A DNA stretch of 56,471 bases from positions 241,866-298,336 of the forward strand of contig JARIGK010000004.1 of assembly GCA_029288895.1 (NCBI GenBank), given 5' to 3'. Made by a program: the position numbers and the translations under genes. Positions 1 through 56,471 of this stretch are shown here, piece after piece (within the stretch, counting starts at the first letter, position 1; every line of letters begins with the position of its first letter). The DNA is from Candidatus Adlerbacteria bacterium (lineage in GTDB: Bacteria; Patescibacteriota; Minisyncoccia; Phycocordibacterales; SBAW01). The notes beneath the pieces were generated by a model. It was not told the DNA's origin. It made no database searches and worked only from the letters and a program-made list of their open reading frames with translations.

Positions 1-3000
1 GGCCTCACAATTTCTGGCGGTGCAACGACGACAGGCAATGCGTACTTCGCAGGCAACGTTGGCATTGGTACAACATCGCCGTCTCAATCACTCTCTGTTG
101 CAAGCAATGCATACTTTGCAGGAAGTGCGGGATTTGGCATTAGCACTCCTGGCGCCATTGGTGTCGGTATCGTCAATTCGGGTACCGCGTTGGTTGTGGC
201 AGGCGCTGCGGCTGGTAACGCCACAGGTATATTCCAAATTAACGGCGGCTATTCAAATTCTGTTGGGTTGCGTTTCTCACAAAACTCTGCAACCGACGCA
301 TCAATAATTAACAACCAAGCGTCAGACGGAACTATCGCAATTCAAACAAACTCACAAAATGCACTCTACATAAATAGCAGCCAACAGATAGGCATCGGTA
401 CAACCTCTCCATCGCAGATTCTTTCACTGCAGGGCAGTGAATATGTTAGCGGCACATCATTCTTTGGCGGCGCTATCACTGCGACATCAACATTTACTCT
501 TTCTGGCCTTGCAACGTTCAACGGCGGGGCAGCGCTTGCGGGGCAGAGCATCACGGGCGGCGGCCTTATCCAATCGAACAACACGAGCGGTTATCAATTT
601 GGTTCGGGCGCACCGTCGGCTTCCGTCCCAACCCTTATCCCGAACCGATCGACGACGAACGCAGGTATCGGCGCCGATACTGCAGGCGATGTCTCTATCA
701 TCACCAACAACGGCGGTGGTACGACAGAAATGCTCCGCGTCGGAGCGACGGCCTCGGTGTTCCTTAACGGCAACGTCGGCATTGGCTCAGCAGCAACGAC
801 TCCTCAGGCGCAGCTTGAATCGCGCAACGACGGAAGTGCGATGCAGGACCTTATCAATGTGCGCAACAACAATACGACACCAAACGGTACGTTAGGATCC
901 CGCATCGGCTTTGGCGTATACAGAAACGTTGATGCGTCGGCGCTGGGTGCTTCTATCGACGCGATCAATACAAGCGGCACCGCAAACGGCAATAACTCAC
1001 AGGGCGCTACACTCGTCTTCAATACCACCGCTGAAGGAAGCCAGGGCCTCCAGCAGCGTATGACGATTTTAAATACAGGCAACGTTGGCATCGGCACCTC
1101 GACTCCCTACGCAGGGCTTTCTGTATGGGGGACTGCATCAGGTAAGCTTGCAGAATTTGTAACATCAGCATCATCATCGGCACTTTCTATTTCGGCAACT
1201 GGGTTTGGCACCACAACTGTGACGGGCTTTGCGGTAAACGGCTCAGCAACATCGACATCAAACGTCGGCTTTAACCTCACTGCTGGCTGCTTCGCAATCA
1301 ACGGTTCGTGCATTGGTTCGGGTTCGGGCGCATCACTTACTGCCGCAAACACATGGACGCAGTTGCAAACATTTAGTGCAGCATTTTTGTCTCTCGCGTC
1401 GTCGACCATTGGCAACAGCAACCAGAACGGCGGCCTCACCATCAACGGTGGCGCAACAACCACGGGCAGTGCATACATTTCAGGCAGCTTGAGGATTGGT
1501 ACACAAGCCTCTGGCTCGCAACTTGGAAACAACAATAACAACACGGCAGACTCTGGCGGTACGGGTCAAGGCACGACTGCATTGAACTGGAATCAAAACT
1601 CTGCAGGGTATGTTGGTCTTTTCTACAATGCAGACACTACCGCAAACGGCAACGGCCTTATTGTTAAAGGTGCAGCAAATAGCACTAACTCGCTTCTCTC
1701 TGTCGATTTCGGTACTACGCAAGGAACTGCCGGCACATCGCTCTTTAAAGTATTTGGTAACGGCAACGTTGGTGTTGGCACATCGTCACCTGGCACACTA
1801 CTTTCTATAGGTGGTTCGGGCACCGGTGTTAACTTCATCGACAATGGCACCACAACATTTAGCGGCAAAGGCATAAACTTACAAAACGGCGGCTGCTTTT
1901 CTATCCGTGGCACCTGTGTTGGGTCGGGAAGTGGTGCGTCGCTTTCTGTTGCCAACACCTGGACTGCGCTCCAAACATTCCAGAACGCATTTATCTCGCA
2001 AGCATCGTCGACAGTCGGTTCGGGCGCACAAGCCGGCGGCCTTACCATTTCAGGCGGTGCAACAACCACCGGCAATGCGTACTTTGTGGGTAACGTTGGT
2101 GTCGGTACAAACAACCCGCAAGAGGCCATGCATGTAAAAGCATCAAGCGGTACGGTACGCAGCTTGCTTGAAAACACATCGCCAACAGGGTTTGCCGAGT
2201 TCCAAGAGAAGAGCGACACCGGCGACTTCCGCATGGGTATCAGCGGCTCATCAGGTACGCCGTTTGGCTCGAGCGGAATGGCCGGCTACTTCGACGTGGT
2301 CTCCAACGTACCGATGCTCTTTGGTACGAACAATCAGATCCGCATGACGGTAACTAACGATGGTCTTATAGGCCTCGGCACCATGACGCCGGGTTCATTT
2401 GGTAGCGGATTCACAAACAGACTTGATGTTTCTGGAACGGGAGGTGCCGTCGCTGCGTCTGTGGGCCCGACAGACGACAATGTTGGCGTCTTTAACCTCC
2501 GTTCTAACAATAAATTCTGGCAGTTCACAACACGCACAAGTGCGGAATCAAACCGCTTTGGGTTGTATTACAACAACGGCTCAACATATACGAATGAACT
2601 ATTGAGCATCGCAACGAGCGGCAACGTTGGTATCGGCACGACAACATCAAACTGGAACTTGCAGGTTGCAGGTACACGCCCGACATTTGCACTCTCAGAT
2701 ACATCAGCTGGTACAAACCTCAAACATTGGCTCTTCTCATCGATGGGAGGCAACCTCTACATCGGCACATCGACCGATGCGTATGCAACATCAAGCCCAG
2801 CGTCGTTGGCGTTGTTGGGTAACGGAAACGTCGGTATCGGTACCTCGACGCCGTGGGCAGACTTCACCGTCCAAGGCAGCGACAACGTCAACCAAATCTT
2901 TGACGTTACAACAGTTGCTGGCGCATCGGCGATGCATATTACAGCGGCAGGTAAAGTCGGCCTCGGCACTACCACATCACAGTGGAACTTGCAGGTTGCT

Positions 3001-4446
3001 GGTACGCGCCCTGTCTTTGCGTTGTCTGACTCATCTGCTGGCGCAAACAGCAAACACTGGTTGTTCTCAAGCCAGGGCGGCAACCTCTACATCGGCACAT
3101 CGACTGATGCATATGCGACATCGTCGCCTTCGAGCCTTTCGTTCTTGAACAACGGCCGCATTGGTATCGGTACTTCATCGCCAACATCGCTCTTGTCTGT
3201 CGCGGGCAATACCTACTTCGGTTCAGGTACCGCATCAACGATGACCATCCATTCCGGTATCATCAACCACTTTATCCAGTCGACAACGACGATCCCAGGA
3301 ACAGGTGTTGGTGCGTGGACAATTGCCTCATCGACAGCTGTGGGAGCAAACCCAATTTTGAGTATTAACAGTGCTGGCGGCGCAACAACAACCATCAGCT
3401 TCTTTGGTGCAACCACCACAGGTCTTACTGGCGGTGTTGGTACGCCCGTGAACGCCAGCTATCAAAACGGCCTTATCATCGGCAACGGTAAAGTGCTTTC
3501 AAGCGTTACGATTGCAAAAGGCAGCCTCTGTGTTTCAGGCGCTGGCTGGTGTACGGCATCTTCGACAGGCGGTTTCGGCGGCTCTGTCACTGCCCGCAAC
3601 TACATCACCACTGCAACGGTCGACGTCGCTGAAATGTTCCCGTCCGATATACCGCTTGATGCGGGTGACATCGTTGCAATTTCATCGACAACGGCAGCAA
3701 CATCAACGCTGACACGCGCAACACCTGCTATGAGCTCCACGCTTGTAGGTATTGTCTCAACCGACCCAGGTCTTATCTTGGGTAACGATGGCACGGCAGG
3801 GAAGTATGCAATCGCGCTCGCGGGCCGCGTACCGGTGCATGTGACGCTCGAGGGTGGCCCTATCGCGCAAGGCGACCGCATCACGCTTTCGACCACGACG
3901 CCGGGCTTTGGTATGAAGGCGGGGGCAAATGACCCAACTGTCGGCATTGCGCTCGAGCCGTTTACTTCAGCGTCCACAGGAAATAGCATCTTGGCCTTTG
4001 TTCAACTTCAAAACCCGCTCGACACGAAGTCGCTGGGCTTGGTGCAGCATGCAGCACAGATGTTTGATTCAATTGGTGCCGCCCTTGGCGAATTGGCAGA
4101 CGAGCTCTTTACGACAACAACACAAGCAACCAAATTTATCGCAGGCGAAATTGTTGCAAAAACGGCCGTCGTAGGAAAATTGTTTACACAGCATCTCTTT
4201 GCACAGCAGGCAGACGTCGGTACTGCTGATGCGCCTGCAGGCATTACACTCTACGACACCGCAACGCATGCGCCGTACTGCCTCACAATTACCAACGGCG
4301 CTCCGACTGCAGCGCCAGGCGTCTGCGGAAGTGCGCCAACACCGGCACCTGCATCAAACCCAGCACCTGCTCCGGATGCACCATCTACAGATAGTTCGAC
4401 GTCAACAGATTCGGCTACTTCGACCGATAGCGGCTCGGGCAACTAA
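1..4446 (+). CDS. giant secreted fibre-like repeat protein, 5' end cut by the window edge
   Basis: Frame 1 is open from nt 1 (GLTISGGATTTGNAYFAGNVGIGTTSP) into the listed ORF 190..4446, so the gene starts upstream. At least 10 copies of G(N/K/R)(V/I)G(I/V/L)GT(S/T)x(P/S). Gly/Ser/Thr/Asn-rich. C-terminal module VDVAEMFPS..GDIVAIS..LVGIVST..GRVPVHV..GDRITLS, then a Pro/Ser/Thr/Asp tail. Confidence 0.8.
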   Translation, partial: GLTISGGATTTGNAYFAGNVGIGTTSPSQSLSVASNAYFAGSAGFGISTPGAIGVGIVNSGTALVVAGAAAGNATGIFQINGGYSNSVGLRFSQNSATDASIINNQASDGTIAIQTNSQNALYINSSQQIGIGTTSPSQILSLQGSEYVSGTSFFGGAITATSTFTLSGLATFNGGAALAGQSITGGGLIQSNNTSGYQFGSGAPSASVPTLIPNRSTTNAGIGADTAGDVSIITNNGGGTTEMLRVGATASVFLNGNVGIGSAATTPQAQLESRNDGSAMQDLINVRNNNTTPNGTLGSRIGFGVYRNVDASALGASIDAINTSGTANGNNSQGATLVFNTTAEGSQGLQQRMTILNTGNVGIGTSTPYAGLSVWGTASGKLAEFVTSASSSALSISATGFGTTTVTGFAVNGSATSTSNVGFNLTAGCFAINGSCIGSGSGASLTAANTWTQLQTFSAAFLSLASSTIGNSNQNGGLTINGGATTTGSAYISGSLRIGTQASGSQLGNNNNNTADSGGTGQGTTALNWNQNSAGYVGLFYNADTTANGNGLIVKGAANSTNSLLSVDFGTTQGTAGTSLFKVFGNGNVGVGTSSPGTLLSIGGSGTGVNFIDNGTTTFSGKGINLQNGGCFSIRGTCVGSGSGASLSVANTWTALQTFQNAFISQASSTVGSGAQAGGLTISGGATTTGNAYFVGNVGVGTNNPQEAMHVKASSGTVRSLLENTSPTGFAEFQEKSDTGDFRMGISGSSGTPFGSSGMAGYFDVVSNVPMLFGTNNQIRMTVTNDGLIGLGTMTPGSFGSGFTNRLDVSGTGGAVAASVGPTDDNVGVFNLRSNNKFWQFTTRTSAESNRFGLYYNNGSTYTNELLSIATSGNVGIGTTTSNWNLQVAGTRPTFALSDTSAGTNLKHWLFSSMGGNLYIGTSTDAYATSSPASLALLGNGNVGIGTSTPWADFTVQGSDNVNQIFDVTTVAGASAMHITAAGKVGLGTTTSQWNLQVAGTRPVFALSDSSAGANSKHWLFSSQGGNLYIGTSTDAYATSSPSSLSFLNNGRIGIGTSSPTSLLSVAGNTYFGSGTASTMTIHSGIINHFIQSTTTIPGTGVGAWTIASSTAVGANPILSINSAGGATTTISFFGATTTGLTGGVGTPVNASYQNGLIIGNGKVLSSVTIAKGSLCVSGAGWCTASSTGGFGGSVTARNYITTATVDVAEMFPSDIPLDAGDIVAISSTTAATSTLTRATPAMSSTLVGIVSTDPGLILGNDGTAGKYAIALAGRVPVHVTLEGGPIAQGDRITLSTTTPGFGMKAGANDPTVGIALEPFTSASTGNSILAFVQLQNPLDTKSLGLVQHAAQMFDSIGAALGELADELFTTTTQATKFIAGEIVAKTAVVGKLFTQHLFAQQADVGTADAPAGITLYDTATHAPYCLTITNGAPTAAPGVCGSAPTPAPASNPAPAPDAPSTDSSTSTDSATSTDSGSGN
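1288..2109. repeat. intragenic duplication, two 72-aa units 606 nt apart
   Basis: Units at 1288..1503 and 1894..2109: CF(A/S)I.G.C(I/V)GSGSGASL..ANTWT.LQTF..AF(L/I)S.ASST(I/V)G...Q.GGLTI.GGATTTG.AY. A partial third copy of the GLTISGGATTTGNAY end lies at nt 1..45. Confidence 0.85.
2620..3183. repeat. intragenic tandem duplication with a 330-nt (110-aa) period
   Basis: 2620..2853 and 2950..3183 both encode G.VG(I/L)GTTTS(N/Q)WNLQVAGTRP(T/V)FALSD.SAG.N.KHWLFSS.GGNLYIGTSTDAYATSSP.SL..L.NG..GIGTS.P. The W codons sit at 2653 and 2983. Confidence 0.9.
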
Positions 4447-5438
4447 ATAGCGTTGTATACAGTAGCCGAGAGGCTCTGGAGCACCCCGACCAAGTCATTA
4501 AAATTCGTACCCTCCGTCATCACACATATAAGGTACGGGTGCGGGTCTTTATATACGATGCCGCAGTCATGGAGTTCGCGCGTGACGATGGTACCGTTTG
4601 CGCCCTCCACTTGGCGCTCGCCAAATTTATGCGCGACAAGAACATCGCTCGGGATTGGCTGTGCGATGCCTGGGAAAGCCGTATGCGTCATCATTTCGAG
4701 CACTGCCTCTGATTGGTCGTGATCGAGATATGCAGCGTTGTAGAGCATACGCAAAATACCGCCGTAGCTTTTTGCTGACACATAATCTACCGAGCCGCCG
4801 CCTGCTGGAATTTTGACACCAAGGTCGATGAAGGTTTGATCAAGAATATCTTTGTTGATGTGGTTGCCGAGCAGGTCAGCCGCATTATTATCTGAGTCGA
4901 TGATCATGTGGTGGATCAATTCGTCTACCGTGTACGTCTTTCCAACGACAAGCGGGTCTGCCGGTTTAAAATCTTGCGTGTCAGTATAGTCTGCCGACTG
5001 TAATTGAAGTTGCGACGAGAGGATGCTCGGGTCGAGGCCGCTAATTTTGTAATACGCCATCATGAGCGGCAGCTTCATAAGCGATGCAGGTGCATAGACA
5101 TCATTTTCGTTAGCGCCTGCCCATTGTTGGCTTGTAAGGTCGCGGACGAATATAGAAACACGTTTTGCTTTGCCTTCGCGCACATACAATGCTGCGGCTG
5201 AGTCGAGCGTTGCGTCGAGTGCGTGCATACGCTCTGTGTTATCGTCGAGCGTTATGCAATCGAGCGAGCGGCTAATCAATGGGTATTGGTCGCGACATGT
5301 ATCGCGGTCGCGTTTTGCAACAACGTATGCACGCGTGCCTGTTGCTACATAGATAAAGAAGAGAATGCCTGCACCAGCAACAAAACCAACAAGAATGTAT
5401 GGCCACTGATGCTTGGTGTTGAGTAAAAACTGCTTCAT
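4443..5438 (-). CDS. membrane-anchored class A beta-lactamase-like serine hydrolase (penicillin-binding fold)
   Basis: N-terminal TM helix. SxxK motif (ASLMKLP), SDN motif (IIDSDNNAADLL) and a KTG-like HKFGE. Its stop overlaps the stop of the convergent giant ORF by 4 nt (4443..4446). Confidence 0.7.
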   Translation of the reverse strand: MKQFLLNTKHQWPYILVGFVAGAGILFFIYVATGTRAYVVAKRDRDTCRDQYPLISRSLDCITLDDNTERMHALDATLDSAAALYVREGKAKRVSIFVRDLTSQQWAGANENDVYAPASLMKLPLMMAYYKISGLDPSILSSQLQLQSADYTDTQDFKPADPLVVGKTYTVDELIHHMIIDSDNNAADLLGNHINKDILDQTFIDLGVKIPAGGGSVDYVSAKSYGGILRMLYNAAYLDHDQSEAVLEMMTHTAFPGIAQPIPSDVLVAHKFGERQVEGANGTIVTRELHDCGIVYKDPHPYLICVMTEGTNFNDLVGVLQSLSATVYNAI

Positions 5439-5446
5439 TGGTTTTC

Positions 5447-5452
5447 AATATA
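5447..5452 (-). promoter_or_regulatory. -10 box TATATT, 8 nt before ATG 5438 (leaderless type)
   Basis: The minus strand reads TATATTgaaaaccaATG. Confidence 0.45.
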
Positions 5453-5453
5453 C

Positions 5454-5459
5454 TATACT
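5454..5459 (+). promoter_or_regulatory. -10 box TATACT, 6 nt before ATG 5466 (leaderless type)
   Basis: TATACTgtgtgtATG. It shares the 27-nt divergent intergenic region with the box at 5447..5452. Confidence 0.45.
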
Positions 5460-5465
5460 GTGTGT

Positions 5466-6512
5466 ATGCGAGGTCTGCTCTCTGGAATTTTTTCAACACT
5501 ACTCGTTCTATATATATGTGTCACTGCAGCGCCAGTGCAGGCGGATGTAGCATCTACCCACTACAAAATTTTAGGGCCAACGATAAGCCCTGGCGGCACC
5601 GGGTCGTCCGCGAGCTATAAACTCTCAGGCACAGAAGGCGAAGTGGCGCATAACGGCGGCTCGTCGGCGAGTTATAAATTACAACTTGGCTTCTTCTCAT
5701 TTCCAGTGGTGACGGCGCCGGTGCTGTCGGTGCAGACAGGGAACGCCAGTGGCCGCGCGGATTTGAGTTGGTCTGCAGCCATTCCGTATCTTGGCTATAC
5801 CGTCTCTTCATATAACGTTGGCTACGCCACAGCATCGGGCGGCCCATACACATTTGTATCTGCAGGCAATGTGCTGACATACAACGTATCGTCGCTTACA
5901 AATGGTACGCCATATTACTTTGTTGTCACGGCGCTTGATAATACAAACATTACTATCGCGACGTCGAGCGAAGTAACCGCCACACCTGTAGCGCCATCGC
6001 TCACCTTTGTTGTGGATTCTGGTTCGCAGTCGCTGCCGACGTTTACGCCAGGTTCGCTCACTGCAACATCAAGTATCCTCACGGTGAAGACAACGAACCC
6101 CACAGGTTTTGTTACAACACTTTCTCGCGCAACGGTTTCAGGAACGCTGGCATTAAATACAGACAGTTCCGTCGTTATTCCAGACAAAACAGACTGGACC
6201 GCGCCAGCAGCAACAACAACAAGCGGCCCGACAACGGCATCGACAACGCAACCACTGACACTGCAGTTCCGCCTGTGGAAGGCAATGACCGATACGCCAA
6301 ACTATTCGACTGCATGGTGGGGCGCAGACGATACATCGTCTGGCGCGCTCTTTGCAGGCATCCCGTCAACAACGCAGTCGATAGCGAACCGCTCGACATC
6401 GGCACTTTCGACAACCACATTGCGCGTGTTGTATGACTTGAACGTGCCCGTAACGCAAAAGACAGGTACGTATACTGGCAGTGTTGTGTATTCGGTGACA
6501 GCGAATCCGTGA
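5466..6512 (+). CDS. secreted protein with an FN3 domain and a C-terminal WxL-like beta-sandwich domain
   Basis: Start moved to ATG 5466 (MRGLLSGIFSTLLVLYICVTAAPVQA signal peptide). FN3-like segment LSWSA..GYTVSSYNVGYA..GTPYYFVVTALD. The C-terminal ~170 aa is paralogous to the next gene (TNPTGFVTTLS / TDWTAPAA / WWG..D / GIPS / GTYTGSVVYSVTANP). Confidence 0.6.
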   Translation: MRGLLSGIFSTLLVLYICVTAAPVQADVASTHYKILGPTISPGGTGSSASYKLSGTEGEVAHNGGSSASYKLQLGFFSFPVVTAPVLSVQTGNASGRADLSWSAAIPYLGYTVSSYNVGYATASGGPYTFVSAGNVLTYNVSSLTNGTPYYFVVTALDNTNITIATSSEVTATPVAPSLTFVVDSGSQSLPTFTPGSLTATSSILTVKTTNPTGFVTTLSRATVSGTLALNTDSSVVIPDKTDWTAPAATTTSGPTTASTTQPLTLQFRLWKAMTDTPNYSTAWWGADDTSSGALFAGIPSTTQSIANRSTSALSTTTLRVLYDLNVPVTQKTGTYTGSVVYSVTANP

Positions 6513-6606
6513 TCTATATATAGAGGAGTGATGGATGGGGATAACGATAATAACCACTTGAGAAACCGTACGCTATACTTGTAAACGACAGGGAATTGAA
6601 TTTTCA

Positions 6607-7317
6607 ATGAACAACTCTTCATTTTCTTTTGTATACGCCCGCCAGATCGACATCGTCGATTTTACGAAGTCGCTCATCATTACAACCACGCTATTTATGG
6701 GCGTGATCCTTGCTATGCAGGCCTATGCAGCAACAGTGACGCTTTCTGTTATCGTGAACACCTCGCTTACCTTCAACACTGCAACCGATAACTTCACCAC
6801 TATCCAGCCAGGTACCGCAGTGTACGCAACAACGACGCTTTCGGTGCTGACGAACGACACAGCAGGATGGAACATTACGCTTTCGGGCGATCAAAAGAAC
6901 AGCCAGCCGCAAAACAACCTCCAGTTGAACGGCGCAACGTCAACGCAGATCTCCGACCAGACTGAATGGGTGCCCGCTGCGGCAACGTCAAGCGCTGGCA
7001 ATGCTGTGCGCATTAGCTCGCTTGTAAACTCAGGCAATGTGCTCGCGTTTCGTGTGATGTCTGCATCATCGACCAACGGCGCACCATTTTTGGCAACGTC
7101 GTGGTGGGGAACAGCCGATAACTATACCGACAATGCAAACACGCTCTGGGCCGGTATCCCGTCGTCAACAGTGCAGCGACGTGTCGGTAATGCAGGCTCG
7201 GGTTCGTACAGCTCAACGGCGCACTTAAACACTGTGCTTTACTACTTGAACGTTTCAGCGTCGCAGCCAACTGGTACGTACAACGCACCTATTACCTATA
7301 CCGCCACGGGCAACTAG
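6607..7317 (+). CDS. secreted WxL-like surface protein (paralog of the 5466..6512 C-terminal domain)
   Basis: Signal/anchor LIITTTLFMGVILAMQAYA. TNDTAGWNITLSGDQ resembles the D.RG..GW.L.V motif of WxL proteins. C-terminal end GTYNAPITYTATGN. Shares TEWVPAAAT, SWWGTADN and WAGIPSS with the upstream gene. Confidence 0.5.
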   Translation: MNNSSFSFVYARQIDIVDFTKSLIITTTLFMGVILAMQAYAATVTLSVIVNTSLTFNTATDNFTTIQPGTAVYATTTLSVLTNDTAGWNITLSGDQKNSQPQNNLQLNGATSTQISDQTEWVPAAATSSAGNAVRISSLVNSGNVLAFRVMSASSTNGAPFLATSWWGTADNYTDNANTLWAGIPSSTVQRRVGNAGSGSYSSTAHLNTVLYYLNVSASQPTGTYNAPITYTATGN

Positions 7318-7320
7318 CAT

Positions 7321-8232
7321 ATGGCAGCGAAACGATTTGCATACCTGACAGCTGCCGGGGTAGCGACAGCACTTTTTGCGTTCTCGGCTCTCCCCGCATT
7401 TGCTTCAACAGGTCTTTCTATCCAGCCAGTTAAGATCGACCAGACAATCAACCCAGGCGATGTGCTTGATGGCAGTATTTTGCTTGGCAATGCGAGCGAT
7501 GGCCCGGTTGATGTCGAAGTGAGCCTCCAAGACTTTGTGCCAACAGCGGGTGCCGATGGTATCCAGTTTATTGGCCGTACCGAAGGCGTTACCAGCGTTA
7601 TCGACTGGATCCATGTTGATACGAAAAATACTTTTTCGCTCAAACAGGGCGAGCAGATTAGCCTTCCGTACACCATCACTGCACCACTAAATGCTGAACC
7701 AGGCAGCCACTTAGGCGTCATTCTTTTTAAAGCAACGCCAAAAAATGCGCCGTCAGGCAGCATTAAAGTCGGTACACAAGTGGGTACGCTTGTGATGGTC
7801 GCAATCCCGGGCAACCATTTGGAAAAAGGAACCATTCTCGACTTTATGGTGCCGATGTTTTCGCAGAAGGGCCCTATACCGTTTGATATCAAATTCCAAA
7901 ATACTGGCACCGTACACTTCGAACCAAAAGGCACCATCATCATCCGCAATATGTTTGGCCAAAAAGCGGGCGAGGTGCCTGTCACGGGCCAGGTTGCACT
8001 GCCAACAAGCGTAAAAGAATTAAAGTTCTCATGGGACCCGGGCACATTTGCGCTCGGGCGCTACACTGCGTCGGCAACCATTTATGATGGCGAAGGCGAC
8101 GCACTTACATCTAAAGAAGTGTCGTTTTGGATCGTACCTATCTGGTACATACTCGGCTTCCTCGTTGTCCTTGTCCTTATCTACATGATCTTGCGCTACA
8201 TCAAGCGCCACGTCCGCCTGACCTTGCAGTAA
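7321..8232 (+). CDS. DUF916/DUF3324-like cell-surface protein with a C-terminal TM anchor
   Basis: Signal peptide ALFAFSALPAFAS. Two Ig-like halves: LSIQPVKIDQTINPGDVLDGSILLGNASDGPVDVEV..GSHLGVILFKA, and FDIKFQNTGTVHFEPKG..LGRYTASATIYD. C-terminal helix IVPIWYILGFLVVLVLIYMIL followed by RYIKRH. Confidence 0.5.
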   Translation: MAAKRFAYLTAAGVATALFAFSALPAFASTGLSIQPVKIDQTINPGDVLDGSILLGNASDGPVDVEVSLQDFVPTAGADGIQFIGRTEGVTSVIDWIHVDTKNTFSLKQGEQISLPYTITAPLNAEPGSHLGVILFKATPKNAPSGSIKVGTQVGTLVMVAIPGNHLEKGTILDFMVPMFSQKGPIPFDIKFQNTGTVHFEPKGTIIIRNMFGQKAGEVPVTGQVALPTSVKELKFSWDPGTFALGRYTASATIYDGEGDALTSKEVSFWIVPIWYILGFLVVLVLIYMILRYIKRHVRLTLQ

Positions 8233-8241
8233 AATACACTC

Positions 8242-8847
8242 ATGCAAACGATACGTGTCGGCGTCGCAGTCGTCCTTGGCGCGCTGGTCGTATGCGCAAC
8301 TATTGCTGCCTTTCGTACGCTGATACATGCGGGTGGTATTACGCCTACGCATTTGTTGGGCGCAACCGACACGCTTGCTATCTATGTCGACAATACTAGT
8401 TGCCCTGCTCCTGCGGGCCAGTCGTGCCAGACCAGCGCTAACATCTGCGGGCAGGTAAACACAGGCGTTATTTTGTGCGATGGCGTATGTTCGGCGACAA
8501 CAGCGCCTCCAGATTCACAATGTGTCGACAACAACCCGCCACCACCTAACACGGGCGGTGGAGGTGGTGGCGGGGGTGGGGGCGGAGGAGGTGGTGGAGG
8601 CGGCGGCCTCGCACTTGCGACCCCTACACCTGCGCCTCCGCCAGCATCGCAAAGTTGTACCGATCGAAAGAAAATTGGTGACTTTAACTGCAGCCAAAAA
8701 GTCGACCTCGGGGACTTTAGCATCTTGGCGTATTGGTTTAAACGTCCGCTTACCGACGCTGCAATCGCAGAGGGCGTCGACTTGAATCATGATGGGAAAG
8801 TGACCCTCGCCGACTTCAGCATACTCGCGTATTATTGGGGTAAGTAA
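8242..8847 (+). CDS. dockerin-containing protein with an N-terminal anchor/signal, a Cys-rich module and a poly-Gly linker
   Basis: Duplicated dockerin segments GDFNCSQKVDLGDFSILAYWF and VDLNHDGKVTLADFSILAYYW (calcium-loop D.N.DG.V). Eight Cys lie in CPAPAGQSCQTSANICGQVNTGVILCDGVCSATTAPPDSQC..SCTD..NC. N-terminal hydrophobic helix. Confidence 0.75.
   Translation: MQTIRVGVAVVLGALVVCATIAAFRTLIHAGGITPTHLLGATDTLAIYVDNTSCPAPAGQSCQTSANICGQVNTGVILCDGVCSATTAPPDSQCVDNNPPPPNTGGGGGGGGGGGGGGGGGGLALATPTPAPPPASQSCTDRKKIGDFNCSQKVDLGDFSILAYWFKRPLTDAAIAEGVDLNHDGKVTLADFSILAYYWGK
8554..8607. repeat. 18 consecutive Gly codons (mixed GGN)
   Basis: ggc ggt gga ggt ggt ggc ggg ggt ggg ggc gga gga ggt ggt gga ggc ggc ggc. 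The opposite strand produces a spurious poly-Pro ORF. Confidence 0.95.
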
Positions 8848-8848
8848 T

Positions 8849-9394
8849 ATGCGCGCACGAATGTTTATAGCGTCGCTTCTTGTCCTTGTGCCGACGGCTA
8901 CGCACGCGGCAACGTTGTCTGTGGCGCCAAAAGAAGTACACCTGACAGCTGGCGACACCGCATCATTTACTATCGTGCTTGAATCGGCCAACGAAATAAA
9001 TACCGTGGGTACTGCGGTGCACGTGCCTTCGGGGCTTTCGTTTGTGTCGGCAGAAGCAGGGAGTGTTATTGGCCAATGGGTAGAGCCAGCGGCATATAAC
9101 GATGCGGATCATGAGGTTGAATTTTCGGGCATAATGCCCGACGGCTGGCGCGGCAAACAAACACTAATAACGCTGCGTTTTAAAGCGACACAAAATGGTG
9201 CGTATACACTCCAGTTTGACGCGGATAAAACAGAGCTCTACAAAAATGATGGCAACGCAACGCCTGAACCTGTCACCTTTGGTACCATTGCGCGCTCGAT
9301 ACCAAGCCCTGCGCTTATGGAAGCGTTGCTGATCGTATTGGCGTTACTCTTCTTCTGGTTTATTAAGCGCCACCTTCGAGTGCAATTTATATAA
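8849..9394 (+). CDS. cohesin-domain protein with a C-terminal TM anchor
   Basis: Signal peptide, then ATLSVAPKEVHLTAGDTASFTIVLESANEINTVGTAVHVPSGLSFVS..ITLRFKATQNGAYTLQFD (cohesin-like beta-sandwich pattern). C-terminal LMEALLIVLALLFFWFIKRH. Confidence 0.65.
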   Translation: MRARMFIASLLVLVPTATHAATLSVAPKEVHLTAGDTASFTIVLESANEINTVGTAVHVPSGLSFVSAEAGSVIGQWVEPAAYNDADHEVEFSGIMPDGWRGKQTLITLRFKATQNGAYTLQFDADKTELYKNDGNATPEPVTFGTIARSIPSPALMEALLIVLALLFFWFIKRHLRVQFI

Positions 9395-9406
9395 TTGTAA
9401 TTTTTT

Positions 9407-10423
9407 ATGAAACGATTTTTTGGGATAACGTCTCTTCTTATCGCGCTTGCGCTACCGTCGCTTTCGCATGCAGCAACGCTTACCTTTGGCGGCGTCTCGA
9501 GTGCCGCCGTGGGGCAAACGATCAGCGTGCCGCTCTTGTTGTCTACCGCAGGCGCTGAGAGTGCAAACGCAGTGTCGGCGACGGTCGAATATTCGCGCGA
9601 CATGCTCACGCTCGTTTCAATTTCGAAATCAGGCAGCATTATCTCGCTGTGGCCGCAGGAGCCTTCCACAGCTGCGGGGCGCGGAGACATGGAGGGCGTC
9701 ATTTTAAACCCAGGCTGGAGTGGCACGGGCGGTGTTGTGGCAACGCTTGTCTTCCAAGTAAAGGCAGCTGGCAAAGCAACCATTGCGTTTAGTGATGCAG
9801 ATGTCTTGGCAAACGATGGCAGCGGAACATCTATTCTAAAATCCTCATCTCCAAAGACACTTACTATTACTGATGCATCCTCGGAACCTGCGCCAGTACC
9901 TACTCCTACACCAACACCTGTGCAAACAAATACGCTGCCGCCGGTGCATATCAGGTCGTCGTCGCATCCAGACCAAACCGCATGGTATGAGGAACACCAC
10001 GTTGTGTTCGACTGGACCAACGCGCAAGGCATTAGCGCCGTCCGCATTGGCTATGACAAAGAAGAAAATGGCGTGGGCACCGTCGTCTACAGTCCTGCCA
10101 TCTCGCATAAAGAAGTCGACCTCGACGATGGTGTGTGGTACTTCCATGTACAAGAAAAACAAAACGGCGCGTGGGGCGCTATCGCGACATACACGATACA
10201 TATAGGCCAAGCGCCTGCGGTCGCAACAACGACAGAACCTGTGGCAACGACAACGGAGCCTGCTCCTGCCCCAACGCAATCTTTTATCGGAGAGCTCATT
10301 GAATCTCTACAACATCACCGCGTAGCTATACTTACAGGTCTTGCACTTATCCTAGCGTTTATCCTGGGATGGATTTCGGCTCATCTGGAGATACATTGGC
10401 GGAAACGTCGTTCAAAACGATGA
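9407..10423 (+). CDS. cohesin-domain protein with a PT-linker, an SSHPDQ..WYFHV module and a C-terminal TM anchor
   Basis: ATLTFGGVSSAAVGQTISVPLLLSTAGAESANAVSATVEYSRDMLTLVSISK..VATLVFQVKAAGKATIAF (cohesin-like). PAPVPTPTPTPV linker. SSHPDQTAWYEEHHVVFDW..DDGVWYFHVQEK module. C-terminal helix ILTGLALILAFILGWISA followed by RKRRSKR. Confidence 0.65.
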   Translation: MKRFFGITSLLIALALPSLSHAATLTFGGVSSAAVGQTISVPLLLSTAGAESANAVSATVEYSRDMLTLVSISKSGSIISLWPQEPSTAAGRGDMEGVILNPGWSGTGGVVATLVFQVKAAGKATIAFSDADVLANDGSGTSILKSSSPKTLTITDASSEPAPVPTPTPTPVQTNTLPPVHIRSSSHPDQTAWYEEHHVVFDWTNAQGISAVRIGYDKEENGVGTVVYSPAISHKEVDLDDGVWYFHVQEKQNGAWGAIATYTIHIGQAPAVATTTEPVATTTEPAPAPTQSFIGELIESLQHHRVAILTGLALILAFILGWISAHLEIHWRKRRSKR

Positions 10424-10890
10424 AATATTCTCGGTACATTATCGCTTTGTGCACCCTCGCGCTCGTCGCGTACGCACTTATTCATTACTATATGGGGCAG
10501 CACAAACAAGGCCCGAATGTAAACACGAACTTGCCTATGGAAACTATCTCAATTGGAACCAACACACTGCATGTCGAAGTAGCGTCGACGGATGCAGAGC
10601 GCGAACAGGGGCTGTCGGGTCGCACATCGTTGGCCAAAGGAAGCGGTATGTTGTTTGTGTTTGAACCTTCGCGCGTCGTCGGCTTTTGGATGAAGGATAT
10701 GAACTTTGACCTCGATATGATCTTCGCGAGCGACGACGGAACGATAGTAAAAATCGATAGAGATGTACTTGCATCAAGCTACCCCGAAGTATTTCCGTCA
10801 GACATGGCCGTGCGCTATGTGCTCGAAGTCCCTCGTGGCTATGCAGCACAGGCAGGCCTTGCCGTAGGGCAGAAAATTGTGGTACAATAA
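10420..10890 (+). CDS. DUF192 family protein
   Basis: Start moved to ATG 10420 (MKYSRYIIALCTLALV). This forms an ATGA overlap with the stop of the cohesin gene (10421..10423). Motifs: REQGLSGR, GMLFVF, FWMKDMNFDLDMIF, YVLEV. Confidence 0.75.
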   Translation: MKYSRYIIALCTLALVAYALIHYYMGQHKQGPNVNTNLPMETISIGTNTLHVEVASTDAEREQGLSGRTSLAKGSGMLFVFEPSRVVGFWMKDMNFDLDMIFASDDGTIVKIDRDVLASSYPEVFPSDMAVRYVLEVPRGYAAQAGLAVGQKIVVQ

Positions 10891-10892
10891 TT

Positions 10893-11186
10893 GGAGCGCG
10901 TTGAGTAACAGCTCTTCGTTTTTTAACGAGGGGAGGAAAGTCCGAACATTCTCCTACATGTTTGTAGGATAAAAGGGTAGTGGGTAACGCCCATCATATG
11001 CTGTTTGCGGGCATAAGAGGTGCGAACAGAAACGACCCGGTTAAGTCCGGCTGAAACGGCAAAATCCTTACCTGTATGCAAGGCCGTGCTCTGTGCAAAC
11101 AGAGAGTGCCGCTCGAGCTCGCACGTAAGTGCGGGCCCAGATAAATTGTTATTCACGACAGAATTCGGCTTACAGACGCGCGCGCA
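10893..11186 (+). ncRNA. rnpB: RNase P RNA (bacterial type A-like, compact, ~290 nt)
   Basis: Universal P4 strands GGAGGAAAGTCCGAAC (10932..) and ACAGAATTCGGCTTAC (11158..11173). P1 pairing of GCGCGT (10896..10901) with ACGCGC (11176..11181). GGTAACGCC and AAGTCCGG elements lie in between. Confidence 0.85.
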
Positions 11187-11195
11187 AAACTGTGG

Positions 11196-11219
11196 ACGCC
11201 CCGCTTACAAGCGGGGCGT
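11196..11219 (+). terminator. 9-bp GC-rich hairpin after rnpB (no T-tract)
   Basis: acgccccgc-ttacaa-gcggggcgt. Confidence 0.45.
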
Positions 11220-11227
11220 TCGCTCGT

Positions 11228-11233
11228 TATACT
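11228..11233 (+). promoter_or_regulatory. -10 box TATACT, 9 nt before ATG 11243
   Basis: TATACTgatgagtatATG. Confidence 0.4.
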
Positions 11234-11242
11234 GATGAGTAT

Positions 11243-13555
11243 ATGCATCGACTACCTCTCATCACATGGGCGCGCTATATATTTGTAGCTGGATTATTTA
11301 TTGCATTAGTGGGCTTGATTCCGTCTGCGTGGTTTCCATTGCAGTTGGGCAAGCTCGCGTTATTTGCCGTCTTGGCATTTGTGGCGGGCGCATTCTTTTT
11401 TGTAGGTGGCGGGGGCGGGGGTATCGCTGGTAAACGAGGTACGTTTCTTTCCTTTGCCGTGCTCGCGCTGCCGTTTGGGTACCTCCTTTCGTACGTATTC
11501 TCGACAGATAAGAGTGTGGCGCTCTTGGGCTACTCTCTCGAGGCCGACACGGTCGCGTTTGTGACCCTAGGGTGTCTTGCGTTCCTCCTTGGTTCTTTTC
11601 TCTTCCGCCGCAGCCCATCGGTGCGCCTCCTCCTTTCATCTATCCTTGGCGCTGCTGGCATAGCGCTTGTCTTCCAAATCATTAGCATTCTGTTTGGGAC
11701 GCATGTTCTCTCGCAACTCTTTGCCGACCCATCAACAAACCTTGTTGGTAAATGGAATGATCTTGGCCTTCTTGCCGGCTTAGCGCTTATGCTGCTCACC
11801 ATTCCGTTGGCCTCAGGCACGCTCACGCCTGTGCGCCGCATTGCTGCAGCACTGGCATCGATTGTGCTTGTTGTATTTTTAGCGCTTGTACAGTTTGCAC
11901 TCGTGTGGGGCCTGTTGCTCGCATTCTTCTGTGTGCTTGCGCTTATGATGTATCTTTCGACAGAAGGTGAGTCGCGCCCAATCCCGTGGCTCCCAATCGC
12001 AGGCGCTGTCATCAGCGTGCTCTTGTTGGTGTGGGGTGCTGTTGTGCAAGGCGGGCTTACAAAAGTATTTCCTGTGTCGTCTTTGGAAGTGCGCCCGGCA
12101 ATTTCCACCACGCTTGATATCACTCGCGCATCACACGGCAGCTCAATTGAGCGCTTCCTCGTGGGTTCTGGGCCCAATACATTTGGCAGTCAGTGGTCGC
12201 TCTACCGTCCACAAGAAGTAAACCTATCGCAATTCTGGAACCTGGACTTTAACGTTGGCTACAGCACGCTCGCCACTGCGCTCGCAACCGTTGGCCTCCT
12301 TGGCGCATTGCTCTGGCTTCTGCCGCTTGTCCTCGTTCTTCTTGGTCTTGTCCGTGCCATTCGTACTCCATCGCCTGTAGCAGAAGATATGATCCTTGCA
12401 CTTTCTACAGGCTTTGGCGCTGCGTATTTGTGGATCTCGACCTTCTTCTATGTTCCGAGCCAAAATATGCTTTTGCTCGCATTTGTTTTGTCGGGTGCCG
12501 CGTTTGCATTCTCTATGCGCGGAGAAGCGTCTGCGCCGGATGTTCAGCAGACATCACATCGCATGCCGCGGCTTCTCTATATCGCGCTGTGGTGCCTGGT
12601 TGTCGTGCTGCTTGGCGTCATTGCATGGGCAGGCGGCCGCCGCTTCATGGCCGAGATGTATACCAACAAGGGCTTGGCAGCGCTTGGAGCGGGTGATGTG
12701 CCAGGAGCGCTGACGTCGGCGAACATGGCACTGTCGACGGAGCGCACAGGCGACGCATTGCAGTTTGCATCGGTCGCAGGACTTGCACAGATGCAGACAC
12801 TCATTAACGCAACATCGACCCCGTCTACACAAACGCAACAAGTATTTGCACAAACGGCACAAACGACTATTTCAATCGGGCAAGAGGCAGTCTTGAAGAA
12901 CCCGTCTGATTACCGTGCATACACACTGCTTGCTAATGTCTACAGCTTGCTTGCATCTGTTGGCGTCGATGGCGCATACGATACGGCAAAGAAGTTCTAC
13001 GCAAACGCTTCGGCACACAACCCGAGCAACCCGGCACTACCGCTGGCGCTCGCACGGCTCGAAGCAGCTCATGGCAATGAAGCTGCAACCACGGCAGCGC
13101 TCCAACAATCGCTCCAGTTAAAGAACGATTACACAGACGCGATCCTCTTTGTGGTGCAGCTTGATGTTGCGAAAAAAGATATCCCGAATGCAATTATTGC
13201 GGCAAAAGCTGCGGTGCAAAGTGCGCCCGGTGTGCCGTCAATTTGGTTTGAGTTGGGCCTTCTGTTTTACTCAAACAACGACATGAAGGATGCTGCACTT
13301 GCACTCGAACAAGCGGTGGCACTCGAGCCAAACTACGCAAATGCAAAATACTTCCTGGGCCTCTCGTACGCGAACGTAAACCGCACCGCAGATGCAATCA
13401 AGCAGTTTAAAGACTTGGCTGCGACGAACCCCGACAATCAAGAAGTACAACTTATCCTTTCGAACTTGGAGGCCGGCAAAAAACCGTTTGATGGGGCTAC
13501 TCCGCCCGTCACTAAAAACCCAGAGGATAGGCAGTCAGCGCCTATTGGCCAATAA
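11243..13555 (+). CDS. polytopic O-antigen-ligase-like membrane protein with a C-terminal TPR domain
   Basis: Start moved to ATG 11243, because the listed 11129 start overlaps rnpB. About 12 predicted TM helices. The C-terminal ~300 aa contains TPR-like repeats (ALELEPNYANAKYFLGLSYANVNRTADAIKQFKDL). Confidence 0.65.
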   Translation: MHRLPLITWARYIFVAGLFIALVGLIPSAWFPLQLGKLALFAVLAFVAGAFFFVGGGGGGIAGKRGTFLSFAVLALPFGYLLSYVFSTDKSVALLGYSLEADTVAFVTLGCLAFLLGSFLFRRSPSVRLLLSSILGAAGIALVFQIISILFGTHVLSQLFADPSTNLVGKWNDLGLLAGLALMLLTIPLASGTLTPVRRIAAALASIVLVVFLALVQFALVWGLLLAFFCVLALMMYLSTEGESRPIPWLPIAGAVISVLLLVWGAVVQGGLTKVFPVSSLEVRPAISTTLDITRASHGSSIERFLVGSGPNTFGSQWSLYRPQEVNLSQFWNLDFNVGYSTLATALATVGLLGALLWLLPLVLVLLGLVRAIRTPSPVAEDMILALSTGFGAAYLWISTFFYVPSQNMLLLAFVLSGAAFAFSMRGEASAPDVQQTSHRMPRLLYIALWCLVVVLLGVIAWAGGRRFMAEMYTNKGLAALGAGDVPGALTSANMALSTERTGDALQFASVAGLAQMQTLINATSTPSTQTQQVFAQTAQTTISIGQEAVLKNPSDYRAYTLLANVYSLLASVGVDGAYDTAKKFYANASAHNPSNPALPLALARLEAAHGNEAATTAALQQSLQLKNDYTDAILFVVQLDVAKKDIPNAIIAAKAAVQSAPGVPSIWFELGLLFYSNNDMKDAALALEQAVALEPNYANAKYFLGLSYANVNRTADAIKQFKDLAATNPDNQEVQLILSNLEAGKKPFDGATPPVTKNPEDRQSAPIGQ

Positions 13556-13570
13556 TAGTAAGATAGGGTA

Positions 13571-15241
13571 ATGGCGCGATTCTGGTCGGTATTTGGCAAA
13601 GAAGTGAGGGGTATGCACCAAGCTGCATACCTCCTTGCATTCTTCGCGTTGTGTTCGCAGCTCTTGGCGCTTGTACGCGACAGGTTGCTTGCGGCAAGCT
13701 TTGGCGCATCGCATACGCTCGACCTCTATTATGCTGCGTTCCGCATTCCAGATTTTCTTTTTGCGACGGTAGCCTCGCTCTTGTCACTCTATGCTTTATT
13801 GCCGGTCCTCACCCGGCTGGAACGCGAACACAAAGGCCTGGTTGTATCGTTCCTTGAGCAATCGCTCGTCGTGTTCTTTACAACGATGGGTGCAATCTCG
13901 TTTGTTGCGTTTATATTCGCACCGGAACTTGTGCCGCTTGTCACACCAGGTATCCATGATCCGCAGTTGATACTCTTGGCGCGCATCTTATTGCTCCAAC
14001 CGATCCTCCTTGGAGCGTCTAATATCGTGGGTGCGCTCACGCAATTGCGCCACCGTTTCTTTTTGTACTCAATCTCGCCGCTGCTCTACAACCTTGGCAT
14101 CATCATTGGTGTACTCGCACTCTACCCACGTATGGGCGTGGCAGGCCTTGGTTGGGGCGTGGTGCTTGGCGCATTCTTGCACTTCGCAATTCAAGTTCCA
14201 TTCTTTGGTATTGAACATTCAAACAAACGCTTGCCAAGCAAAACATTTTTCAAAGAGCTTGCCGCAGTGCTGGGGCTGTCTGTGCCGCGCACGCTAGGGC
14301 TCGCCGCAACGCAGATCTCACTCTTGGCGCTCGTTGCAATTGCGTCGTTTTTGGTGCCCGGCTCTATCTCTGTGTTTATGTTTGCGTACAACTTGCAGGC
14401 GGTGCCGCTTACTATCATCGGCGTGTCATATTCTGTCGCGGCATTCCCAACTTTGGCGCGCCTCCATGCCGCGGGGGACCATGGCGAGTTTGTACGCTAT
14501 ATCGAAACAGCGCTGCGCCACATTTTCTTCTGGTGCATCCCGGCAACTATTTTTGTGATTGTGCTGCGTGCGCAGCTTGTGCGCGTCATTTTAGGGGCAG
14601 GCGCTTTCGATTGGGGTGCAACACGCCTCACGGCCGCAGCCTTGGCGCTCTTTATTCTGTCGCTTGCGGCGCAGTCCATAACCTTGCTTATTGCGCGCGC
14701 ATACTATGCCGCGGGCAATACAAAAAAGCCCCTGTACTTCGGCCTCGCCGATATCTCTGTTTCAATCGTGAGCGCGATATTCTTTTTAGCGCTCTTCCAT
14801 GCAAACCCGTTTGTGCGCGCATTTCTTGAATCATTGCTACGCGTGGGCGACGTGCCAGGCACTATTGTATTGATGCTGGCACTCGCATACTGCTGTGGCG
14901 CGGTCGCAGAGTTTGTTATTGGGCTTGTCTTTTTCCTCCACGATTTCCGTATCCCGCGTTTGGCCATTTTTGAACTTATCTTCCAGAGTTTTTCTGCATC
15001 AGTTATCGGCGCCGGTGTGTCGTATTTGTTTTTAAACTACACAGGTATTGCGGGTACGATAAATAAAACAAGCATTTTGATAGGGCAGGGCGCGACTGCA
15101 GGTGTGCTTGGGCTCCTTGTTACGGCGGGGATCTTGGCACTCCTTAAAAATAGAGAGTTAGCTGAGGCAGTATCGGCATTTAAACGCCGCTTCCGCGACA
15201 CGCCTAAGGTCGCGCTCGAGACCACCGATATCTCGTCTTAA
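13571..15241 (+). CDS. murJ: lipid II flippase MurJ
   Basis: SQLLALVRDRLLAASFGASHTLDLYYAAFRIPDFLF is an MviN/MurJ N-terminal signature. About 14 TM helices. An alternative start lies at 13613. Confidence 0.85.
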   Translation: MARFWSVFGKEVRGMHQAAYLLAFFALCSQLLALVRDRLLAASFGASHTLDLYYAAFRIPDFLFATVASLLSLYALLPVLTRLEREHKGLVVSFLEQSLVVFFTTMGAISFVAFIFAPELVPLVTPGIHDPQLILLARILLLQPILLGASNIVGALTQLRHRFFLYSISPLLYNLGIIIGVLALYPRMGVAGLGWGVVLGAFLHFAIQVPFFGIEHSNKRLPSKTFFKELAAVLGLSVPRTLGLAATQISLLALVAIASFLVPGSISVFMFAYNLQAVPLTIIGVSYSVAAFPTLARLHAAGDHGEFVRYIETALRHIFFWCIPATIFVIVLRAQLVRVILGAGAFDWGATRLTAAALALFILSLAAQSITLLIARAYYAAGNTKKPLYFGLADISVSIVSAIFFLALFHANPFVRAFLESLLRVGDVPGTIVLMLALAYCCGAVAEFVIGLVFFLHDFRIPRLAIFELIFQSFSASVIGAGVSYLFLNYTGIAGTINKTSILIGQGATAGVLGLLVTAGILALLKNRELAEAVSAFKRRFRDTPKVALETTDISS

Positions 15242-15252
15242 AGGCATGAAAA

Positions 15253-15261
15253 TGCTAGACT
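15253..15261 (+). promoter_or_regulatory. extended -10 TGcTAGACT, 7 nt before GTG 15269
   Basis: TGcTAGACTcgtggttGTG. Confidence 0.45.
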
Positions 15262-15268
15262 CGTGGTT

Positions 15269-17056
15269 GTGAATCATATCCGCAACTTCAGCATCATAGC
15301 CCATATCGACCACGGCAAATCCACGTTGGCGGATCGCTTTTTGGAGGTCACCAACACGATAGAAAAGCGCAAAATGCGCGACCAGGTTTTGGACTCGATG
15401 GATCTGGAACGCGAGCGCGGCATCACCATCAAAATGCAGCCGGTGCGTATGCGCTACAGCAAAGGTGGCCAGGAATACTTGCTGCACTTGATAGACACCC
15501 CAGGCCACATCGACTTTTCGTACGAAGTGTCACGCGCACTCACAGCCGTTGAGGGTGCGATTTTGCTTGTCGACGCAACACAAGGTGTCCAGGCCCAGAC
15601 GCTCACAACGCTCCGCACTGCGCAAGAATTGGGGCTCGTCATTATCCCGGCCATCTCTAAAGTTGATTCGCCTTTGGCCAATGTCGAAGACGTCCGTGCC
15701 CAGGTTGCGGCTTTGCTTGATGTTACGCCAGAATCAGTCCTTACATGTTCTGGCCGCACCGGGCAGGGAGTCCCGGAACTTTTGGACGCTATCATCGAAC
15801 GCGTTCCTCCGCCCAGAGAATCAACAGAAAAAGCAACGCGTGGCTTGGTGTTCGACTTTCAATATTCCGACCATCAGGGTGTGATTGTGTATTTGCGTGT
15901 CTTTGATGGGCAAATCAAAAAGGGCGACGCGCTCGAGTTTGCTGCAACGGGCCGAAAATTTAACGCACTCGAAGTTGGTAGTTTCTCACCAAAGCCAACG
16001 CCGCTGGTAGAGGGCTTGAGCGAAGGCACCATTGGCTACATCGTCACCGGCATCAAAGAGCCAGGCTTAGCGCGCGTCGGCGACACCGTGCGTGCTCAAA
16101 ACTCCAAAGCAGCACCGCTGTCGGGCTATGCCGAGCCAAAGGCCGTCGTATGGGCATCTGTATACCCAGAAAGCCAAGATGACTTTACGGCACTGCGCCA
16201 GGCGCTTGGCCGCCTGCGTCTCTCTGATTCGTCACTTTCGTTTGAAGAAGAATCGTCGGGTATGCTTGGCCGCGGCTTCCGTTGCGGCTTGCTTGGCATG
16301 CTCCACTTGGAAATCGTCACTGAGCGCTTGCGCCGCGAAGCGAACTTGTCGCTTGTCGTGACAACGCCCACCATTACCTACGAAGTAGAGACCCGCGACG
16401 GCAAACGCCATACGGTTTACTCGCCATCACAATTCCCAGAGTATGGCGATATTGCACAGGTGTGGGAGCCGTTTGTGTCGGCAGAAATTATTTTGCCAGC
16501 CGAATATATGGGCCAACTTGTCACATTGTTATTCGAACATGAGGCAGTGGCCGAAAGCACCGAAAACTTTTCAGAATCGCGCGTACGCGTTGTGGTGGTG
16601 ATGCCGCTGCGCGAATTGATGCGCAACTTTTTTGATAAACTAAAAAGCATCTCGTCGGGCTACGCGTCCATCTCGTACGAAATGCGAGAATTGCGCTTGG
16701 CTGATGTGGCGCGCCTCGACATGTACGTCGCAGAAGAAATTGTGCCGGCGTTTTCGCGCATCATTGCAAAACACAGAGCCGACGAAGAAGCGATAGCAGC
16801 AGTCGAAAAACTCTACAATATCTTGCCGCGCCAAAACTTTGCTACCAAAATCCAGGCCATGGCGCTTGGGCGTATTGTCTCGTCGCGTACGTTGTCTGCG
16901 ATGAGCAAGGACGTGACCCAGCACATGTACGGCGGCGACATCACCCGCAAAATGAAGCTCCGCGAAAAGCAAAAGAAAGGTAAAAAACGCGCTATGGAGC
17001 GCGGCCGAGTAAACATCCCCGAGGACGTCTTCCTCAAGATGATCAAAAGCGAATAG
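15269..17056 (+). CDS. lepA: elongation factor 4 (LepA)
   Basis: (M)NHIRNFSIIAHIDHGKSTLADR, DTPGHIDF. The GTG at 15269 gives the canonical LepA N-terminus. The listed start 15263 is 2 codons upstream. Confidence 0.95.
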   Translation: MNHIRNFSIIAHIDHGKSTLADRFLEVTNTIEKRKMRDQVLDSMDLERERGITIKMQPVRMRYSKGGQEYLLHLIDTPGHIDFSYEVSRALTAVEGAILLVDATQGVQAQTLTTLRTAQELGLVIIPAISKVDSPLANVEDVRAQVAALLDVTPESVLTCSGRTGQGVPELLDAIIERVPPPRESTEKATRGLVFDFQYSDHQGVIVYLRVFDGQIKKGDALEFAATGRKFNALEVGSFSPKPTPLVEGLSEGTIGYIVTGIKEPGLARVGDTVRAQNSKAAPLSGYAEPKAVVWASVYPESQDDFTALRQALGRLRLSDSSLSFEEESSGMLGRGFRCGLLGMLHLEIVTERLRREANLSLVVTTPTITYEVETRDGKRHTVYSPSQFPEYGDIAQVWEPFVSAEIILPAEYMGQLVTLLFEHEAVAESTENFSESRVRVVVVMPLRELMRNFFDKLKSISSGYASISYEMRELRLADVARLDMYVAEEIVPAFSRIIAKHRADEEAIAAVEKLYNILPRQNFATKIQAMALGRIVSSRTLSAMSKDVTQHMYGGDITRKMKLREKQKKGKKRAMERGRVNIPEDVFLKMIKSE

Positions 17057-17181
17057 GATCGCTTATACGAGCAGGGAGAAGTACGACAGGACCATGCTGA
17101 CGATAACGAGCACGGCCAAGACGGTCGTGAAGATCTGCAGGTTGCGCTGGCGTTTTTTGCGGTCGTTTCCAAACATATAGC

Positions 17182-17190
17182 TGCTACAAT
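17182..17190 (+). promoter_or_regulatory. extended -10 TGcTACAAT, 7 nt before ATG 17198
   Basis: TGcTACAATagcatatATG. Confidence 0.55.
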
Positions 17191-17197
17191 AGCATAT

Positions 17198-17590
17198 ATG
17201 CGCGAGTTCAAAAAGCGCCGAAGCAGCCGTGCCGGGTTGACCCATTTCTTCCTCCGTTTAGGGGGCGCTTTGTTGTTGCTATGTATTACCTTGGGCGCTG
17301 TAAAAGCCGCGTGGGATATGTACGGCCGCCTTGCCATGGCTGCCCAGGGCCAGCAAGAAGCTGCGGCAGAATTGGCCGATATGGAAAAAGAGCATGCGCG
17401 CGTCTCGACATCGGTACAGGAGCTTTCGTCCTCGCGAGGGCAGGAGGAGTTGGTACGCGAGCGCTATGGCTTGGTAAAACCAGGCGAAGGGGTGGTGCAG
17501 ATCGTCCACAACGCACCAACATCCACACCTTCTAATAATGGTGGGGGTGGTTTCTTCGGGCGGCTATTTCACACCCTCTTTTCGTGGTAG
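17198..17590 (+). CDS. septum formation initiator (FtsB/DivIC-like)
   Basis: N-terminal TM helix, a coiled coil and the family motif RERYGLVKPGE. Confidence 0.75.
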   Translation: MREFKKRRSSRAGLTHFFLRLGGALLLLCITLGAVKAAWDMYGRLAMAAQGQQEAAAELADMEKEHARVSTSVQELSSSRGQEELVRERYGLVKPGEGVVQIVHNAPTSTPSNNGGGGFFGRLFHTLFSW

Positions 17591-17609
17591 AGTTTGTTCG
17601 TCTAATTTC

Positions 17610-17680
17610 GCGGAATTAGTTTAGTGGCAGAACATGTGCTTCCCAAGCATAGGGCGGGAGTTCGATTCTCCCATTCCGCA
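17610..17680 (+). tRNA. tRNA-Gly(CCC), no encoded CCA
   Basis: Cloverleaf folded by hand. Acceptor GCGGAAT/ATTCCGC, anticodon loop TTCCCAA, T-arm GGGAG-TTCGATT-CTCCC. Confidence 0.9.
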
Positions 17681-17691
17681 CAGAGAAAACG

Positions 17692-17976
17692 TTAGAGATA
17701 CTTTTCGCCGTAGGCACGCATCGCGCGTTCGATAGATTTGAGGCCGCGGCTTTTGGGCGTTGCCTGGTAGCAGTCGGGCCCGTGCGTTACGAGGCCTTGG
17801 CTTTCCAATTTTTTGAGCTTTAAGGTGAGGGTGCGGGTCGAGATGCCTGCGAGCGAGCGTTCCAAGTCGCAAAAGCGCTTGGGGCCCTCGAGCAGGTCGC
17901 GGATGATAAGCATGGTCCAGGTGTCCGACAGGAGTTCGGCTGTTTTTTGGACGGGGCAGGGGGCCGCGGTTTTCAT
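17692..17976 (-). CDS. HxlR-family winged-helix transcriptional regulator
   Basis: CPVQKTAELLSDTWTMLIIRDLLEGPKRFCDLERSLAGISTRTLTLKLKKLESQGLV. Confidence 0.85.
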   Translation of the reverse strand: MKTAAPCPVQKTAELLSDTWTMLIIRDLLEGPKRFCDLERSLAGISTRTLTLKLKKLESQGLVTHGPDCYQATPKSRGLKSIERAMRAYGEKYL

Positions 17977-17982
17977 ATCCCC

Positions 17983-17991
17983 AGTGTATCA
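17983..17991 (-). promoter_or_regulatory. extended -10 TGaTACACT, 6 nt before ATG 17976
   Basis: The minus strand reads TGaTACACTggggatATG. Confidence 0.5.
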
Positions 17992-17998
17992 CTATTCG

Positions 17999-18021
17999 AG
18001 TACTTTACAAAGTAAAGTACT
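17999..18021. promoter_or_regulatory. perfect 10-3-10 inverted repeat, candidate HxlR operator
   Basis: AGTACTTTAC-AAA-GTAAAGTACT, lying in the 85-bp divergent region between hxlR and the LUD gene. Confidence 0.55.
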
Positions 18022-18061
18022 AGCTGATAGACTGTATCCATATAATTAATCTTTCATAGAT

Positions 18062-18679
18062 ATGCAGTACGACATGCTCGCCAGTGACGATGTTCTCAAC
18101 GCTACAGTCGAAGCCTTGAAGGCGCGAAACTTTACTCCTGTGGTAGTTAACACTAAAGAAGAAGCCCTTGAGCATATTAAGAGCCTCATTCCGCAAGGCG
18201 CCTCCGTTATGAATGGCTCGTCGACTACGCTCCAGCAACTGGGCTTCGTCGATTACCTCAAAGGTGGGGCACATGGCTGGAATAACCTCCACGAAGCAAT
18301 CGTAAAGGAAGAGGATACTGCAAAGCAGGGCGAGCTCCGCCGCCAGGCACTTCTGTCCGACTATTACTTGGGCAGCGTCCATGCCTTGTCGCAAACTGGC
18401 GAGATGATTATTGCCTCTAACTCAGGCAGCCAACTGCCGCATATCGTTTACAGCTCGCCTAACGTTATCTTTGTTGTAGGTACGCAGAAGATCACGCCGT
18501 CGCTTGAAGAGGCTTCTAAGCGCTTGCGCGAGTATGTCGTACCGCTCGAGGACGCCCGTATGAAGTCGGTTGGTGCAGCGGGCACCGCGCTCAACAAAGA
18601 GTTTATCTTCCACGGCGAGCCGACCTATACTGGCCGCACTATTACCGTGCTTTTGGTCAAAGAACAGCTTGGGTTCTAA
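18062..18679 (+). CDS. LUD-domain (LutC/YkgG-like) protein
   Basis: GASVMNGSSTTLQQLG, LGSVHALSQTGEMIIASNSGSQL, IFVVGTQKITPSLEEA. Confidence 0.7.
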   Translation: MQYDMLASDDVLNATVEALKARNFTPVVVNTKEEALEHIKSLIPQGASVMNGSSTTLQQLGFVDYLKGGAHGWNNLHEAIVKEEDTAKQGELRRQALLSDYYLGSVHALSQTGEMIIASNSGSQLPHIVYSSPNVIFVVGTQKITPSLEEASKRLREYVVPLEDARMKSVGAAGTALNKEFIFHGEPTYTGRTITVLLVKEQLGF

Positions 18680-18690
18680 ATTACAAGAAA

Positions 18691-18699
18691 TGCTATACT
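18691..18699 (+). promoter_or_regulatory. extended -10 TGcTATACT, 8 nt before ATG 18708
   Basis: TGcTATACTagccatatATG. Confidence 0.55.
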
Positions 18700-18707
18700 A
18701 GCCATAT

Positions 18708-18947
18708 ATGAAACCAGTCACCATCTACACGACCCCGACCTGCCACTTCTGCAATTTGGCAAAAGAATTTTTTGCAGAAAAGAACGTTCAGTACACCGCC
18801 TACGATGTCTCGACAGATGCTGCAAAACGCGAAGAAATGATCAACCTCACGGGCCAGCTTGGCGTGCCAGTCATTGTTATCGACGACAGCATTATGGTTG
18901 GCTTTGACCGCGAAAAGGTTGCCGGCAAGCTCGGTATCGAGGCATAG
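18708..18947 (+). CDS. glutaredoxin-like protein (NrdH/YruB type)
   Basis: IYTTPTCHFCNLAKEFF (CxxC) and GVPVIVID. Confidence 0.85.
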   Translation: MKPVTIYTTPTCHFCNLAKEFFAEKNVQYTAYDVSTDAAKREEMINLTGQLGVPVIVIDDSIMVGFDREKVAGKLGIEA

Positions 18948-18974
18948 CAAAAACCTCCAATTTGCCGCATACTC

Positions 18975-18999
18975 AAAACCGACCCATTGGGTCGGTTTT
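18975..18999 (+). terminator. rho-independent terminator
   Basis: aaaaccgaccc-att-gggtcggtttt. Confidence 0.75.
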
Positions 19000-19018
19000 G
19001 ACTTGCCAATTAACGTTG

Positions 19019-19090
19019 GCCCCCATAGCTCAATGGATAGAGCAATCCCGTCCTAAGGGAAAGATCCGGGTTCGATTCCTAGTGGGGGCA
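19019..19090 (+). tRNA. tRNA-Arg(CCU), no encoded CCA
   Basis: Acceptor GCCCCCA/TGGGGGC, anticodon loop GTCCTAA, T-loop TTCGATT. There is one C-A mismatch in the T-stem and an A-A at the base of the anticodon stem. Confidence 0.75.
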
Positions 19091-19101
19091 CAAAGCGGGC
19101 G

Positions 19102-19110
19102 TGATACAAT
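19102..19110 (+). promoter_or_regulatory. extended -10 TGaTACAAT, 7 nt before ATG 19118
   Basis: TGaTACAATtttctgcATG. Confidence 0.55.
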
Positions 19111-19117
19111 TTTCTGC

Positions 19118-19396
19118 ATGGATACAGACATCGAAGAGCTAAGAGATTTGCTTAAGAAAAATATTGCACTTACAGAAGAGACGTATCGCATTGTGCAGAG
19201 CATGCGGAGTGCGGCGCGATGGTCGCGATTCTTCTCGCTTTTGTGGTGGGCAATTGTGTTGGCGGTCTCGGGTGCAACGTACTACTACTGGTTGCAACCG
19301 TATGTCGAAAAAGCACAGCAGGCCTACACAAGCGGCCAAGGCTTTGAGCAACAACTGCAGGATTACGTAAAGCAGTTTGGCGGCGGCCAGCAATAG
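19118..19396 (+). CDS. hypothetical small membrane protein (92 aa)
   Basis: Start moved to ATG 19118, because the listed 18962 start overlaps tRNA-Arg. One TM helix (FFSLLWWAIVLAVSGATYYYW). Confidence 0.55.
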   Translation: MDTDIEELRDLLKKNIALTEETYRIVQSMRSAARWSRFFSLLWWAIVLAVSGATYYYWLQPYVEKAQQAYTSGQGFEQQLQDYVKQFGGGQQ

Positions 19397-19441
19397 AAGA
19401 GCTATTCCAAAACAGGCCCTTTTTTGTTAGTATCTGCATAC

Positions 19442-19517
19442 GCCTGGGTAGCTCAGTTGGTAGAGCATTTCCCTGAAGAGGAAGGGGTCGCCGGTTCGAG
19501 CCCGGCCCCAGGCACCA
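19442..19517 (+). tRNA. tRNA-Phe(GAA), CCA encoded
   Basis: Acceptor GCCTGGG/CCCAGGC, anticodon loop CTGAAGA, T-arm GCCGG-TTCGAGC-CCGGC, then A-CCA. Confidence 0.95.
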
Positions 19518-19522
19518 GATGT

Positions 19523-19549
19523 AAAAATCGCCCCTGTGGGGCGATTTTT
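19523..19549. terminator. bidirectional rho-independent terminator (tRNA-Phe on the plus strand, hsp20 on the minus strand)
   Basis: aaaaatcgcccc-tgt-ggggcgattttt. Confidence 0.8.
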
Positions 19550-20060
19550 AGTTGGATTTAATTTTGAGTTTTGCTTGGCGGCCTTTGTCGAGCTTGGGGA
19601 GTTTGATTGTCAGCAGGCCGTGCTTCTCAGTTGCCTCGGCTTCTTCAATTTCTACTTCCTGGGGGAGTACGATAGTGCGGCTAAACGAGCCCCAGTACAG
19701 TTCCTGGAAGAAGAAATCGCCAGCGGTGCCTTCGGTGTGGCGTTCGCGCTTGCCGCGCAAGGTAACCATGTCGCGCGTGATAGAAACGTCCAAGTCTTCT
19801 GGGCGGACACCAGCGATCATAGCCTTGATGATGATGTGCGTGGGCGTCTGGTACACGTCGACAGCAAGCTCGCCCTCGGCTTCTACTTCGGGCTCTGCAC
19901 TATCTTCGACAGCGATATTGAGATGTTTCTCTGCGCGAGTTGCAGGAGTCTTGCCCGCGTAGGAAGAACCTCCGCTTTCGAGGTCTTCGAACGAATAATC
20001 TTGGTCAGCGGCGGTACCGCCGGTGAGCCATTCAAAAAGTGATCGTTTTTCTTTCGCCAT
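19548..20060 (-). CDS. Hsp20/alpha-crystallin small heat-shock protein
   Basis: LAVDVYQTPTHIIIKAMIAGVRPEDLDVSITRDMVTLRG .. FSRTIVLPQEV .. GLLTIKLPK. Confidence 0.9.
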   Translation of the reverse strand: MAKEKRSLFEWLTGGTAADQDYSFEDLESGGSSYAGKTPATRAEKHLNIAVEDSAEPEVEAEGELAVDVYQTPTHIIIKAMIAGVRPEDLDVSITRDMVTLRGKRERHTEGTAGDFFFQELYWGSFSRTIVLPQEVEIEEAEATEKHGLLTIKLPKLDKGRQAKLKIKSN

Positions 20061-20733
20061 AAGGATTTTTTATACGTTCTGTCATCAAAAGCGCGGCGAC
20101 GATACCTATCCAGATACAAAGGAAGATCCAGAAGGTCGCGCTTGCCCCTTGTTGCAGTATAAAAAAGTTAAATAGGGTGTGCAAGGAAATTGCGAGGATA
20201 ACTCCGCATAACGCGAAGCGTTTTCGCACTGCGGCCGACTTGTGGAACGACAGTGCGAGCGACATACCGATAGTGACAGACGCGAGTGTGTGCAAGAGCG
20301 TTGCGCCCATGAAGCGCAAATCTTCTGTTACAAGTGCACGCACGACATCGCCTTGTGCAAGCGGTGTCCACAGAAAGAGTGCATTTTCGAGCGCAGAAAA
20401 GCCAAGCGCTGCAGTAACCAAGTAGATGATCGCATCAAGCGGCTCGTCGTACACGGCAAAGCGTAAAGCGACGAAATAGGCGGCACCAAACTTGAGCAGC
20501 TCTTCTATAGCCGCCCACGACAGGAAGATAGAAATGCTGTTTGAAAAGAGGCCGGCAGTGTACTGCTCGGCAGGGAGCGCCAACAAGACGCCAAGCATGC
20601 CGCCGATAAAAGAAAGGATAATGTAGCGCTTTGGTTCCGGGTGGGCGCGGTCTTCAAGCAGCCAGAAGAAGAGCCAAATAAAAGCAGGGCATACGCCGCC
20701 CAAAAATGCGATAAGAAGAACGCCCGGGTTCAT
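20032..20733 (-). CDS. PrsW-family intramembrane metalloprotease
   Basis: Seven or more TM helices. AAIEELLKF, GFSALENALF, GATLLHTLAS. The 3' end overlaps the hsp20 start by 29 nt. Confidence 0.8.
   Translation of the reverse strand: MNPGVLLIAFLGGVCPAFIWLFFWLLEDRAHPEPKRYIILSFIGGMLGVLLALPAEQYTAGLFSNSISIFLSWAAIEELLKFGAAYFVALRFAVYDEPLDAIIYLVTAALGFSALENALFLWTPLAQGDVVRALVTEDLRFMGATLLHTLASVTIGMSLALSFHKSAAVRKRFALCGVILAISLHTLFNFFILQQGASATFWIFLCIWIGIVAALLMTERIKNPYGERKTITF
20069..20074 (-). promoter_or_regulatory. -10 box TATAAA, 8 nt before the hsp20 ATG 20060, inside the prsW 3' end
   Basis: The minus strand reads TATAAAaaatccttATG. Confidence 0.4.
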
Positions 20734-20741
20734 TACCTTTC

Positions 20742-20747
20742 AGTATA
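20742..20747 (-). promoter_or_regulatory. -10 box TATACT, 8 nt before ATG 20733
   Basis: The minus strand reads TATACTgaaaggtaATG. Confidence 0.4.
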
Positions 20748-20751
20748 CCGC

Positions 20752-22881
20752 CTACTTTGTCGGCCACGCCTCAACCATCAACAGTGATGTGTGCCCTGGA
20801 ATGCTCGTCCAGATTTCTTCTGTGAGGAATGGCATAAACGGATGAAGGAGTTTGAGGGAGTTCTCGAGGATGTAGTAGAGCGAGGCGCCGTACTCGGGCT
20901 TACCTTTGCTTTCTTCCAAAATCTGCGCAGCAAAACGATCCCACACATAGTGGTAGAGCTTTTCTGCAGCCATATAGATGCGGTACTCTTCGATGTCTTT
21001 GGTGACATCCGCGGCCATGGCATCAAACTCATCCTTCAACTCCTGTTTAACCTCGCCGGTGTTATCTTGCGAAAGAGTGAAGCGGGTGATATTCCAAATT
21101 TTATTTGCGAAGAGTTTATATGCTTTGATCTTTTGCTCGTCAAAACGGATGTCACTGCCAATAGCTGCGCCAATAATAAGCCCCATGCGGAGTGCATCCG
21201 CGCCGTACTTCTCAATCATATCGAGCGGGTCGACGCCATTGTTGAGCGATTTGCTGAACTTGCGCCCATCCTTTGCTCGGACTAGGCCATGGATCATAAC
21301 TTTTTTAAATGGCACTTGCCCCAAGTGGAAGGTGCTCATCAATATCATGCGAGATACCCACAATTGAAGAATCTCGTATGCAGGCGACATAAATGATGTC
21401 GGGTGGAAGTTCTTCAAATCAGCAGTTGCCTCGGGCCATCCAAGTGTCGAGAAGGTCCATAGCGCAGACGAGAACCATGTGTCGAGCACATCTGGATCTT
21501 GTTCCCATCCGTCGCCTGCTGGCGCTTCGACGCCGCAGTATGTTTCGTCGCCGCGGTACCACACAGGAATGCGGTGGCCAAACCAAATCTGGCGGCTGAT
21601 ACACCAGTCGTGCAAATTATCGATCCAATGGAAGTAGGTATTACGGAAACCTTCTTGTGGCATATCGACAGCGCCGCTTTCAACCGATGCGCGCATCAAT
21701 TTCTTGAGTGTCGTTTCGCTGCCGTTTTCAATACCTGGGATTTCTGAATGGGGGATCGTGAAGGGTCTGTCGACACCAATAAACCACTGTTCCATGATTT
21801 GCGGTTCAACAACGGCACCCGTGCGCTCCGAGATTGCGATGTTGTGGACGTACTCTTCATCGATTTTTACGACCAAGCCTTTTTCTTTGAGCCTCTCGAC
21901 TATCTTTTCGCGCGCTTCAGCAATCTTTATTCCGGCGAACTCGCCAGCAATGGGGAGGAGTTTGCCGTACTTGTCGATCACTTGTTGCTTCTCGAGCCCG
22001 TGGCGCTCGGCAATTTCAAAGTCAATAACAGAGTGCCATGGCGTAATGGTCATAGCGCCTGTGCCGATTTCTGGGTCGGAGGCAGTGTCTTTAATAACCG
22101 TCGCAGTAATGGGGCCATTGATCCATTCAAGTTCAATCTTTTGACCATGTTCAAAGTGCGCGTAGCGAGCGTCGTCGGGGTGTACTACGACGTACTTGTC
22201 GCCGAACTTTGTTTCGGGGCGTGCCGTGCCGATAACAAACGGGCCGTACTGCAGATAGTAGAATTTGCTCTTCTCCTCTTGATAGACCATCTCATCATCG
22301 GAAATTGTCGTCTGGCCCTTCGGGTCCCAGTTGACGATGCGATGGCCGCGGTAAATTAGCCCTGCTTCGTACATGCGTACAAATGCGGTAAACACGGCAC
22401 GGTCGCGCTTTTCGTCGAGTGTGTATGCGTAGCGCGACCAGTCGAGTGACGCGCCCATTCTGCGCACTTGATTCAAAATCGTGCTCTCGCTTTGCTTGGC
22501 AAATTCTTTGACGCGTTTAACTAATTCTTCGCGGCCAATGTCGTGGCGAGTCTTTCCTTCATCTTTTTGGAGATTTTTTTCGACGCGAGCCTGCGTTGCA
22601 ATAGCGGCAGAGTCGGTGCCCGGAATCCAGAGCGCTTTCTTTCCGCGCATGCGTTGGAAGCGGGTCACGATGTCTTGAAGTGTGTCCTCGTAGGCGTGGC
22701 CTAAGTGGAGCGTGCCCGTAACGTTTGGAGGCGGCAGGACAATAGTAAAGGGCTCGGTGCGGTCGCCCGGCAAGTTGTCGGGGTTAAAAAAGCCGCTGTC
22801 CTCCCACTTTTTATAGATAGAGGCTTCGGTGTTTTGGGGTTGGTAGGGAGTATTAAACTTCTCTGGGACCTTTTCTGGCAT
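20752..22881 (-). CDS. valS: valine--tRNA ligase, short form (709 aa)
   Basis: PPPNVTGTLHLGHAYE (HIGH motif), KFSKSLNN (KMSKS motif) and the editing-domain motif GTGAMTITPWHSVIDFE. It ends straight after the anticodon-binding helices, with no C-terminal coiled coil. Confidence 0.95.
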   Translation of the reverse strand: MPEKVPEKFNTPYQPQNTEASIYKKWEDSGFFNPDNLPGDRTEPFTIVLPPPNVTGTLHLGHAYEDTLQDIVTRFQRMRGKKALWIPGTDSAAIATQARVEKNLQKDEGKTRHDIGREELVKRVKEFAKQSESTILNQVRRMGASLDWSRYAYTLDEKRDRAVFTAFVRMYEAGLIYRGHRIVNWDPKGQTTISDDEMVYQEEKSKFYYLQYGPFVIGTARPETKFGDKYVVVHPDDARYAHFEHGQKIELEWINGPITATVIKDTASDPEIGTGAMTITPWHSVIDFEIAERHGLEKQQVIDKYGKLLPIAGEFAGIKIAEAREKIVERLKEKGLVVKIDEEYVHNIAISERTGAVVEPQIMEQWFIGVDRPFTIPHSEIPGIENGSETTLKKLMRASVESGAVDMPQEGFRNTYFHWIDNLHDWCISRQIWFGHRIPVWYRGDETYCGVEAPAGDGWEQDPDVLDTWFSSALWTFSTLGWPEATADLKNFHPTSFMSPAYEILQLWVSRMILMSTFHLGQVPFKKVMIHGLVRAKDGRKFSKSLNNGVDPLDMIEKYGADALRMGLIIGAAIGSDIRFDEQKIKAYKLFANKIWNITRFTLSQDNTGEVKQELKDEFDAMAADVTKDIEEYRIYMAAEKLYHYVWDRFAAQILEESKGKPEYGASLYYILENSLKLLHPFMPFLTEEIWTSIPGHTSLLMVEAWPTK

Positions 22882-22896
22882 ACGCCCAATCGTAGC

Positions 22897-23970
22897 CTAT
22901 TTTGGGGCTAAAATCGAGAACCGGTTGGAGTAGGCACGCAGCGGTTCGCGGGCCACGTCATCGATGCCAGAGAGGGCACGGGCGAGCGCGGCTTCGGCGA
23001 TCATAACGGCGTTGTCGCCCGTAATGGCAAGGTCCGGGAGGCGGATGTCGACGTTTGGGAATTCGTCGCGGATAAACATGACTAGTTTCTCGCGCAAATA
23101 TTTATTTGCCGCAACACCGCCGCCAATAACAAACGTCTGCGCGTTTGTTTCGTCCAGTGCGCGGCGTGTTTTTGCAATAAAAATGTCGCCCACAGCATCT
23201 TCGAACTCACGGGCGAATGCCATCTGCTGTTCGGTGCTCAAATGTTGTATGCCGCCCATGTCGCGCAGCGTATAGAGCACCGCAGTCTTGAGCCCTGAGA
23301 ACGATACATTCAAATTTTTGTCGTGCAGCATAGGGCGGGGGAGTTTTTTCTCCGACTGCAGGTTTGCTCTGCGCGCTTCTTCTGCCAATTTGGAAATCTG
23401 CGGGCCGCCAGGGTATGGGAGGCCGAGCATGCGCGCCACCTTGTCGAACGCTTCGCCCACGGCGTCGTCCTGTGTCTCACCGATGACTTCGTAGTTGAAC
23501 CATTCGCGCATCAGCACATACTCAGTGTGGCCGCCCGATATCAAAAGCCCGAGCACTGGCAGCTGTACATCTTCGAGTTTGCCGTTTTGTACAAGTGACG
23601 AGATCAAGTGGCCTTCCATGTGGTTGATTGCCAAGAGCGGAACGTTTTTTTCTTTCGCCAAATTCTCGGCAAACGTAATGCCGGCCCACAGCGCAGGCTC
23701 CAGGCCCGGCCCTTGTGTCACGGCAATGGCATCAATCTGCTCATCACTCGCGTCGCGAAGCGCCTGCTCCATAATGACAGGCAAATTCTTTTCGTGTTCG
23801 CGCTTGGCGAGGTTTGGGTAGACGCCGCCAAACTCTGCATGCAACTTTGCTTGCGAGTTAAGCGCCGCATTGCCAATTTGGGTAAAGGTAAAACCCTTCT
23901 CAGTTTTGACACCTTCTACCAGCGCGACGCCGGTCTCGTCGCAGCTTGTTTCAATCGCTAAAACTTTCAT
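22897..23970 (-). CDS. tsaD: tRNA N6-adenosine threonylcarbamoyltransferase TsaD
   Basis: MKVLAIETSCDETGVALVE, GPGLEPALWAGITFA, INHMEGHL. Confidence 0.95.
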   Translation of the reverse strand: MKVLAIETSCDETGVALVEGVKTEKGFTFTQIGNAALNSQAKLHAEFGGVYPNLAKREHEKNLPVIMEQALRDASDEQIDAIAVTQGPGLEPALWAGITFAENLAKEKNVPLLAINHMEGHLISSLVQNGKLEDVQLPVLGLLISGGHTEYVLMREWFNYEVIGETQDDAVGEAFDKVARMLGLPYPGGPQISKLAEEARRANLQSEKKLPRPMLHDKNLNVSFSGLKTAVLYTLRDMGGIQHLSTEQQMAFAREFEDAVGDIFIAKTRRALDETNAQTFVIGGGVAANKYLREKLVMFIRDEFPNVDIRLPDLAITGDNAVMIAEAALARALSGIDDVAREPLRAYSNRFSILAPK

Positions 23971-23980
23971 ACAAAACCTG

Positions 23981-24056
23981 TGGTGCGCGATACAGGACTC
24001 GAACCTGTGACCCTCCCCACGTCAAGGGGATGCTCTACCAACTGAGCTAACCGCGC
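23981..24056 (-). tRNA. tRNA-Val(GAC), CCA encoded
   Basis: The minus strand reads GCGCGGT..anticodon loop TTGACGT..ACAGG-TTCGAGT-CCTGT-ATCGCGC-A-CCA. The CCA lies 10 nt upstream of the tsaD ATG. Confidence 0.95.
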
Positions 24057-24098
24057 GTCCCCAAAACCATACATCAGTTTTGGGTCTTTTTCAACCCA

Positions 24099-24530
24099 TT
24101 ATGCCTGCTGTGTCGGCATGGGTGCAGGCTGGATGATGCCGAAGATATTACCCTCCGTGTCTTTGTAGTAGCGGAGTTGGCCCACGTTTGGAATGTCCGT
24201 TTTATCGCTCTGCGGGACGCCGCCTGCTGCTTCTATCTTCTGCATCGACTCGTCGATATTGGAGACGCCAATAATGCAGGTAAATGCATTTGGGCTTTTG
24301 CCGTTTTCGGGAAGCGGCGCATTACGCTTCATCATCCCGCCGTTGATACCGATGTCTTCCATTTTGACGCCTTTAGCCATGTCATCCATGCTTGGGCCAG
24401 TCATGATCGTCCGGTAGCCACCATATTCTTCGCCTAATTGCTGGAAGGTCCAGCCAAACGCTGCTTCATAAAACTTCTGCGCGCGGTCCATGTCATCTGC
24501 CATAATCTCGAAATGTACAACTCTGTTCAT
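24099..24530 (-). CDS. VOC (glyoxalase/bleomycin-resistance fold) family protein
   Basis: VVHFEIMADDMDRAQKFYEAAFGW .. GQLRYYKDTEGNIFGIIQ. Confidence 0.8.
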   Translation of the reverse strand: MNRVVHFEIMADDMDRAQKFYEAAFGWTFQQLGEEYGGYRTIMTGPSMDDMAKGVKMEDIGINGGMMKRNAPLPENGKSPNAFTCIIGVSNIDESMQKIEAAGGVPQSDKTDIPNVGQLRYYKDTEGNIFGIIQPAPMPTQQA

Positions 24531-24673
24531 AGTAGTGTTGAGTTACGTAATAATGTGCGCGTTTAGTATACCAAGGTGATATTGAAGAGTTCATGTGGGG
24601 TACAGTAGGCCTGGTGCATACTTCCACATCTAGGGGTCGACATTAGTAGTCCGCTAAATCTCGAACAAAATGT

Positions 24674-24871
24674 ATGTGGCAACAATGGGTAACCGCCGTT
24701 TTGGGTTTGGTAGCAATTGCGGTGCCGTTTATGGCACTTTCGGCTAGTGCCCTCGCATGGACGCTTATTATAGGCGGGATTGCAACGGCAGTACTCTCGG
24801 TCTGGACCGCAATGCGCGAGCAGTCCGCAGAGTACCATCAGCAGACGTTGAGAGAAATACGGCAGACTTAA
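24674..24871 (+). CDS. hypothetical small 2-TM membrane protein (65 aa)
   Basis: WVTAVLGLVAIAVPFMAL and WTLIIGGIATAVLSVWTAM helices, followed by the terminator at 24906. Confidence 0.5.
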   Translation: MWQQWVTAVLGLVAIAVPFMALSASALAWTLIIGGIATAVLSVWTAMREQSAEYHQQTLREIRQT

Positions 24872-24905
24872 AGATTGAGCATGGCTCACACCTGCATGAA
24901 GCAAC

Positions 24906-24932
24906 ACGGCTCACGCCATATACGTGAGCCGT
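24906..24932. terminator. 10-bp hairpin, probably a bidirectional terminator
   Basis: acggctcacg-ccatata-cgtgagccgt. Confidence 0.65.
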
Positions 24933-24947
24933 CGTTGTTTGTGTGTA

Positions 24948-25037
24948 TGGCGGAGAGGGAGAGATTCGAACTCTCGATGCAGTTTCCCACATGCCTGATT
25001 TCGAGTCAGGTGCCTTCGACCACTCAGCCACCTCTCC
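24948..25037 (-). tRNA. tRNA-Ser(CGA), long variable arm, CCA encoded
   Basis: The minus strand reads GGAGAGG..CCTGA-CTCGAAA-TCAGG..variable arm..GAGAG-TTCGAAT-CTCTC-CCTCTCC-G-CCA. Confidence 0.95.
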
Positions 25038-25053
25038 GTGTTGTGTTTTCTTG

Positions 25054-25125
25054 TGACCCTACGGGGAATCGAACCCCGATTAACGGCTTGAAAAGCCGGC
25101 GTCCTAACCGTTAGACGATAGGGCC
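25054..25125 (-). tRNA. tRNA-Glu(UUC), no encoded CCA
   Basis: The minus strand reads GGCCCTA..anticodon loop TTTTCAA..CGGGG-TTCGATT-CCCCG-TAGGGTC-A. Confidence 0.85.
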
Positions 25126-25138
25126 AATCAGCCACATA

Positions 25139-26017
25139 CTATCGTTTTTGTGTCAAAAACGCCAGTATCGCCATGGCAACACCGTGCGGATTGTTCAAGA
25201 TGCTGACGTGGTTAGTTTCTGGAAGGACTACCAACTGTGAGCCTTTAATGTGGCGGTGGATGTCTTCTGAGATCTCGATTGGGAAGATGCCGTCGTGCTC
25301 GCCCGCAATAATAAGCGTCGGTACTGATATGTTGGCTAACATGCTCGCAATGTCGAGCGTAATAAGTTCGCGGCTCAACAGCAAATAACTGCGAAGCGAG
25401 TTGTAAAAGATAGTGCGTGCTAACCCAAACGGCTCAAACTCTTTGTGGTGCTTGCCTTCTGGGTAGGTTGAGTGCCAGCCGTGTTTTTTGTACGGCGGTG
25501 GGCTCATGAATGCACCGATGTGGATAATACCTAGTGCCAATGTGTGCAGAATTTTTGATGAGAGGTATGCAGGTGGGCGATGCGAGCCTGCGATAAGTAC
25601 GAGGCCAGAAATTGTGTCGCTGTGGTGCGCGGCATAGCGAGCAGAAAGGATTGCGCCGCCGCTGTGGCCTACGAGCAGAGGCTTCTCTATTTTCTCGGCG
25701 TGCATCACGGCAGCGATATCTTCGTCGATACGTTCTGCTTTGTAGTCGCGTACTTTCTTCGGATGGCCGGAGTAACCATGCCCACGTACGTCTATGGAAA
25801 TAGTTGAGTACCCCTGCGCGTTCAACAGGGTGCGCACATACTGCCAGCCATCCGTGTCGCCACCAATGCCGTGCACTAAGAACAATGTTGGGGATGCCGG
25901 AGCAGAACTTCTCCGCGGTTCGTCAGAACCGATCGGAAAGTTTTGCGCAGGCTTGGATACTTCGTAATAAATATCCGTGCCATCAGCACTCTGGATAGTA
26001 TTCGTCCAGACCTTCAT
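25139..26017 (-). CDS. alpha/beta-fold hydrolase
   Basis: Start moved to ATG 26017 (MKVWTNT), 4 nt after the trxB-like stop. LFLVHGIGGD and the nucleophile elbow LLVGHSGGA. Confidence 0.75.
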   Translation of the reverse strand: MKVWTNTIQSADGTDIYYEVSKPAQNFPIGSDEPRRSSAPASPTLFLVHGIGGDTDGWQYVRTLLNAQGYSTISIDVRGHGYSGHPKKVRDYKAERIDEDIAAVMHAEKIEKPLLVGHSGGAILSARYAAHHSDTISGLVLIAGSHRPPAYLSSKILHTLALGIIHIGAFMSPPPYKKHGWHSTYPEGKHHKEFEPFGLARTIFYNSLRSYLLLSRELITLDIASMLANISVPTLIIAGEHDGIFPIEISEDIHRHIKGSQLVVLPETNHVSILNNPHGVAMAILAFLTQKR

Positions 26018-26021
26018 AGGG

Positions 26022-26945
26022 TTAGCGTGCGCGGAGCCAGTAGTAGATGTCCTCGAGTGCTTTGACGGCATCGCCCGCAGCGATGTTGTTTTGGTGATAG
26101 AGCCCGTCCGAGCAGTCGCCGGCAGACCAAATACCTTCGACACTTGTGCGCTGGGTTTTTGCATCGACTTTGATTTTCTTCTGCTCGTTCATGTCGACCA
26201 AGCCTTCGACCAAACCCGTCGCCGAGATCATACCGATTTCGACAAAGATACCTGCGGCAGGGAGCTCTGATGTTTCGCCAGTCTTTGTATTTTTGATTGA
26301 AATACCTTTTACAAAGTTTTCGCCTTTCACTTCGGTGATCACTGTGTCATTGAGTGCTGTAAAGTTTGGGTGTGCCGAAACAGTTTGCACGGTTGATGCG
26401 TCTGCTTTTGAAAAGTCGCTGCTGCGATTCAGGAGCGTGACAGACTTGCAGTAGGCCAACAGTTGCGCTGCGCTTTCAAACCCGGCGTTGCCTGCGCCTA
26501 CGACCACGACATCTTGGCCGCTAAAAAGCGGGCCATCGCACGATGCACAGTAGGTGAGGCCTTTGTTTTCAAATTGCATGGCGCCCGGCACATCCAATTT
26601 GCGGCGCGAGCCACCGGTTGCAATAAGGACAGATTTTGCTTCGATTTTTTCGCCCTTTACATCAAGCGCAAAACCGCCGTCAATTTTAGTGACTTTCTCG
26701 GCACGTGCACCCAACTTCAAATCAACCACGTCAGCAGTGTAGGCCTTCAAATGTGCTTCGAGTTGTTTTGCCAAATCGAGGCCAGAAATTTTTTGTGTTC
26801 CAATCCAGTTTTGGATCTCGACCGAGTCGGTGCTTTGGCCGCCAACGGTCTCTGCAATAAATACAGTTTTGAGCCTTTTACGTGCAGCGTATACACCCGC
26901 GGCGACACCCGCAGGGCCACCACCAACAATAGCTAAGTCGTACAT
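26022..26945 (-). CDS. trxB: thioredoxin-disulfide reductase-like FAD/NAD(P) oxidoreductase
   Basis: AIVGGGPAGVAAGVYAAR, redox CxxC in YCASCDGPLF, VVVVGAGNAGFESA, SAGDCSD. Confidence 0.8.
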   Translation of the reverse strand: MYDLAIVGGGPAGVAAGVYAARKRLKTVFIAETVGGQSTDSVEIQNWIGTQKISGLDLAKQLEAHLKAYTADVVDLKLGARAEKVTKIDGGFALDVKGEKIEAKSVLIATGGSRRKLDVPGAMQFENKGLTYCASCDGPLFSGQDVVVVGAGNAGFESAAQLLAYCKSVTLLNRSSDFSKADASTVQTVSAHPNFTALNDTVITEVKGENFVKGISIKNTKTGETSELPAAGIFVEIGMISATGLVEGLVDMNEQKKIKVDAKTQRTSVEGIWSAGDCSDGLYHQNNIAAGDAVKALEDIYYWLRAR

Positions 26946-26949
26946 CTAG

Positions 26950-28170
26950 CTATTTTATCTTAGGACGGCGGAGGAAGGAAGGCACAGCGCCCCATTCATC
27001 TTCTTCATCCTCTTCTTTTTTGAGTTTGGGTTCGACGACAGGTTCTGGCGCTCTCTTAGGCTGCTCCTCTTCTTTCTTAGCTACCTCTTTTTGGGCAACA
27101 ACTGGGGCTGGGGCCGGAGTGTTGAAGATCTTGCCGATAGGGGCAACATCAGCCTCCTTTTCGCGATTTGCGCCAAAGGCAAAGAGCTGGGTGCCGCCGC
27201 GCGGCGTGATGCCGGTTGCAGGGAAGCCAGTTGCAATAACGGTGACGCGGACTTCGCCTTTTTTGAGCTTCTCGTCCTTGATGGCACCGAAGATGATTTT
27301 TGCGTTGGGGTCCACAGACTCGGTGATGATCTTTGCTGCTTCGTGCACTTCGATCATGCCCAAGTCATCCTGGCCTGCGATTGCAAACAAGACGCCCTTT
27401 GCGCCGTTGATAGAAAGCTCAAGGAGTGGCGACGAGACGGCAGCCTTGGCAGCATTTGCTGCGCGGCCTTCGCCCGATGCGATACCAATGCCCATCAATG
27501 CCGAACCGGCATTTTCCATAACTGCGCGGATGTCGGCGAAGTCGACGTTGATGATGCCCGGGTGGGTGATGAGGTCAGAAATTCCCTCAACAGCCTGCTT
27601 CAAGATGTCATCGCATGCGGCAAATGCCTGCTTCAAAGTTGTCTCTTTTGCGACGGTTGCCAAGATGCGGTCGTTCGGAATAACGATAAGTGCGTCGACT
27701 TCTTTGCGGAGGTCATCCAAACCCTGCTCTGCAAGGCGGCCGCGCTGCTGGCCTTCGAATGAAAATGGTTTTGTGACGACTGCAACGGTGAGTGCGCCCA
27801 TTTCTTTTGCAGTCTTTGCGACGATAGGTGCAGCACCAGTACCTGTGCCGCCGCCCATACCGCCTGCGATAAAGACCATGTCGCTGCCTTTGAGCGCCTG
27901 CTGGATTTCATCTTTCGTTTCTTCCGATGCGCGCTTGCCGATCTCTGGGTTCATGCCGGCGCCAAGACCGCGGGTCAAGTTTTTGCCGATGTGAATCTTT
28001 TTCTTTGCGAGCGAGTGGTGCAGATCCTGCGCGTCGGTGTTGATGGAGATAAAGTCGACGCCGCGCACTTTGCTTTCAACCATGTGATTGACCGCATTCT
28101 TGCCGGAACCGCCCACGCCCACTACGCGAATTCGTGCGAATGCTTCAATTTCTGGTTGTACTTGTGCCAT
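26950..28170 (-). CDS. ftsZ: cell division protein FtsZ
   Basis: VVGVGGSGKNAVNHM, FIAGGMGGGTGTGAAPIVA, NVDFADI. Confidence 0.97.
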   Translation of the reverse strand: MAQVQPEIEAFARIRVVGVGGSGKNAVNHMVESKVRGVDFISINTDAQDLHHSLAKKKIHIGKNLTRGLGAGMNPEIGKRASEETKDEIQQALKGSDMVFIAGGMGGGTGTGAAPIVAKTAKEMGALTVAVVTKPFSFEGQQRGRLAEQGLDDLRKEVDALIVIPNDRILATVAKETTLKQAFAACDDILKQAVEGISDLITHPGIINVDFADIRAVMENAGSALMGIGIASGEGRAANAAKAAVSSPLLELSINGAKGVLFAIAGQDDLGMIEVHEAAKIITESVDPNAKIIFGAIKDEKLKKGEVRVTVIATGFPATGITPRGGTQLFAFGANREKEADVAPIGKIFNTPAPAPVVAQKEVAKKEEEQPKRAPEPVVEPKLKKEEDEEDEWGAVPSFLRRPKIK

Positions 28171-28206
28171 ACAGTAGTGCTCTTTTAGTAATGATTATGC
28201 CGGGAA

Positions 28207-28233
28207 AGTATACCACTTCTAATCCAGAAGCAA
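28207..28233 (-). promoter_or_regulatory. candidate ftsZ promoter TTGCTT-15-TGgTATACT (leadered, 36 nt to the ATG)
   Basis: The minus strand reads ttgcttctggattagaagtggtatact. Confidence 0.4.
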
Positions 28234-28255
28234 ATCCCGGCTGTTGAGCCGGGAT
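28234..28255 (-). terminator. hairpin downstream of the AT-rich membrane gene
   Basis: atcccggc-tgttga-gccgggat. On the minus strand it is followed by ttgcttct. Confidence 0.5.
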
Positions 28256-28292
28256 AGTTTGACAAATAAAGCTTTTATTTTCTTTCCGATCG

Positions 28293-29069
28293 CTACCTAA
28301 GATCTATTTCCTCGTAGGCAGTTATGGCAGCTAATGAACCTAACGAAATCCACATACATATTTCTTCAAGAGGTATTGCAGCTCCAAGAATAGTAATTGT
28401 GCCAACATAATTGCCTGGATAGGTCCACCAACCTACACGGAGACCAACTATTTCGTACATAAGTGCAAATATAGATAAGAAAATGGCGGCCTTAAAAATT
28501 TCTTTGAAAAGATGCGGGTGCACATACAGAATGCAAAGCATCGGTAAGAAGGTAAAAAGAGATCCAAATATGAGGTACGCGTATGGAATTGTAAATACCG
28601 AAGGGTATTCCGTAAGTGCAAACAATGTTGCTGACACTATGCTACCGGCAAGCAATAGAAATTTTCCGTGGTTTTTCCAGAATTTATGTTTCTTTGTCAT
28701 TCGATATGGGTGTGTGTCGAAAAAAACTTGATATACACACACCGTAAAACCGATCCATAATACCCACCAACCTACAGCTTCCAAAGGTAGACCTCGAATC
28801 TGGAAGAACGGCAATAATGGCTTGTATTTCCATTCATCGCTCATTTCTGCCATTACTTGCATCGGGAAGCCCGTACATAGTCCAGCAACTAATGAAAAAG
28901 TAAATGCATGAGAATGAATTTTCCAATACCTAGCCACTAAATAGAGCCCAGGTATGCCGAAAAAAAGAAGCGTACCTACAATATGATTTGGTTTAAATAG
29001 AAATACACCTACTAAGACGCATACAAAATATGCAAAGAGGAAAATAGCGTCGAGCTTTTTCTTTGTCAT
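28293..29069 (-). CDS. AT-rich polytopic membrane protein with two lycopene-cyclase-domain-like PLE(E/A) repeats
   Basis: Start moved to ATG 29067..29069, which forms a TAATG overlap with the ftsA stop. About 7 TM helices. Motifs GLPLEAVGWWVLW and AIPLEEICMWISL. Visibly lower GC than both flanks. Confidence 0.6.
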   Translation of the reverse strand: MTKKKLDAIFLFAYFVCVLVGVFLFKPNHIVGTLLFFGIPGLYLVARYWKIHSHAFTFSLVAGLCTGFPMQVMAEMSDEWKYKPLLPFFQIRGLPLEAVGWWVLWIGFTVCVYQVFFDTHPYRMTKKHKFWKNHGKFLLLAGSIVSATLFALTEYPSVFTIPYAYLIFGSLFTFLPMLCILYVHPHLFKEIFKAAIFLSIFALMYEIVGLRVGWWTYPGNYVGTITILGAAIPLEEICMWISLGSLAAITAYEEIDLR

Positions 29070-30247
29070 TACGGGAGGAACTTCTTGAACCAGCGCCAGG
29101 CGCCACCGAAGATGTCGGAGAGATTGCTTTCGTCGCGGACTTCGAAGTCGCCGCCCTGCGTGATGCCCCAGATGGTGAGGCCATACGCCACGGCCCATGA
29201 GCCATCTTTCAATTGCATTTTGGTTGCAGCGCCTTCTGCCAATGCTGCGGTGCGCGCAGGCAAGCGCAGTGCTGCTTTTGCCAAATCAGACACGCTCTGG
29301 ATAAGCGAGCCGCCGCCTGTGAGGATAATGCCTGCAGGCAAAAGTTCGTCTTTACCTATTTTTTTCAAATGCGCCTCAACCAACTTGAGCATCTCGGAGA
29401 CTTTCTTGGCGATGATGTCGTCGATCTTCTTCTTTGGGTAGGGGGCGCCCAAGACCGCGCCTTGTTTTAGTTGTTCGGCATCTTCGGGTGCGATGCGGAG
29501 GCCCAAGGCCAAGTCGTTGGTGACGTTTGCGCTGCCAGTAGGGAAGACTTTGATAGAAATCGGTACCGTATCTTCAAACACAATAATAGAAAGCGTCTCC
29601 GCACCGATGTTTGCCAAAACGCAGCCCACGCGCTTTTGCATCTTAGTAAGTGCAACAAAGCTTGCAGCTAAAGGTGCGGCAACGATATCTTCCACTTCGA
29701 CGCCAGCGTCTTCTACAGCGGCGACCAAATCGGCAACATGGCGCTCGAGGCAGGTAATAAAGAGCGTCTCAGTAGCGATGCGCATACCCTTCATTCCCAC
29801 AGCCGAACGGCCCATCACGCGCGCACCGTCGACAGAAAAGCGCAGCGGAATAGTGTGGATGATCTTTTTATTTAAAATGGCAGCCGGCGCCAGAGCCTTT
29901 TCGCTTGCGGCAATGGCGCGCGGGATATCGCGCTCGGTAATTTCTGAGTCGCCGCGCTCAACAACAGCCTCGCCGCGCGAGAACGCCTCATCGAGGCCAA
30001 TGCCGCCAATGGCGACGTAGGCCTTTTTAACTTTGACGTGTGCGGCTTTGGAGGCTTGGGCCACGGCTGCAGCAATCGAACGCGATGTTTCGGCATGCGA
30101 AAGGATATAGCCTTGCTTCATTCCGCGGCTTTCTGCGTAGCCTGTGCCTAATATGCGCGGCGGTTGCCGAGGGTCGTCCGCGCTTTCGGCGATAACGACT
30201 TTGACATGATAGGTGCCAACATCAATTCCGGTTACGATTTTGCTCAT
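29069..30247 (-). CDS. ftsA: cell division protein FtsA
   Basis: VTGIDVGTYHVKVVIAE, actin-fold phosphate motifs, ILTGGGSLI. Confidence 0.95.
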   Translation of the reverse strand: MSKIVTGIDVGTYHVKVVIAESADDPRQPPRILGTGYAESRGMKQGYILSHAETSRSIAAAVAQASKAAHVKVKKAYVAIGGIGLDEAFSRGEAVVERGDSEITERDIPRAIAASEKALAPAAILNKKIIHTIPLRFSVDGARVMGRSAVGMKGMRIATETLFITCLERHVADLVAAVEDAGVEVEDIVAAPLAASFVALTKMQKRVGCVLANIGAETLSIIVFEDTVPISIKVFPTGSANVTNDLALGLRIAPEDAEQLKQGAVLGAPYPKKKIDDIIAKKVSEMLKLVEAHLKKIGKDELLPAGIILTGGGSLIQSVSDLAKAALRLPARTAALAEGAATKMQLKDGSWAVAYGLTIWGITQGGDFEVRDESNLSDIFGGAWRWFKKFLP

Positions 30248-30560
30248 GCATGCGGAGCCCGAATTGTTTTAAAATTCTCTGCTCTTCGAGTTCCATTCTA
30301 GCACCATGTTTGAGCCCCTTTAAATGGAAGAGGCCGTGGATAAACAAATAGCCGATAGAAAAGGGTTTTGCGGCGGTGCGGCAGATTAAAATTTCCCCGG
30401 ATGTTTTTGAAAGAGGAAACGAGAGAACGTTGGAGACTTTGTCGTAGCCGCGGGTCTTCTTCGTAACCTCGCGCATTTCATCAGCACGCAAAAAGGCAAG
30501 GGATAAATCATATTCCTTGCCCAACACTGCGTCTTTTATTTGTTTGTAGGGAATTCGCAC
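30222..30560 (-). CDS. ybeY: rRNA maturation RNase YbeY (short, 112 aa)
   Basis: Zinc motif FIHGLFHLKGLKHG. The 3' end overlaps the ftsA start by 26 nt. Confidence 0.8.
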   Translation of the reverse strand: MRIPYKQIKDAVLGKEYDLSLAFLRADEMREVTKKTRGYDKVSNVLSFPLSKTSGEILICRTAAKPFSIGYLFIHGLFHLKGLKHGARMELEEQRILKQFGLRMHEQNRNRN

Positions 30561-30569
30561 AAGTCGAAT

Positions 30570-30821
30570 TTAGCGGCGGCGGCCACGAACTGGCTTCTCC
30601 GGCATCTTGCCCAACTTAATGAGCTCTTTGACTGCCTCGCGGCGCTTGATGACTTTGAGTGTCTGCTGGCGGCGGACGTTAGCCGACTTTACGCGAGTGT
30701 AGTAGCGGCGCTTGCGCGAGCCCTGGATAAGACCAGTGCCCTGGACGCGCTTGGAAAAGCGGCGGATCAAGTTTACCGGGTTTTCTGCTTCGTTTCGTGT
30801 GACTTCTGCGTTAATTGCCAT
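30570..30821 (-). CDS. rpsU: 30S ribosomal protein S21
   Basis: MAINAEV..NLIRRFSKRV..RKRRYYTRVKSANVRR. The ATG at 30821 is preferred over the listed GTG at 30839. Confidence 0.8.
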   Translation of the reverse strand: MAINAEVTRNEAENPVNLIRRFSKRVQGTGLIQGSRKRRYYTRVKSANVRRQQTLKVIKRREAVKELIKLGKMPEKPVRGRRR

Positions 30822-30829
30822 GTGGAAAC

Positions 30830-30838
30830 ACCATACCA
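30830..30838 (-). promoter_or_regulatory. extended -10 TGgTATGGT, 8 nt before ATG 30821
   Basis: The minus strand reads TGgTATGGTgtttccacATG. Confidence 0.45.
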
Positions 30839-30867
30839 CAGCAGGGCCATTCTAGGCAAGCTAGGTA

Positions 30868-30891
30868 AAGAAAAACCACCCGTAGGTGGTT
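30868..30891 (-). terminator. rho-independent terminator of the 99-aa orphan gene
   Basis: The minus strand reads aaccacc-tacg-ggtggtt followed by tttctttac. Confidence 0.7.
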
Positions 30892-30893
30892 GC

Positions 30894-31193
30894 TTAGCTG
30901 TCCAGACTATAATTGTCCGATTTGGTTGCGTCACAGGCGGCGTGGACCATGGCATCCAGATGTTCCATCTTGGTACGATCATAGACGCCGATAATTCTTC
31001 CTTCCTGACTCATACCTCTCTCGAAGTACGGAGCCATAGAAGAACCGAATTTCTGATCCTTCTTCTCCCGCCAAGACCAGGTGCCCTTTTGGAGGTTCAA
31101 CCTCACGCCGACAGGCTTCTTCTTCGAAATCGTAGCGGAATGAGGATTTGGTGACGTAAAAGTCAGAAAAACTAAGTTTTTGCGGCTGAACAT
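30894..31193 (-). CDS. hypothetical protein (99 aa)
   Basis: SD GGGAGA lies 7 nt upstream of the ATG, and the gene has its own terminator. I recognised no family motif. Confidence 0.55.
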   Translation of the reverse strand: MFSRKNLVFLTFTSPNPHSATISKKKPVGVRLNLQKGTWSWREKKDQKFGSSMAPYFERGMSQEGRIIGVYDRTKMEHLDAMVHAACDATKSDNYSLDS

Positions 31194-31249
31194 TCGAATC
31201 TCCCTGAACAGTTCGAAAGAAGCCTAGACGTAGCTACGCTCTATGTCAA

Positions 31250-32401
31250 CTACACTTTAATTGTTTTGAGGAAGCGGGGGAGGGCGGAGAGTTCCACTAC
31301 GGTTTGGGAGGAGTTGTTTGCCGAGCGGATGATGACGGTGCGGTCCAATGCTTCGCGCTGGCCCATGATGAGGAGGTGCGAAACGCCCTGCTTCTTTGCT
31401 GATTCCAATTGTGGCGAGAGGCTGCGTGCATCAAACGACTGTGCGACAGGCACACCCGCAGAGCGCAACATGTCGACAACAGTTAGGCCTTCCAATTTTG
31501 CACGGGTGCCCAACTGTACAAAGTAGACCTTCGGCATTTTGACCGACGGCGTTGGCGTAAAGTGTGCACGTGCGATGCCGTTGTTGCGAAAGAAGATGCT
31601 TGCCGACACGCCCCCTGAGTCTTTTTTGTTGGTGATTTTGCGGATGTACTCGTCATAGCGGCCGCCGTGCGCAGCAATGACTGTCGCATCTTGCTCTGCC
31701 AAGTCGAGTGCGAATACCAACCGTGGCTCGCGCTCGTCACCCATGAGCAAGTCGTCCAATTCGTACGGGAGGCCGAGCTTTTCTATATGTTCGAGCACAT
31801 CTTTAAAGTGTGCGCGGCTTTTTTCGGAGAGGAAGTTCATTGCGCGCGGGCCGTCCATCATCAAGTCGCGGCACGCCTCGTTTTTGCAGTTGTATATCGA
31901 GAAGGGGTTTTTGCTCACCTCTGCTTTGCAGCATTCGGCCAAGTCGTTTGCGCGCTTGCGCATAAAGCCCGAGAGCTCGCGTTCGAAACGTACCTTCGAA
32001 TCGCGGTCGCCGAGCGTGTTGACGCGTACACGTGCAACGCCTGCGCCCCACTCGTTTAAAATCGCAAACAATGTTTTAAGCAGCAGCACTTCGCCAAGCG
32101 AGTCGGGCGAGCCCACAACCTGCAGCCCGAATTCGCCTACTTCGCGCGGCGAGTACGAGGCCGGCGTGTGCGTTGGCGCGTGCGATGCGTAAAAGGCCAA
32201 CACCGGGTCCTTGGGTGCACGTACAAAACTCTGTGACGAAAGCTGCGTCACTGTCGTGAAGGAATGATGGCCACGCGGACGTTCGGTGCGGGGGACGGTG
32301 CGTTCTACCTCTTTCACAGGGCGGAATCCATAAAAGGACGAAACATCTGCGGCGTGCTTGATGAACGATGCGGGTGACAATCGCTGCGGTGCGCTGTTCA
32401 T
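31250..32401 (-). CDS. histidyl-tRNA-synthetase-like protein with degenerate catalytic motifs
   Basis: HisRS insertion-domain pattern (NTLGDRDS..NPFSIYNCKNEACRD..HFKDVLEHIEKLGLPYELDDLL), HGGRYDEY, and a clear C-terminal HGTP anticodon-binding domain (VYFVQLG..LLIMGQREALDRTVIIR). Motif 2 and RGLDYY are not conserved. Confidence 0.6.
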   Translation of the reverse strand: MNSAPQRLSPASFIKHAADVSSFYGFRPVKEVERTVPRTERPRGHHSFTTVTQLSSQSFVRAPKDPVLAFYASHAPTHTPASYSPREVGEFGLQVVGSPDSLGEVLLLKTLFAILNEWGAGVARVRVNTLGDRDSKVRFERELSGFMRKRANDLAECCKAEVSKNPFSIYNCKNEACRDLMMDGPRAMNFLSEKSRAHFKDVLEHIEKLGLPYELDDLLMGDEREPRLVFALDLAEQDATVIAAHGGRYDEYIRKITNKKDSGGVSASIFFRNNGIARAHFTPTPSVKMPKVYFVQLGTRAKLEGLTVVDMLRSAGVPVAQSFDARSLSPQLESAKKQGVSHLLIMGQREALDRTVIIRSANNSSQTVVELSALPRFLKTIKV

Positions 32402-32429
32402 TAGAAAAAAGCGGAAAAGGACCTGGTAA

Positions 32430-32987
32430 TTACTGCGGCTCTGTTTTAAAGCCCGGGAACAGAGTGGCAGTTTGAACAGGAAGCAGGCGCACGAAGACGC
32501 GGCCTACAATATTTTCGCGAGGAAGTAGACCCCACACGCGGGAGTCGGAGCTTTCGGGGCGGTTGTCGCCCATCACAAAGTAATTACCTTCTGGAACTGC
32601 GTAGTCGGCATCGGCGCCGTTGCCGTGGTTGATGACATATGACTCGTCGAGCTTCTCGACGCTGCCGTCTGCTTTGGTGACAGAGACGTTATTGCCTGAA
32701 ATATGTACGGTTTCGCCTGGCAAACCAATGATGCGCTTAATAAAGAACTGCGACGGGTCTTTGGGGTAGCGGAACACGATCACATCGCCGCGCATCGGTG
32801 CGCGGAAGTGGTACGTTGCTTCATCGATGATCAAATATTGCGCGTCTTGAAAGGTTGGGACCATCGAAATGCCCGACACGATGAAAGGTTGTGCAACAAA
32901 AAGGCGTATCGGCAGTACAACCAGTACTGCGACAAGAGCAAATTTTAGGAGTTCGGTGAAAAAATTCTCACGTTTCTCCTCTGGCAT
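32430..32987 (-). CDS. lepB: signal peptidase I
   Basis: SGISMVPTF, GDVIVFRYP, KRIIGLPGE, GDNRPESSDSR. Confidence 0.95.
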   Translation of the reverse strand: MPEEKRENFFTELLKFALVAVLVVLPIRLFVAQPFIVSGISMVPTFQDAQYLIIDEATYHFRAPMRGDVIVFRYPKDPSQFFIKRIIGLPGETVHISGNNVSVTKADGSVEKLDESYVINHGNGADADYAVPEGNYFVMGDNRPESSDSRVWGLLPRENIVGRVFVRLLPVQTATLFPGFKTEPQ

Positions 32988-32993
32988 GGCACA

Positions 32994-32999
32994 ATTGTA
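32994..32999 (-). promoter_or_regulatory. -10 box TACAAT, 6 nt before ATG 32987
   Basis: The minus strand reads TACAATtgtgccATG. Confidence 0.5.
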
Positions 33000-33034
33000 C
33001 GCTTCCTATTTTGCAATGCAAGTTTTTTGCAAAA

Positions 33035-33043
33035 TGATACACT
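33035..33043 (+). promoter_or_regulatory. extended -10 TGaTACACT, 9 nt before ATG 33053
   Basis: TGaTACACTaatggcgacATG. Confidence 0.5.
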
Positions 33044-33052
33044 AATGGCGAC

Positions 33053-33610
33053 ATGAATTGGATAATTGCAGGCCTCGGGAACCCAGGTGATGAGTACGTC
33101 GGCACGCGCCACAACGTTGGGCGCGAGTTTTTGATGGATATAGAAAAGAAGAATGGCGAGAAGGGAAAACTTTTTGGAAAGAAAGTCACGATTGTGTTTC
33201 CTGACACGTACATGAACAACTCGGGTGTGGCATTTAAAAAACTTGTGACAAGTAAAAAACAAGCAGAGATGTTTGTGGTGCTGCAAGATGAGCTTGATTT
33301 GCCGCTGGGCAAAGTGAAAATCTCATTTGGCTCTTCCGCGGGCGGCCACAACGGCATTAAGTCGGTAGAAAAAGCGATCAAAACAAAAGACTACGTGCGC
33401 ATCCGCATCGGTATTTCGCCTGCAACACCCACGGGTAAACTCAAAAAACCAACAGGCGAAGAAAAAGTCGTCGACTTTGTGTTGGGCAAATTTAAAGCAG
33501 CAGAACAAGACAAATTAAAGAAAGCAAAAAAACTTGTGCGCGATGCGCTCGAACTCTTGGTCACCGAAGGCCGCGACCGCGCAACGATGGACATCCATTC
33601 TAGGCAGTAG
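33053..33610 (+). CDS. pth: peptidyl-tRNA hydrolase
   Basis: IIAGLGNPGDEYVGTRHNVG, GGHNGIKS. Confidence 0.95.
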   Translation: MNWIIAGLGNPGDEYVGTRHNVGREFLMDIEKKNGEKGKLFGKKVTIVFPDTYMNNSGVAFKKLVTSKKQAEMFVVLQDELDLPLGKVKISFGSSAGGHNGIKSVEKAIKTKDYVRIRIGISPATPTGKLKKPTGEEKVVDFVLGKFKAAEQDKLKKAKKLVRDALELLVTEGRDRATMDIHSRQ

Positions 33611-33649
33611 TATTCTCCGCACAGCTGCTCTAGTCGAAGGAGATGTGCT

Positions 33650-34027
33650 GTGCCTGATGCTCAATCTGCTCCCTCTCTTGTGGAGAGGGCCCGCACCTAT
33701 GTTGGCCTCAAAGGCCTGCCCACCGACGCATTTAATGCGGTCGTTGCCTTGAACCTGCAGGTCGAGATACCTGCTATGTGGCCGCGCATAAAGAAGGCGA
33801 GGACCTACTCGGAATACATGTTCGAGAAGTTTGATCGAGATAGAGACATGGCCGACGCCGTCCTGGTTGAAACCAATAAGGACAAGGTGAAGAGTTTTGA
33901 CGCCATCGTCGGCAAAATCAATCTCGTGATCGCCGGCGGCGTGACGACGCAGTCACAGGCCGAGGCAATCGATGTCCTGCTCGACGAAATGGCCATGCTC
34001 ATCTACGGACGGCCTCGAAGCCGATAA
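33650..34027 (+). CDS. hypothetical protein (125 aa, GTG start)
   Basis: SD GAAGGAGA lies 6 nt upstream of the GTG, and a terminator follows. No family recognised. Confidence 0.5.
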   Translation: MPDAQSAPSLVERARTYVGLKGLPTDAFNAVVALNLQVEIPAMWPRIKKARTYSEYMFEKFDRDRDMADAVLVETNKDKVKSFDAIVGKINLVIAGGVTTQSQAEAIDVLLDEMAMLIYGRPRSR

Positions 34028-34031
34028 ACGC

Positions 34032-34070
34032 AAACGCCCCGCCGGGTTTCTCCAGCGAGGCGTTTTTCTT
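34032..34070. terminator. imperfect hairpin plus T-run between the convergent genes
   Basis: aaacgcccc..ggggcgttttt ctttt. Confidence 0.55.
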
Positions 34071-34087
34071 TTGCGTTTTTGTGAGAA

Positions 34088-35182
34088 TTACTTCTTGTCG
34101 CCGGCGAATGCGAGAGCCATGCGCATCTCCTTCGGGTCAAAGAGGGAAATAGTGAATGGGTAGCGCTTGCCGAGTTCGAGTGTGCCGCGGAGTTTGTCTT
34201 CGCCGCCGAACTCAGAGACGTGTACCAAGCCCGCGATGCCTTCTTCGATAGAAGCCAATGCGCCGTGCTTGTTAAATTTGATGACAACGCCTTCGACGCG
34301 GTCGCCCTTCTTGTACTTGTCTGCCGATTCCATCCATGGGTTAGCCTTGAGTGCCTTAACCGAGAGAGAAATCTTCCCTTCCTTAATATCGATAATTTTG
34401 ACGCGAACCTGATCGCCAACTTTGAAGAAGTGGCGAGGGTCGTCAACGAGGCCCCAGTCGATTTCCGAGATGTGGACCAAGCCTTCCAACCCTTCCTGCA
34501 ACTTCACGAAGACACCAAAGTCCACCATACCGGTAACTTCGCCGTCTGCGACATCGCCAACTTGGTAGTTTGCGATAAGTTCTTTCTTCTCTTTATCATC
34601 AGCACCCTTTTCCGAGAAGATAAGTTTACCTTCCTTCGGGATTGCTGAAATAAGCGAGACAGCAAGCTTCTGGCCTACCAATTTGCGGAGCTCGTCCAAG
34701 ATCTTGTCCTTGTCGGCATCAGCAACGCGAGGGTAGTGCTCGGCTTTAAGCTGCGATGCAGGGAGGAAGCCCGCGATGCCCTGCCATTCCAAGATAAGGC
34801 CGCCCTTGTTTGCTTCTTTGACTGCAAGTTCGAACTGAGTTTTGTTTTTAACTGCATCTTCTGCCTCGGCCCAGATGATAGCCTGGCGTGCTTCCTTAAG
34901 CGAAAGCTCGATGTAGCCGTCCTTGGTGTCTGTGGAGATGACCTTTGCCTGGACGGTGTCGCCAATGTTGACGCGCTTGATCACTTCGCGCGCGTTCATG
35001 TACTCGCGGCCAAAGATGACGCCGGTACCAAACGGAGGCAAGTCGATGTAGAGGCGTGCGCGGTCGAGCGCCAATACGGTGCCTTCAATAATATCGCCGT
35101 CCTTCGGAGGCATTTGTGCCTGCTCGGCGAACATCGCCATTACAGACGAGGGGATAGAACCTTCTTCGAGTTTCTCTGCCAT
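34088..35182 (-). CDS. rpsA: 30S ribosomal protein S1 (4 S1 domains)
   Basis: Repeated S1 OB-fold pattern (G..V.G.V....RLYIDL, GDVADGEVTGMVDFGVFVKL, GDRVEGVVIKFNKHGALASI). Confidence 0.9.
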   Translation of the reverse strand: MAEKLEEGSIPSSVMAMFAEQAQMPPKDGDIIEGTVLALDRARLYIDLPPFGTGVIFGREYMNAREVIKRVNIGDTVQAKVISTDTKDGYIELSLKEARQAIIWAEAEDAVKNKTQFELAVKEANKGGLILEWQGIAGFLPASQLKAEHYPRVADADKDKILDELRKLVGQKLAVSLISAIPKEGKLIFSEKGADDKEKKELIANYQVGDVADGEVTGMVDFGVFVKLQEGLEGLVHISEIDWGLVDDPRHFFKVGDQVRVKIIDIKEGKISLSVKALKANPWMESADKYKKGDRVEGVVIKFNKHGALASIEEGIAGLVHVSEFGGEDKLRGTLELGKRYPFTISLFDPKEMRMALAFAGDKK

Positions 35183-35289
35183 AAACTACTATTTAATTGT
35201 CAGGTGAGTCCTCCGCATACGGCCAGCAGAGATTAATCTCACCCTCGCTAATAAAAAGCCAAATAATAAGGCGCTTTCTATTGCCGCAC

Positions 35290-35318
35290 ACTATATATAA
35301 AAAGAGAGGATTTAGCAA
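35290..35318 (-). promoter_or_regulatory. candidate rpsA promoter TTGCTA-17-TATAGT (leader of roughly 100 nt)
   Basis: The minus strand reads ttgctaaatcctctctttttatatatagt. Confidence 0.5.
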
Positions 35319-35333
35319 GGATATAAAGTAGAA

Positions 35334-35355
35334 CCCCTGCCAGTAAAGGCAGGGG
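35334..35355 (-). terminator. terminator of island unit c
   Basis: cccctgcc-agtaaa-ggcagggg. On the minus strand it is followed by ttctacttta. Confidence 0.6.
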
Positions 35356-35565
35356 CGGGTTAGAGAAACGGGACCGGCGGTTAGCGCCAGTGGTGAAGGG
35401 GTCAGCGAGGCTTGGGACGACGCTGATGTCTCGGTCGATCTCGGAGGGCTACTCCGTTCAGCCAGCCGGTAGGCTTAGATCTCTTTGACGAACGCGCGTT
35501 TCATCGGCATCTCCCTAAAATGGTTGATGATCTGGTGACACATGCATCCGGAGTACCGGGGCCAC
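35356..35565 (-). ncRNA. island unit c: a short transcript with a 9-codon ORF (complement 35475..35504, MKRAFVKEI) followed by ~120 nt of GC-rich sequence with no ORF
   Basis: Bounded by promoter TTGCAT-16-TATTGT and the hairpin at 35334. SD GGGAGA lies 5 nt before the ATG. No ATG/GTG/TTG-initiated ORF is seen between the TAA and the terminator. Confidence 0.35.
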
Positions 35566-35571
35566 GCCTCA

Positions 35572-35599
35572 ACAATAGCAAGGCGCGCAATCCATGCAA
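35572..35599 (-). promoter_or_regulatory. promoter of unit c, TTGCAT-16-TATTGT
   Basis: The minus strand reads ttgcatggattgcgcgccttgctattgt. Confidence 0.45.
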
Positions 35600-35621
35600 G
35601 AGCTTGAAGGTGGAAAAAGAA

Positions 35622-35647
35622 AAGCCCGCGTCATAAAGACGGGGCTT
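35622..35647 (-). terminator. rho-independent terminator of unit b
   Basis: aagccc(g)cgtc-ataaa-gacggggctt. On the minus strand it is followed by tctttttcc. Confidence 0.7.
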
Positions 35648-35670
35648 AAGTGCGGCAGGGGTGCCGAGGG

Positions 35671-35838
35671 TCAGGCAGCCTCTTGCATCTGTTGCTGATG
35701 CTCAGCGCTGTAGCGCTCCTTCTGCTGCTGTTGCCACAGTGGCCTCGGCGCCGGCGGCCGTTTCGCTGCTGCGCCACCAGGCTTTTTGGGGTCCGGTTCG
35801 TCGAACCGCGAAGCAGCCATGCTGTCGTGATCGTCCAA
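35671..35838 (-). CDS. island unit b: 55-aa hydrophilic Pro/Gln/Ala-rich protein (TTG start; 49 aa if the ATG at 35820 is used)
   Basis: SD GAAGGAGA lies 7 nt before the TTG. (M)DDHDSMAASRFDEPDPKKPGGAAAKRPPAPRPLWQQQQKERYSAEHQQQMQEAA. It has its own promoter and terminator. Confidence 0.5.
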   Translation of the reverse strand: MDDHDSMAASRFDEPDPKKPGGAAAKRPPAPRPLWQQQQKERYSAEHQQQMQEAA

Positions 35839-35872
35839 TGTGCTATCTCCTTCAAAAAATGACGAGACAGAC

Positions 35873-35901
35873 ACTATACTCGACTCGATTTTCGTGGTCA
35901 A
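35873..35901 (-). promoter_or_regulatory. promoter of unit b, TTGACC-17-TATAGT
   Basis: The minus strand reads ttgaccacgaaaatcgagtcgagtatagt. Confidence 0.6.
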
Positions 35902-35930
35902 GCTGAGCCAAGAATTCATAAAAAGCAGAA

Positions 35931-35961
35931 CCCCCTCGCAAGACCGAAGTCTTGGAGGGGG
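35931..35961 (-). terminator. rho-independent terminator of unit a
   Basis: ccccctc(g)caagac-cgaa-gtcttggaggggg. On the minus strand it is followed by ttctgcttttt. Confidence 0.75.
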
Positions 35962-35997
35962 CGGTTGGCCGGCGTTAGCCGACACAGGGGTTGAAGA

Positions 35998-36147
35998 TCA
36001 GGCGATCGCGCCGGCCGCCACCGCGACGGTGGTGCCCAGCACGCCGGCGCCGAAGTGCGCGCGGCCGACCTGGTCGTACTTGGAGCCCAGAACTTTCAAA
36101 CTCTTGCCGACGAACTGCGGCGGGCCGTGGAAGGAACGACGGTTCAT
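35998..36147 (-). CDS. island unit a: 49-aa peptide with a basic N-terminus and a Gly/Ala-zipper hydrophobic C-terminus
   Basis: Hand translation: MNRRSFHGPPQFVGKSLKVLGSKYDQVGRAHFGAGVLGTTVAVAAGAIA. SD GGAGG lies 5 nt before the ATG. Third codon positions are almost all G/C. It is below the 60-aa cutoff of the ORF track. Confidence 0.55.
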   Translation of the reverse strand: MNRRSFHGPPQFVGKSLKVLGSKYDQVGRAHFGAGVLGTTVAVAAGAIA

Positions 36148-36191
36148 GAGAACCTCCATGTGTGCCACGCGGGAATGCGTGAGCGCTTAAA

Positions 36192-36219
36192 ATATTACAC
36201 GCCCCAACTTTGGCGTCAA
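36192..36219 (-). promoter_or_regulatory. promoter of unit a, TTGACG-16-TAATAT
   Basis: The minus strand reads ttgacgccaaagttggggcgtgtaatat. Confidence 0.55.
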
Positions 36220-36277
36220 GTCAAGCTCTGGGGGCAGGGAAATAAGCCCCAAATTGCTGCATTTTTAGCTCAGTTCG

Positions 36278-36286
36278 TGATATAAT
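36278..36286 (+). promoter_or_regulatory. extended -10 TGaTATAAT, 8 nt before ATG 36295
   Basis: TGaTATAATagaggtatATG. Confidence 0.6.
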
Positions 36287-36294
36287 AGAGGTAT

Positions 36295-36915
36295 ATGGTC
36301 ATCAGCTACTTTGGCGGTGAGTGTTTTAAAATTTCTCAAGGCGATTTGACCTTGGCATTCAACCTCCCATCAAAAAACTCAAAACAAAAGAGCGTTAAGT
36401 TCGGCTCGGACATCGTGCTTGTCTCCCAAGACCATGAAGACTTCAACGGCATCGAAAGTGCGAGCTTCGGCGAGCGTGCGCCGTTTGTTATCAAAGGCCC
36501 GGGCGAGTACGAAGTAAAAGAAGTTGCTGTCCGCGGCTTTGGCTCGGAAACCAACTACGGCGGTGGCGCACACATCAATACTATTTATGGTGTGGCATTT
36601 GAAGGGATGAACTTGTGCTTCTTGGGCTCGCTTGGCACCACAGAACTGCCCGCATCTGCCAAGCAAGAGCTCGATAATATCGACATTCTCTTTTTGCCGA
36701 TTGGCGGCGAGGGTGTATTGGACTACTCGGCGGCCTACAAATTGGCCGTACAGCTCGAACCAAAGGCTATTATCCCAATGCACTATGACGCTGGCGCACT
36801 CAAATCATTTTTGAAGGAAGCGGGCGCAGAAAAAGTCGAGCCGATTGAAAAGCTCACGGTCAAGAAAAAAGATTTGGAGGGCAAAGAGGCTGAGATCGTC
36901 GTCCTTTCTGCATAA
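36295..36915 (+). CDS. MBL-fold metal-dependent hydrolase (UPF0173-like)
   Basis: ISYFGGECFKI, DIVLVSQDHEDFNG, LFLPIGGEGVLD, AIIPMHYD. Confidence 0.75.
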   Translation: MVISYFGGECFKISQGDLTLAFNLPSKNSKQKSVKFGSDIVLVSQDHEDFNGIESASFGERAPFVIKGPGEYEVKEVAVRGFGSETNYGGGAHINTIYGVAFEGMNLCFLGSLGTTELPASAKQELDNIDILFLPIGGEGVLDYSAAYKLAVQLEPKAIIPMHYDAGALKSFLKEAGAEKVEPIEKLTVKKKDLEGKEAEIVVLSA

Positions 36916-36916
36916 T

Positions 36917-37240
36917 ATGATCAAGCGTTACCTAAACCACGTTCGTTCCAAACAGCCGCATCACCGCCGCCAGCACGCAGCACAGGTCGCAGGCGTGCTC
37001 ACAATAGTGGCGTTTGTTATTTGGATCACGACGCTGCCATTGCGCTTTGGCGGCACAGGGCAGGTTGCGGGTGCGGCAGACAGCTTGAACGCGTCTGACA
37101 ACCAAACCATGCTTGCTGGTGCTGCGGGCCGCGATTATGCGAATAGCACGGACGGCACAACAGACGACGGCAGCGGCGTCCAGGTTGTGGGCACGAGCAC
37201 GGCGGGTGATACTACCTCGAGCCAATTCAGTAATTACTAA
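36917..37240 (+). CDS. hypothetical membrane-anchored protein (107 aa)
   Basis: Start moved to ATG 36917, 1 nt after the upstream stop. TM helix VAGVLTIVAFVIWITTL and a low-complexity tail. Confidence 0.5.
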   Translation: MIKRYLNHVRSKQPHHRRQHAAQVAGVLTIVAFVIWITTLPLRFGGTGQVAGAADSLNASDNQTMLAGAAGRDYANSTDGTTDDGSGVQVVGTSTAGDTTSSQFSNY

Positions 37241-37249
37241 ACGACGTAT

Positions 37250-39706
37250 ATGGCAGACGAAGAAACAAACAAAAGTGAAAAGGGCATCGTTGCACGCAAC
37301 ATCTCGGCAGAAATGCGCGAGGCGTACTTGGACTACGCGATGTCTGTCATCACGTCGCGCGCCTTGCCTGACGTCCGCGACGGCTTGAAGCCTGTGCACC
37401 GCCGCATCCTCTACACCATGCACCGCCTCGGTCTTTCGCCGGGCAGCCGCTTCCGCAAATCGGCATTGGTGGTCGGTGACGTGCTTGGTAAGTACCACCC
37501 GCACGGCGATGTTGCCGTGTACGACGCGATGGTAAAAATGGCGCAGGACTTTTCGATGCGCTACCCGCTGATTTTGGGCCAAGGTAACTTTGGTTCTATC
37601 GACGGCGACGGCGCCGCTGCTATGCGCTACACCGAAGCCAAGATGTCGCGCGTGTCCGAACTCCTTTTGACTGACTTGGAGAAGGACACGGTCAACTGGC
37701 GCCCCAACTACGACGCAACCTTGCAAGAGCCGGAAGTCTTGCCTGCAGCCGTGCCCAACATTTTGCTTAACGGTACGCTCGGCATCGCCGTGGGTATGGC
37801 AACGTCCATCCCGCCGCACAACCTCACCGAGGTAACGAACGCGCTCACACATTTGATTGAAAACCCCGACGCCACCACCGAGGATTTGATGGAGTTTATC
37901 TCGGGCCCCGACTTCCCAACAGGCGCAATCGCATTTAACAAAAAAGATTTGTTGCACGCGTATTCGACAGGCAAGGGCGGCGTTGTTACGCGCGGCCATG
38001 CAGAAATTGTCGAAGGCAAAAAAGGCGATTTCCAGATTGTCATTACGTCTATTCCGTACCGCGTCAACAAAGCCGACCTTATTATGCGCATGGCCGACTT
38101 GGTCCGCGACAAAAAATTGGAAGGTATCCGCGGCTTGCGCGACGAATCAACCAAAGACATCCGCATCGTTGTCGAGTTGAAGGGCGGCGCACACCCGCAA
38201 AAGGTGTTGAACTATTTGTACAAGCACACAGCGCTCGAAGATACGTTCCACTTCAACATGGTCGTGCTTGCAGATGGCGTGCCGCAGACGATGTCTCTCA
38301 AGGGCATCTTGGAGGAGTTCATCAAGCACCGCCGCGAGGTTGTGAAGCGCCGCACCGAGTTTGATTTGAAGAAGGCGCAAGAACGCGAGCACATTTTGCT
38401 CGGTCTCACCAAGGCGCTCGACCATATCGACGAGGTTATTAAAGTCATCCGTGCATCAAAGGATGTTAACGAGGCAGAAGTAAACCTCATCAAGAAATTT
38501 AAATTTACCGAAATCCAGGCAAAGGCAATTTTGGAAATGCGCCTGTCGCGCTTGGCAAACCTCGAGCGCAAGAAAGTCGAAGATGAGTTGGACGAGGTCC
38601 AGGCTCGCATCAAAGAGTGGACGGCACTCCTCGGGAGCGACAAGAAGATGCTTGGCGTCGTGAAGGATGAAATTGCTGCAGCGCAGCAGCGCTTTGCCGA
38701 TGACCGAAAAACTAAAGTGATGAAGGGTGCCGCAGGCATCATCAATGTCGAAGACTTGGTTGCCGACGAAGAGCAGGTCTTGGTGCTTACCGCGGGCGGC
38801 TACGTCAAACGCACCAACCCAGAAGAGTACCGCCGTCAGAAGCGCGGTGGCGTGGGTGTGATTGACCTCAATACCAAAGAAGAAGACTTTGTGACGACGT
38901 TCCTTACGACGTCGACGCACTCGGACCTCCTCTTCTTCTCTGACTTGGGCAAAGCGTACCAAATCAAGATGTACGACATCCCAGAAGGCAAACGCTCAAC
39001 AAAAGGCAAGGCGGTGGTGAACTTCCTTTCTATTACCGATGCAGAGAAGATCTCGTCGGTGTTGCCGATGCGCAAAACGCAGAAGGAAGGCGAACGCTTC
39101 CTTTATATGATCACCAAACAAGGTGTTGCCAAGAAAGTTGATGCAATATCGTTCCACGATGTGCGCCGCAACGGCCTCCTTGCAATCAAACTCCAGAAGG
39201 GCGATGAGCTTATCGCAGCATTGTTGGTAGAGAAGGGGGATGAAATCTTCCTCTCGTCTGCAAAGGGCCAGAGCATCCGCTTTAAAGAAGGCGACATCCG
39301 CCCAATGGGCCGCGCTGCAGGCGGCGTCCGCGCGATGAAATTGGGTGCAGGCGACGTCATTGTCGGCGCCGATGTGATACCGAAGGGTGCCAAAGGCATC
39401 GAAGTGCTTGTCGTCTCAAAGAACGGCTACGGTAAAGCTACAGAAATTGGCGAGTACAAAGTACAGAACCGCGGCGGCTCGGGCATCAAGACCATGCAGA
39501 TCACGACCAAGACCGGCCCGCTGATTACCTCGCGCCTCATCAACCGCGGCGAAGGTGGCGAAGAAGAAATCGTCGTCATCTCCAAAAAAGGCCAGGTCAT
39601 CCGCACAGGCCTCGATGAAATCAAAACCCAATCTCGCTCCACCCAAGGCGTCCGCATCATGAAACTCCGCGACGCCGACGCAATCGCCAGCTTCGTGTGT
39701 CTCTAA
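37250..39706 (+). CDS. gyrA: DNA gyrase subunit A
   Basis: [34 protein letters not shown]-terminal beta-pinwheel repeats. There is no gyrB in the window. Confidence 0.97.
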
Positions 39707-39712
39707 GAGACT

Positions 39713-40117
39713 ATGTGTCCATTTTGTGATCCAAAAGATAGGGTATTGAAGGAGAATGAATATGCGTACGTGCTTTTGAGCAATCCACGCAAAGTGGAGG
39801 GGCATTTTTTGGTGATACCTAAACGGCATGTTGAAAAACCGTGGGAGATGAACGGTGAAGAAGCGTCAGCAGTAATGGAGCTTATCTTTTTCGTGCAGAA
39901 GAAGTTCGAACAGAAGTTAGGTGGTGGCTCCAACGTGCGTGAAAATTATATGCCGTTCTTGCCACAAGGCAGAACAAAAGTGAATCATGTGCACTACCAC
40001 GTGTGGCCTCGGCAATTTGAGGACAGAATGTACCAGCTCGTCGATAAGCACGACAAACAGCTTTTTGAAGATCTGAGCGAAGAAGAGCACGATCGCGCCG
40101 CAAAGTTACTAGATTAG
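39713..40117 (+). CDS. HIT-family protein
   Basis: GHFLVIPKRHV and the histidine triad VNHVHYHVWP. Confidence 0.85.
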   Translation: MCPFCDPKDRVLKENEYAYVLLSNPRKVEGHFLVIPKRHVEKPWEMNGEEASAVMELIFFVQKKFEQKLGGGSNVRENYMPFLPQGRTKVNHVHYHVWPRQFEDRMYQLVDKHDKQLFEDLSEEEHDRAAKLLD

Positions 40118-40134
40118 ATCTGAGCCCTGCTTAT

Positions 40135-40362
40135 ATGTCCCATCCTCAACCTGGAGAAACATATCGTCACTACAAGAAAGGTGATTTGTACGAAGTGGTG
40201 GGGATGGCGCTTAGCTCGGAGGATGAATGGACGGTGGTGTATAAGGCTCTGTACGAAAACCCGGCAGCAGGGATGTTTGTTCGCCCAGTAAAAGAATGGA
40301 GCGAAGATGTCGAGTGGCCACAGGGTAGCGGCACATTTGTAAAACGGTTTAGTAAAGTTTGA
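40135..40362 (+). CDS. DUF1653 family protein
   Basis: GETYRHYKKGDLYEVVGMALSSEDEWTVVYKALY. Confidence 0.75.
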   Translation: MSHPQPGETYRHYKKGDLYEVVGMALSSEDEWTVVYKALYENPAAGMFVRPVKEWSEDVEWPQGSGTFVKRFSKV

Positions 40363-40413
40363 TTTCGAGGACCGTCCTTGATATACAGAGGAGCCTTGAT
40401 TCTTTTTGGGATG

Positions 40414-40434
40414 CGTAGTTAAGTTGTGGAGGAA
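40414..40434 (+). repeat. 21-nt leader repeat, copy 1 (cgtagttaagttgtggaggaa)
   Basis: Identical to 40754..40774, exactly 340 nt downstream. It contains a -10-like TTAAGT and an SD GGAGG. Confidence 0.9.
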
Positions 40435-40446
40435 AGGAAGGTTCTC

Positions 40447-40701
40447 GTGCTAAATAAAATCCTTCAGGCGCGTGGTGTCGAGGCAGCGCGGTACGCTATA
40501 CGGTTCTCCTTAGTGGGGATACCGTGTGCAGTTGCCACAGCGGTGCTGGTGTGGCTCTACATACAAGGCAAATTTGTGGGGCTTGCCGCGGACATTCTCC
40601 TGTATGTCTGCGTATTTGCCACGGGCATTAGTTGTTCTTGTGCAGCTGTGCTCGGACTCGTGTGCGTGCATTTCGTGCGCGTTCCCGACAGACGGTACTA
40701 A
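40447..40701 (+). CDS. small membrane protein (84 aa, GTG start)
   Basis: SD-rich leader GGAGGAAAGGAAGG, then 5 nt, then GTG. TM helices IPCAVATAVLVWLYI and LLYVCVFATGISCSCAAVLGLVCV. Confidence 0.5.
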   Translation: MLNKILQARGVEAARYAIRFSLVGIPCAVATAVLVWLYIQGKFVGLAADILLYVCVFATGISCSCAAVLGLVCVHFVRVPDRRY

Positions 40702-40723
40702 AGCGGACTACCCATGTCCGTTT
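40701..40723 (+). terminator. rho-independent terminator of cassette 1
   Basis: aagcggac-tacccat-gtccgtttttt. Confidence 0.7.
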
Positions 40724-40753
40724 TTTCTTTTTCACTTGCGTGGTCTGGCAATA

Positions 40754-40774
40754 CGTAGTTAAGTTGTGGAGGAA
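40754..40774 (+). repeat. 21-nt leader repeat, copy 2
   Basis: cgtagttaagttgtggaggaa. Confidence 0.9.
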
Positions 40775-40786
40775 GGGGAGGGTTCG

Positions 40787-41059
40787 ATGATCGCGCGTGA
40801 TTCTAAGGTCGAGAAGGATTATCCGGCCTTCGCTCGGAATCCTTGGTTCTGGGGAGGAGTCCTTTTTGCCTTGGCGGCCGTGTATCTCTACTTTGGCAAC
40901 ACGGCCTGGATGGGCACGGTTACCCCGTGGGGCAAGACAGTCCCAGTTTGGAGAATCCTGCTCTCCATATCTGCGGGCTTCTCCATGATCTTTTTTGCTG
41001 CAACGTTCACTGACTTGATCGGCCCGGACGATACAAAAGCAATGAACGACAACCACTGA
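40787..41059 (+). CDS. small membrane protein (90 aa)
   Basis: SD GGGAGGG, then 4 nt, then ATG. TM helices WFWGGVLFALAAVYLYF and ILLSISAGFSMIFFAATF. Confidence 0.5.
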   Translation: MIARDSKVEKDYPAFARNPWFWGGVLFALAAVYLYFGNTAWMGTVTPWGKTVPVWRILLSISAGFSMIFFAATFTDLIGPDDTKAMNDNH

Positions 41060-41080
41060 AGCGGACCAGACGGCCCGCTT
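41059..41080 (+). terminator. rho-independent terminator of cassette 2
   Basis: aagcgg(a)cc-agac-gg(c)ccgctttttt. Confidence 0.7.
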
Positions 41081-41142
41081 TTTTCTTTCCAAAAATTTTT
41101 AAATTCATGTAAGAATCATCCACTATATGCGTTATATAGAGT

Positions 41143-41301
41143 ATGAGACAAAAGGTCGAAGACAATTTAGGGGGCATCGGGGCGACCTCGGTCGCACTCG
41201 TTTTTGTATTGGTGTACTCGCTGTGGGGCTCGTTTGTTTTGCATAACGAAAAGGCGAAAGGGGTCGCGTCTTCGCAGCAACAAACACTCGCGGTGAAATA
41301 A
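41143..41301 (+). CDS. possible 52-aa single-TM protein (absent from the ORF track)
   Basis: Hand translation: MRQKVEDNLGGIGATSVALVFVLVYSLWGSFVLHNEKAKGVASSQQQTLAVK. No clear SD or -10 box. Confidence 0.3.
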   Translation: MRQKVEDNLGGIGATSVALVFVLVYSLWGSFVLHNEKAKGVASSQQQTLAVK

Positions 41302-41311
41302 AATCCTGCTG

Positions 41312-41317
41312 TACAAT
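41312..41317 (+). promoter_or_regulatory. -10 box TACAAT, 6 nt before ATG 41324
   Basis: TACAATaacgggATG. Confidence 0.45.
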
Positions 41318-41323
41318 AACGGG

Positions 41324-41869
41324 ATGGCAGAAGGGAGTTTTCTGAACCCGACGGAAACGCTCGAACAAGCGGGCATCCACGAGGGCATGCAAATCGCCGA
41401 CTTGGGCGCAGGCTCGGGCTTTTTTGCGCGCGCCGCGGCGCGCTTGGCAGGGGAGCATGGCGTCGTCTGGGCCGTGGATGTGCATCAAGACATGCTCCCG
41501 CGTTTAAAAAATCTTGCTGCGGCAGAAGGCCTGCACAATGTCGAAGTGATGCGCGGCGATATTGAAAGCGTCGGCGGCAGCAACTTGCCCGGCAACCATT
41601 TTGATTTTTGTATCCTCACCAATACGCTTTTTTGTACGCACAACAAGGCAGCAGCCGCAGCCGAAGTAAAACGCCTGCTCAAAGTAGGCGGTATGGCGCT
41701 TATTGTCGACTGGTCGGCGTCGTTTGGCGGCATGGGCCCAGCAAAAGAGCATGTCTACGGCGCCCGCGAGGCCAAGCAATTGTTTGAAGGGGCAGGCCTT
41801 TCGTGGGTCCGCGACATTTCTGCCGGTGCCTACCACTGGGGATTCCTCGTTCGCAAAAAAGGCGAGTAG
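41324..41869 (+). CDS. class I SAM-dependent methyltransferase
   Basis: Motif I IADLGAGSGFFARAAA, plus FDFCILTNTLF. Confidence 0.8.
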   Translation: MAEGSFLNPTETLEQAGIHEGMQIADLGAGSGFFARAAARLAGEHGVVWAVDVHQDMLPRLKNLAAAEGLHNVEVMRGDIESVGGSNLPGNHFDFCILTNTLFCTHNKAAAAAEVKRLLKVGGMALIVDWSASFGGMGPAKEHVYGAREAKQLFEGAGLSWVRDISAGAYHWGFLVRKKGE

Positions 41870-41889
41870 GCCGCACAATTGTCACAGAT

Positions 41890-43188
41890 ATGAAGATGTC
41901 TAATTTCCAACTCGCGGTTACCGGCATCTTTGTTGCGTGCATCGTGTTTGGCGTGATCGCCTTTTCGTTCTATACCGCACGCACCAACAGCATCGGCAAC
42001 GTAGAAATTTGGGGCACGCTCGACAGCGGTACCATGACGCAGATGATCAACTCGCTGAACGAGACCGACAAATCCTTCCAAGGGGTGTCGTACACGCAGC
42101 GCCCATCGTCGACGTTTATCACTGATGTTGTAAACGCCATGGCTGCGGGCACTGGTCCCGACTTAGTGCTTATCTCGCAAGATCAACTCAATGCCTTTTC
42201 GGGCAAGCTCCTCACTATTCCATATAGCGCAGTATCCCAGTCGTCTTACACGTCGAGCTATATCGGCGAAGCTCAGATCTTTTTGACACAGGGCGGCACG
42301 CAGGCGTTGCCGTTTGTCGTCAACCCGATGGTGCTCTACTTTAACCGCGATTTGTTATCGAGCGCAGGGCTGCCAAACCCGCCCAAATATTGGGATGATT
42401 TACTCACAGAGGCAGGGCAGCTCACGACCTTTGATGGCACGCACAACATCAAGCAAAGCGCGATAGCATTGGGCGCTTGGGACAACGTTGCATATGCCAA
42501 GCAGATCCTCTCGACGCTCTTTATGCAGGCAGGCGACAGTATCACCGGCTATACCAGCACTGGCGCGCTTGCGTCGACATTTGGCCAGACGCCAGCAGGT
42601 TCGACAGAAAACCCTTCAGCATCCGCCTTGCGCTTCTACACTGAGTTTGCAAACCCTTCCAAAGTAACCTACTCGTGGAATCGCTCGATGCCCAAATCGA
42701 CCGATGCGTTTGCTGCGGGCACCGCGGCGCTCTACGTGGGCTTTGCGGGCGACTATGCAGGGCTTGGCGCACGCAACCCTAACCTCCACATTGGTGTTGC
42801 AGTACTCCCGCAGATCAAAGGCAACAGCCTTTCGCTTACCTTTGGCCAGCTTACTGGTATAGCTATTCCACGCACAGCATTAAACCCCAACGGGGCCCTT
42901 ACTATTGCAGAAAAACTCTCGAGCCAAACAGGTATAGCTGCAGCGGTCACAGCGTTTGCGTTGCCGCCCGTGCGTACCGATGTCCCGTTCGACACATCGG
43001 GGGATGCCGTGCAGGCAGTCTTCTACCAGTCGGCGTTAATTTCGCGCGCATGGGTCGACCCCGACTACGCAAGCACCGATGTTATATTTAAACAGATGGT
43101 AGATGACGTCGTGAGCAATCGCGCATTGCCTGATGCTGCCGTACAAACCGCCTCGCAGTCGCTTGGCGCTCTAATGAAATCGCAATGA
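41890..43188 (+). CDS. extracellular solute-binding protein (ABC-type SBP fold), N-terminally anchored, orphan
   Basis: Start moved to ATG 41890 (MKMSNFQLAVTGIFVACIVFGVIAF). IWGT, AAGTGPDLVLIS, ALPFVVNPMVLYFNRDLLSSAGLPNPPKYWDDL. No permease or ATPase gene is nearby. Confidence 0.7.
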   Translation: MKMSNFQLAVTGIFVACIVFGVIAFSFYTARTNSIGNVEIWGTLDSGTMTQMINSLNETDKSFQGVSYTQRPSSTFITDVVNAMAAGTGPDLVLISQDQLNAFSGKLLTIPYSAVSQSSYTSSYIGEAQIFLTQGGTQALPFVVNPMVLYFNRDLLSSAGLPNPPKYWDDLLTEAGQLTTFDGTHNIKQSAIALGAWDNVAYAKQILSTLFMQAGDSITGYTSTGALASTFGQTPAGSTENPSASALRFYTEFANPSKVTYSWNRSMPKSTDAFAAGTAALYVGFAGDYAGLGARNPNLHIGVAVLPQIKGNSLSLTFGQLTGIAIPRTALNPNGALTIAEKLSSQTGIAAAVTAFALPPVRTDVPFDTSGDAVQAVFYQSALISRAWVDPDYASTDVIFKQMVDDVVSNRALPDAAVQTASQSLGALMKSQ

Positions 43189-43565
43189 GACACCTCAAAA
43201 AACTATTGTTTATAAGTGGAGCGCTCGCGGTGCCCTTTGTTGCAGGGGCACAAAACGCGGTTGGCTTTGACGACCCTCTCAAAGCAAAGACCATTTGCTC
43301 GGCGCTTAAAGCATTTCTCGATATCTTGATGACATTTGCTGTCCCTGTGGCAGTTGTCTTTTTGGTATATTCGGGCTTTTTGTTTGTGTGGGCACGCGGC
43401 AATCCAAAAGGGCTTGCGAAAGCAAAAACAAACCTGCTCTATGTCATCATTGGCATCGCACTGTTTATGGGTGCGTGGCTGTTGGGCCAGGTTGTTGCCA
43501 ACACGCTCAATACGCTCGCAACCGGCGCGGGGCAGCAAAACACCCTCATTGGCGAATGCAGATAG
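43185..43565 (+). CDS. VirB2/TrbC-like (CPR T4SS-pilin-type) small protein 1
   Basis: ATGA overlap with the SBP stop. Signal peptide ..PFVAGAQ, then two TM helices separated by a basic loop (VVFLVYSGFLFVWARGNPKGLAKAKTNLLYVIIGIALFMGAWLL). Confidence 0.65.
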   Translation: MRHLKKLLFISGALAVPFVAGAQNAVGFDDPLKAKTICSALKAFLDILMTFAVPVAVVFLVYSGFLFVWARGNPKGLAKAKTNLLYVIIGIALFMGAWLLGQVVANTLNTLATGAGQQNTLIGECR

Positions 43566-43572
43566 TCATCCT

Positions 43573-44052
43573 ATGAAGCGATTACAGACACTCCTTTTTA
43601 TCTCGATGCTCGCGCTTCCGTCGTTTGTGTATGCGCAGCGATCATTGGTTATTCCAAGCGATACACTTAAGTCAGTTGTTGCGCGCCTGCTCAACGTCAT
43701 GAACTCGCTCGTGTGGCCGCTTATTGGGCTAGCCATCCTCTTCTTTTTCTACGCGCTTGTTCAATACGTATATAAATCTGGCGATTCGAAGGCCCGCTCG
43801 CTTGGCCGCACACAAATTATTTGGAGCCTCATCGGCATATTTGTTATTTTCTCGCTCTGGGGGCTTGTAAACTTGATATCAATATTCCTTTTGGGGCAGA
43901 CGCCTCCTGGCGTAGGTTCAAACGGCGCTACCTATGCACCGCGCCCAGGGTACACATCAAACGGGTCGTTTGGCGAAAATGGTTCATTCCAGGGCACGAA
44001 CTACAGCCAACACGGCCAATACGAGCCTTCGGGTTCGTTCCAGCCCCAATAA
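43573..44052 (+). CDS. VirB2/TrbC-like pilin-type protein 2 with a Gly/Ser/Asn/Gln-rich tail
   Basis: Start moved to ATG 43573 (MKRLQTLLFISMLALPSFVYAQ). Two TM helices around a KSGDSKARSLGR loop. The C-terminal 50 aa are low complexity. Confidence 0.6.
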   Translation: MKRLQTLLFISMLALPSFVYAQRSLVIPSDTLKSVVARLLNVMNSLVWPLIGLAILFFFYALVQYVYKSGDSKARSLGRTQIIWSLIGIFVIFSLWGLVNLISIFLLGQTPPGVGSNGATYAPRPGYTSNGSFGENGSFQGTNYSQHGQYEPSGSFQPQ

Positions 44053-44112
44053 TCTATCCACATGGGCGCCTTGTGCAGGGTGAGGTGCTTGCTACACTGG
44101 AAGAGTACTTAC

Positions 44113-44118
44113 TATAAT
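44113..44118 (+). promoter_or_regulatory. -10 box TATAAT, 6 nt before ATG 44125
   Basis: TATAATtttactATG. Confidence 0.5.
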
Positions 44119-44124
44119 TTTACT

Positions 44125-44493
44125 ATGAAGAAGATTACCTCACTCGGTTTTACATTGCTTGCGCTTACTCCTTTTATGGCGTCAGCACAGAGCCTCAACA
44201 ATATCCTGACGCTTATCGGTGCTGTTGGCAGCATCATCAATCGCCTTATCCCGATTATGGTTGGTCTTGCCATACTCGTGTTCTTCTGGGGCCTCGTTAA
44301 ATACATCAACACGGGTGGCGGTAAAGGTCTTTCAGATGGCAAAAACATCATGATCGCAGGCCTCGTATCATTCTTCATCATGGTGTCGCTCTACGGCATC
44401 GTAAACTTTGCAGGCTCGGCAATTGGTATCAACCAAAACGGCGTGGGTAACGCACAGCGCCCGAACGCACCGGCAATCCCTCCGCAGATCTAA
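44125..44493 (+). CDS. VirB2/TrbC-like pilin-type protein 3
   Basis: Start moved to ATG 44125 (MKKITSLGFTLLALTPFMASAQ). IPIMVGLAILVFFWGLVKYINTGGGKGLSDGKNIMIAGLVSFFIMVSLYGIV. Confidence 0.65.
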   Translation: MKKITSLGFTLLALTPFMASAQSLNNILTLIGAVGSIINRLIPIMVGLAILVFFWGLVKYINTGGGKGLSDGKNIMIAGLVSFFIMVSLYGIVNFAGSAIGINQNGVGNAQRPNAPAIPPQI

Positions 44494-44511
44494 TACCCGA
44501 GGGGTTTGCTC

Positions 44512-44802
44512 ATGGATCAAAGTAAGCTTAAAGCTACTGTTAACCTTCTCAACTCGATAGTGGTCAACCCGCTCCTGGCACTTTTGTTTGGAGCGGGTTT
44601 GATCGTATTCCTGTTTGGTATGGCCGAGTTTTTCTTTAACCTTGATGTGCGCGGCGACCTCCACGCAAAAGAAAGTGGCCGCAACCACATGATCTGGGGC
44701 CTCGTTGGAATGTTTATTATGGTGTGCGCGTGGTCTATCGTCCAAGTTATCGCAGGTACCGTAGGGAACCCGCTTCCTAACCTCAATACTCCACCGACAT
44801 GA
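44512..44802 (+). CDS. pilin-type paralog 4, lacking a recognisable cleavable signal peptide
   Basis: SD GAGGGG lies 8 nt before ATG 44512. LLALLFGAGLIVFLFGMAEFFFN..RNHMIWGLVGMFIMVCAWSIV has the same two-helix core. Confidence 0.55.
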   Translation: MDQSKLKATVNLLNSIVVNPLLALLFGAGLIVFLFGMAEFFFNLDVRGDLHAKESGRNHMIWGLVGMFIMVCAWSIVQVIAGTVGNPLPNLNTPPT

Positions 44803-44807
44803 TCTAG

Positions 44808-44889
44808 TGCTGGGGAGAGGACTTGAACCTCCATCCCTTGCGGGACCAGTTCCTAAGACTGGCGCGTATACCAATTCCGCCACCCCAGC
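44808..44889 (-). tRNA. tRNA-Leu(UAG), no encoded CCA
   Basis: The minus strand reads GCTGGGG..CCAGT-CTTAGGA-ACTGG..long variable arm..GGAGG-TTCAAGT-CCTCT-CCCCAGC-A. Confidence 0.9.
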
Positions 44890-44905
44890 ATATTTTCTTA
44901 TTCTG

Positions 44906-44978
44906 TGCGCCCACGAGGGCTCGAACCTCGGACCATCTCCTTAAGAGGGAGTTGCTCTACCAACTGAGCTATGGGCGC
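44906..44978 (-). tRNA. tRNA-Lys(CUU), no encoded CCA
   Basis: The minus strand reads GCGCCCA..anticodon loop CTCTTAA..CGAGG-TTCGAGC-CCTCG-TGGGCGC-A. Confidence 0.9.
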
Positions 44979-45007
44979 GTAAAAATTAAGATACCATATT
45001 TTTGCGA

Positions 45008-45865
45008 TTAAAAAAGCCTTCCGCGGGCCACTCTCCACAGGGCTGGCGGGTAGGAGATATACGAAATACCAAACTTGGCTTTAAAGTTCGAAAAGCCTTT
45101 CCAGGTATCTGGTTCGCCTTTGTGCCAAAAGAGGCCAAAGTGCAAGAAGCGGATCCCGCGGGCCAGGCTCTTCTCGTGCCAATGGTCCATCAAGCCAACC
45201 ATCGCTGGCACATGTTCGTGGAGGGGCGCAATAAAGCCAGCGAGATAGTGCGAGCCATGGCACTGTGTCGAATTTACAGTCACCATCGCTGCAGCCACTT
45301 CGTTTGTGTGTATGTGCCGCGCTGCGATGATGGTGAGGTCGGCGCCGGCTTTCTGCTTGCGTTCGATAATCCCTCTATAAAGTTTTTTGATATACGGCTG
45401 TATGGTGCTGTGCGCGTATGCTTTGATAAAGTCTTCTACAGAAATTTCTTCAACGCGATAGTCTTTCCCAAGATACTGTTCGTGCCATTTGCGGCGAGAG
45501 CGTCGTGCCGACTCCGACCATGCTTTCCAATACGCATCTTTCAACTCGGATATTCCTTCGAGCCGCGGCGGGCGTTGCGTAAGAACGCGCCAACCAGGTG
45601 GCACTGTCTTTTCAAAAACACGCTGCCAGATAATCATCCGATTTGGGGAAATGCCATCGGGGTCCGAGTCAGTCATGACTGGTTCTTTGTCGCTGACGTA
45701 TTCTTCTATGACGATGGGCCAAAAGCGGCGGTATGAACCGAGCGGGTCTTTGCCCGTTGTGCGTGGCGCTAAAAAAGGAGGTATGTCAGTCGAAAGTTTG
45801 TACTCAGGCCATTGCTGGGGAGGTACAAAACCGGGAGGTGCTTTCTCTAACGTTTCTCCATCCAT
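45008..45865 (-). CDS. FemAB/GNAT-fold (Acetyltransf_6-like) protein with a Pro-rich N-terminal region
   Basis: Start moved to ATG 45863..45865 (MDGETLEK), because the listed start overlaps tRNA-Leu. The C-terminal half (LTIIAARHIHTNEVAAAMVTV..GFIAPLHEHVPAMVGLMDHWHEKSLARGIRFLHFGLFWHKGEPDTWKGFSNFKAKFG) resembles the FemAB/CelD-type acyl/aminoacyl transferase C-terminus. Confidence 0.45.
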   Translation of the reverse strand: MDGETLEKAPPGFVPPQQWPEYKLSTDIPPFLAPRTTGKDPLGSYRRFWPIVIEEYVSDKEPVMTDSDPDGISPNRMIIWQRVFEKTVPPGWRVLTQRPPRLEGISELKDAYWKAWSESARRSRRKWHEQYLGKDYRVEEISVEDFIKAYAHSTIQPYIKKLYRGIIERKQKAGADLTIIAARHIHTNEVAAAMVTVNSTQCHGSHYLAGFIAPLHEHVPAMVGLMDHWHEKSLARGIRFLHFGLFWHKGEPDTWKGFSNFKAKFGISYISYPPALWRVARGRLF

Positions 45866-45952
45866 GGTGCCGGGGGTGGGACTCGAACCCACACGGCCTG
45901 TTACGGCCTGGGGATTTTAAGTCCCCTATGTCTACCATTCCATCACCCCGGC
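45865..45952 (-). tRNA. tRNA-Leu(UAA), long variable arm, CCA encoded
   Basis: The minus strand reads GCCGGGG..GGGGA-CTTAAAA-TCCCC..variable arm..GTGGG-TTCGAGT-CCCAC-CCCCGGC-A-CCA. The last A of the CCA is the A of the downstream ATG. Confidence 0.92.
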
Positions 45953-45965
45953 GAACGAAATCATT

Positions 45966-46730
45966 CTAACTCGTCTGTTCGTCGTATGCTATTGCGCCGC
46001 GACATTCGCCGTGCGTGGGTATGGTGTGCCATACCACCACCTCGCCATCCTGCAGCGCATGCATTTCCTCAAATGTGCGTAACGGTCTCGTCTTAGAAAA
46101 GGTTCGTGTATGGCGGCTTGCTGGTGTGCCAGGGAGCATGCCAAGCGTCTGCATCGTGCGTTCTATATACGCCGCGTGCGTACCCTCATCTTCTGATTCT
46201 GCGAGCACATAGGCACAGCCATATCGCGCCAGTGTTTTGAGGCCACGGTATGCTGGCTCGCGTATGGCTGCATCGATACCAAGCGCTGTGATGCACGCTG
46301 TGCCGCGCGCATCGATATCCTCCACGCTGGTGATATCATTCCATGCGCAATCAATCGCAATTTCGTTTTGGGCGCCGCTGTGCAGGTCGAGCCATAGGCC
46401 GGCGTGGCGCGCATATGTCTGCACAAGCGTGTATATCAACCGTTCCGTCGATGTGCCCCATGCGTGCCCAGGTATGCAGTACTTGGGGAACTTGCCATCG
46501 ATAGGGTTTGCGGACATGTGTGCCTCAAAGCCAGCGATATTTACAATAGGCACAATAATAAGGCGGCCATTAAAATCGCCATCACGAAACTTTTCTGCTG
46601 CTTCGTAGGCTGCGGCAATAGGCGCATACTCATCGCCGTCCATACCTGCGGTGATGAGCAGCGTTGTGCCAGGGCGCCCGTGGATATCGACTAGAGGGGG
46701 CGTGGGTGATGCGCGGAAGGGCCCAAACAT
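45966..46730 (-). CDS. succinylglutamate desuccinylase/aspartoacylase-like (M14-fold) protein with atypical metal-site residues
   Basis: LLITAGMDGDEYAP occupies the position of the G.HG.E zinc motif. IVPIVNIAGFEA and WLDLHSG are present. Confidence 0.55.
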   Translation of the reverse strand: MFGPFRASPTPPLVDIHGRPGTTLLITAGMDGDEYAPIAAAYEAAEKFRDGDFNGRLIIVPIVNIAGFEAHMSANPIDGKFPKYCIPGHAWGTSTERLIYTLVQTYARHAGLWLDLHSGAQNEIAIDCAWNDITSVEDIDARGTACITALGIDAAIREPAYRGLKTLARYGCAYVLAESEDEGTHAAYIERTMQTLGMLPGTPASRHTRTFSKTRPLRTFEEMHALQDGEVVVWHTIPTHGECRGAIAYDEQTS

Positions 46731-46736
46731 ACAAGC

Positions 46737-46745
46737 ACTTTAGCA
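46737..46745 (-). promoter_or_regulatory. extended -10 TGcTAAAGT, 6 nt before ATG 46730
   Basis: The minus strand reads TGcTAAAGTgcttgtATG. Confidence 0.5.
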
Positions 46746-46756
46746 TGGCGGCTGCA

Positions 46757-46765
46757 TGATAAAAT
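46757..46765 (+). promoter_or_regulatory. extended -10 TGaTAAAAT, 8 nt before ATG 46774
   Basis: TGaTAAAATgagcctacATG. Confidence 0.5.
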
Positions 46766-46773
46766 GAGCCTAC

Positions 46774-48276
46774 ATGGACGAGACACTGGCCGACCTTGCG
46801 GATGACCTGGATGAAATAGGGGCACTTGCAGAAGATGCGCTTGTAAAGCTCAGGCGCCACCGCGCATATCTTGAGAAGTCCCCATCTGTCTATTTTGAAG
46901 AGACTCGCACATTCATGCTCGAGAGAGTGCGTACTCTGGAGGCAGACTACGAAACGCTGCGAACAACCATACAAAAGGAAATCGAAAGCACGCCTCGCGG
47001 GGTGAGTGCGGATGCACAAAGACTTATCGCATTCAAAAAAAAGTCGGCCGACATGCTCCGCACGCTGCAAACATCGCTTGGCTCGGCACTTGCAGAAGGC
47101 GATTGGCAGTCACCCTCGTTTGCGCATACAGACGTCTCGCAAGCGGGTGTCGACGAAGGTCATATTATTCCAGGTGACAACGATTACCGCCGCGACGCGC
47201 ACAGTGTCGAGCGCAGCTTTGGCCGTGCGTTTTCTGCCGAATATATCAATCATCCGCTCCGTATCCCGCCGCATGTCAGTGTGACCAATAGCGGCATGGC
47301 TGCGATAACCGCGGCACTTACCTTGGCGGCGGGGAAGGTGCGCGACGGTGATGGTGTGTTGGCGGGCAAGTCGAGCTATTTCCAAAGCCGTTGGGTGCTC
47401 GAGAAATTATTCCCCGGCAAAGTCACCTATATTGATGAGTTTGATACAGAAGGCATCGTACGTTTTGTCGAAGAAAAAAAGCCCCGTGTTGTATTGTTCG
47501 ACACGCTCTGTAATGCGCCGGAAATTCCTGTGCTCGATGCCACGACACTGGTGCCGTTACTTGCAAAACATATGTCGCGCGACTCGACGCTCATACTCGA
47601 CAATACAGGCCTTGCAACATCATTTCAGCCGCTGAAATATCTGCCGCTAAATCCGCTTGGCATGCGCCTTATAGTCGTCGAGAGTTTGCTTAAATATCAC
47701 GAGTTTGGCATGGACCGCGTCACTGCTGGCGTTGTCTGGTCGCCGTTTGACCTGGCGCGCGAAGAGCCGTTTGTTGCGCGTATGCACGGCGGCACTATTG
47801 CGCCCGACGTGTCAGTCCATATGCTGCCTGGGCCCGACCGCGCACGGTTCGACAGGCGCCTTGCACGCTTGGCTCGCAATGCAGGGATACTGGCAGAGGC
47901 TATAGACACTGCAGCAAGGAACGGCAGCAATAAAGTGTCGCATGCTGTGTATCCAGGGCTGCCGTCCTACAGAGGGTATGCCTACACCAAAGACATGTCG
48001 TTTCATGGAGGGTTTCTAACGCTTGCGTTTAGGAAATCGTACGCATCGATTTCGCACTACGACCGTTTTGTTGCGCACGCGTTAAAGGAAGCAAAAACGC
48101 GCGGGCTCGACCTCGTTGGTGGTACAAGCTTTGGATTTAATACAACGCGCATTTCTGTCCCTGCGCGCTACAGCGGCGGTACAGCGGAGCCGTTTGTACG
48201 CATTGCTGCAGGGACTGAAACAAAACAAGAAATTGAGGCGCTCGCGAGTATGTTCGCAGATGTTGTATGCGGCTAA
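46774..48276 (+). CDS. PLP-dependent enzyme (Cys/Met-metabolism fold) with a ~150-aa helical N-terminal extension
   Basis: VTNSGMAAITAAL, VLFDTLCNAPEIPVLD, and the PLP-lysine context VVESLLKYHEFGMD (compare S.TKY.GGH). Confidence 0.55.
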   Translation: MDETLADLADDLDEIGALAEDALVKLRRHRAYLEKSPSVYFEETRTFMLERVRTLEADYETLRTTIQKEIESTPRGVSADAQRLIAFKKKSADMLRTLQTSLGSALAEGDWQSPSFAHTDVSQAGVDEGHIIPGDNDYRRDAHSVERSFGRAFSAEYINHPLRIPPHVSVTNSGMAAITAALTLAAGKVRDGDGVLAGKSSYFQSRWVLEKLFPGKVTYIDEFDTEGIVRFVEEKKPRVVLFDTLCNAPEIPVLDATTLVPLLAKHMSRDSTLILDNTGLATSFQPLKYLPLNPLGMRLIVVESLLKYHEFGMDRVTAGVVWSPFDLAREEPFVARMHGGTIAPDVSVHMLPGPDRARFDRRLARLARNAGILAEAIDTAARNGSNKVSHAVYPGLPSYRGYAYTKDMSFHGGFLTLAFRKSYASISHYDRFVAHALKEAKTRGLDLVGGTSFGFNTTRISVPARYSGGTAEPFVRIAAGTETKQEIEALASMFADVVCG

Positions 48277-48866
48277 CACCACTGTGGAAGCGAGAAGTGT
48301 TTGCGTCGGCCAAAAATGGCAGCGTTGTCGTGCAGTGGCTCCTTGGTAAGCCGCGCATCTACGCTGGCGGTTCACAGCAGTCGGGCCCTTATGTTGCAGG
48401 GTTATGGAAGGATGCGGTAGGGCGGCTCCCACACGGTACAGAGGTTGCGTCGATATTAATGCTTGGGCTTGGTGGTGCGTGCGCATGGCCAATGCTTGAA
48501 GAATCATTTCCCAAGGCAGAGATAGTAGTTGTTGAGTGGGATGAAACAATGGTCTCCCTTGCGCGGCGATTCAAGCGCTGGAAGAAAGAGCCAGCGATTA
48601 TCGTAGGGGATGTGTGCGATGTGCTACCCACGCTCACGCAGCAATTTGACCTTATTTTAGACGACGCATTTTACGGCGCTTCGCCTGAGGCGCGGGTGGG
48701 TACGGGCGAGGCACTCGATGCGCTTGCGGCTGCACTGCACGACAAAGGTCATTGCATCATAAACGTGTCAGAGAATATGGCGCTTAGAGACACAGTTGCA
48801 ACCAAACTTACGCACGAGGCGACGTGGATGTATCGCGAAAATAACGTTGCGATGTTTACGCACTAA
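48267..48866 (+). CDS. spermidine-synthase-like class I methyltransferase-fold protein
   Basis: ILMLGLGGACAWPML, IVVVEWDETMVSLARRF, IVGDVCDVL, FDLILDDAF. Overlaps the upstream gene by 10 nt. Confidence 0.6.
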   Translation: MRLTPLWKREVFASAKNGSVVVQWLLGKPRIYAGGSQQSGPYVAGLWKDAVGRLPHGTEVASILMLGLGGACAWPMLEESFPKAEIVVVEWDETMVSLARRFKRWKKEPAIIVGDVCDVLPTLTQQFDLILDDAFYGASPEARVGTGEALDALAAALHDKGHCIINVSENMALRDTVATKLTHEATWMYRENNVAMFTH

Positions 48867-48867
48867 C

Positions 48868-48942
48868 TGGAGGCCACGGCGGGAATCGCACCCGCGTATT
48901 CAGGATTTGCAGTCCCGTGCCTTACTACTTGGCGACGTGGCC
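48868..48942 (-). tRNA. tRNA-Cys(GCA), CCA encoded
   Basis: The minus strand reads GGCCACG..CGGGA-CTGCAAA-TCCTG..GCGGG-TGCGATT-CCCGC-CGTGGCC-T-CCA. Confidence 0.9.
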
Positions 48943-48962
48943 GAACAATCACTACTGTAGCG

Positions 48963-49283
48963 TTAACTCGACAGTTCGTCGAGGCGCTGGCGGTTCTTTT
49001 CGCCGCGGTCGATCTTAAATTCGAAGTGGGGAGGGAAGATGCCGCGGATGCGGGTGCGGAAAAACTCTGCCAATTCGCGGCGGTTGCGGTTAGCAAAGTT
49101 GAGCGCGGTCTGCTCTGCCGTTTCAGGCAAGACAGAAATGTAGATGCTTGCACGGCGTGCATCGTTTGAAAGCCACACTTGTGTGACGGTAATAAGAGAC
49201 TGGGGCCCGGCTTCTTTTGCCAAAAACTCAGCCGCAACTTCGCGGACCGCCTGCTGTACTTTTTCTGCGCGATTTCCTTCCAT
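48963..49283 (-). CDS. rbfA: ribosome-binding factor A
   Basis: RAEKVQQAVREVAAEFL..LITVTQVWLSNDARRASIYISV. Confidence 0.85.
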   Translation of the reverse strand: MEGNRAEKVQQAVREVAAEFLAKEAGPQSLITVTQVWLSNDARRASIYISVLPETAEQTALNFANRNRRELAEFFRTRIRGIFPPHFEFKIDRGEKNRQRLDELSS

Positions 49284-49284
49284 A

Positions 49285-50775
49285 TTATTTCGTTACAACT
49301 TCGAACGACTCAATGGTGTCGCCGGCTGCTGGTTCAAAATCAATTTTAAGCATTGCGCCAAACTCGCTGCCTTTTTCTACTTTCTTGACGTCGACTTTGT
49401 TTGCCTGGAGGCCTGTGATGGAGCCGCGGCCAATTTCGATTTCGCGGCGCATGATTTTGATTTCTTCGCCTTCTGAAATTGCGCCCTCGTCGACGCGGCC
49501 GCCGAGCACAACTTTGTTTTTAACAACACTAAAGACTTTGAGGATCTTTGCCGAGCCGGTCTTTTCTTCGAGCGCTGCGCGCGGGCGGCGAGTTTCAATC
49601 TCGCTTGCGAGCCACTCCTTCAATTTGTAGATGATATCGAATGTTTGTACCGAAACACCCATGCGCTCGGCCAGCTGTGCGGCATCGCGATCTTCTTTGA
49701 CGTTAAAGCCAAGCACAAGCCCCGGGTTTGCGCCGCTGCCGACGAGTTCGACATCGCTCTTGGAAATGGGGCCTGTGCCGCGGCCAACTACGCGAACCTC
49801 CAAACGCTCGTTTTTTGGCAGCGTTTCGATTTCGTGTACTACAGCGTCGCCGGTGCCTGCGAAGTCGGTCTTAATAACAATCGGCAGCATAAGGAAAGGC
49901 CCAGCGTCTTCATCGCGTTGTGTCTGTGCAATTGGCGTTTCTTTTGGTTTTGATGCTGTTCGGATTTCTTCTTCTGCTTCTTTCTTCGTTTCAACGCAGT
50001 GCCACGCGGCACCAATCTGCGGCAGGGTAGAAAAGCCAACGATGCGAATTGGGCTGCCCGGGAGCGCCTCCTTAATTGCTTTACCCAAATAGTTTTCCAT
50101 AATGCGCACGGGCGCGAAGCTTTCGCCCGAGACAATAAACTCACCGCTTTCAACGCTGCCGTCCTGCACAATCAAAGTCGCAGTGTTACCGCGCTTTTGG
50201 TCCAAGTGTGCTTCGATGACCAACCCAGAGCCCGGCTTTTCTTCATTAGCCGAGAGGCCTTCCATCTCGCCTGCGAGCAAAATCAAATCCAACAGTTCTG
50301 GGATGCCGTCTCCCGATTTGCTCGAGACGCCAATAAACGGGATCTCGCCGCCCAAGCCCTCCAAATAGATGCCGTTTTCGAGGAGCGACATCTTTGCTTT
50401 TTCTATATCAGCGCCTGGCTTGTCGATTTTGGTAAGTGCGACGATGTACGGAATTTTTGTTTCTTCAATAAGTTTGACGGCTTCGAGCGTTTGCGGCTTT
50501 GCACCATCTTCTGCGGAGACAACCAAAATAGCGACGTCGGCAACTTCCAAACCGCGCGAGCGCATGGCGCGAAATGCTTCGTGCCCAGGGGTATCCAAAA
50601 ATGTGATGCGGTGTGTGCCGCTTGCATTTGTGTGCGTGGCCTCATACGCAGAAAGATGCTGGGTAATGCCACCTGCTTCTTTGTCGGTTGTATTGGTTTT
50701 GCGTATGTAATCGAGCAGAGTCGATTTGCCGTGGTCGATATGGCCCACGACGGCTACAATAGGTGATCGTTCCAT
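49285..50775 (-). CDS. infB: translation initiation factor IF-2, short form (496 aa, starts at the G domain)
   Basis: RSPIVAVVGHIDHGKSTLLDYIRKT, DTPGHEAF, TKIDK. The N-terminal domains are absent. Confidence 0.95.
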   Translation of the reverse strand: MERSPIVAVVGHIDHGKSTLLDYIRKTNTTDKEAGGITQHLSAYEATHTNASGTHRITFLDTPGHEAFRAMRSRGLEVADVAILVVSAEDGAKPQTLEAVKLIEETKIPYIVALTKIDKPGADIEKAKMSLLENGIYLEGLGGEIPFIGVSSKSGDGIPELLDLILLAGEMEGLSANEEKPGSGLVIEAHLDQKRGNTATLIVQDGSVESGEFIVSGESFAPVRIMENYLGKAIKEALPGSPIRIVGFSTLPQIGAAWHCVETKKEAEEEIRTASKPKETPIAQTQRDEDAGPFLMLPIVIKTDFAGTGDAVVHEIETLPKNERLEVRVVGRGTGPISKSDVELVGSGANPGLVLGFNVKEDRDAAQLAERMGVSVQTFDIIYKLKEWLASEIETRRPRAALEEKTGSAKILKVFSVVKNKVVLGGRVDEGAISEGEEIKIMRREIEIGRGSITGLQANKVDVKKVEKGSEFGAMLKIDFEPAAGDTIESFEVVTK

Positions 50776-50780
50776 ATATA

Positions 50781-51317
50781 TTATGCGCGCCCGAGCTTCT
50801 TGTGCTTGGCGACGGAGTCTTTTGCTTTTGCTATCGCGTCCCGTTCTTCTGGGGTCAGCTCGTACGTCGAGTTTCCTTTCTCGAGCGGCTTTGCGTAGAC
50901 GCCAACGTGATTGCGAGAGTAGAGAGTTGAAAGTACCACTCCAGAATGCTCTTCGTCAAGGAGCGCAATACAGAAGCTTTGGTTGCCGCCATTTCCATTT
51001 CCAGAGAATGCATTGAAACGGACCATGCCCAACCCCTGCACGCTTCCGCGGATGCGGCTTTCTGCTAACTTCAAATATTTCTCAAGCTCATTGCGGAACT
51101 GCTGCAATTCTTTGGTGTCGCGCACCAAGACCGCTATGCTTTCTTCAATTGAGCCATTTCGGCCAAGCGCCAATTTTATAAAGCGGCGGCGGATCGAAAG
51201 CAGAAGTACAAGGGCGATGAGAGAAAGCAGCAATGCACCCAGAGCGACCCAAGGTGTTGCCGCTGCCACGTAGGGCTGGATATGCATAAAAAAGGCTTGC
51301 AGAGATGCGAACGACAT
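50781..51317 (-). CDS. DUF4446 family protein
   Basis: N-terminal TM helix, then GMVRFNAFSGNGNGGNQSFCIALLDEEHSGVVLSTLYSR. Confidence 0.7.
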   Translation of the reverse strand: MSFASLQAFFMHIQPYVAAATPWVALGALLLSLIALVLLLSIRRRFIKLALGRNGSIEESIAVLVRDTKELQQFRNELEKYLKLAESRIRGSVQGLGMVRFNAFSGNGNGGNQSFCIALLDEEHSGVVLSTLYSRNHVGVYAKPLEKGNSTYELTPEERDAIAKAKDSVAKHKKLGRA

Positions 51318-51324
51318 AAAGAGC

Positions 51325-51332
51325 AGTATACT
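51325..51332. promoter_or_regulatory. palindrome AGTATACT providing overlapping divergent -10 boxes, each 7 nt from a start codon
   Basis: The 22-bp intergenic sequence is aaagagcAGTATACTgaaatta. The plus-strand TATACT (51327..51332) lies 7 nt before ATG 51340. The minus-strand TATACT (51325..51330) lies 7 nt before ATG 51317. Confidence 0.55.
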
Positions 51333-51339
51333 GAAATTA

Positions 51340-52530
51340 ATGTGGTTTAGAAAGGAGAGAATCTACGCAGATGCGGCGGCGGCAACGCCAATTTCTGCGC
51401 ATGCAAAAGAGGAGCTTGTGAGGCTTTTGGATGTGTATGGCAACGCAGGTGCATTACACAAAGAAGCGGTTGCAGCAAAAGATGAAATGGAGGCGGCACG
51501 CACAACTATCGCCGAGTCGATCGGCGCACACGCAGACGAAATTATTTTCTCGGCGAGCGGTACCGAGAGCAACAATATTGCCATCAACGGTGTGCTGCGC
51601 CCGATGCTGCAGAAGCTGGGTCCACTGCATGCTATAACACTTGCGATTGAACATCAGTCGGTGCTTGAGCCGCTGCGTGCATTGAAAGCGGAGGGTCTGT
51701 CTACAACCGAGTTTGGCGTCGACGCTGAAGGCCTGCCGTCGCTCAAAGAATTAAAGGAGGTGATTACCGATACGACGGTATTTATTTCGGTGCAGATGGT
51801 CAATAGCGAAGTTGGCACTGTGGAGCCAATACAAGAGATTGCAAAACTCATTCGCCACGTGCGCAAAGAACGAGGCGAAAATGGCTTGCCGCTCTATTTT
51901 CATACAGATGCGTCCCAGGCGCCGATGTGGCTGCCGCTTCGCGTCGAAAAGCTCGGGGTAGATTTGCTGACGCTTGATGCACAGAAGGTACAGGGCCCTA
52001 AAGGCATCGGCGCGCTCTATATAAAGAGGAGGACGGATATCTCGCCCGTAATACGCGGCGGTGTGCAAGAGCGCGGGCTTCGCGGCGGCACGCCCAACAC
52101 GCCGCTTGCAGGCAGTTTTGCCGCGGCAATGAAAGACGCTGCGAATGGGGTAGAGGCTCGTGCGGCACACACTGCAGAGGTTCGAGACTTTTTGTTTGCT
52201 GAACTAAAGAAGAAAATCCCGGACACCATTTTAAATGGTCCGACTTTTAAAGACCGTGTAGCAAATAATCTCAACATTTCTATCCCAGGGTTGGATGGCG
52301 AGATGGCTGTGCTTGGCATGGACGCAGAGGGTGTTGCTGTGTCGACCCGCTCTGCCTGCAATACCGGCGACGAAAGCCCATCCCATGTCATACAAGCCCT
52401 CGGTGTACCCAAACATCTTTCAAAAACTGCCGTCCGAATTACACTGTTGCCCACGGCAACAAAAAGAGATGCGTCTCGTATTGCAGCTGCGTTCCAAAAA
52501 ATTGCAAAGAGGTATAAAAGCGTTGTATAA
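51340..52530 (+). CDS. cysteine desulfurase (class V aminotransferase fold, NifS/IscS-like)
   Basis: IIFSASGTESNN, HTDASQA, PLP-lysine context TLDAQKVQGPKGIGALY, and active-site Cys in STRSACNTG. Confidence 0.8.
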   Translation: MWFRKERIYADAAAATPISAHAKEELVRLLDVYGNAGALHKEAVAAKDEMEAARTTIAESIGAHADEIIFSASGTESNNIAINGVLRPMLQKLGPLHAITLAIEHQSVLEPLRALKAEGLSTTEFGVDAEGLPSLKELKEVITDTTVFISVQMVNSEVGTVEPIQEIAKLIRHVRKERGENGLPLYFHTDASQAPMWLPLRVEKLGVDLLTLDAQKVQGPKGIGALYIKRRTDISPVIRGGVQERGLRGGTPNTPLAGSFAAAMKDAANGVEARAAHTAEVRDFLFAELKKKIPDTILNGPTFKDRVANNLNISIPGLDGEMAVLGMDAEGVAVSTRSACNTGDESPSHVIQALGVPKHLSKTAVRITLLPTATKRDASRIAAAFQKIAKRYKSVV

Positions 52531-52531
52531 T
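52526..52531 (+). promoter_or_regulatory. -10 box TATAAT, 8 nt before ATG 52540, overlapping the upstream stop codon
   Basis: TATAATagcaactaATG. Confidence 0.45.
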
Positions 52532-52539
52532 AGCAACTA

Positions 52540-53334
52540 ATGGACCTCGAGCAGCTAACCAAACATCAGGTAATTCTGCTCACGCTGTTGGTTGCACTCG
52601 TGACCTCCATTGCGACAGGTATTGTGACCGTGTCGCTTATGAATCAGGCACCGCAGGGTGTCACCCGTACCATCAATCAAATCGTCGAACGTACCGTGCA
52701 GACCGTCGCCCCGCCAACGCAGGGTGCCGCAGCTGCAACCGTCACGACCGAAAAAACAATCGTCGTTAAAGACGACGACCTCACGGCGCAGTCGATCGCA
52801 ACTGTGCAAAAGTCGATCGTGCGCATCACCGCAAAAGGTGGCAACGAATTGCTTGCGCGCGGCGTCATCGTAAATTCAGACGGAACCACGCTTACTGATA
52901 GTGGGGCGATTCTCGGTTCGGACGCAAAAGCTTTTGACGCAATACTTTCTGATGGCACGCGCGTCCCAGCAACACTTGTCTCGGCATCTGCGAGTACGTC
53001 GCTTGCCCGCATGAATGTCACCTTTGGTACATCTACTGCGGCAGCGCCGGCGAAGATCACGGATGTCTCCAAGCTTCGCTTGGGGCAAAGCATCATCCGC
53101 ATCGGTGGCAAAGGCACCGATGTAGTGGGTGAGGGTGTCATCGCGTCACTTCCAGGCTCCTCGAGCGTCATCGAAGCAAGCGTGACATCCGCAACGCCAG
53201 GCTCCGTGCTTATCACGCTCTTTGGTGAAATCATCGGTATTACCACAGCCGACTCGCTCGACGAAGGTAGCGATTACTACACCATCCCTGTTATACCTGC
53301 ACCCCCTGCAACCAAACCAAGTCCTAAGACGTAA
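52540..53334 (+). CDS. membrane-anchored trypsin/HtrA-fold protein lacking the catalytic His (probable pseudo-protease)
   Basis: N-terminal TM helix. RGVIVNSDGTTLTDSGAIL aligns to GSG.II..G.ILTN.HVV, and TPGSVLITLFGEIIGIT aligns to N.GNSGGPL....G.VIGI. The only His in the protein is residue 9. Confidence 0.55.
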   Translation: MDLEQLTKHQVILLTLLVALVTSIATGIVTVSLMNQAPQGVTRTINQIVERTVQTVAPPTQGAAAATVTTEKTIVVKDDDLTAQSIATVQKSIVRITAKGGNELLARGVIVNSDGTTLTDSGAILGSDAKAFDAILSDGTRVPATLVSASASTSLARMNVTFGTSTAAAPAKITDVSKLRLGQSIIRIGGKGTDVVGEGVIASLPGSSSVIEASVTSATPGSVLITLFGEIIGITTADSLDEGSDYYTIPVIPAPPATKPSPKT

Positions 53335-53361
53335 TAGTTATTAGCTAATAGAACCCACGTT

Positions 53362-56043
53362 ATGCCTCCATTCAATCACTTCACTACGAAAGCAAAAGAG
53401 GCCGTCCGACGAGCCCACGAGCTTGCGGTCGAACGCGGCCAAAATCAGGTAAGCCCAATGCATTTGTTGGGCGCATTACTCCTGCAAGAAGAATCACTCG
53501 TCGTCACCCTTGTCGAAAAATTGGAAGTCGACATGGTGCTTTTGACGGACACCGTGCTTGAAAGTCTCGATGGTGCGCCGGGCGGCTCTGTGATGTCGCC
53601 GTCCTACCAGCTCTACCTCACGCCAGAATTGGTGCAGGCACTCGAGCGTTCCGCAAAAGTTGCAACAGAATTGCACGACGAATTTGTCTCGACCGAACAT
53701 CTTTTTATCGCAACCATCGACACTGCAGGCGCTGCGCGCGAATTGCTCGCACGCTTTCGCATCTCGCGCGAGGCAGTGTTGCGCGTCCTCTCCGAGCTCC
53801 GCTCGTCTAAAGTCGCATCATCATCGGGCGAGAAGAAGAACCGCGCGCTCACCAAGTACACGCGCTCTCTCACTAAGATGGCAGCCGAGAACAAACTCGA
53901 CCCAGTCATTGGTCGCGACGAAGAAATTAAGCGCGTTATCCAGATCCTTTCGCGCCGCACCAAAAATAACCCGATCTTGATCGGCGAAGCAGGCGTCGGT
54001 AAAACTGCTATTGCCGAAGGGCTTGCCGCACGCATCGCACAAGGCGACGTGCCAGATTCGCTCCGCGATAAAGAACTTGTCTCGCTCGACTTGGGCGCAC
54101 TTATTGCAGGCACCAAGTACCGCGGCGAGTTCGAAGAGCGTTTGAAGGCAATCATGAAAGAGATCGAGCGCTCAGAAGGCCGCATCCTTCTCTTTATCGA
54201 CGAGATCCACACGATGATCGGCGCAGGTGCTGCAGAAGGCGCTATGGATGCGTCGAACATGCTCAAGCCAGCACTCGCACGCGGCGACATCCACGTCATT
54301 GGCGCAACCACGCTCCGCGAATATCAAAAACATATCGAACGCGACCCGGCCTTCCAGCGCCGCTTCCAGCCGGTGTACGTACTTGAACCAGGGCTCGAAG
54401 ATGCAACCGCAATCCTGCGCGGCCTTAAAGAAAAGTACGAACTCTTCCACGGTGTGCACATCACCGACGATGCGCTTGTGGGCGCCGTACAACTCAGTGC
54501 ACGCTACATCCCAGACCGTTTCTTGCCCGACAAGGCAATAGACCTCATAGACGAAGCGTCGTCGGCGCTTCGCATTAGCCTCGAAAATAAACCGCCGGCT
54601 TTGGAAGACGCACACCGTAAGATCATGCGTCTTGAAGTCGAGAAAGAAGCGCTCCGCAAAGAAGCATCTGAAGAGGGTACGCCTGCCAAGACCCGCACCA
54701 AGGCAATCGAAAAAGATATTGCCGATTTGAAGGAAAAGACCGGCGAGCTTGAGATGCGCTGGAAGAACGAAAAGCAGGTCCTCCTCGACATCAAAGCAAT
54801 CAAAAAAGAATTGGAATCCTTGCGCATGGAAGCAGAAGGCGCCGAGGCCAATGTCGACCTCTCGCGTGCAGCAGAAATCCGTTACGGCGAGATCCCGAGC
54901 CTCGAACGTGAGTTGGAGCAGAAGACCAAACGCCTCAAGAAACTCCAGAGCACACGCCGCATCTTGAAAGAAGAAATTACCGAAACCGATATCGCGGGCG
55001 TCGTCTCGAAGTGGACCGGCATTCCGGTGTCGCGCATGCTCGAAGAAGAGGCAGAGAAACTCTCGCGCATTGAAAGCGTGCTCCAGGGCCGCGTCGTGGG
55101 GCAGAGTGAGGCGGTGCAGAAAGTTGCAGATGCGGTTAAACGCTCGCGCGCTGGCATCGCAGACCCGAACCGCCCAATTGCATCGTTTATGTTCTTGGGC
55201 CCAACCGGTGTTGGCAAGACGGAACTTACGAAGGCACTTGCCTCGTTTATGTTCGACGACGACAAGGCACTCATCCGCGTCGACATGTCCGAATATATGG
55301 AGAAGCACTCGGTAAGCAAAATTATCGGTGCGCCTCCGGGCTACGTGGGCCACGAAGAAGGTGGTGCGCTTACAGAACTTGTCCGCCATCGCCCGTACTC
55401 TGTGCTCTTGTTCGACGAAATCGAAAAGGCGCACCCAGAAGTCTTCAACATCCTGCTCCAGGTGCTCGATAACGGTATGCTCACGGACGCAAAGGGCCGC
55501 CACGTCAACTTCCGCAACACGATCATCATCATGACGTCGAACGTTGGCGCGCAGTATATCGACAAGATGGAACAGTTGGGCTTTGCACGCAGTGCAACCG
55601 ACACGGCCAACTACGAAATGGCGAAGGACCGCGTCCAGCAGGCGCTTAAAGAGCACTTCCGCCCCGAATTTTTGAACCGCATCGACGAGATTATTATCTT
55701 CAACATCTTGGGCCCAGATGCAATTAAAGAGATCGTCGGCATCCAGGTGGAGGAGGTCGTCAAACGCTTGGCAGGGAAGCAGATTGCGCTTTCCCTTACG
55801 CCTGCGGTGTACGAGTACTTGGCAAAGGAAGGGTACAACCCGCACTACGGTGCACGCCCGCTCCGCCGACTCATCCAGGACAAGATCCTCACGAAGGTTG
55901 CATCACTCATGGTGAGCCGCGGCGTTCTCTCTGGCGGTAGCATCACCGTCGACATGAAGGGAGGCGAATTCGTCTTCGATGTCAAAAAAGGTCCGAAGGG
56001 CCGCACGAAAACCGTCGCCGCGCACGACTTGGCATCGGTGTAA
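53362..56043 (+). CDS. clpB: ATP-dependent chaperone ClpB
   Basis: Clp N domain, two AAA+ modules ([20 protein letters not shown]), a middle coiled coil and the sensor GARPLRR. Confidence 0.97.
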
Positions 56044-56061
56044 AAAACTAGAATCTAAATC

Positions 56062-56091
56062 AAAACCCCTCCGGATATCCGGAGGGGTTTT
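56062..56091. terminator. bidirectional rho-independent terminator (clpB on the plus strand, tRNA-Tyr on the minus strand)
   Basis: aaaacccctccgg-atat-ccggaggggtttt. Confidence 0.85.
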
Positions 56092-56095
56092 GTAT

Positions 56096-56182
56096 TGGTG
56101 CGCCGGGTAGGATTCGAACCTACGTAGCCGCAAGGGCGCTTGGTTTACAGCCAAGTGTAATTGACCACTCTACCACCGACGC
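56096..56182 (-). tRNA. tRNA-Tyr(GUA), long variable arm, CCA encoded
   Basis: The minus strand reads GCGTCGG..CTTGG-CTGTAAA-CCAAG..variable arm..GTAGG-TTCGAAT-CCTAC-CCGGCGC-A-CCA. Confidence 0.92.
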
Positions 56183-56257
56183 ATATTTCAATTACCGCAC
56201 ATATTTGCGAGAACGCTATAAAAATACACTTTTTAAAGCCTCTTGTCGAATTTATGA

Positions 56258-56266
56258 TGGTACAAT
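56258..56266 (+). promoter_or_regulatory. extended -10 TGgTACAAT, 8 nt before ATG 56275
   Basis: TGgTACAATttttgtacATG. Confidence 0.55.
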
Positions 56267-56274
56267 TTTTGTAC

Positions 56275-56471
56275 ATGAACGCGCGGAAGCTTGTAGTGCT
56301 TTCTATTGGAATTGGTCTCGTCTCGCCACTGCTTGCCTATGCACAGAGCACCGGCCTCGTTCCCTGTGGCGCAACAACAGGCGGGAACTACACAAGCAGC
56401 TCTTTCTATCTGCAAGCCACCGGCTGCAACTTCTGCTACTTGGCCGTACTCATCCAGAACGTAGTCAACTT
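56275..56471 (+). CDS. Cys-containing pilin-type protein, 3' end cut by the window edge
   Basis: Hand translation: MNARKLVVLSIGIGLVSPLLAYAQSTGLVPCGATTGGNYTSSSFYLQATGCNFCYLAVLIQNVVN. It shows the signal peptide plus GLVPCG...C.FC..L.QN pattern I associate with CPR T4SS-pilin-type proteins. It is absent from the ORF track because there is no stop codon in the window. Confidence 0.6.
   Translation, partial: MNARKLVVLSIGIGLVSPLLAYAQSTGLVPCGATTGGNYTSSSFYLQATGCNFCYLAVLIQNVVN

Follow-up and report, generated by a model that had tools for sequence, protein, structure and literature searches.

The window, a 56,471-nucleotide stretch of the genome of Candidatus Adlerbacteria, was compared with 80 related loci (labelled L001 etc.) containing 901 genes. 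An initial annotation of the window had listed 22 genes with a TAnnnT hexamer 6-9 nt before the start codon; each site was given by the T of the TGn extension if extended and otherwise by the first T of the hexamer, with the low coordinate used for minus-strand genes. All 22 coordinates corresponded to real motifs when checked on the sequence, and the described hexamer was found at 21 of them, the exception being hsp20. With the spacer counted as the nucleotides between the last T of the hexamer and the start codon, six listed sites had a spacer of 6 nt, five of 7 nt, nine of 8 nt and two of 9 nt. A TGn extension was present at 11 of the 22 (lepA, ftsB, hxlR, glutaredoxin, 92-aa protein, bS21-like, pth, MBL-fold hydrolase, M14-like, PLP enzyme and 'pilin 5'); therefore, the earlier estimate of about half was correct. 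A recognisable -35 box was usually absent, as had been described: TTGACA matches at 16-18 nt spacing in the window were at the random level (mean best match 2.42 vs. 2.38).

The class A beta-lactamase-like gene (Pfam Beta-lactamase2; TATATT, spacer 8 nt, ATG 5438; 5436-5452, minus strand; 7.4 bits) and the FN3 protein gene (TATACT, 6 nt, ATG 5466; 5454-5468, plus strand; 9.0 bits) were divergent across a 27-nt intergenic region. The promoter of the O-antigen-ligase-like/TPR protein gene (TATACT, 9 nt, ATG 11243; 11228-11245, plus; 7.2 bits) lay directly 3' of a terminator-like hairpin (11197-11222), and its -10 hexamer was kept in L001, L015, L005, and L004. For lepA, the earlier annotation needed a correction: the fitting start was the second GTG, at 15269, and not 15263 (TGCTAGACT, 7 nt; 15253-15271, plus); from this start, position 2 of Pfam GTP_EFTU fell on residue 3. 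The lepA motif was kept in L001-L005 and L015, with a spacer of 6-7 nt and a GTG or ATG start. The ftsB/divIC site (TGCTACAAT, 7 nt, ATG 17198; 17182-17200, plus; 10.2 bits) was kept in L001, L002, L003, and L015, and the hxlR site (TGATACACT, 6 nt, ATG 17976; 17974-17991, minus; 7.8 bits) in L001 and L021. In the glutaredoxin gene (TGCTATACT, 8 nt, ATG 18708; 18691-18710, plus; 12.6 bits), position 1 of the Pfam model matched residue 4; its orthologues were leaderless or had leaders some 25 nt long that lacked a Shine-Dalgarno (SD) sequence. The extended -10 of the 92-aa protein gene (TGATACAAT, 7 nt, ATG 19118; 19102-19120, plus; 10.1 bits) was kept in about 10 relatives, several of which had GTG starts. 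The start of hsp20 was located within the 3' end of prsW, and its box was weak (TATAAA, 8 nt, ATG 20060; 20058-20074, minus; 4.9 bits): the hexamer at 20074-20069 lacked the invariant last T and was not TAnnnT. The prsW hexamer (TATACT, 8 nt, ATG 20733; 20731-20747, minus; 8.9 bits) was kept as TATACT or TATAAT in 12 relatives.

Further along the window, the bS21-like protein gene (TGGTATGGT, 8 nt, ATG 30821; 30819-30838, minus; 5.7 bits) had a weak Ribosomal_S21 match (E = 0.004). The next listed sites were those of lepB (TACAAT, 6 nt, ATG 32987; 32985-32999, minus; 5.7 bits), pth (TGATACACT, 9 nt, ATG 33053; 33035-33055, plus; 9.8 bits; Pfam model position 1 at residue 4), the MBL-fold hydrolase gene with the top score in the window (TGATATAAT, 8 nt, ATG 36295; 36278-36297, plus; 13.8 bits), and the methyltransferase gene (TACAAT, 6 nt, ATG 41324; 41312-41326, plus; 7.2 bits). 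The start of 'pilin 3' (TATAAT, 6 nt, ATG 44125; 44113-44127, plus; 10.5 bits) was the fifth start codon of its ORF, so this start was chosen by the motif. Sites were also present at the AstE/AspA-type (M14-like) hydrolase gene (TGCTAAAGT, 6 nt, ATG 46730; 46728-46745, minus; 8.0 bits) and the PLP enzyme gene (TGATAAAAT, 8 nt, ATG 46774; 46757-46776, plus; 10.8 bits). The promoters of DUF4446 (TATACT, 7 nt, ATG 51317; 51315-51330, minus; 6.6 bits) and the cysteine desulfurase (TATACT, 7 nt, ATG 51340; 51327-51342, plus; 7.1 bits) shared the palindrome AGTATACT in a divergent intergenic region of 22 nt. The ATG of the 264-aa protein gene (TATAAT, 8 nt, ATG 52540; 52526-52542, plus; 12.3 bits) was 9 nt after the upstream gene, and the last site belonged to 'pilin 5', a gene that runs off the window (TGGTACAAT, 8 nt, ATG 56275; 56258-56277, plus; 10.7 bits).

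Four leaderless cases were absent from the earlier list. At the dockerin-like gene (TAAAAT, 6 nt, ATG 8242; 8230-8244, plus; 8.9 bits), the gap was 9 nt and the hexamer began with the TAA stop codon of the upstream gene. The murJ box (TAAGAT, 6 nt, ATG 13571; 13559-13573, plus; 7.2 bits) was found as TAAGAT, TAGAAT or TACAAT in L001, L004, L011, and L022. The thioredoxin-reductase-like (trxB-like) gene (TAAAAT, 6 nt, ATG 26945; 26943-26957, minus; 9.8 bits; Pfam model position 1 at residue 2) lay only 4 nt after ftsZ. The box of a class I aminoacyl-tRNA synthetase gene was a probable case (TACGAT, 7 nt, ATG 22881; 22879-22894, minus; 4.4 bits) and was kept as TACAAT, TAGTAT, TAAAAT or TAGAAT in L001, L008, L002, and L012. 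Over the resulting 26 promoters, the spacer was 6 nt in nine, 7 nt in six, 8 nt in nine and 9 nt in two. The assigned start codons were supported by the Pfam models of Grx, Pth, TrxB, LepA, and MBL, which began within residues 2-4. In-frame stops were located 2-9 codons upstream of the start at 12 of the 22 listed sites, and the divergent intergenic regions of 22 and 27 nt were too short for leaders.

Under a mechanical start rule, in which the first ATG of each ORF was taken (54 called genes), TAnnnT at spacers 6-9 gave 25 matches vs. about one per position at spacers 10-40. This was about 6-fold above neighbouring upstream positions in the window, with a background rate of 0.009 per position. 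A -10 matrix trained on the relatives only (cut-off of at least 6 bits, spacer 5-9) matched 20 of the 54 window starts vs. 1.1 expected from all window ATGs (p = 2e-20). The box was present at 11 of 13 divergently transcribed genes, which are unambiguous first genes. The total of -10-like matches in the window was not above the Markov-1 expectation, and the signal was wholly positional, lying in where the matches sit and not in how many there are. Because this total was not above chance, individual weak sites (hsp20, bS21, lepB, the aminoacyl-tRNA synthetase at 22881, and S1) could be coincidental.

In the 901 genes of the related loci, TAnnnT occurred 165 times at spacer 6 and 76 times at spacer 7 (background about 24; p = 1e-79), and the peak was sharply at spacer 6. 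EM refinement on these loci returned tGgTAtAaT, with the spacers ranked 6 > 7 > 8 > 9. In the upstream profile that had been suggested as a check, the -10 box thus peaked sharply where predicted, both in the window and in the relatives. The box and its spacing were kept in the orthologous upstream regions of lepA, ftsB, hxlR, prsW, murJ, the 92-aa gene, trxB, and the aminoacyl-tRNA synthetase gene, while the spacer sequence varied. This architecture belongs to the lineage (Adlerbacteria and other Paceibacteria/Parcubacteria) and is not specific to the window.

These data showed that the sites are extended -10 promoters of the sigma-70 type; their consensus is tGnTAtAaT, and they lack a usable -35 box. 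At -15/-14, T and G each reached about 48%; exactly 17 nt upstream of the hexamer there was a faint TTG. Before 243 tRNA genes, the motif peaked at spacer 9 (39 tRNA genes, 23 of them with TGn; p = 1e-21). In the window, extended -10 sequences preceded tRNA-Phe (19442) by 8 nt (TGTTAGTAT; 19425-19444, plus) and tRNA-Lys (44978) by 9 nt (TGGTATCTT; 44976-44996, minus). An RNase P RNA gene, rnpB, was newly identified (10893-11188, plus; RF00010, 99.8 bits at a gathering score of 100, E = 2e-31) and was preceded by TGGTACAAT (10880-10888) at 4 nt, the whole unit spanning 10880-11188. Since the motif precedes tRNA genes and the RNase P RNA gene, has TGn, and is conserved with its spacing in orthologues, it is a promoter and not a ribosome site. 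In contrast to the leaderless genes, two genes taken for comparison had leadered promoters, both with TGGTATACT and both without an SD: ftsZ (36 nt, ATG 28170; 28168-28215, minus; 12.1 bits), with a leader of about 29 nt, and a glyoxalase-family gene (34 nt, ATG 24530; 24528-24573, minus; 12.4 bits; Pfam model position 1 at residue 3).

The statement that the listed genes lack an SD was borne out, as SD motifs were not enriched anywhere when starts were tested against random positions: pairing to the anti-SD of -4.5 kcal/mol or lower was found at 11% of starts vs. 16% of random positions. Most of the remaining genes, packed close to the upstream gene, were also without an SD, as had been stated for operon-internal genes. 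SD-like leaders were present in a few relatives. A published survey (PMC9297842) reported that about half of Parcubacteria have lost the anti-SD motif of the 16S rRNA, and the architecture of the window fits this loss.

Among 57 genes, 24 were firm and 3 were weak leaderless genes (42-47% of genes). Of the transcription units headed by a promoter, about four in five (at least 80%) were leaderless, with 24-27 leaderless vs. 4 clearly leadered; the proposal that the organism relies mainly on leaderless initiation therefore held for transcription units and not for genes. Most other genes started within 12 nt of the upstream stop codon or overlapped it, and are therefore probably translationally coupled, by termination-reinitiation. 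Some leaderless genes followed another gene at a distance of only 4-30 nt, with the -10 box in or fused with the end of that gene. Where the gap was at most 6 nt, 11 of 100 genes had the box vs. 12 of 18 with 9-nt gaps, where the stop codon formed the start of the hexamer. Boxes embedded in upstream gene ends may not all be active.

Most likely, then, the promoters are positioned for SD-independent transcripts that start at or nearly at the AUG. Given the distance of 6-9 nt between the -10 box and the start codon, and the lack of an SD, little or no leader is expected on these messages. From the sequence, we infer the transcription start, the mechanism of translation and the coupling as follows. 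RNA polymerase, starting about 7 nt after the hexamer, would begin the transcript with the A of the AUG at spacers of 6-7 nt and 1-3 nt before it at spacers of 8-9 nt. The resulting mRNAs would have neither a 5' untranslated region nor an SD site, and the ribosome with initiator tRNA and IF2 would bind the 5'-terminal AUG (GUG at lepA). Genes packed against the upstream gene would be translated by termination-reinitiation coupling.

That the pattern is an artefact of A/T-rich DNA between genes, of stop codons close to starts and of free choice of start codons is hardly credible. The window total did equal the Markov-1 expectation, and starts were picked among several candidates at 'pilin 3' and the O-antigen-ligase-like gene; however, the mechanical first-ATG rule gave the same outcome, five control offsets in the same upstream regions gave 0-3 matrix matches vs. 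20 at spacer 5-9, the peak was one to two positions wide across 901 independent genes, and stop codons cannot yield TGn enrichment. It is also very improbable that the A/T-rich motif is no promoter and acts in translation on leadered mRNAs, as a Bacteroidota-type non-SD ribosome binding site or an S1 binding site. The motif lies where a ribosome binding site would be, SD sites are missing, an S1 protein is encoded, and phyla poor in SD sites are known to have comparable translation motifs (PMC6028130 group B; PMC5397173). However, the motif with TGn also preceded the untranslated tRNA genes and rnpB, and it matched the exact -10 consensus with TG at -15/-14. It was largely missing at tightly coupled internal genes, whereas group B motifs precede internal genes as well, and the leadered ftsZ and glyoxalase genes carried it 34-36 nt upstream, with nothing similar beside the ATG.

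Less easily dismissed, yet still unlikely, is that only boxes at operon heads are active and those at 8242, 13571, 15269, 18708, 20733, 26945, 41324, and 52540 are silent or minor; the downstream genes would then be translated from polycistronic mRNA by coupling or SD-independent internal initiation. The gaps are just 4-28 nt without terminators between the genes, and at 9-nt gaps the stop codons TAA/TAG give the 'TA' of the hexamer for free. However, at gaps of up to 30 nt, same-strand genes were as strongly enriched at spacer 6-9 as divergent genes (in close relatives, 45% had the box, about 12-fold over flanking positions), the 9-nt gap was over-represented (18 genes vs. 6 at 8 nt and 2 at 10 nt), and orthologues of murJ, prsW, trxB, and lepA keep their boxes. 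A start fixed at 7 nt after the box, by which only spacers of 6-7 nt would start on the A of the AUG and spacers of 8-9 nt would leave 5' untranslated regions of 1-3 nt, is quite possible, if somewhat short of probable. Spacer-8 promoters were as frequent as spacer-6 promoters in the window (9 each), the seventh nucleotide after the box was A in 5 of 9 spacer-8 cases (AT-ATG or AC-ATG), and the tRNA promoters, peaking at spacer 9, would give leaders of 2-3 nt there. At the 11 of 26 window promoters with spacers of 8-9 nt, leaders of 1-3 nt are likely, because a start on the A would be 9-10 nt from the box, beyond the usual 7-8 nt. Against a fixed start, the peak in the relatives was sharply at spacer 6, and RNA polymerase is able to choose starts 6-10 nt from the box. 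Untranslated regions of 5 nt or less act as leaderless in mycobacteria, so that this alternative refines the leaderless explanation and does not replace it.

In the literature, no description of leaderless architecture was found for the Candidate Phyla Radiation (CPR), a group with reported anti-SD loss, or for the lineage of Candidatus Adlerbacteria. Actinobacteria and Deinococcus are well known to have such architecture. The translation route proposed here for the leaderless genes would be like that of leaderless mRNAs in Mycobacterium, Deinococcus, and haloarchaea.

The window had a G+C content of 52% and carried 11 tRNA genes. Its LepA shared 84-85% identity with metagenome-assembled genomes labelled Candidatus Adlerbacteria or Patescibacteria, and 62-79% identity with other Parcubacteria/Paceibacteria. 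The LepA search yielded 80 related loci (L001-L080, 1.34 Mb in total), which served as an independent lineage sample. Window genes were called with a crude codon model and starts were fixed mechanically at the first ATG of each ORF (54 genes), a rule that is unable to favour the motif. For the relatives, the 80 loci contributed 901 genes with products of 120 aa or more, also with first-ATG starts. A weight matrix was trained on the relatives only by seeded EM, with the consensus tGgTAtAaT. Randomly initialised EM on the relatives gave a GC-rich motif that was compositional, due to the mixed-GC loci; k-mer enrichment and seeded EM were used instead.

The initial annotation had placed a -10 hexamer (TAnnnT, the box), about half of the time with a TGn extension, 6-9 nt before the start codon at 22 sites. 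All 22 coordinates marked a real motif, and 21 were strict TAnnnT at 6-9 nt from the start codon; the sequence at hsp20 is TATAAA and fails the pattern. TGn was present at 11 of the 22 sites, as proposed, and one base 5' of TAnnnT in 11 of the 26 window promoters recognised after four sites were added. The predicted positional enrichment was recovered against controls in both the window and the relatives. Among the 54 window genes, TAnnnT occurred 25 times at spacers of 6-9 nt (between the hexamer and the start codon), compared with about 1 per position elsewhere upstream and a window-wide rate of 0.009 per position. The relatives-trained matrix scored at least 6 bits at spacers 5-9 in 20 of the 54 window starts (p = 2e-20), while five control offsets gave 0-3 matches and all window ATGs predicted 1.1. 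In the 901 genes of the relatives, TAnnnT was found 165 times at spacer 6 and 76 times at spacer 7, compared with a background of about 24; close relatives and more distant relatives of low GC both showed the signal, and the top enriched 5-mers near the starts were pieces of TGCTATAAT/TATACT. The total number of -10-like matches in the window was not above the Markov-1 expectation, so the weight lies on the positional tests: the non-random feature is the position of these matches, not their number. Weak individual sites may be coincidental. The annotated lack of a recognisable -35 box was also borne out, with TTGACA matches at 16-18 nt spacing at random level in the window (best match mean 2.42 of 6, compared with 2.38 at random positions).

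The start codons themselves were supported in several ways. An in-frame stop lay 2-9 codons upstream of the start at 12 of the 22 sites, and Pfam models started at residues 2-4 in Grx, Pth, the trxB-like protein, LepA and the MBL-fold hydrolase (MBL). For lepA, the GUG start assigned earlier stood, with the codon corrected to the second GTG (15269, spacer 7), where the Pfam GTPase model and the orthologues begin. This was the single GTG among the start codons of the window leaderless promoters, the other 25 being ATG, and a GTG start was kept in several relatives at lepA and at the gene of the 92-aa hypothetical protein. Most of the earlier gene names were likewise confirmed by Pfam; two needed qualifying. 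The Ribosomal_S21 match of the 'rpsU' product was weak, and the 'pilins' (43185-44802, +) belonged to type IV secretion systems (PF18895, TrbC/VirB2-like) and not to type IV pili. A secreted-protein cluster with dockerin-like and cohesin-like domains was located at 8242-10423 (+).

Comparison of orthologous upstream regions showed that the box and its distance were retained while the spacer sequence drifted. In six close relatives, the lepA box was TGCTAGACT followed by 6-7 nt; more distant relatives had TGCTAAGAT, TGTTAGTAT and similar boxes. Box and spacing were likewise conserved at ftsB, hxlR, prsW, murJ, the 92-aa gene, the trxB-like gene and an aaRS gene. Some orthologues, for example glutaredoxin, alternated between a leaderless form and one with a leader of about 25 nt that had no SD (Shine-Dalgarno) sequence, which would be the expected look of promoter turnover. 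In two divergent pairs of the window, the gaps were only 22 and 27 nt and the -10 boxes overlapped across strands (51325-51332; 5447-5459), so no leader fits on either side. Same-strand gaps of 9 nt were over-represented in the relatives (18, compared with 6 of 8 nt and 2 of 10 nt). A box was present in 12 of these 18 junctions, with the stop TAA/TAG supplying bases 1-3 of the hexamer and the next ATG lying 6 nt further on; in the window, 9-nt junctions were found at 8233-8241 and 52531-52539.

A census of the 57 evaluable protein genes of the window gave 24 firm candidates for leaderless genes (box at spacer 6-9 scoring 5.7 bits or more) and three weak ones (hsp20, the aaRS gene at 22881, and the S1-domain protein gene). 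The leaderless class included 11 of the 13 divergent first genes, and 9-11 of its members sat only 4-28 nt after another gene. Among the 30 other genes, 18 overlapped the upstream gene or tRNA or started at most 12 nt after it, at junctions such as ATGA and TAATG; six followed a gap of 15-40 nt with no box, four had a strong box 27-36 nt upstream, and two were ambiguous, one of which (40787) had the sole good GGAGG. Putative leaderless promoters numbered 24-27 and clearly leadered ones 4, and at least 80% of the recognisable promoters were predicted to be leaderless.

SD sites had been described as lacking at the first genes, and as mostly lacking at genes internal to operons, and no enrichment was found for any gene class. 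Strong anti-SD pairing was predicted at 11% of window starts, compared with 16% of random positions, and SD-like words were not enriched near the starts of the relatives (GGAGG 16, compared with 12.6 expected). A 16S 3' end was sought in the 1.34 Mb of related loci and none was found. A total of 77 leadered genes from the window and the relatives were searched for an alternative ribosome motif; their leaders were short and A/T-rich with only occasional SD-like runs, and no consistent motif emerged. The clearest leadered genes of the window were ftsZ (28168-28215, -) and the glyoxalase-family gene (24528-24573, -), which had the box TGGTATACT in common; a CACTACT run, which might be a non-SD ribosome site, stood directly 5' of the ATG in both leaders, two cases only. 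The only strong SD-like sequence at a candidate start was GTGGAGGAAGGGGAGGGTTCG-ATG at 40787 (40766-40789, +), in a doubtful ORF of 90 aa with no Pfam match inside a 424-nt gap. The window IF-2 (49285-50775, -) had only 496 aa and began directly at the GTPase domain without an N-terminal region, and the S1-domain protein (34088-35182, -) had 364 aa. The E. coli IF-2 and S1 are longer than these counterparts, and the short forms may bear on SD-independent initiation.

A motif beside the start codon could be a promoter element or a ribosome site. Alignment of 347 sites of the relatives on the hexamer showed T (0.47) and G (0.49) at -15/-14, corresponding to the TGn extension; a faint TTG was also visible exactly 17 nt 5' of the hexamer. 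Upstream of 243 tRNA genes, the box peaked at spacer 9 (39 cases, 23 of them with TGn). In ftsZ and the glyoxalase-family gene, a perfect TGGTATACT lay 34-36 nt upstream and nothing alike was found beside the ATG. The gene of the class A RNase P RNA (rnpB, 10893-11188, +) was preceded by the box TGGTACAAT (10880-10888), which ended 4 nt before it and overlapped the TAA stop of the DUF192 gene. This gene contained an exact GAGGAAAGTCC, was 296 nt long (model 367) and was followed by a terminator-like hairpin (11197-11222); its 99.8 bits fell just short of the Rfam gathering score (100), and the default search had missed it for that reason. The TGn/TTG profile, the tRNA genes, rnpB and the box position in leadered genes together argue that the box is a promoter. 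A non-SD A/T-rich ribosome site of the GeneMarkS-2 group B (Bacteroidota) type, which would precede first and internal genes alike on leadered mRNAs, was considered and judged unlikely, since the box is rare at tight junctions (11 of 100 genes of the relatives with gaps of at most 6 nt), precedes tRNAs and rnpB, and lies 27-36 nt upstream in leadered genes.

A second arrangement was found at tRNA genes. A 285-aa ORF (45008-45865, -) and tRNA-Leu(taa) met at 45863-45868, where the last base of the tRNA's encoded CCA doubled as the first base of the ATG, and tsaD started 0-10 nt after a tRNA in the window (23970-23984, -) and in eight relatives. In the neighbourhood of 245 tRNAs, 14 ORFs of 90 aa or longer had their ATG at -1, 0 or +1 nt, compared with 2.3 expected; tRNA-adjoining starts were also present in L008, L010, L016, L025, L005, L030, L057 and other relatives. 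Because the start codons abut tRNA 3' ends, tRNA processing could release mRNAs that start at AUG, as in mitochondria. Animal mitochondria use tRNA punctuation of transcripts, and their mRNAs are leaderless and SD-free. The adjoining of start codons and tRNA 3' ends is shared with them. Unlike in animal mitochondria, tRNA-abutting starts, as read from sequence, are a minority here (14-20 of 245 tRNA neighbourhoods), and most leaderless mRNAs would come from promoters.

Several further features of upstream regions were observed. The region that separates hxlR (17976) from the LUD gene (18062) contained a 10-bp inverted repeat, AGTACTTTAC-AAA-GTAAAGTACT (about 18000-22), directly 5' of the hxlR -10 box. 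The repeat, also conserved in L001, L021 and L027, is probably the HxlR operator. The conserved element GAyTAyTGyTAA was found at a variable distance (0-20 nt) from the ATG of hsp20 orthologues in ten relatives (L001, L003, L005, L009, L011, L015, L016, L018, L022 and L028); it could act in heat-shock control or represent a box of the TGyTAA type. In the window, hsp20 lacks this element and shares 29 nt with the end of prsW. The region of about 1.1 kb between the S1 and MBL genes (35183-36290) contained neither a convincing ORF nor an Rfam match (best suhB, E = 0.17), and the folding of 35330-35760 was only mildly better than that of shuffles (z = -2.0).

From these arrangements, we infer the following course of gene expression. 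Extended -10 promoters without a -35 box would start transcription on the AUG or at most 3 nt from it, and those with spacers of 8-9 nt may give leaders of 1-3 nt. By analogy, the resulting mRNAs with a 5'-terminal AUG or GUG would be translated directly; translation of such mRNAs is established in mycobacteria, Deinococcus and haloarchaea. Tightly packed downstream cistrons would be served by termination-reinitiation. It is proposed more tentatively, as a generalisation that may well not hold, that Paceibacteria (Parcubacteria) do without any SD-guided initiation, each cistron being either an AUG-first mRNA, made by a promoter or by tRNA cutting, or reinitiated a few nt past the upstream stop. 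If true, this would be a free-standing bacterial lineage with a gene expression logic like that of mitochondria and haloarchaea, and the reported loss of the 16S anti-SD would be explained, perhaps together with the reduced IF2 and ribosome.

If the leaderless reading holds, gene calling in CPR/Parcubacteria should place starts by a leaderless, promoter-at-start model in place of an SD model, which would affect thousands of automatically annotated metagenome-assembled genomes and many N-termini, signal peptides and short genes. The promoter model tGnTAtAaT followed by 6-7 nt could help to read transcription units and, if these organisms become genetically tractable, to design expression constructs. 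The stop-fused promoters at 9-nt junctions and the shared divergent control region of 22 nt suggest how small genomes can be compacted without untranslated regions.

Leaderless genes are known from bacteria of GeneMarkS-2 group C, which comprises Actinobacteria such as Mycobacterium tuberculosis and Streptomyces and Deinococcus-Thermus such as D. deserti; 25-50% of their operons are leaderless and the remaining genes have SD sites (PMC6028130). As in group C, a Pribnow box lies 6-8 nt before the start codons of first genes in operons, the predicted mRNAs have a 5' AUG or GUG and no 5' UTR, and gene-start prediction is affected in the same way. At least 25% of the transcription units of the window are predicted to be leaderless, a substantial share as in group C. 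Unlike in group C, SD enrichment was lacking in every gene class, and the leaderless share of at least 80% of recognisable promoters was higher; group C members with code 11 are mostly high-GC, while the window has 52% GC and the relatives go down to 34%. In haloarchaea (Haloferax volcanii and Halobacterium, group D), most transcripts are leaderless and the leadered ones have no functional SD (PMC3986360, PMC6028130). The genome-wide SD-independent initiation suggested here is similar, and the leaderless share of promoters is closer to theirs than to that of group C; however, haloarchaea have TATA/BRE elements about 26 nt upstream and archaeal initiation factors, whereas the window has a sigma-70 extended -10 at 6-9 nt.

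The extended -10 promoters of E. coli and Gram-positive bacteria are a minority class and are not tied to the start codon. The putative promoters of the window resemble them in the TG one base before TAnnnT and in an apparently dispensable -35, and differ from them in that this is the general type of promoter here, with TGn in about half of the cases, and is placed on the AUG. For CPR/Parcubacteria, no description of leaderless genes was found in the open-access papers searched. Tsurumaki et al. (2022) reported that about half of Parcubacteria lack the 16S anti-SD motif; that work concerned rRNA only and left open how translation starts (PMC9297842). Loss of the anti-SD implies that SD pairing is unused, and the window gene starts agree with this. 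The leaderless and coupled architecture described here would offer a concrete, testable answer to how translation starts in Parcubacteria without an anti-SD.

Follow-up and report, generated by a model that had tools for sequence, protein, structure and literature searches.

Related surface assembly systems

A surface fibre specific to CPR bacteria is known from Candidatus Mycosynbacter amalyticus (Saccharimonadia), namely the Pam pilus, whose pilins form donor-strand filaments, solved by cryo-EM, and are served by PapD-like, TM-anchored chaperones (Troman et al. 2026, bioRxiv 10.64898/2026.03.03.709456). The Pam pilin comprises a nine-strand N-terminal domain (NTD), a linker that contains the donor strand and a C-terminal domain (CTD), the latter an incomplete Ig-like fold to which a donated strand supplies the missing part, and the proposed anchor of the pilus, the RbmA-like PamR, consists of an N-terminal strand, two FnIII domains and a C-terminal TM segment. 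Pam has been reported from Saccharimonadia and Microgenomatia, with a tail-fibre-like gene and ATP synthase as neighbours of the pam operons; neither cohesins nor dockerins are mentioned (bioRxiv 10.64898/2026.03.03.709456).

A second point of comparison is provided by the WxL/Csc clusters of Firmicutes, which combine a small WxL protein, a large WxL protein and a WxLIP of the DUF916-DUF3324-TM type. An LPXTG protein, CscD, is said to have been placed in these clusters by Siezen et al. in 2006. The commonest WxL cluster layout comprises a small and a large protein with a common C-terminal domain and a TM-anchored two-Ig protein, the WxLIP, which has a disordered hairpin that becomes ordered upon WxL binding and, by prediction, completes the beta-sandwich of the partner (PMC10599100). 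Lastly, chaperone-usher pili possess terminator subunits, such as FimI and PapH (PMC12122975).

A conserved six-gene cassette in Paceibacteria

The window, i.e., the whole stretch of 56,471 nucleotides from Candidatus Adlerbacteria that was analyzed, contains seven closely spaced genes, g1 to g7, on the same strand at 5460-10890. ORF calls confirmed the spacing given in an earlier note on this DNA, with gaps of 94, 3, 9, 1, and 12 nt from g1 to g6 and an ATGA overlap of g6 and g7 at 10420-10423. In a Kyte-Doolittle scan, all seven products display an N-terminal hydrophobic segment and g3, g5, and g6 a C-terminal hydrophobic helix with a basic tail as well, in line with the signal peptide or membrane anchor that had been claimed for every product; the CPR-like nature of the genome is supported too.

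Synteny was followed in 34 non-redundant related loci of Paceibacteria/Parcubacteria that reach 5 kb or more beyond the g3 homologue on its downstream side. A dockerin is present in 31 of these, and the dockerin together with one or more cohesins, in the same order, in 30; the upstream g1-g2-g3 order is conserved equally well. As this order recurs in 30 of the 34 loci, the arrangement is not due to chance. The conserved cassette consists of the six genes g1 to g6, so that the unit previously proposed is one gene shorter than thought: g7 (10420 or 10369 to 10890, + strand), encoding a DUF192 protein (Pfam, 105 bits) with an N-terminal anchor, lies outside of it, because it is located elsewhere in an 84%-identical relative. 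Consensus scans for promoters and terminators at the locus gave nothing informative, and describing it as one operon is therefore based on spacing and synteny only.

Several of these features recall Pam: the cassette is found in CPR bacteria, relies on Sec export, lacks an usher and includes a PapD-like chaperone candidate with a C-terminal TM helix (g3, see below). In addition, a tail-fibre-like gene lies upstream of the cluster in the window, and in one related locus (L004) the cluster directly adjoins an ATP-synthase operon. Unlike Pam, however, the cassette belongs to Paceibacteria/Parcubacteria.

Putative fibre subunits and a membrane-anchored chaperone candidate

The first gene, g1 (5460 with a GTG start, or 5466 with an ATG, to 6512, + strand), encodes a large secreted subunit and putative tip adhesin. 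Besides its signal peptide, the protein contains three 'S-x-S-Y-K-L' repeats and an Fn3 domain at aa 89-171 (Pfam fn3, 23.6 bits; Fn3-like match to 3mpc, E 1.4e-6), and its C-terminal domain, at aa about 177-349 (nt about 5988-6506), is g2-like. The product of g2 (6607-7317, + strand) is a small pilin-like protein and putative shaft subunit. Between its signal peptide (aa 1-41, ending in AYA ahead of an A) and a beta-sandwich domain that extends to the C-terminus lies an N-terminal strand that is conserved and reads ATVTLSVIVNT (aa 42-53, nt 6730-6765). In all 133 representatives, g2-type domains end at most four residues from the C-terminus. The common C-terminal domains of g1 and g2 share 33% identity (E 9e-17), and on sequence grounds the two proteins are paralogous. 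In the g1 family, this domain is conserved while the N-terminus is variable (128-1401 aa), and a search with the g2 strand motif found no N-terminal donor-type strand in g1 or in long family members.

The earlier note had assigned both proteins to the WxL type, which is not borne out: PF13731, the WxL profile with its dual W-x-L motif, has no match in g1 or g2, and a single one (E 0.064) among 46 g2 relatives. What g1 and g2 share with WxL clusters is only the layout of a small and a large protein with a common C-terminal domain; unlike WxL proteins, they have no detectable WxL domain, and g2 carries a free N-terminal strand. The sequence affinity that can be detected appears to be, weakly, with the C-terminal domain of CPR Pam pilins. 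The NCBIfam profile CPR_Pam_pilin_C aligns to g2 over positions 4-147 of 148 with 16.8 bits (cut-off 55; E 0.0056), and to 41 of the 46 g2 relatives over nearly its full length, with a best E of 7e-7 and all scores below the cut-off; ten distant g2 relatives, tried as a bridge to bona fide Pam pilins, did not provide one. The architectures also differ from the NTD-linker-CTD of a Pam pilin, since g2 is an N-terminal strand plus a single domain, and the N-terminal region of g1 offers no donor-type strand ahead of the CTD.

These same architectures are reminiscent of chaperone-usher pili, where g1, with its N-terminal region, its C-terminal pilin-like domain and no donor strand, would correspond to a tip adhesin, and g2, with its putative donor strand, to a shaft subunit. 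An AF2 monomer model of g2 is of moderate confidence (pLDDT 73.6), leaves residues 43-53 as coil and gives weak, non-significant fold matches to the pilins CsuE, FimA, and CfaE (E 0.03-0.1).

The third protein, g3 (7321-8232, + strand), is a WxLIP/PapD-like, membrane-anchored chaperone candidate in which a signal peptide precedes two Ig-like domains and a basic tail comes after the C-terminal TM helix. Its AF2 model (pLDDT 85.7) shows two beta-sandwich domains and the TM helix (aa 274-297, nt 8140-8211), as in WxLIP, and the g1-g3 trio as a whole has the three-gene layout of Firmicute WxL/Csc clusters. Best Foldseek matches are the Enterococcus faecium WxLIP crystal structures 9i1y_A and 9i25_C (E 4.5e-11, TM 0.52-0.60), i.e., WxLIP alone and WxLIP with a long WxL protein, followed by the CfaA, Caf1M, CsuC, and FimC chaperones, whose two-domain fold g3 shares. 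The window protein has no Pfam match at E<=1, including to PF06030 (WxLIP_PGBD) and PF11797 (WxLIP_HBD); among 46 family members, PF06030 gives weak, sub-threshold matches in 20 (best E 5e-4) and PF11797 none. The DUF916/DUF3324-like anchor recognized by the earlier note thus stands, on the structural match and on these weak PF06030 hits. Furthermore, the most conserved segment of g3 (D71, F72, P74, F83, G89, V93, W96) falls in low-pLDDT blocks (63 and 59 for residues 71-90) and forms a low-confidence hairpin (aa 72-96, nt 7534-7608), in this respect behaving like the WxLIP hairpin. The model also resembles RbmA, so that g3 could act as an anchor and not as a chaperone.

No usher (PF00577) was found in g1-g7 or the flanking genes, nor any usher-like protein in those ORFs of the window that lie between 190 and 17056. 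In contrast to chaperone-usher systems, there is neither an outer membrane nor an usher here, and the chaperone candidate is held in the membrane.

A dockerin protein and two anchored cohesins

The g4 product (8242-8847, + strand) is an adaptor that bears a dockerin and may act as the fibre terminator. It starts with an N-terminal hydrophobic segment, for which signal peptide cleavage is uncertain. The strand at aa 44-50 (nt 8371-8391), TLAIYV, is degenerate and is followed by a Cys-rich module, an 18-Gly linker (nt 8554-8607) and, finally, the dockerin (aa 146-196, nt 8677-8829). The latter scores 23.1 bits with PF00404, just above the gathering score (GA) of 22.9, and its duplicated Ca-binding segment is visible as DxNxDGKVxLxDFSI, present twice. 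As Dockerin_1 is also matched by 33 of 35 family members (best E 7.6e-12), the dockerin gene was correctly recognized at the outset.

A conserved, 'TLTVTV'-type N-terminal strand is common to g2 and the g4 family, and absent from g1. A profile of the g2 strand matches 12 of 37 g4 family members, directly after the signal peptide, versus 10 of 642 other ORFs (Fisher p 5e-11). The degenerate strand of the window g4 does not score with this profile, and the resemblance between g2 and g4 strands of the same genome barely exceeds that of shuffled pairs (p 0.02 by BLOSUM, 0.14 by identity). Four loci (L003, L020, L031, L038) have neither dockerin nor cohesin. Their position-4 protein has the g4-type N-terminal module (BLAST E 1e-12 to 5e-18 against the g4 family) and its own TM helix, which is C-terminal in L003 and L020 and in L031 and L038 is followed by another 90-290 residues, an architecture that equals the one proposed for PamR.

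Cohesins follow immediately. In g6 (9407-10423, + strand), a cohesin domain (aa 24-145, nt 9476-9841; PF00963, 32.1 bits versus a GA of 24.1) is accompanied by a second beta domain, and the C-terminal TM helix spans aa 303-330 (nt 10313-10396). Within the g6 family, Cohesin is matched by 26 of 59 members and Big_13 by 20. In the shorter g5 (8849-9394, + strand), a cohesin-like domain at aa about 21-148 lies between the signal peptide and a C-terminal TM helix, which spans aa 155-172 (nt 9311-9364). On its own g5 has no match to the Pfam cohesin, and its orthologues match weakly (18 bits). Its identity to g6 is 28% (E 3e-4), and alignment of the position-5 and position-6 families gives an hhalign probability of 100% (E 2.3e-42); judged by this homology to the g6 family only, g5 is a divergent cohesin paralogue of g6. 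Of the two anchored cohesins noted earlier, both are indeed anchored and g6 is a cohesin in its own right, g5 being one through its g6-type relatives.

As in cellulosomal and non-cellulosomal pairs, the dockerin is type-I-like, with two Ca-loop/helix repeats, and the cohesins are beta-sandwiches. In contrast to such pairs, each TM-anchored protein has a single cohesin, the sole dockerin bearer is non-enzymatic and the operon setting is pilus-like. The module also distinguishes the locus from WxL/Csc clusters, where CscD would stand in its place, in addition to the difference in phylum, and from Pam: no RbmA-like PamR anchor is found in the window, where PamR is replaced by g4 and the two cohesin proteins, among which its role is presumably split.

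A proposed usher-less fibre and its alternatives

With about even confidence, we infer from these data a donor-strand fibre, including its polymerisation, subunit order, strand donation and cohesin-dockerin binding. The cassette would encode a usher-less, chaperone-assisted surface fibre of the Pam/WxL/chaperone-usher type, exported by Sec, together with its cell anchor. Held in the membrane by its C-terminal helix, g3 would lend a strand of its hairpin (aa 72-96) to the incomplete C-terminal beta-sandwiches of g1 and g2, as for WxLIP or PapD. g1, whose N-terminal region is hypervariable and which lacks a donor strand, would sit at the tip as an adhesin, while g2 would polymerise head-to-tail by donor-strand exchange between its 'TLTVTV'-type strand and its acceptor domain. 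g4, which has a g2-type N-terminal strand and no acceptor domain, would cap the base of the fibre, and its dockerin would plug into the membrane-anchored cohesins of g5 and g6, thereby tethering the fibre to the cell. Such a terminator would be comparable to FimI/PapH, except that it lacks a pilin domain and would be held by a cohesin-dockerin pair instead of an usher.

An unlikely, though still sizeable, alternative is a static complex similar to those of WxL clusters, in which no filament forms, g3 permanently holds one g1 or g2 by strand complementation, and g4-g6 are a physically separate, co-regulated display module. That WxLIP, including its complex with a long WxL protein, is the best structural match of g3, and that g1-g3 reproduce the commonest WxL cluster layout (PMC10599100), would both fit. 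However, there is no WxL Pfam signal, such a complex gives no role to the conserved g2 strand that recurs in g4 and is missing from g1, and both the Pam pilin affinity and the TM-bearing versions of g4 point to g4 being part of the same assembly.

Less probable again is that g5 and g6 form a general cohesin platform displaying g4 as an adhesin of its own, independently of g1-g3, the shared strand motif being an export or maturation signal. The middle regions of the g4 family are indeed variable, Ig-like modules as in adhesins (Big_6 in 27, Big_13 in 14, and fn3 in 7 of 35 members), and a second dockerin-cohesin-cohesin trio in L027 shows that this unit is separable. Still, the trio lies directly downstream of g3 in 30 of 34 loci, the 56-kb window has a single dockerin, and the motif is confined to g2 and position-4 proteins although g1, g3, g5, and g6 are exported as well. 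A miniature cellulosome, with cohesin scaffolds assembling dockerin-tagged polysaccharide-degrading enzymes, is hardly credible: Dockerin_1 and Cohesin are the defining modules of cellulosomes, but no glycoside hydrolase, CBM or other catalytic domain was found in g4 or its 35 relatives, each anchor protein has one cohesin, and one dockerin gene lies nearby.

Implications

The earlier note had seen two display principles joined in one operon. The halves are probably not independent, and more likely form a single machine, a fibre and its anchor. No published description of this combination, a pilus-like operon with a proposed cohesin-dockerin 'plug and socket' anchor, was found, in agreement with that note. 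Also new are the N-terminal strand common to g2 and the g4 family, and the g4 homologues that bear their own TM helix where dockerin and cohesins are missing. The donor-strand fibre proposed here would likely serve the attachment of an epibiont to its host cell or to a surface.

More tentatively, with somewhat less than even confidence, the cohesin-dockerin pair may anchor a donor-strand-exchange pilus non-covalently in the membrane, and the Paceibacteria cassette, the Saccharimonadia Pam and the Firmicute WxL/WxLIP systems may represent branches of a single ancient family of fibres that lack ushers and are assembled by membrane chaperones in single-membrane bacteria. If true, this would represent a third way to fasten a pilus to the cell, besides ushers and sortases.

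A conserved cassette of surface-protein genes

Seven plus-strand open reading frames, g1 to g7, lie at 5460-10890 of the window and encode products of 350, 236, 303, 201, 181, 338 and 156/173 aa. Successive gaps from g1 to g6 measure 94, 3, 9, 1 and 12 nt, and g6 and g7 overlap at ATGA. A hydrophobic segment opens every product, and those of g3, g5 and g6 also carry a C-terminal hydrophobic helix with a basic tail after it. The ORFs, gaps and hydrophobic segments thereby confirm the packed, same-strand run of genes for proteins with signal peptides or anchors described in the earlier note. GC content is uniform along the window, the cassette genes are annotated as 'hypothetical' throughout, and a scan for consensus promoters and terminators was uninformative.

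Conservation of the gene set g1-g6 is well supported. A scan of species-representative genomes yielded 46 loci, labelled as Paceibacterota, Kaiser-, Taylor-, Sung-, Ryan- and Portnoybacteria, and also as generic 'Saccharibacteria' (as labelled); ORF maps and iterative searches of these loci gave the order g1-g2-g3-g4-cohesin-cohesin almost everywhere. In more distant contigs, two pilin-like genes and g3 are followed by variable partners. When locus-derived profiles were run in all frames on the 34 loci that extend 5 kb or more downstream, a dockerin was found in 31 and a dockerin with cohesin(s), at fixed distances, in 30; the 56-kb window holds exactly one dockerin and two cohesins. The seven-gene order that the earlier note suggested checking in relatives thus holds for g1-g6 but not for g7, a DUF192 gene (Pfam, 105 bits): the closest relative (84% identity) keeps g1-g6 and has its DUF192 gene elsewhere, and g7 was rejected as a cassette member.

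Just upstream, a plus-strand gene (190-4446) encodes a secreted, repetitive, Gly/Ser/Thr-rich protein of 1418 aa with no Pfam match; in the closest relative, the orthologue weakly matches C1q and Gly_rich_2. The equivalent position in the related locus L004 encodes a giant LVIVD-repeat protein. A 'tail fibre-like protein' is a conserved neighbour of the operons for the CPR pilus system Pam (10.64898/2026.03.03.709456). Adjoining g1 and divergent from it is a Beta-lactamase2-family gene (4443-5438, minus strand; class A-like, 108.6 bits). About 19 related loci have homologues of it close upstream of their cassette, frequently inside a conserved five-gene block. The downstream region (11129-17056), which is syntenic in the closest relative, carries genes of cell-envelope and housekeeping type for a multi-TM protein with C-terminal TPR repeats, the MurJ flippase and LepA; the first, with Pfam matches to TPR-type families only, is possibly O-antigen-ligase-like. 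In L004, an F-type ATP synthase operon immediately follows the cassette (11633-16918 of that locus), as in the neighbourhood reported for Saccharimonadia pam operons, of which ATP synthase is a conserved neighbour (10.64898/2026.03.03.709456).

A WxLIP-like protein and two pilin-like subunits

All 338 detectable relatives of g3, the membrane-anchored protein of the cassette, come from CPR metagenomes, and none has a Pfam annotation. The AF2 model of g3, built on a 46-sequence alignment (pLDDT 85.7), comprises a signal helix, two beta-sandwich domains and a C-terminal helix (residues 274-297). Among PDB entries, Foldseek ranks the WxLIP structures of E. faecium highest, 9i1y and 9i25 (E 4.5e-11, TM 0.52-0.60), the latter being WxLIP 'bound to long WxL'. 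The pilus chaperones CfaA, Caf1M, CsuC and FimC come next, and also RbmA; in principle, the role of g3 could thus be that of an anchor like RbmA instead of a chaperone. The previous reading of g3 as a DUF916/3324-like anchor is upheld by this fold, with WxLIP as best match, but not at profile thresholds: window g3 has no DUF916 or DUF3324 match in Pfam, and PF06030 (DUF916) is matched weakly in 20 of 46 relatives. None of the NCBIfam Pam chaperone-type models matched the g3 family, and searches of PDB chains with the g3 sequence and family profile returned nothing relevant. Residues 71-96 are the best conserved stretch of the family, yet the part of the model with lowest confidence; WxLIP has a disordered hairpin that is predicted to form the strand completing the WxL sandwich (PMC10599100). 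The cytoplasmic tails after the TM helices of g3 (IKRHVRL, 8212-8229) and g5 (IKRHLRV, 9365-9391) are near-identical, a likeness that may reflect the positive-inside rule alone or a common localisation motif.

The large subunit g1 and the small pilin-like subunit g2 have a C-terminal domain of about 185 aa in common (33% identity, E 9e-17). Their earlier assignment as WxL-type proteins found no support: Pfam WxL matches neither g1 nor g2, and among 46 g2 relatives it matches a single one, at E 0.064. For g1, Pfam Fn3 scores 23.6 bits, slightly below the gathering score (GA), and Fn3 is also the sole match in PDB-chain sequence searches; the same searches with the g2 sequence and family profile gave nothing relevant. 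Window g2 gives a weak match (16.8 bits, cut-off 55) to the NCBIfam entry NF058581, 'Pam pilus system pilin subunit', a model derived from the Pam preprint of 2026 (10.64898/2026.03.03.709456). The Pam pilin C-terminal model is matched, near full length, by 41 of 46 g2-family members, all below cut-off (best E 7e-7). The g2 monomer model is moderate (pLDDT 73.6) and has no significant Foldseek match, the weak top matches being the pilins CsuE, FimA and CfaE (E 0.03-0.1).

An exhaustive g2-profile search of 1.84 billion representatives recovered just 218 clusters at E<=1e-3. Among the 150 matches listed, the domain either makes up the protein by itself (about 220-240 aa) or follows N-terminal regions that reach ~3,400 aa, and it ends at most 4 residues from the protein C-terminus in all 133 matches that reach the domain end. 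No connection between g2 and bona fide Pam pilins emerged from the weakest matches, ten of which all stayed below the Pam cut-off in NCBIfam scans. The g1 N-terminus is hypervariable, from 128 to >3500 aa across relatives. In the window, the mature g1 N-terminus (5550-5700, aa 31-80) contains three short repeats, THYKILG, SASYKLSG and SASYKLQLG, and repeats of related form, 'STSFKL...G', are present in the g1 orthologues of loci L015, L021, L032, L043 and L045.

Dockerin, cohesins and a shared N-terminal strand

The cohesin and dockerin modules are genuine. The g4 family ends in a strongly conserved double repeat, DxNxDGKVxLxDFSI...W, and 33 of its 35 members match Dockerin_1 (best 7.6e-12); window g4 scores 23.1 bits (GA 22.9), in agreement with the dockerin first proposed in the earlier note. 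The middle parts of the family consist of Big_6, Big_13 or Fn3 modules, or, as in the window, of a Cys-rich module and a poly-Gly linker. This linker (8554-8607) is an 18-residue poly-glycine encoded by mixed GGN codons, and its position, immediately after the N-terminal strand or Cys module, is kept across the family. As to the two cohesins claimed in the earlier note, g6 clearly qualifies (32.1 bits, GA 24.1), whereas g5, like other position-5 proteins, is sub-threshold on its own; these proteins are nevertheless homologous to the position-6 cohesins (BLAST E 3e-4; hhalign probability 100%, E 2.3e-42). Overall, 26 of 59 g5/g6-type proteins match Cohesin (best 1.8e-9). A cellulosome, which such modules might evoke, was rejected because enzymes and CBMs are absent from the g4 family, and the architecture is not cellulosomal.

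Besides the trio that normally follows g3, locus L027 has another dockerin-cohesin-cohesin set upstream of g1 (3243-6707 of that locus), so that the trio acts as a module that can be duplicated. In most relatives, g6 orthologues have a conserved cytoplasmic tail beyond the TM helix, R-x-L-T-x-E-E-E-x-F-L ... E-K-x-I (compare 12061-13008 of L001), whereas window g6 ends directly after this helix, at the ATGA overlap with DUF192 (region 10313-10890). As the 84%-identical relative has both the tail and a DUF192 gene elsewhere, a recent rearrangement seems to have truncated window g6.

At its mature N-terminus, g2 has an alternating strand that is conserved (consensus AVTLTVTV, in 37 of 41 members) and stays unstructured in the AF2 monomer model. 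The first 100 residues of each of the 775 locus ORFs were searched with a 10-mer profile of this strand; outside g2, it matched 12 of 37 g4-family proteins versus 10 of 642 others (Fisher p 5e-11). In the matching g4-family proteins the motif directly follows the signal peptide, and it is absent from g1 and other long family members. Window g4 has a degenerate version of the strand, TLAIYV, which the profile does not score, and covariation between g2 and g4 strands of the same genome is weak (p 0.02 and 0.14). In loci without dockerin and cohesin, the gene after g3 encodes the same N-terminal strand with a Cys/DNDGD or Ig module, in proteins related to dockerin-type g4 (BLAST E 1e-12 to 5e-18) that have their own TM helix. 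In L003 and L020 this helix is C-terminal; in L031 and L038 it precedes the C-terminus by ~90-290 residues. The existence of split and fused versions indicates that dockerin and TM-cohesin substitute for a covalent membrane anchor.

Comparison with known systems and possible function

In the Saccharimonadia parasite Ca. Mycosynbacter amalyticus, cryo-EM structures of two Pam filaments show that they consist of PamA and PamB joined by donor-strand exchange; other products of the operon are a tip subunit, PapD/FimC-like chaperones with a TM helix at the C-terminus, and an RbmA-like terminator that has an N-terminal strand and is held by a TM anchor (10.64898/2026.03.03.709456). In layout the cassette resembles a WxL cluster, and it appears to work like a Pam or chaperone-usher pilus, but it lacks defining sequence features of each: it has no WxL domain, no usher and no PamR, and its pilin-like subunits score below the Pam cut-off and are single-domain, in contrast to the two-domain Pam pilins. 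Full-text literature searches turned up no publication that connects CPR pili or donor-strand pili with cohesin or dockerin, and the text of the Pam preprint mentions neither cohesin, dockerin, WxL nor Parcubacteria (10.64898/2026.03.03.709456).

We propose that g3 would act at the membrane as a chaperone for the C-terminal domains of g1 and g2, which would be incomplete by themselves. In g1, a hypervariable N-terminus is combined with an acceptor domain but no donor strand, so that g1 would be the tip; g2 would be the shaft, because both donor strand and acceptor domain are present in it. Having a donor strand only, g4 would terminate the fibre, and its dockerin would dock onto g5 and g6.

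Among CPR classes, Paceibacteria (Parcubacteria) are both the largest and the least understood, and, to our knowledge, almost nothing is known about their attachment to hosts; cohesin-dockerin modules outside cellulosomes are common and unexplained. If the model is true, it would extend the newly discovered Pam-type pilus principle to Paceibacteria and tie it structurally to the Firmicute WxL/WxLIP clusters, a link made in neither the Pam nor the WxLIP paper. Cohesin-dockerin pairing would gain a concrete non-cellulosomal job, that of a pilus anchor, and the g1 N-terminus, being hypervariable, would be a natural candidate determinant of host specificity.

Follow-up and report, generated by a model that had tools for sequence, protein, structure and literature searches.

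The GC-rich island at window positions 35334-36219, in a Candidatus Adlerbacteria-like (CPR) genome, lies in the spacer between the divergent mbl and rpsA genes and raises the question of what it encodes and whether it is native to the lineage or imported. The window denotes the whole stretch of DNA analysed here (56,471 nucleotides). A preliminary description had proposed that the island comprises three autonomous mini transcription units acquired together as a foreign cassette. The units themselves were borne out by the promoter scan, the Shine-Dalgarno (SD) energies, the ORFs and the terminator folds: the minus strand holds units a, b and c, each consisting of a promoter, an SD leader, a short ORF (49, 55 and 9 codons, respectively) and a strong intrinsic terminator, and each extending over approximately 240-265 nt from promoter to terminator (Table 1). 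The views that unit a at least looks translated, and that SD-led mini-genes stand here among SD-less or leaderless core genes, were also retained, but the acquired cassette was not. We favour, at a probability of roughly 55%, the reading of the island as the local form of a rapidly evolving mbl/rpsA spacer that occurs throughout the lineage and is composed of insulated small-protein units. The gene order gyrA-mbl<>rpsA-pth was kept across 129 related loci (handles of the form L001), with a spacer of 143-2685 bp (median 750 bp). According to the proposed model, between one and five mini transcription units, insulated from one another, would occupy this spacer. Every unit would have a sigma70-type promoter and a leader of 35-65 nt bearing a strong SD, followed by a short ORF and, at its end, an intrinsic terminator, and rpsA would be shielded from upstream transcription because the last terminator abuts its promoter.

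Table 1. Positions of the predicted elements of the island, with the rpsA upstream elements given for context.
Feature	Position	Strand	Basis or remark
Unit a promoter, TTGACG-16-TAATAT	36192..36219	-	9/12 consensus matches, found by scan
Unit a SD, GGAGG, 5 nt upstream of ATG	36153..36157	-	-8.8 kcal/mol vs CCUCCU
ORF a, 49 aa, MNRRSFHGPPQFVGKSLKVLGSKYDQVGRAHFGAGVLGTTVAVAAGAIA	35998..36147	-	codon usage, GC3
HGPP, RAPP-like ribosome-stalling motif, ORF a codons 7-10	36118..36129	-	read from sequence
Unit a intrinsic terminator, hairpin + UUCUGCUUUUU	35920..35962	-	-27.1 kcal/mol, z -3.5
Unit b promoter, TTGACC-17-TATAGT	35873..35901	-	10/12 consensus matches, found by scan
Unit b SD, GAAGGAGA	35846..35853	-	-7.1 kcal/mol vs CCUCCU
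ORF b, 55 aa from TTG 35838, or 49 aa from ATG 35820; ...PPAPRPLWQQQQKERYSAEHQQQMQEAA	35671..35838	-	
Unit b intrinsic terminator	35612..35646	-	-15.9 kcal/mol, z -4.8
Unit c promoter, TTGCAT-16-TATTGT	35572..35599	-	weak, 7/12; read from sequence
Unit c SD, GGGAGA	35510..35515	-	-7.1 kcal/mol vs CCUCCU
ORF c, 9 aa, MKRAFVKEI	35475..35504	-	~120 nt untranslated RNA downstream
Unit c intrinsic terminator, abuts rpsA promoter -35 box	35322..35356	-	-20.1 kcal/mol, z -4.0
rpsA promoter, TTGCTA-17-TATAGT (context)	35290..35318	-	promoter scan; conserved across relatives
rpsA structured 5' UTR, conserved (context)	35194..35285, core helix 35203-35246	-	covariation

The near-consensus sigma70 promoters ascribed to all three units were recovered for units a and b, but the term is overstated for unit c, since its promoter matches the consensus at only seven of twelve positions. 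The scan of positions 34000-37500 returned 6 promoter-like sites, compared with 1.7 ± 1.2 in shuffled sequences. The unit a promoter has an overlapping TTGAC just before it and stands back-to-back with the leaderless mbl promoter. The -35 region of unit c is recognisable in L004; in the alignment with this locus, the CTTGCATGgATT block is matched to the promoter region of unit 2, and the posterior probability there is high. Strong SD leaders were confirmed in all three units; pairing with CCUCCU, the presumed anti-SD (the sequences examined contain no 16S gene), reaches -7 kcal/mol in each of them and in just one of the 34 long genes of the window. SD-led starts on the minus strand of the island numbered 4 versus 0.6 expected (p about 0.003, Poisson estimate). 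The claim that each unit ends in its own GC-rich intrinsic terminator likewise held, as all three hairpins have a U-rich tail on the 3' side and z values of -3.5 to -4.8, and two of them rank within roughly the nine strongest terminator-like sites of the window. The opposite strand has a single weak promoter-like site, at 35851-35880, and a single hairpin, at 35742-35782, but their order is wrong for a unit. The possibility that units a, b and c are diverged tandem copies was rejected, as their mutual similarity is confined to 17 nt in the terminator tails.

The expression signals had also been described as unlike those of the rest of the window. This is correct insofar as the core genes mostly lack an SD and many appear leaderless: in 10 of 34 native genes, the start codon follows the end of a TATAAT-like box at a distance of 5-15 nt, which fits leaderless transcripts. 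The signals are not unique to the island, however: the ORF at 33650-34027 and the tandem small membrane-protein genes at approximately 40413-41090 are likewise SD-led with their own terminators, and intrinsic terminators are spread throughout the window. SD sites would be present in the mini-genes because these, unlike the leaderless core genes, have 5' leaders. Two initiation modes would coexist in one genome, leaderless for core genes and SD-led for accessory mini-genes. Leaderless core genes alongside many short, poorly conserved ORFs missed by annotation are also a feature of the mycobacterial small-protein landscape (PMC4633059). In comparison, the small ORFs studied here cluster in one syntenic hotspot, in insulated units with strong promoters and terminators.

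The three short ORFs of 49, approximately 55 and 9 aa were confirmed (Table 1). The coding periodicity of ORF a is clear. Its codon-usage score was 0.35 per codon, in comparison to 0.38 ± 0.23 for real genes and -0.37 ± 0.27 for off-frame ORFs, and its third positions are, as the preliminary description had stated, nearly all G or C (GC3 0.88-0.90; p=5e-5 by shuffling at 0.90). The encoded peptide is basic, with a net charge of +5. Its C-terminal segment is hydrophobic and rich in Gly and Ala, a borderline stretch with a Kyte-Doolittle hydropathy of 1.75 over residues 32-48; the N-terminus, MNRRSF, has no hydrophobic core and no N-terminal signal sequence. Unit a is best regarded as a translated small-protein gene, the orphan product of which is possibly membrane-associated. 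The peptide is called as a 49-aa protein in the database and is an orphan there; searches of metagenome contigs, 5.8 billion clustered proteins and 1.84 billion representatives retrieved only its own sequence. No significant match among the spacer ORFs of relatives was obtained with phmmer, the equally long 49-aa ORF of L001 unit 1 has no detectable similarity to it, and exact-product look-ups with rpsA and ORF a gave no match. As a caveat for ORF a, a 49-codon ORF is unremarkable in DNA of 69% GC.

Unit b would also be translated, into a hydrophilic 55-aa peptide rich in Gln, Pro, Lys and Ala. Its codon score is ambiguous (0.07) and its GC3 excess is not significant. No gene was called there, and no candidate match was found in the protein databases. 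Against composition-preserving shuffles, the ORF b peptide resembled the unit 1 peptides of L004 (z 4.9, p 0.0005) and L054 (p 0.0045), as well as the L002 peptide (p 0.027). The TTG start of ORF b lines up with the ATG of the Gln-rich ORF of L004, and the unit b promoter aligns with the first promoter of that locus, TTGACG...TATAGTGTCAGTC. The first-unit ORFs of L002, L004 and L054 were defined here as a Gln-rich spacer peptide family on the basis of an SD-led start, location in the mbl-rpsA spacer on the rpsA strand and a C-terminal PPxRP...QQQ..ER....QQ pattern. All of these features are found in ORF b, which, judged by these similarities, is a member of a weakly conserved family. Unit c would retain its promoter, SD and terminator, with an ORF reduced to 9 codons; in the position that corresponds to ORF c, L002 and L004 have SD-led ORFs that are 55-57 codons long. 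Unit c may be either a decayed copy or a mini-ORF/RNA unit.

Units consisting of promoter, SD, ORF and terminator were present on the rpsA strand in L001-L006, L054, L010, L016, L018 and many more loci. The unit a promoter, TTGACTTGACG-16-TAATAT, is common to L001, L027 and L051, which carry the -35 element TTGACTTGAC[A/G] at the equivalent position, and the first promoter of these close relatives is judged orthologous to that of unit a. An 80-aa secreted spacer ORF showed 10/12/32 differences at the three codon positions, which was counted as real protein selection, and the spacer terminators keep their pairing via compensatory changes. Once the conserved flanks were removed, the DNA homology of the island interior to relatives was not significant, so that the units are taken as orthologous on the strength of their position, their promoters and a single similarity between peptides. 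With nhmmer, long collinear alignments to L004 and L001 had initially seemed to prove orthology; they vanished after flank removal, and only their local high-confidence blocks were therefore used. The window ORFs joined no cluster in a blastp clustering of all spacer ORFs, and a metagenome scan with the rpsA N-terminus revealed no strain-level relative (best match 89%). Taken from sequence comparison, the island units are the lineage's own fast-evolving small-protein genes at a syntenic spot rather than imports; they would be expressed, and their peptides would act as small proteins. The tiny genomes of CPR/Patescibacteria are poorly understood, and their small ORFs routinely escape annotation, as exemplified by the uncalled ORF b and the orphan ORF a. 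The hotspot beside rpsA is a concrete place to seek lineage-specific functions, possibly related to the host or the envelope.

ORF a carries a RAPP-like core motif, HGPP, at residues 7-10. The published set of arrest motifs comprises RAPP, RGPP, RAGP, RAPG, RGSP, HAPP, HGPP, QAPP, TGPP and RDGP (PMC10987492, PMC12992588), and the RAPP-like 'RQH family' includes SecM (RAGP), Mannheimia SecM (RGSP), ApdA/ApdP (RAPP) and the variants HAPP, HGPP and RDGP (PMC10987492, PMC12992588, PMC10951233). Motifs of the SecM/RAPP type were approximately 13-fold enriched near the N-termini of SD-led spacer ORFs: of 191 such ORFs, 11 had a literature motif within their first 25 aa, compared with 2 of 200 ORFs from the opposite strand and 18 of 4041 from elsewhere, and residue shuffling gave an expectation of 1.1 ± 1.0 against the 11 observed. 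The spacer ORFs of relatives carry RAGP, RDGP, REGP, RGSP, HGPP, HAPP and TGPP. Synonymous codons are used for the motif residues, with Arg encoded by CGC, CGT, AGA or AGG and Ser by TCC or AGC. A 7-13-codon ORF of the form M-x-x-I-R-[D/E]-G-P-stop is conserved in L037, L099, L105, L115, L125, L140 and L039/L103/L113, mostly as part of the last unit, with 227-330 nt between it and the start codon of rpsA, and a small hairpin begins at its Gly-Pro codons. The motif is also labile, being absent from L001 unit 1 and lost in L005 by a 15-nt indel relative to L054. The likeness of RAPPDFVGRG in L004 to HGPPQFVGKS in ORF a was treated as a coincidence, since the former is a translation of a terminator hairpin. 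The enrichment hints at stalling-based control and, if functional, would mean that arrest peptides also operate in CPR bacteria and are not confined to substrates that monitor secretion. In ORF a, His7-Gly-Pro-Pro10 may pause ribosomes so close to the start codon that the ribosome-binding site is occluded, and the output of peptide a would then depend on how rapidly the stall is resolved, e.g., by EF-P.

The resemblance to known RAPP-like arrest peptides is partial. The spacer ORFs share with them the motif, kept at the peptide level, in a small, SD-led frame. Known members carry it at the C-terminus of a 'monitoring substrate', which is a secreted or membrane protein, and share an operon with the regulated sec or yidC gene (PMC10987492, PMC12992588, PMC10951233). 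In contrast, the spacer ORFs, often 7-26 codons long, carry the motif 3-12 residues downstream of the start codon; they have no N-terminal signal, each unit has a terminator of its own, the neighbouring gene is rpsA, and stalling is a prediction. In ORF a, it occupies residues 7-10 of 49 and the hydrophobic stretch is C-terminal; the frame is followed by a -27 kcal/mol terminator and then the unit b promoter, instead of sharing a transcript with secA, secDF or yidC, and no sec or yidC gene lies near the island. The Erm, Cat, Cml, TnaC and SpeFL leaders are short regulatory peptides that stall early. They are encoded by very short, SD-led upstream ORFs in which the act of translation, and not the product, is what counts, and the M-x-x-I-R-[D/E]-G-P-stop ORFs of relatives are compatible with this description. 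Such leaders sense a small-molecule ligand and regulate a gene located on their own transcript, whereas no ligand or alternative RNA structure is evident here and ORFs a and b are much longer.

These observations bear on the rival according to which the spacer units are not protein genes but cis-regulatory arrest-peptide sensors, with stalling tuning transcription into rpsA (S1). A stall would alter RNA folding, terminator read-through or transcript stability in response to the state of the translation machinery. The enrichment and peptide-level retention of the motifs speak for such a role, as does the conserved Gly-Pro-stop ORF with its hairpin, usually the last unit before rpsA. We nevertheless consider it unlikely for this island. 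Its sole motif-bearing unit is unit a, the first of three, separated from rpsA by two terminators and 815 nt, and ORF a, unlike a leader peptide, runs for 39 further codons with good codon usage. The rpsA-adjacent unit c has no motif, no alternative antiterminator pairing was demonstrated, and rpsA has its own conserved promoter and structured leader. The core helix of this leader showed compensatory changes in 10 of 11 pairs among 36 sequences and had no Rfam match. A related and equally doubtful proposal is that Adlerbacteria-like CPR bacteria harbour a new class of very short SD-led uORFs directly upstream of the S1 gene, of the M-x-x-I-R-[A/D/E]-G-P-stop form with HGPP and RGSP variants, which would adjust S1 synthesis. 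Such uORFs would place SecM/RAPP stalling chemistry in the first dozen codons without a secretion signal, signal how the translation apparatus is faring in terms of EF-P, prolyl-tRNA or available ribosomes, and act on S1 through terminator read-through or transcript fate; unit a would be a longer, diverged member.

Rather improbable, and most plausible for unit c, is the explanation that the units are three small non-coding RNA genes with incidental ORFs and SD-like sequences. A separate promoter and terminator belong to every unit, the folding of units a and c is better than that of shuffled sequences (z -3.1 and -2.2), ORF c, with its 9 codons, is followed by ~120 nt of untranslated RNA, and the codon score of ORF b is equivocal. 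Against this, ORF a shows strong 3-nt periodicity and a codon usage like that of native genes, and SD-led spacer ORFs as a class have a GC3 of 72.8%, i.e., 73% versus 58% for other ORFs in the all-ORF control. Unit b folds no better than its shuffles (z -1.2), and alignable homologues are nonexistent. A known structured RNA accounting for the hairpins, raised in the preliminary description as a possible objection, was not found either: Rfam 15 at gathering score identified tRNAs only in the window, the search of 35100-36400 at E<=10 gave nothing that we regard as a match (best mmgR, E=0.19, on terminator b), and 11 related loci had no match.

We consider it improbable that the spacer is decaying or neutral DNA, made up of gene fragments, duplicated promoters and terminators and functionless ORFs. 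Sequence turnover is indeed extreme, with motifs that appear and vanish between close relatives; unit c looks truncated relative to L002 and L004, and the content seems dispensable, as the spacer is merely 143-200 bp in some relatives. Promoters, SD-start pairs and terminators are nonetheless maintained, the last through the compensatory changes noted above, the strong GC3 bias of SD-led ORFs is not expected of neutral DNA, and SD-led starts in the spacers are more numerous on the rpsA strand than on the opposite one (207 vs 134). In a variant of this explanation, the island is the remnant of a type I toxin-antitoxin system, which consists of a small hydrophobic toxin ORF and an antisense RNA that overlaps or adjoins it and is transcribed from a separate promoter to a separate terminator. 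Small size, basic character and a hydrophobic segment are the traits of ORF a that recall such a toxin. Its hydrophobic stretch is borderline, however, no antisense or overlapping RNA gene fits, and peptides a and b matched nothing in Pfam, PADLOC or PHROGs. The toxin module suggested earlier is unsupported, given the missing antisense unit and the lack of database hits.

The composition of the island had contributed to the idea of a foreign source. As stated in the preliminary description, the island is more GC-rich than its surroundings, with 59.4% GC versus a window mean of 52.6% (sd 2.3; +2.9 sd), the top value among 5,500 886-bp windows, but its tetranucleotide distance is ordinary (17th percentile from top), and the compositional signs of a cassette are mixed. 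Horizontal acquisition of a GC-rich cassette, e.g., from a high-GC host or partner, is very improbable, for all that the island has the highest GC of any 886-bp stretch of the window, an ORF with a GC3 of 0.9, an SD-led design unlike the core genes and an interior that cannot be aligned to relatives, because the architecture, first promoter, GC3 and SD traits recur at this locus across the clade, tetranucleotide usage is ordinary, the codon usage of ORF a is host-like, flanking repeats, a tRNA gene and mobility genes or an integrase are absent, and a homologue was found nowhere searched. A genomic island would be missing from this site in relatives and would show mobility hallmarks or a donor; the closest relatives have the same architecture at the same syntenic position, with the unit a promoter in L001, L027 and L051 and first-unit peptides like peptide b in L004 and L054. 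No donor was detected in protein sets, metagenome contigs, phages or plasmids, a blastn comparison with the last two yielding only a 56-nt chance match in Azospirillum. GC-rich, SD-led, unalignable sequence is in itself no evidence of horizontal transfer, a caution for annotators. High GC, high GC3 and SD-led starts are general traits of the clade's ORFs in the mbl-rpsA spacer, and the SD-led ORFs there have a GC content of 60.7%, compared with 53.1% for their loci, with 66 of 73 above.

Feature scans of the 1.1-kb gap between rpsA and the divergent gene for an MBL-fold protein (mbl) confirmed the central observation of the preliminary description, namely three successive, autonomous minus-strand units (a, b and c), each with a promoter, a Shine-Dalgarno (SD) sequence, a short ORF and a terminator. 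Near-consensus promoters, also claimed there, were located for units a and b, but the unit c element matched the consensus at just 7 of 12 positions. The unit c hairpin adjoined the rpsA promoter. The GC content of the island (59.4%, the top value among 886-bp stretches) exceeded that of the window (52.6 ± 2.3%), in agreement with the reported GC-richness; tetranucleotide usage, computed as a further check for deviation, was ordinary. We propose that the units are native small-ORF genes, independently transcribed and mutually insulated, in a fast-evolving hotspot. Units of this general kind are known; the peptides have new sequences, and the arrangement is unusual and clade-wide.

Features of the mbl-rpsA region and of other elements in the window
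Feature	Position	Strand	Details
rpsA	34088-35182	minus	at least three S1 domains
mbl	36295-36915	plus	Lactamase_B_3 match
Island	35334-36219	minus	units a, b and c
Unit a promoter	36219-36192	minus	TTGACG-16-TAATAT
ORF a	36147 (ATG)-35998	minus	SD GGAGG; 49 codons
Unit a terminator		minus	hairpin −27.1 kcal/mol, then UUCUGCUUUUU
Unit b promoter	35901-35873	minus	TTGACC-17-TATAGT
ORF b	35838 (TTG) or 35820 (ATG); stop 35671	minus	SD GAAGGAGA
Unit b terminator		minus	hairpin −15.9 kcal/mol, then U-tract
Unit c promoter	35599-35572	minus	TTGCAT-16-TATTGT
ORF c	35504-35475	minus	SD GGGAGA; 9 codons
Unit c terminator		minus	hairpin −20.1 kcal/mol, after ~120 nt of untranslated RNA
rpsA promoter	35318-35290	minus	
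rpsA 5′ UTR element	35194-35285	minus	core helix 35203-35246
Accessory ORF	33650-34027	plus	125 aa; SD GAAGGAGA; GC3 0.67
Tandem membrane-protein genes	~40413-41090	plus	about 85-90 aa each; terminators near 40723 and 41081
Bidirectional terminator hairpin	34033-34065		after rpsA
Bidirectional terminator hairpin	56059-56089		near tRNA-Tyr gene

The rpsA protein had its best match (91% identity) among Candidatus Adlerbacteria/Paceibacterota MAGs, and the best match among metagenome contigs was 89%. The order gyrA-mbl-rpsA-pth, with mbl and rpsA divergent, was kept in 129 loci (related loci carry L numbers), with an mbl-rpsA spacer of 143-2685 bp (median 750 bp). Spacer DNA could be aligned at its two ends only: the last 100-150 nt on the rpsA side, with the rpsA promoter and leader, and the first ~100 nt on the mbl side, with the mbl −10 box and the first promoter (TTGACA-17-TATAGT type). 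The island interior gave no significant DNA match to the relatives; the window and L001 differed at 36% of fourfold-degenerate rpsA sites, so weakly constrained sequence would be hard to align anyway. The same modular design was found on the rpsA strand in L001-L006, L054, L010, L016, L018 and many others, in which a strong promoter, an SD, a short ORF and a strong terminator recurred two to three times before the rpsA promoter. Pairing in the spacer terminators was retained via compensatory changes. L005:5590-5860 and L054:5580-5870 were 74% identical over the spacer, with two such changes (GGTGA/TCACC versus GGCGA/TCGCC) keeping the stem of the downstream terminator. An 80-aa secreted spacer ORF of the relatives showed codon-position differences of 10/12/32 and 18/11/38, and on such patterns some spacer ORFs of relatives are clearly under protein-level selection. 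Loci L016, L018, L029, L034, L036 and L051 encoded SD-led spacer proteins of 120-200 aa, a secreted family marked by a signal peptide at the N-terminus and, in mid-sequence, a conserved RAPP-like motif, G-H-A-P-P-L-[IL] (or HGPPL), for which no Pfam match was found.

Many SD-led spacer ORFs carried a tetrapeptide of the SecM/RAPP ribosome-arrest class (arrest motif) at most 12 codons from the start. In the window, ORF a begins MNRRSFHGPPQF..., with HGPP at codons 7-10; the ORFs of relatives included MKATRIRAGPIR-stop, MRNLIRAGP..., M[N/Q]HIR[D/E]GPGALPR-stop, MPHIREGP-stop, MRIRDGP-stop, MSYARDGP-stop, ...AIRGSP..., MAHFHGPP... and ...AIHGPP.... Motifs were counted with the published list, fixed beforehand (RAGP, RGSP, RAPP, RGPP, RAPG, HGPP, HAPP, QAPP, TGPP, RDGP and RSPP; PMC10987492, PMC12992588), which corrects for an initial post hoc regular expression. 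The three rpsA-strand frames of the spacers held 55 motifs, against 30.2 ± 5.7 after shuffling and 30 on the other strand. A motif fell within the first 25 residues in 11 of 177 unique SD-led ORFs (1.1 ± 1.0 expected from residue shuffling). For SD-led ORFs of 6-60 codons the figure was 11 of 191, compared to 2 of 200 for the other strand of the spacers and 18 of 4041 elsewhere in the loci (1.27 Mb), although several of these 18 also preceded rpsA, on contigs lacking an identified mbl. The core proteins of the window (11,780 residues) contained none, with 1.25 expected. The enrichment in spacer ORFs is statistically supported, and a functional role is a candidate suggested by sequence. Motif codons varied synonymously (Arg CGC/CGT/AGA/AGG; Ser TCC/AGC), which indicates conservation at the peptide level. 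The motif was also labile: a 15-nt indel relative to L054 removed the HGPP codons from L005, and unit 1 of L001 had none.

The nearest known class to unit a is that of the RAPP-like (RQH) arrest peptides, with which it shares the motif and may share the stalling chemistry. However, the motif does not lie at the C-terminus of a monitoring substrate that is secreted or membrane-bound, and no regulated sec or yidC gene is co-transcribed with unit a, which is therefore not a member. In the proposed mechanism, a predicted pause at HGPP would block the ribosome-binding site, and synthesis of peptide a would be throttled by the speed of stall resolution. That the spacer units instead control rpsA through arrest peptides is unlikely, though the best placed of the rivals; most relatives have the motif ORF in their last unit, 227-330 nt upstream of rpsA, and the window has it in the first of three, 815 nt upstream, and no alternative RNA pairing linking a stall to termination was established.

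An SD-led mini-ORF, M-x-x-I-R-[D/E]-G-P-stop, with a core similar to that of SecM (IRAGP), was conserved upstream of rpsA in many relatives (spacer coordinates L099:209-235, L115:917-943, L105:~1087-1110 and L037:522-548; locus coordinates L125 ~795 and L140 ~885; also L039, L103 and L113); the window had no copy. It spans 7-8 codons, or 13 when ending ...GPGALPR, and uses different synonymous codons for Arg; its Gly-Pro codons mark the start of a small hairpin (GGUCC-GUAA-GGAC). The rpsA 5′ UTR contained a conserved structured element in the order AAUAAAGGG...CCUUUAUU hairpin, helix, UACAA and start codon, with a GAGUAA bulge and a variable hairpin inside the helix. Double changes maintained 10 of 11 predicted pairs across 36 sequences (one pair was GC in 11, AU in 11 and UA in 10). 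The element had no Rfam match and is a candidate S1 autoregulatory leader of Paceibacteria.

Coding potential was scored per codon with a codon model trained on genes of the window itself, with 50-codon chunks as reference. ORF a scored 0.35 (real chunks 0.38 ± 0.23, off-frame −0.37 ± 0.27), and its GC at codon positions 1/2/3 was 0.67/0.51/0.90 (p = 5e-5, shuffling), bearing out the description of its third positions as nearly all G/C. Units a and b are probably translated; unit a would encode an orphan basic 49-aa peptide (net charge +5), possibly membrane-associated, with a Gly/Ala-rich hydrophobic C-terminus, FGAGVLGTTVAVAAGAI (Kyte-Doolittle 1.75 over 17 residues). ORF b, with a hydrophilic product high in Gln, Pro and Lys, had an ambiguous score (0.07) and would yield a Gln-rich peptide of a weak family. 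ORF c was below the length needed for scoring; unit c may be either a truncated unit or one built around a mini-ORF; in L002 and L004 the units at the corresponding position encode 55-57 residues. A reading of the units as sRNA genes is improbable; no Rfam family matched even at E ≤ 10, and thus no known structured RNA that might explain the hairpins was found. Peptides a and b had no match in Pfam, PADLOC or PHROGs, and unit a belongs to no Rfam, Pfam, PADLOC or PHROG family. ORF a had no homologue among 5.8 billion clustered and 1.84 billion representative proteins, and ORF b was not a called gene in protein databases. Nor did unit a have the features that define type I toxin-antitoxin systems. 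The suggested toxin module found no support. Neutral decay, or a remnant of a toxin-antitoxin module, is a reading somewhat less probable again than sRNA genes.

The SD-led starts of the island had been set against leaderless native genes, a contrast that proved real, though the island was not alone in it. Core genes mostly had no SD; just 1 of 34 long genes of the window had one that reached −7 kcal/mol. In 10 of 34 a TATAAT-like box ended 5-15 nt before the start codon (8 nt ahead of the ATG in mbl), so that these ~30% of core genes are likely leaderless; the units would have SD sites because, unlike such genes, they have 5′ leaders. Horizontal acquisition of the GC-rich, SD-led island as a cassette, the origin first suggested, is very unlikely, given the equivalent modules in the closest relatives and the following common elements. 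The unit a promoter, including a doubled TTGACTTGAC −35 element, was common to L001, L027 and L051 (TTGACG-16-TAATAT being identical in L027). The unit b promoter and the unit c CTTGCATGgATT block aligned with the two unit promoters of L004, and the TTG start of ORF b with the ATG of its Gln-rich ORF. With composition-preserving shuffles, the similarity of peptide b to the peptide of the first unit was significant for L004 (z 4.9, p 0.0005) and for L054 (p 0.0045). The 73 SD-led spacer ORFs with 40 codons or more had a GC of 60.7% and a GC3 of 72.8%, whereas the value for their loci was 53.1% (exceeded by 66 of the 73) and GC3 in the full set of spacer ORFs, both strands included, was ~58%. 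A high GC3 and an SD-led start thus characterise translated ORFs of the spacer throughout the lineage and do not mark a single transfer. Its high GC aside, unit a showed no clear hallmark of a genomic island, and the mbl-rpsA island matched nothing in phage and plasmid collections. The initial interpretation is partly supported: the mini-genes are real, and their foreign origin is unsupported.

Intrinsic terminators were common across the window, and the strong bidirectional hairpins after rpsA and near the tRNA-Tyr gene indicate that intrinsic termination is native to this genome. SD-led genes with their own terminators also occurred outside the island. The accessory ORF between pth and the rpsA terminator, the sole long ORF of the window with a strong SD, had no match in Pfam, PADLOC or PHROGs and a relative in L003 only (42% identity); it appears to occupy a second slot beside rpsA with variable accessory content. 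A leader with a strong SD, (G/A)CGTAGTTAAGTTGTGGAGGAA, is repeated ahead of both tandem paralogous membrane-protein genes, and the opposite-strand longest-ORF call at 40628-41092 is probably spurious; the second gene of the pair matched DUF7860 weakly (E 0.0013).
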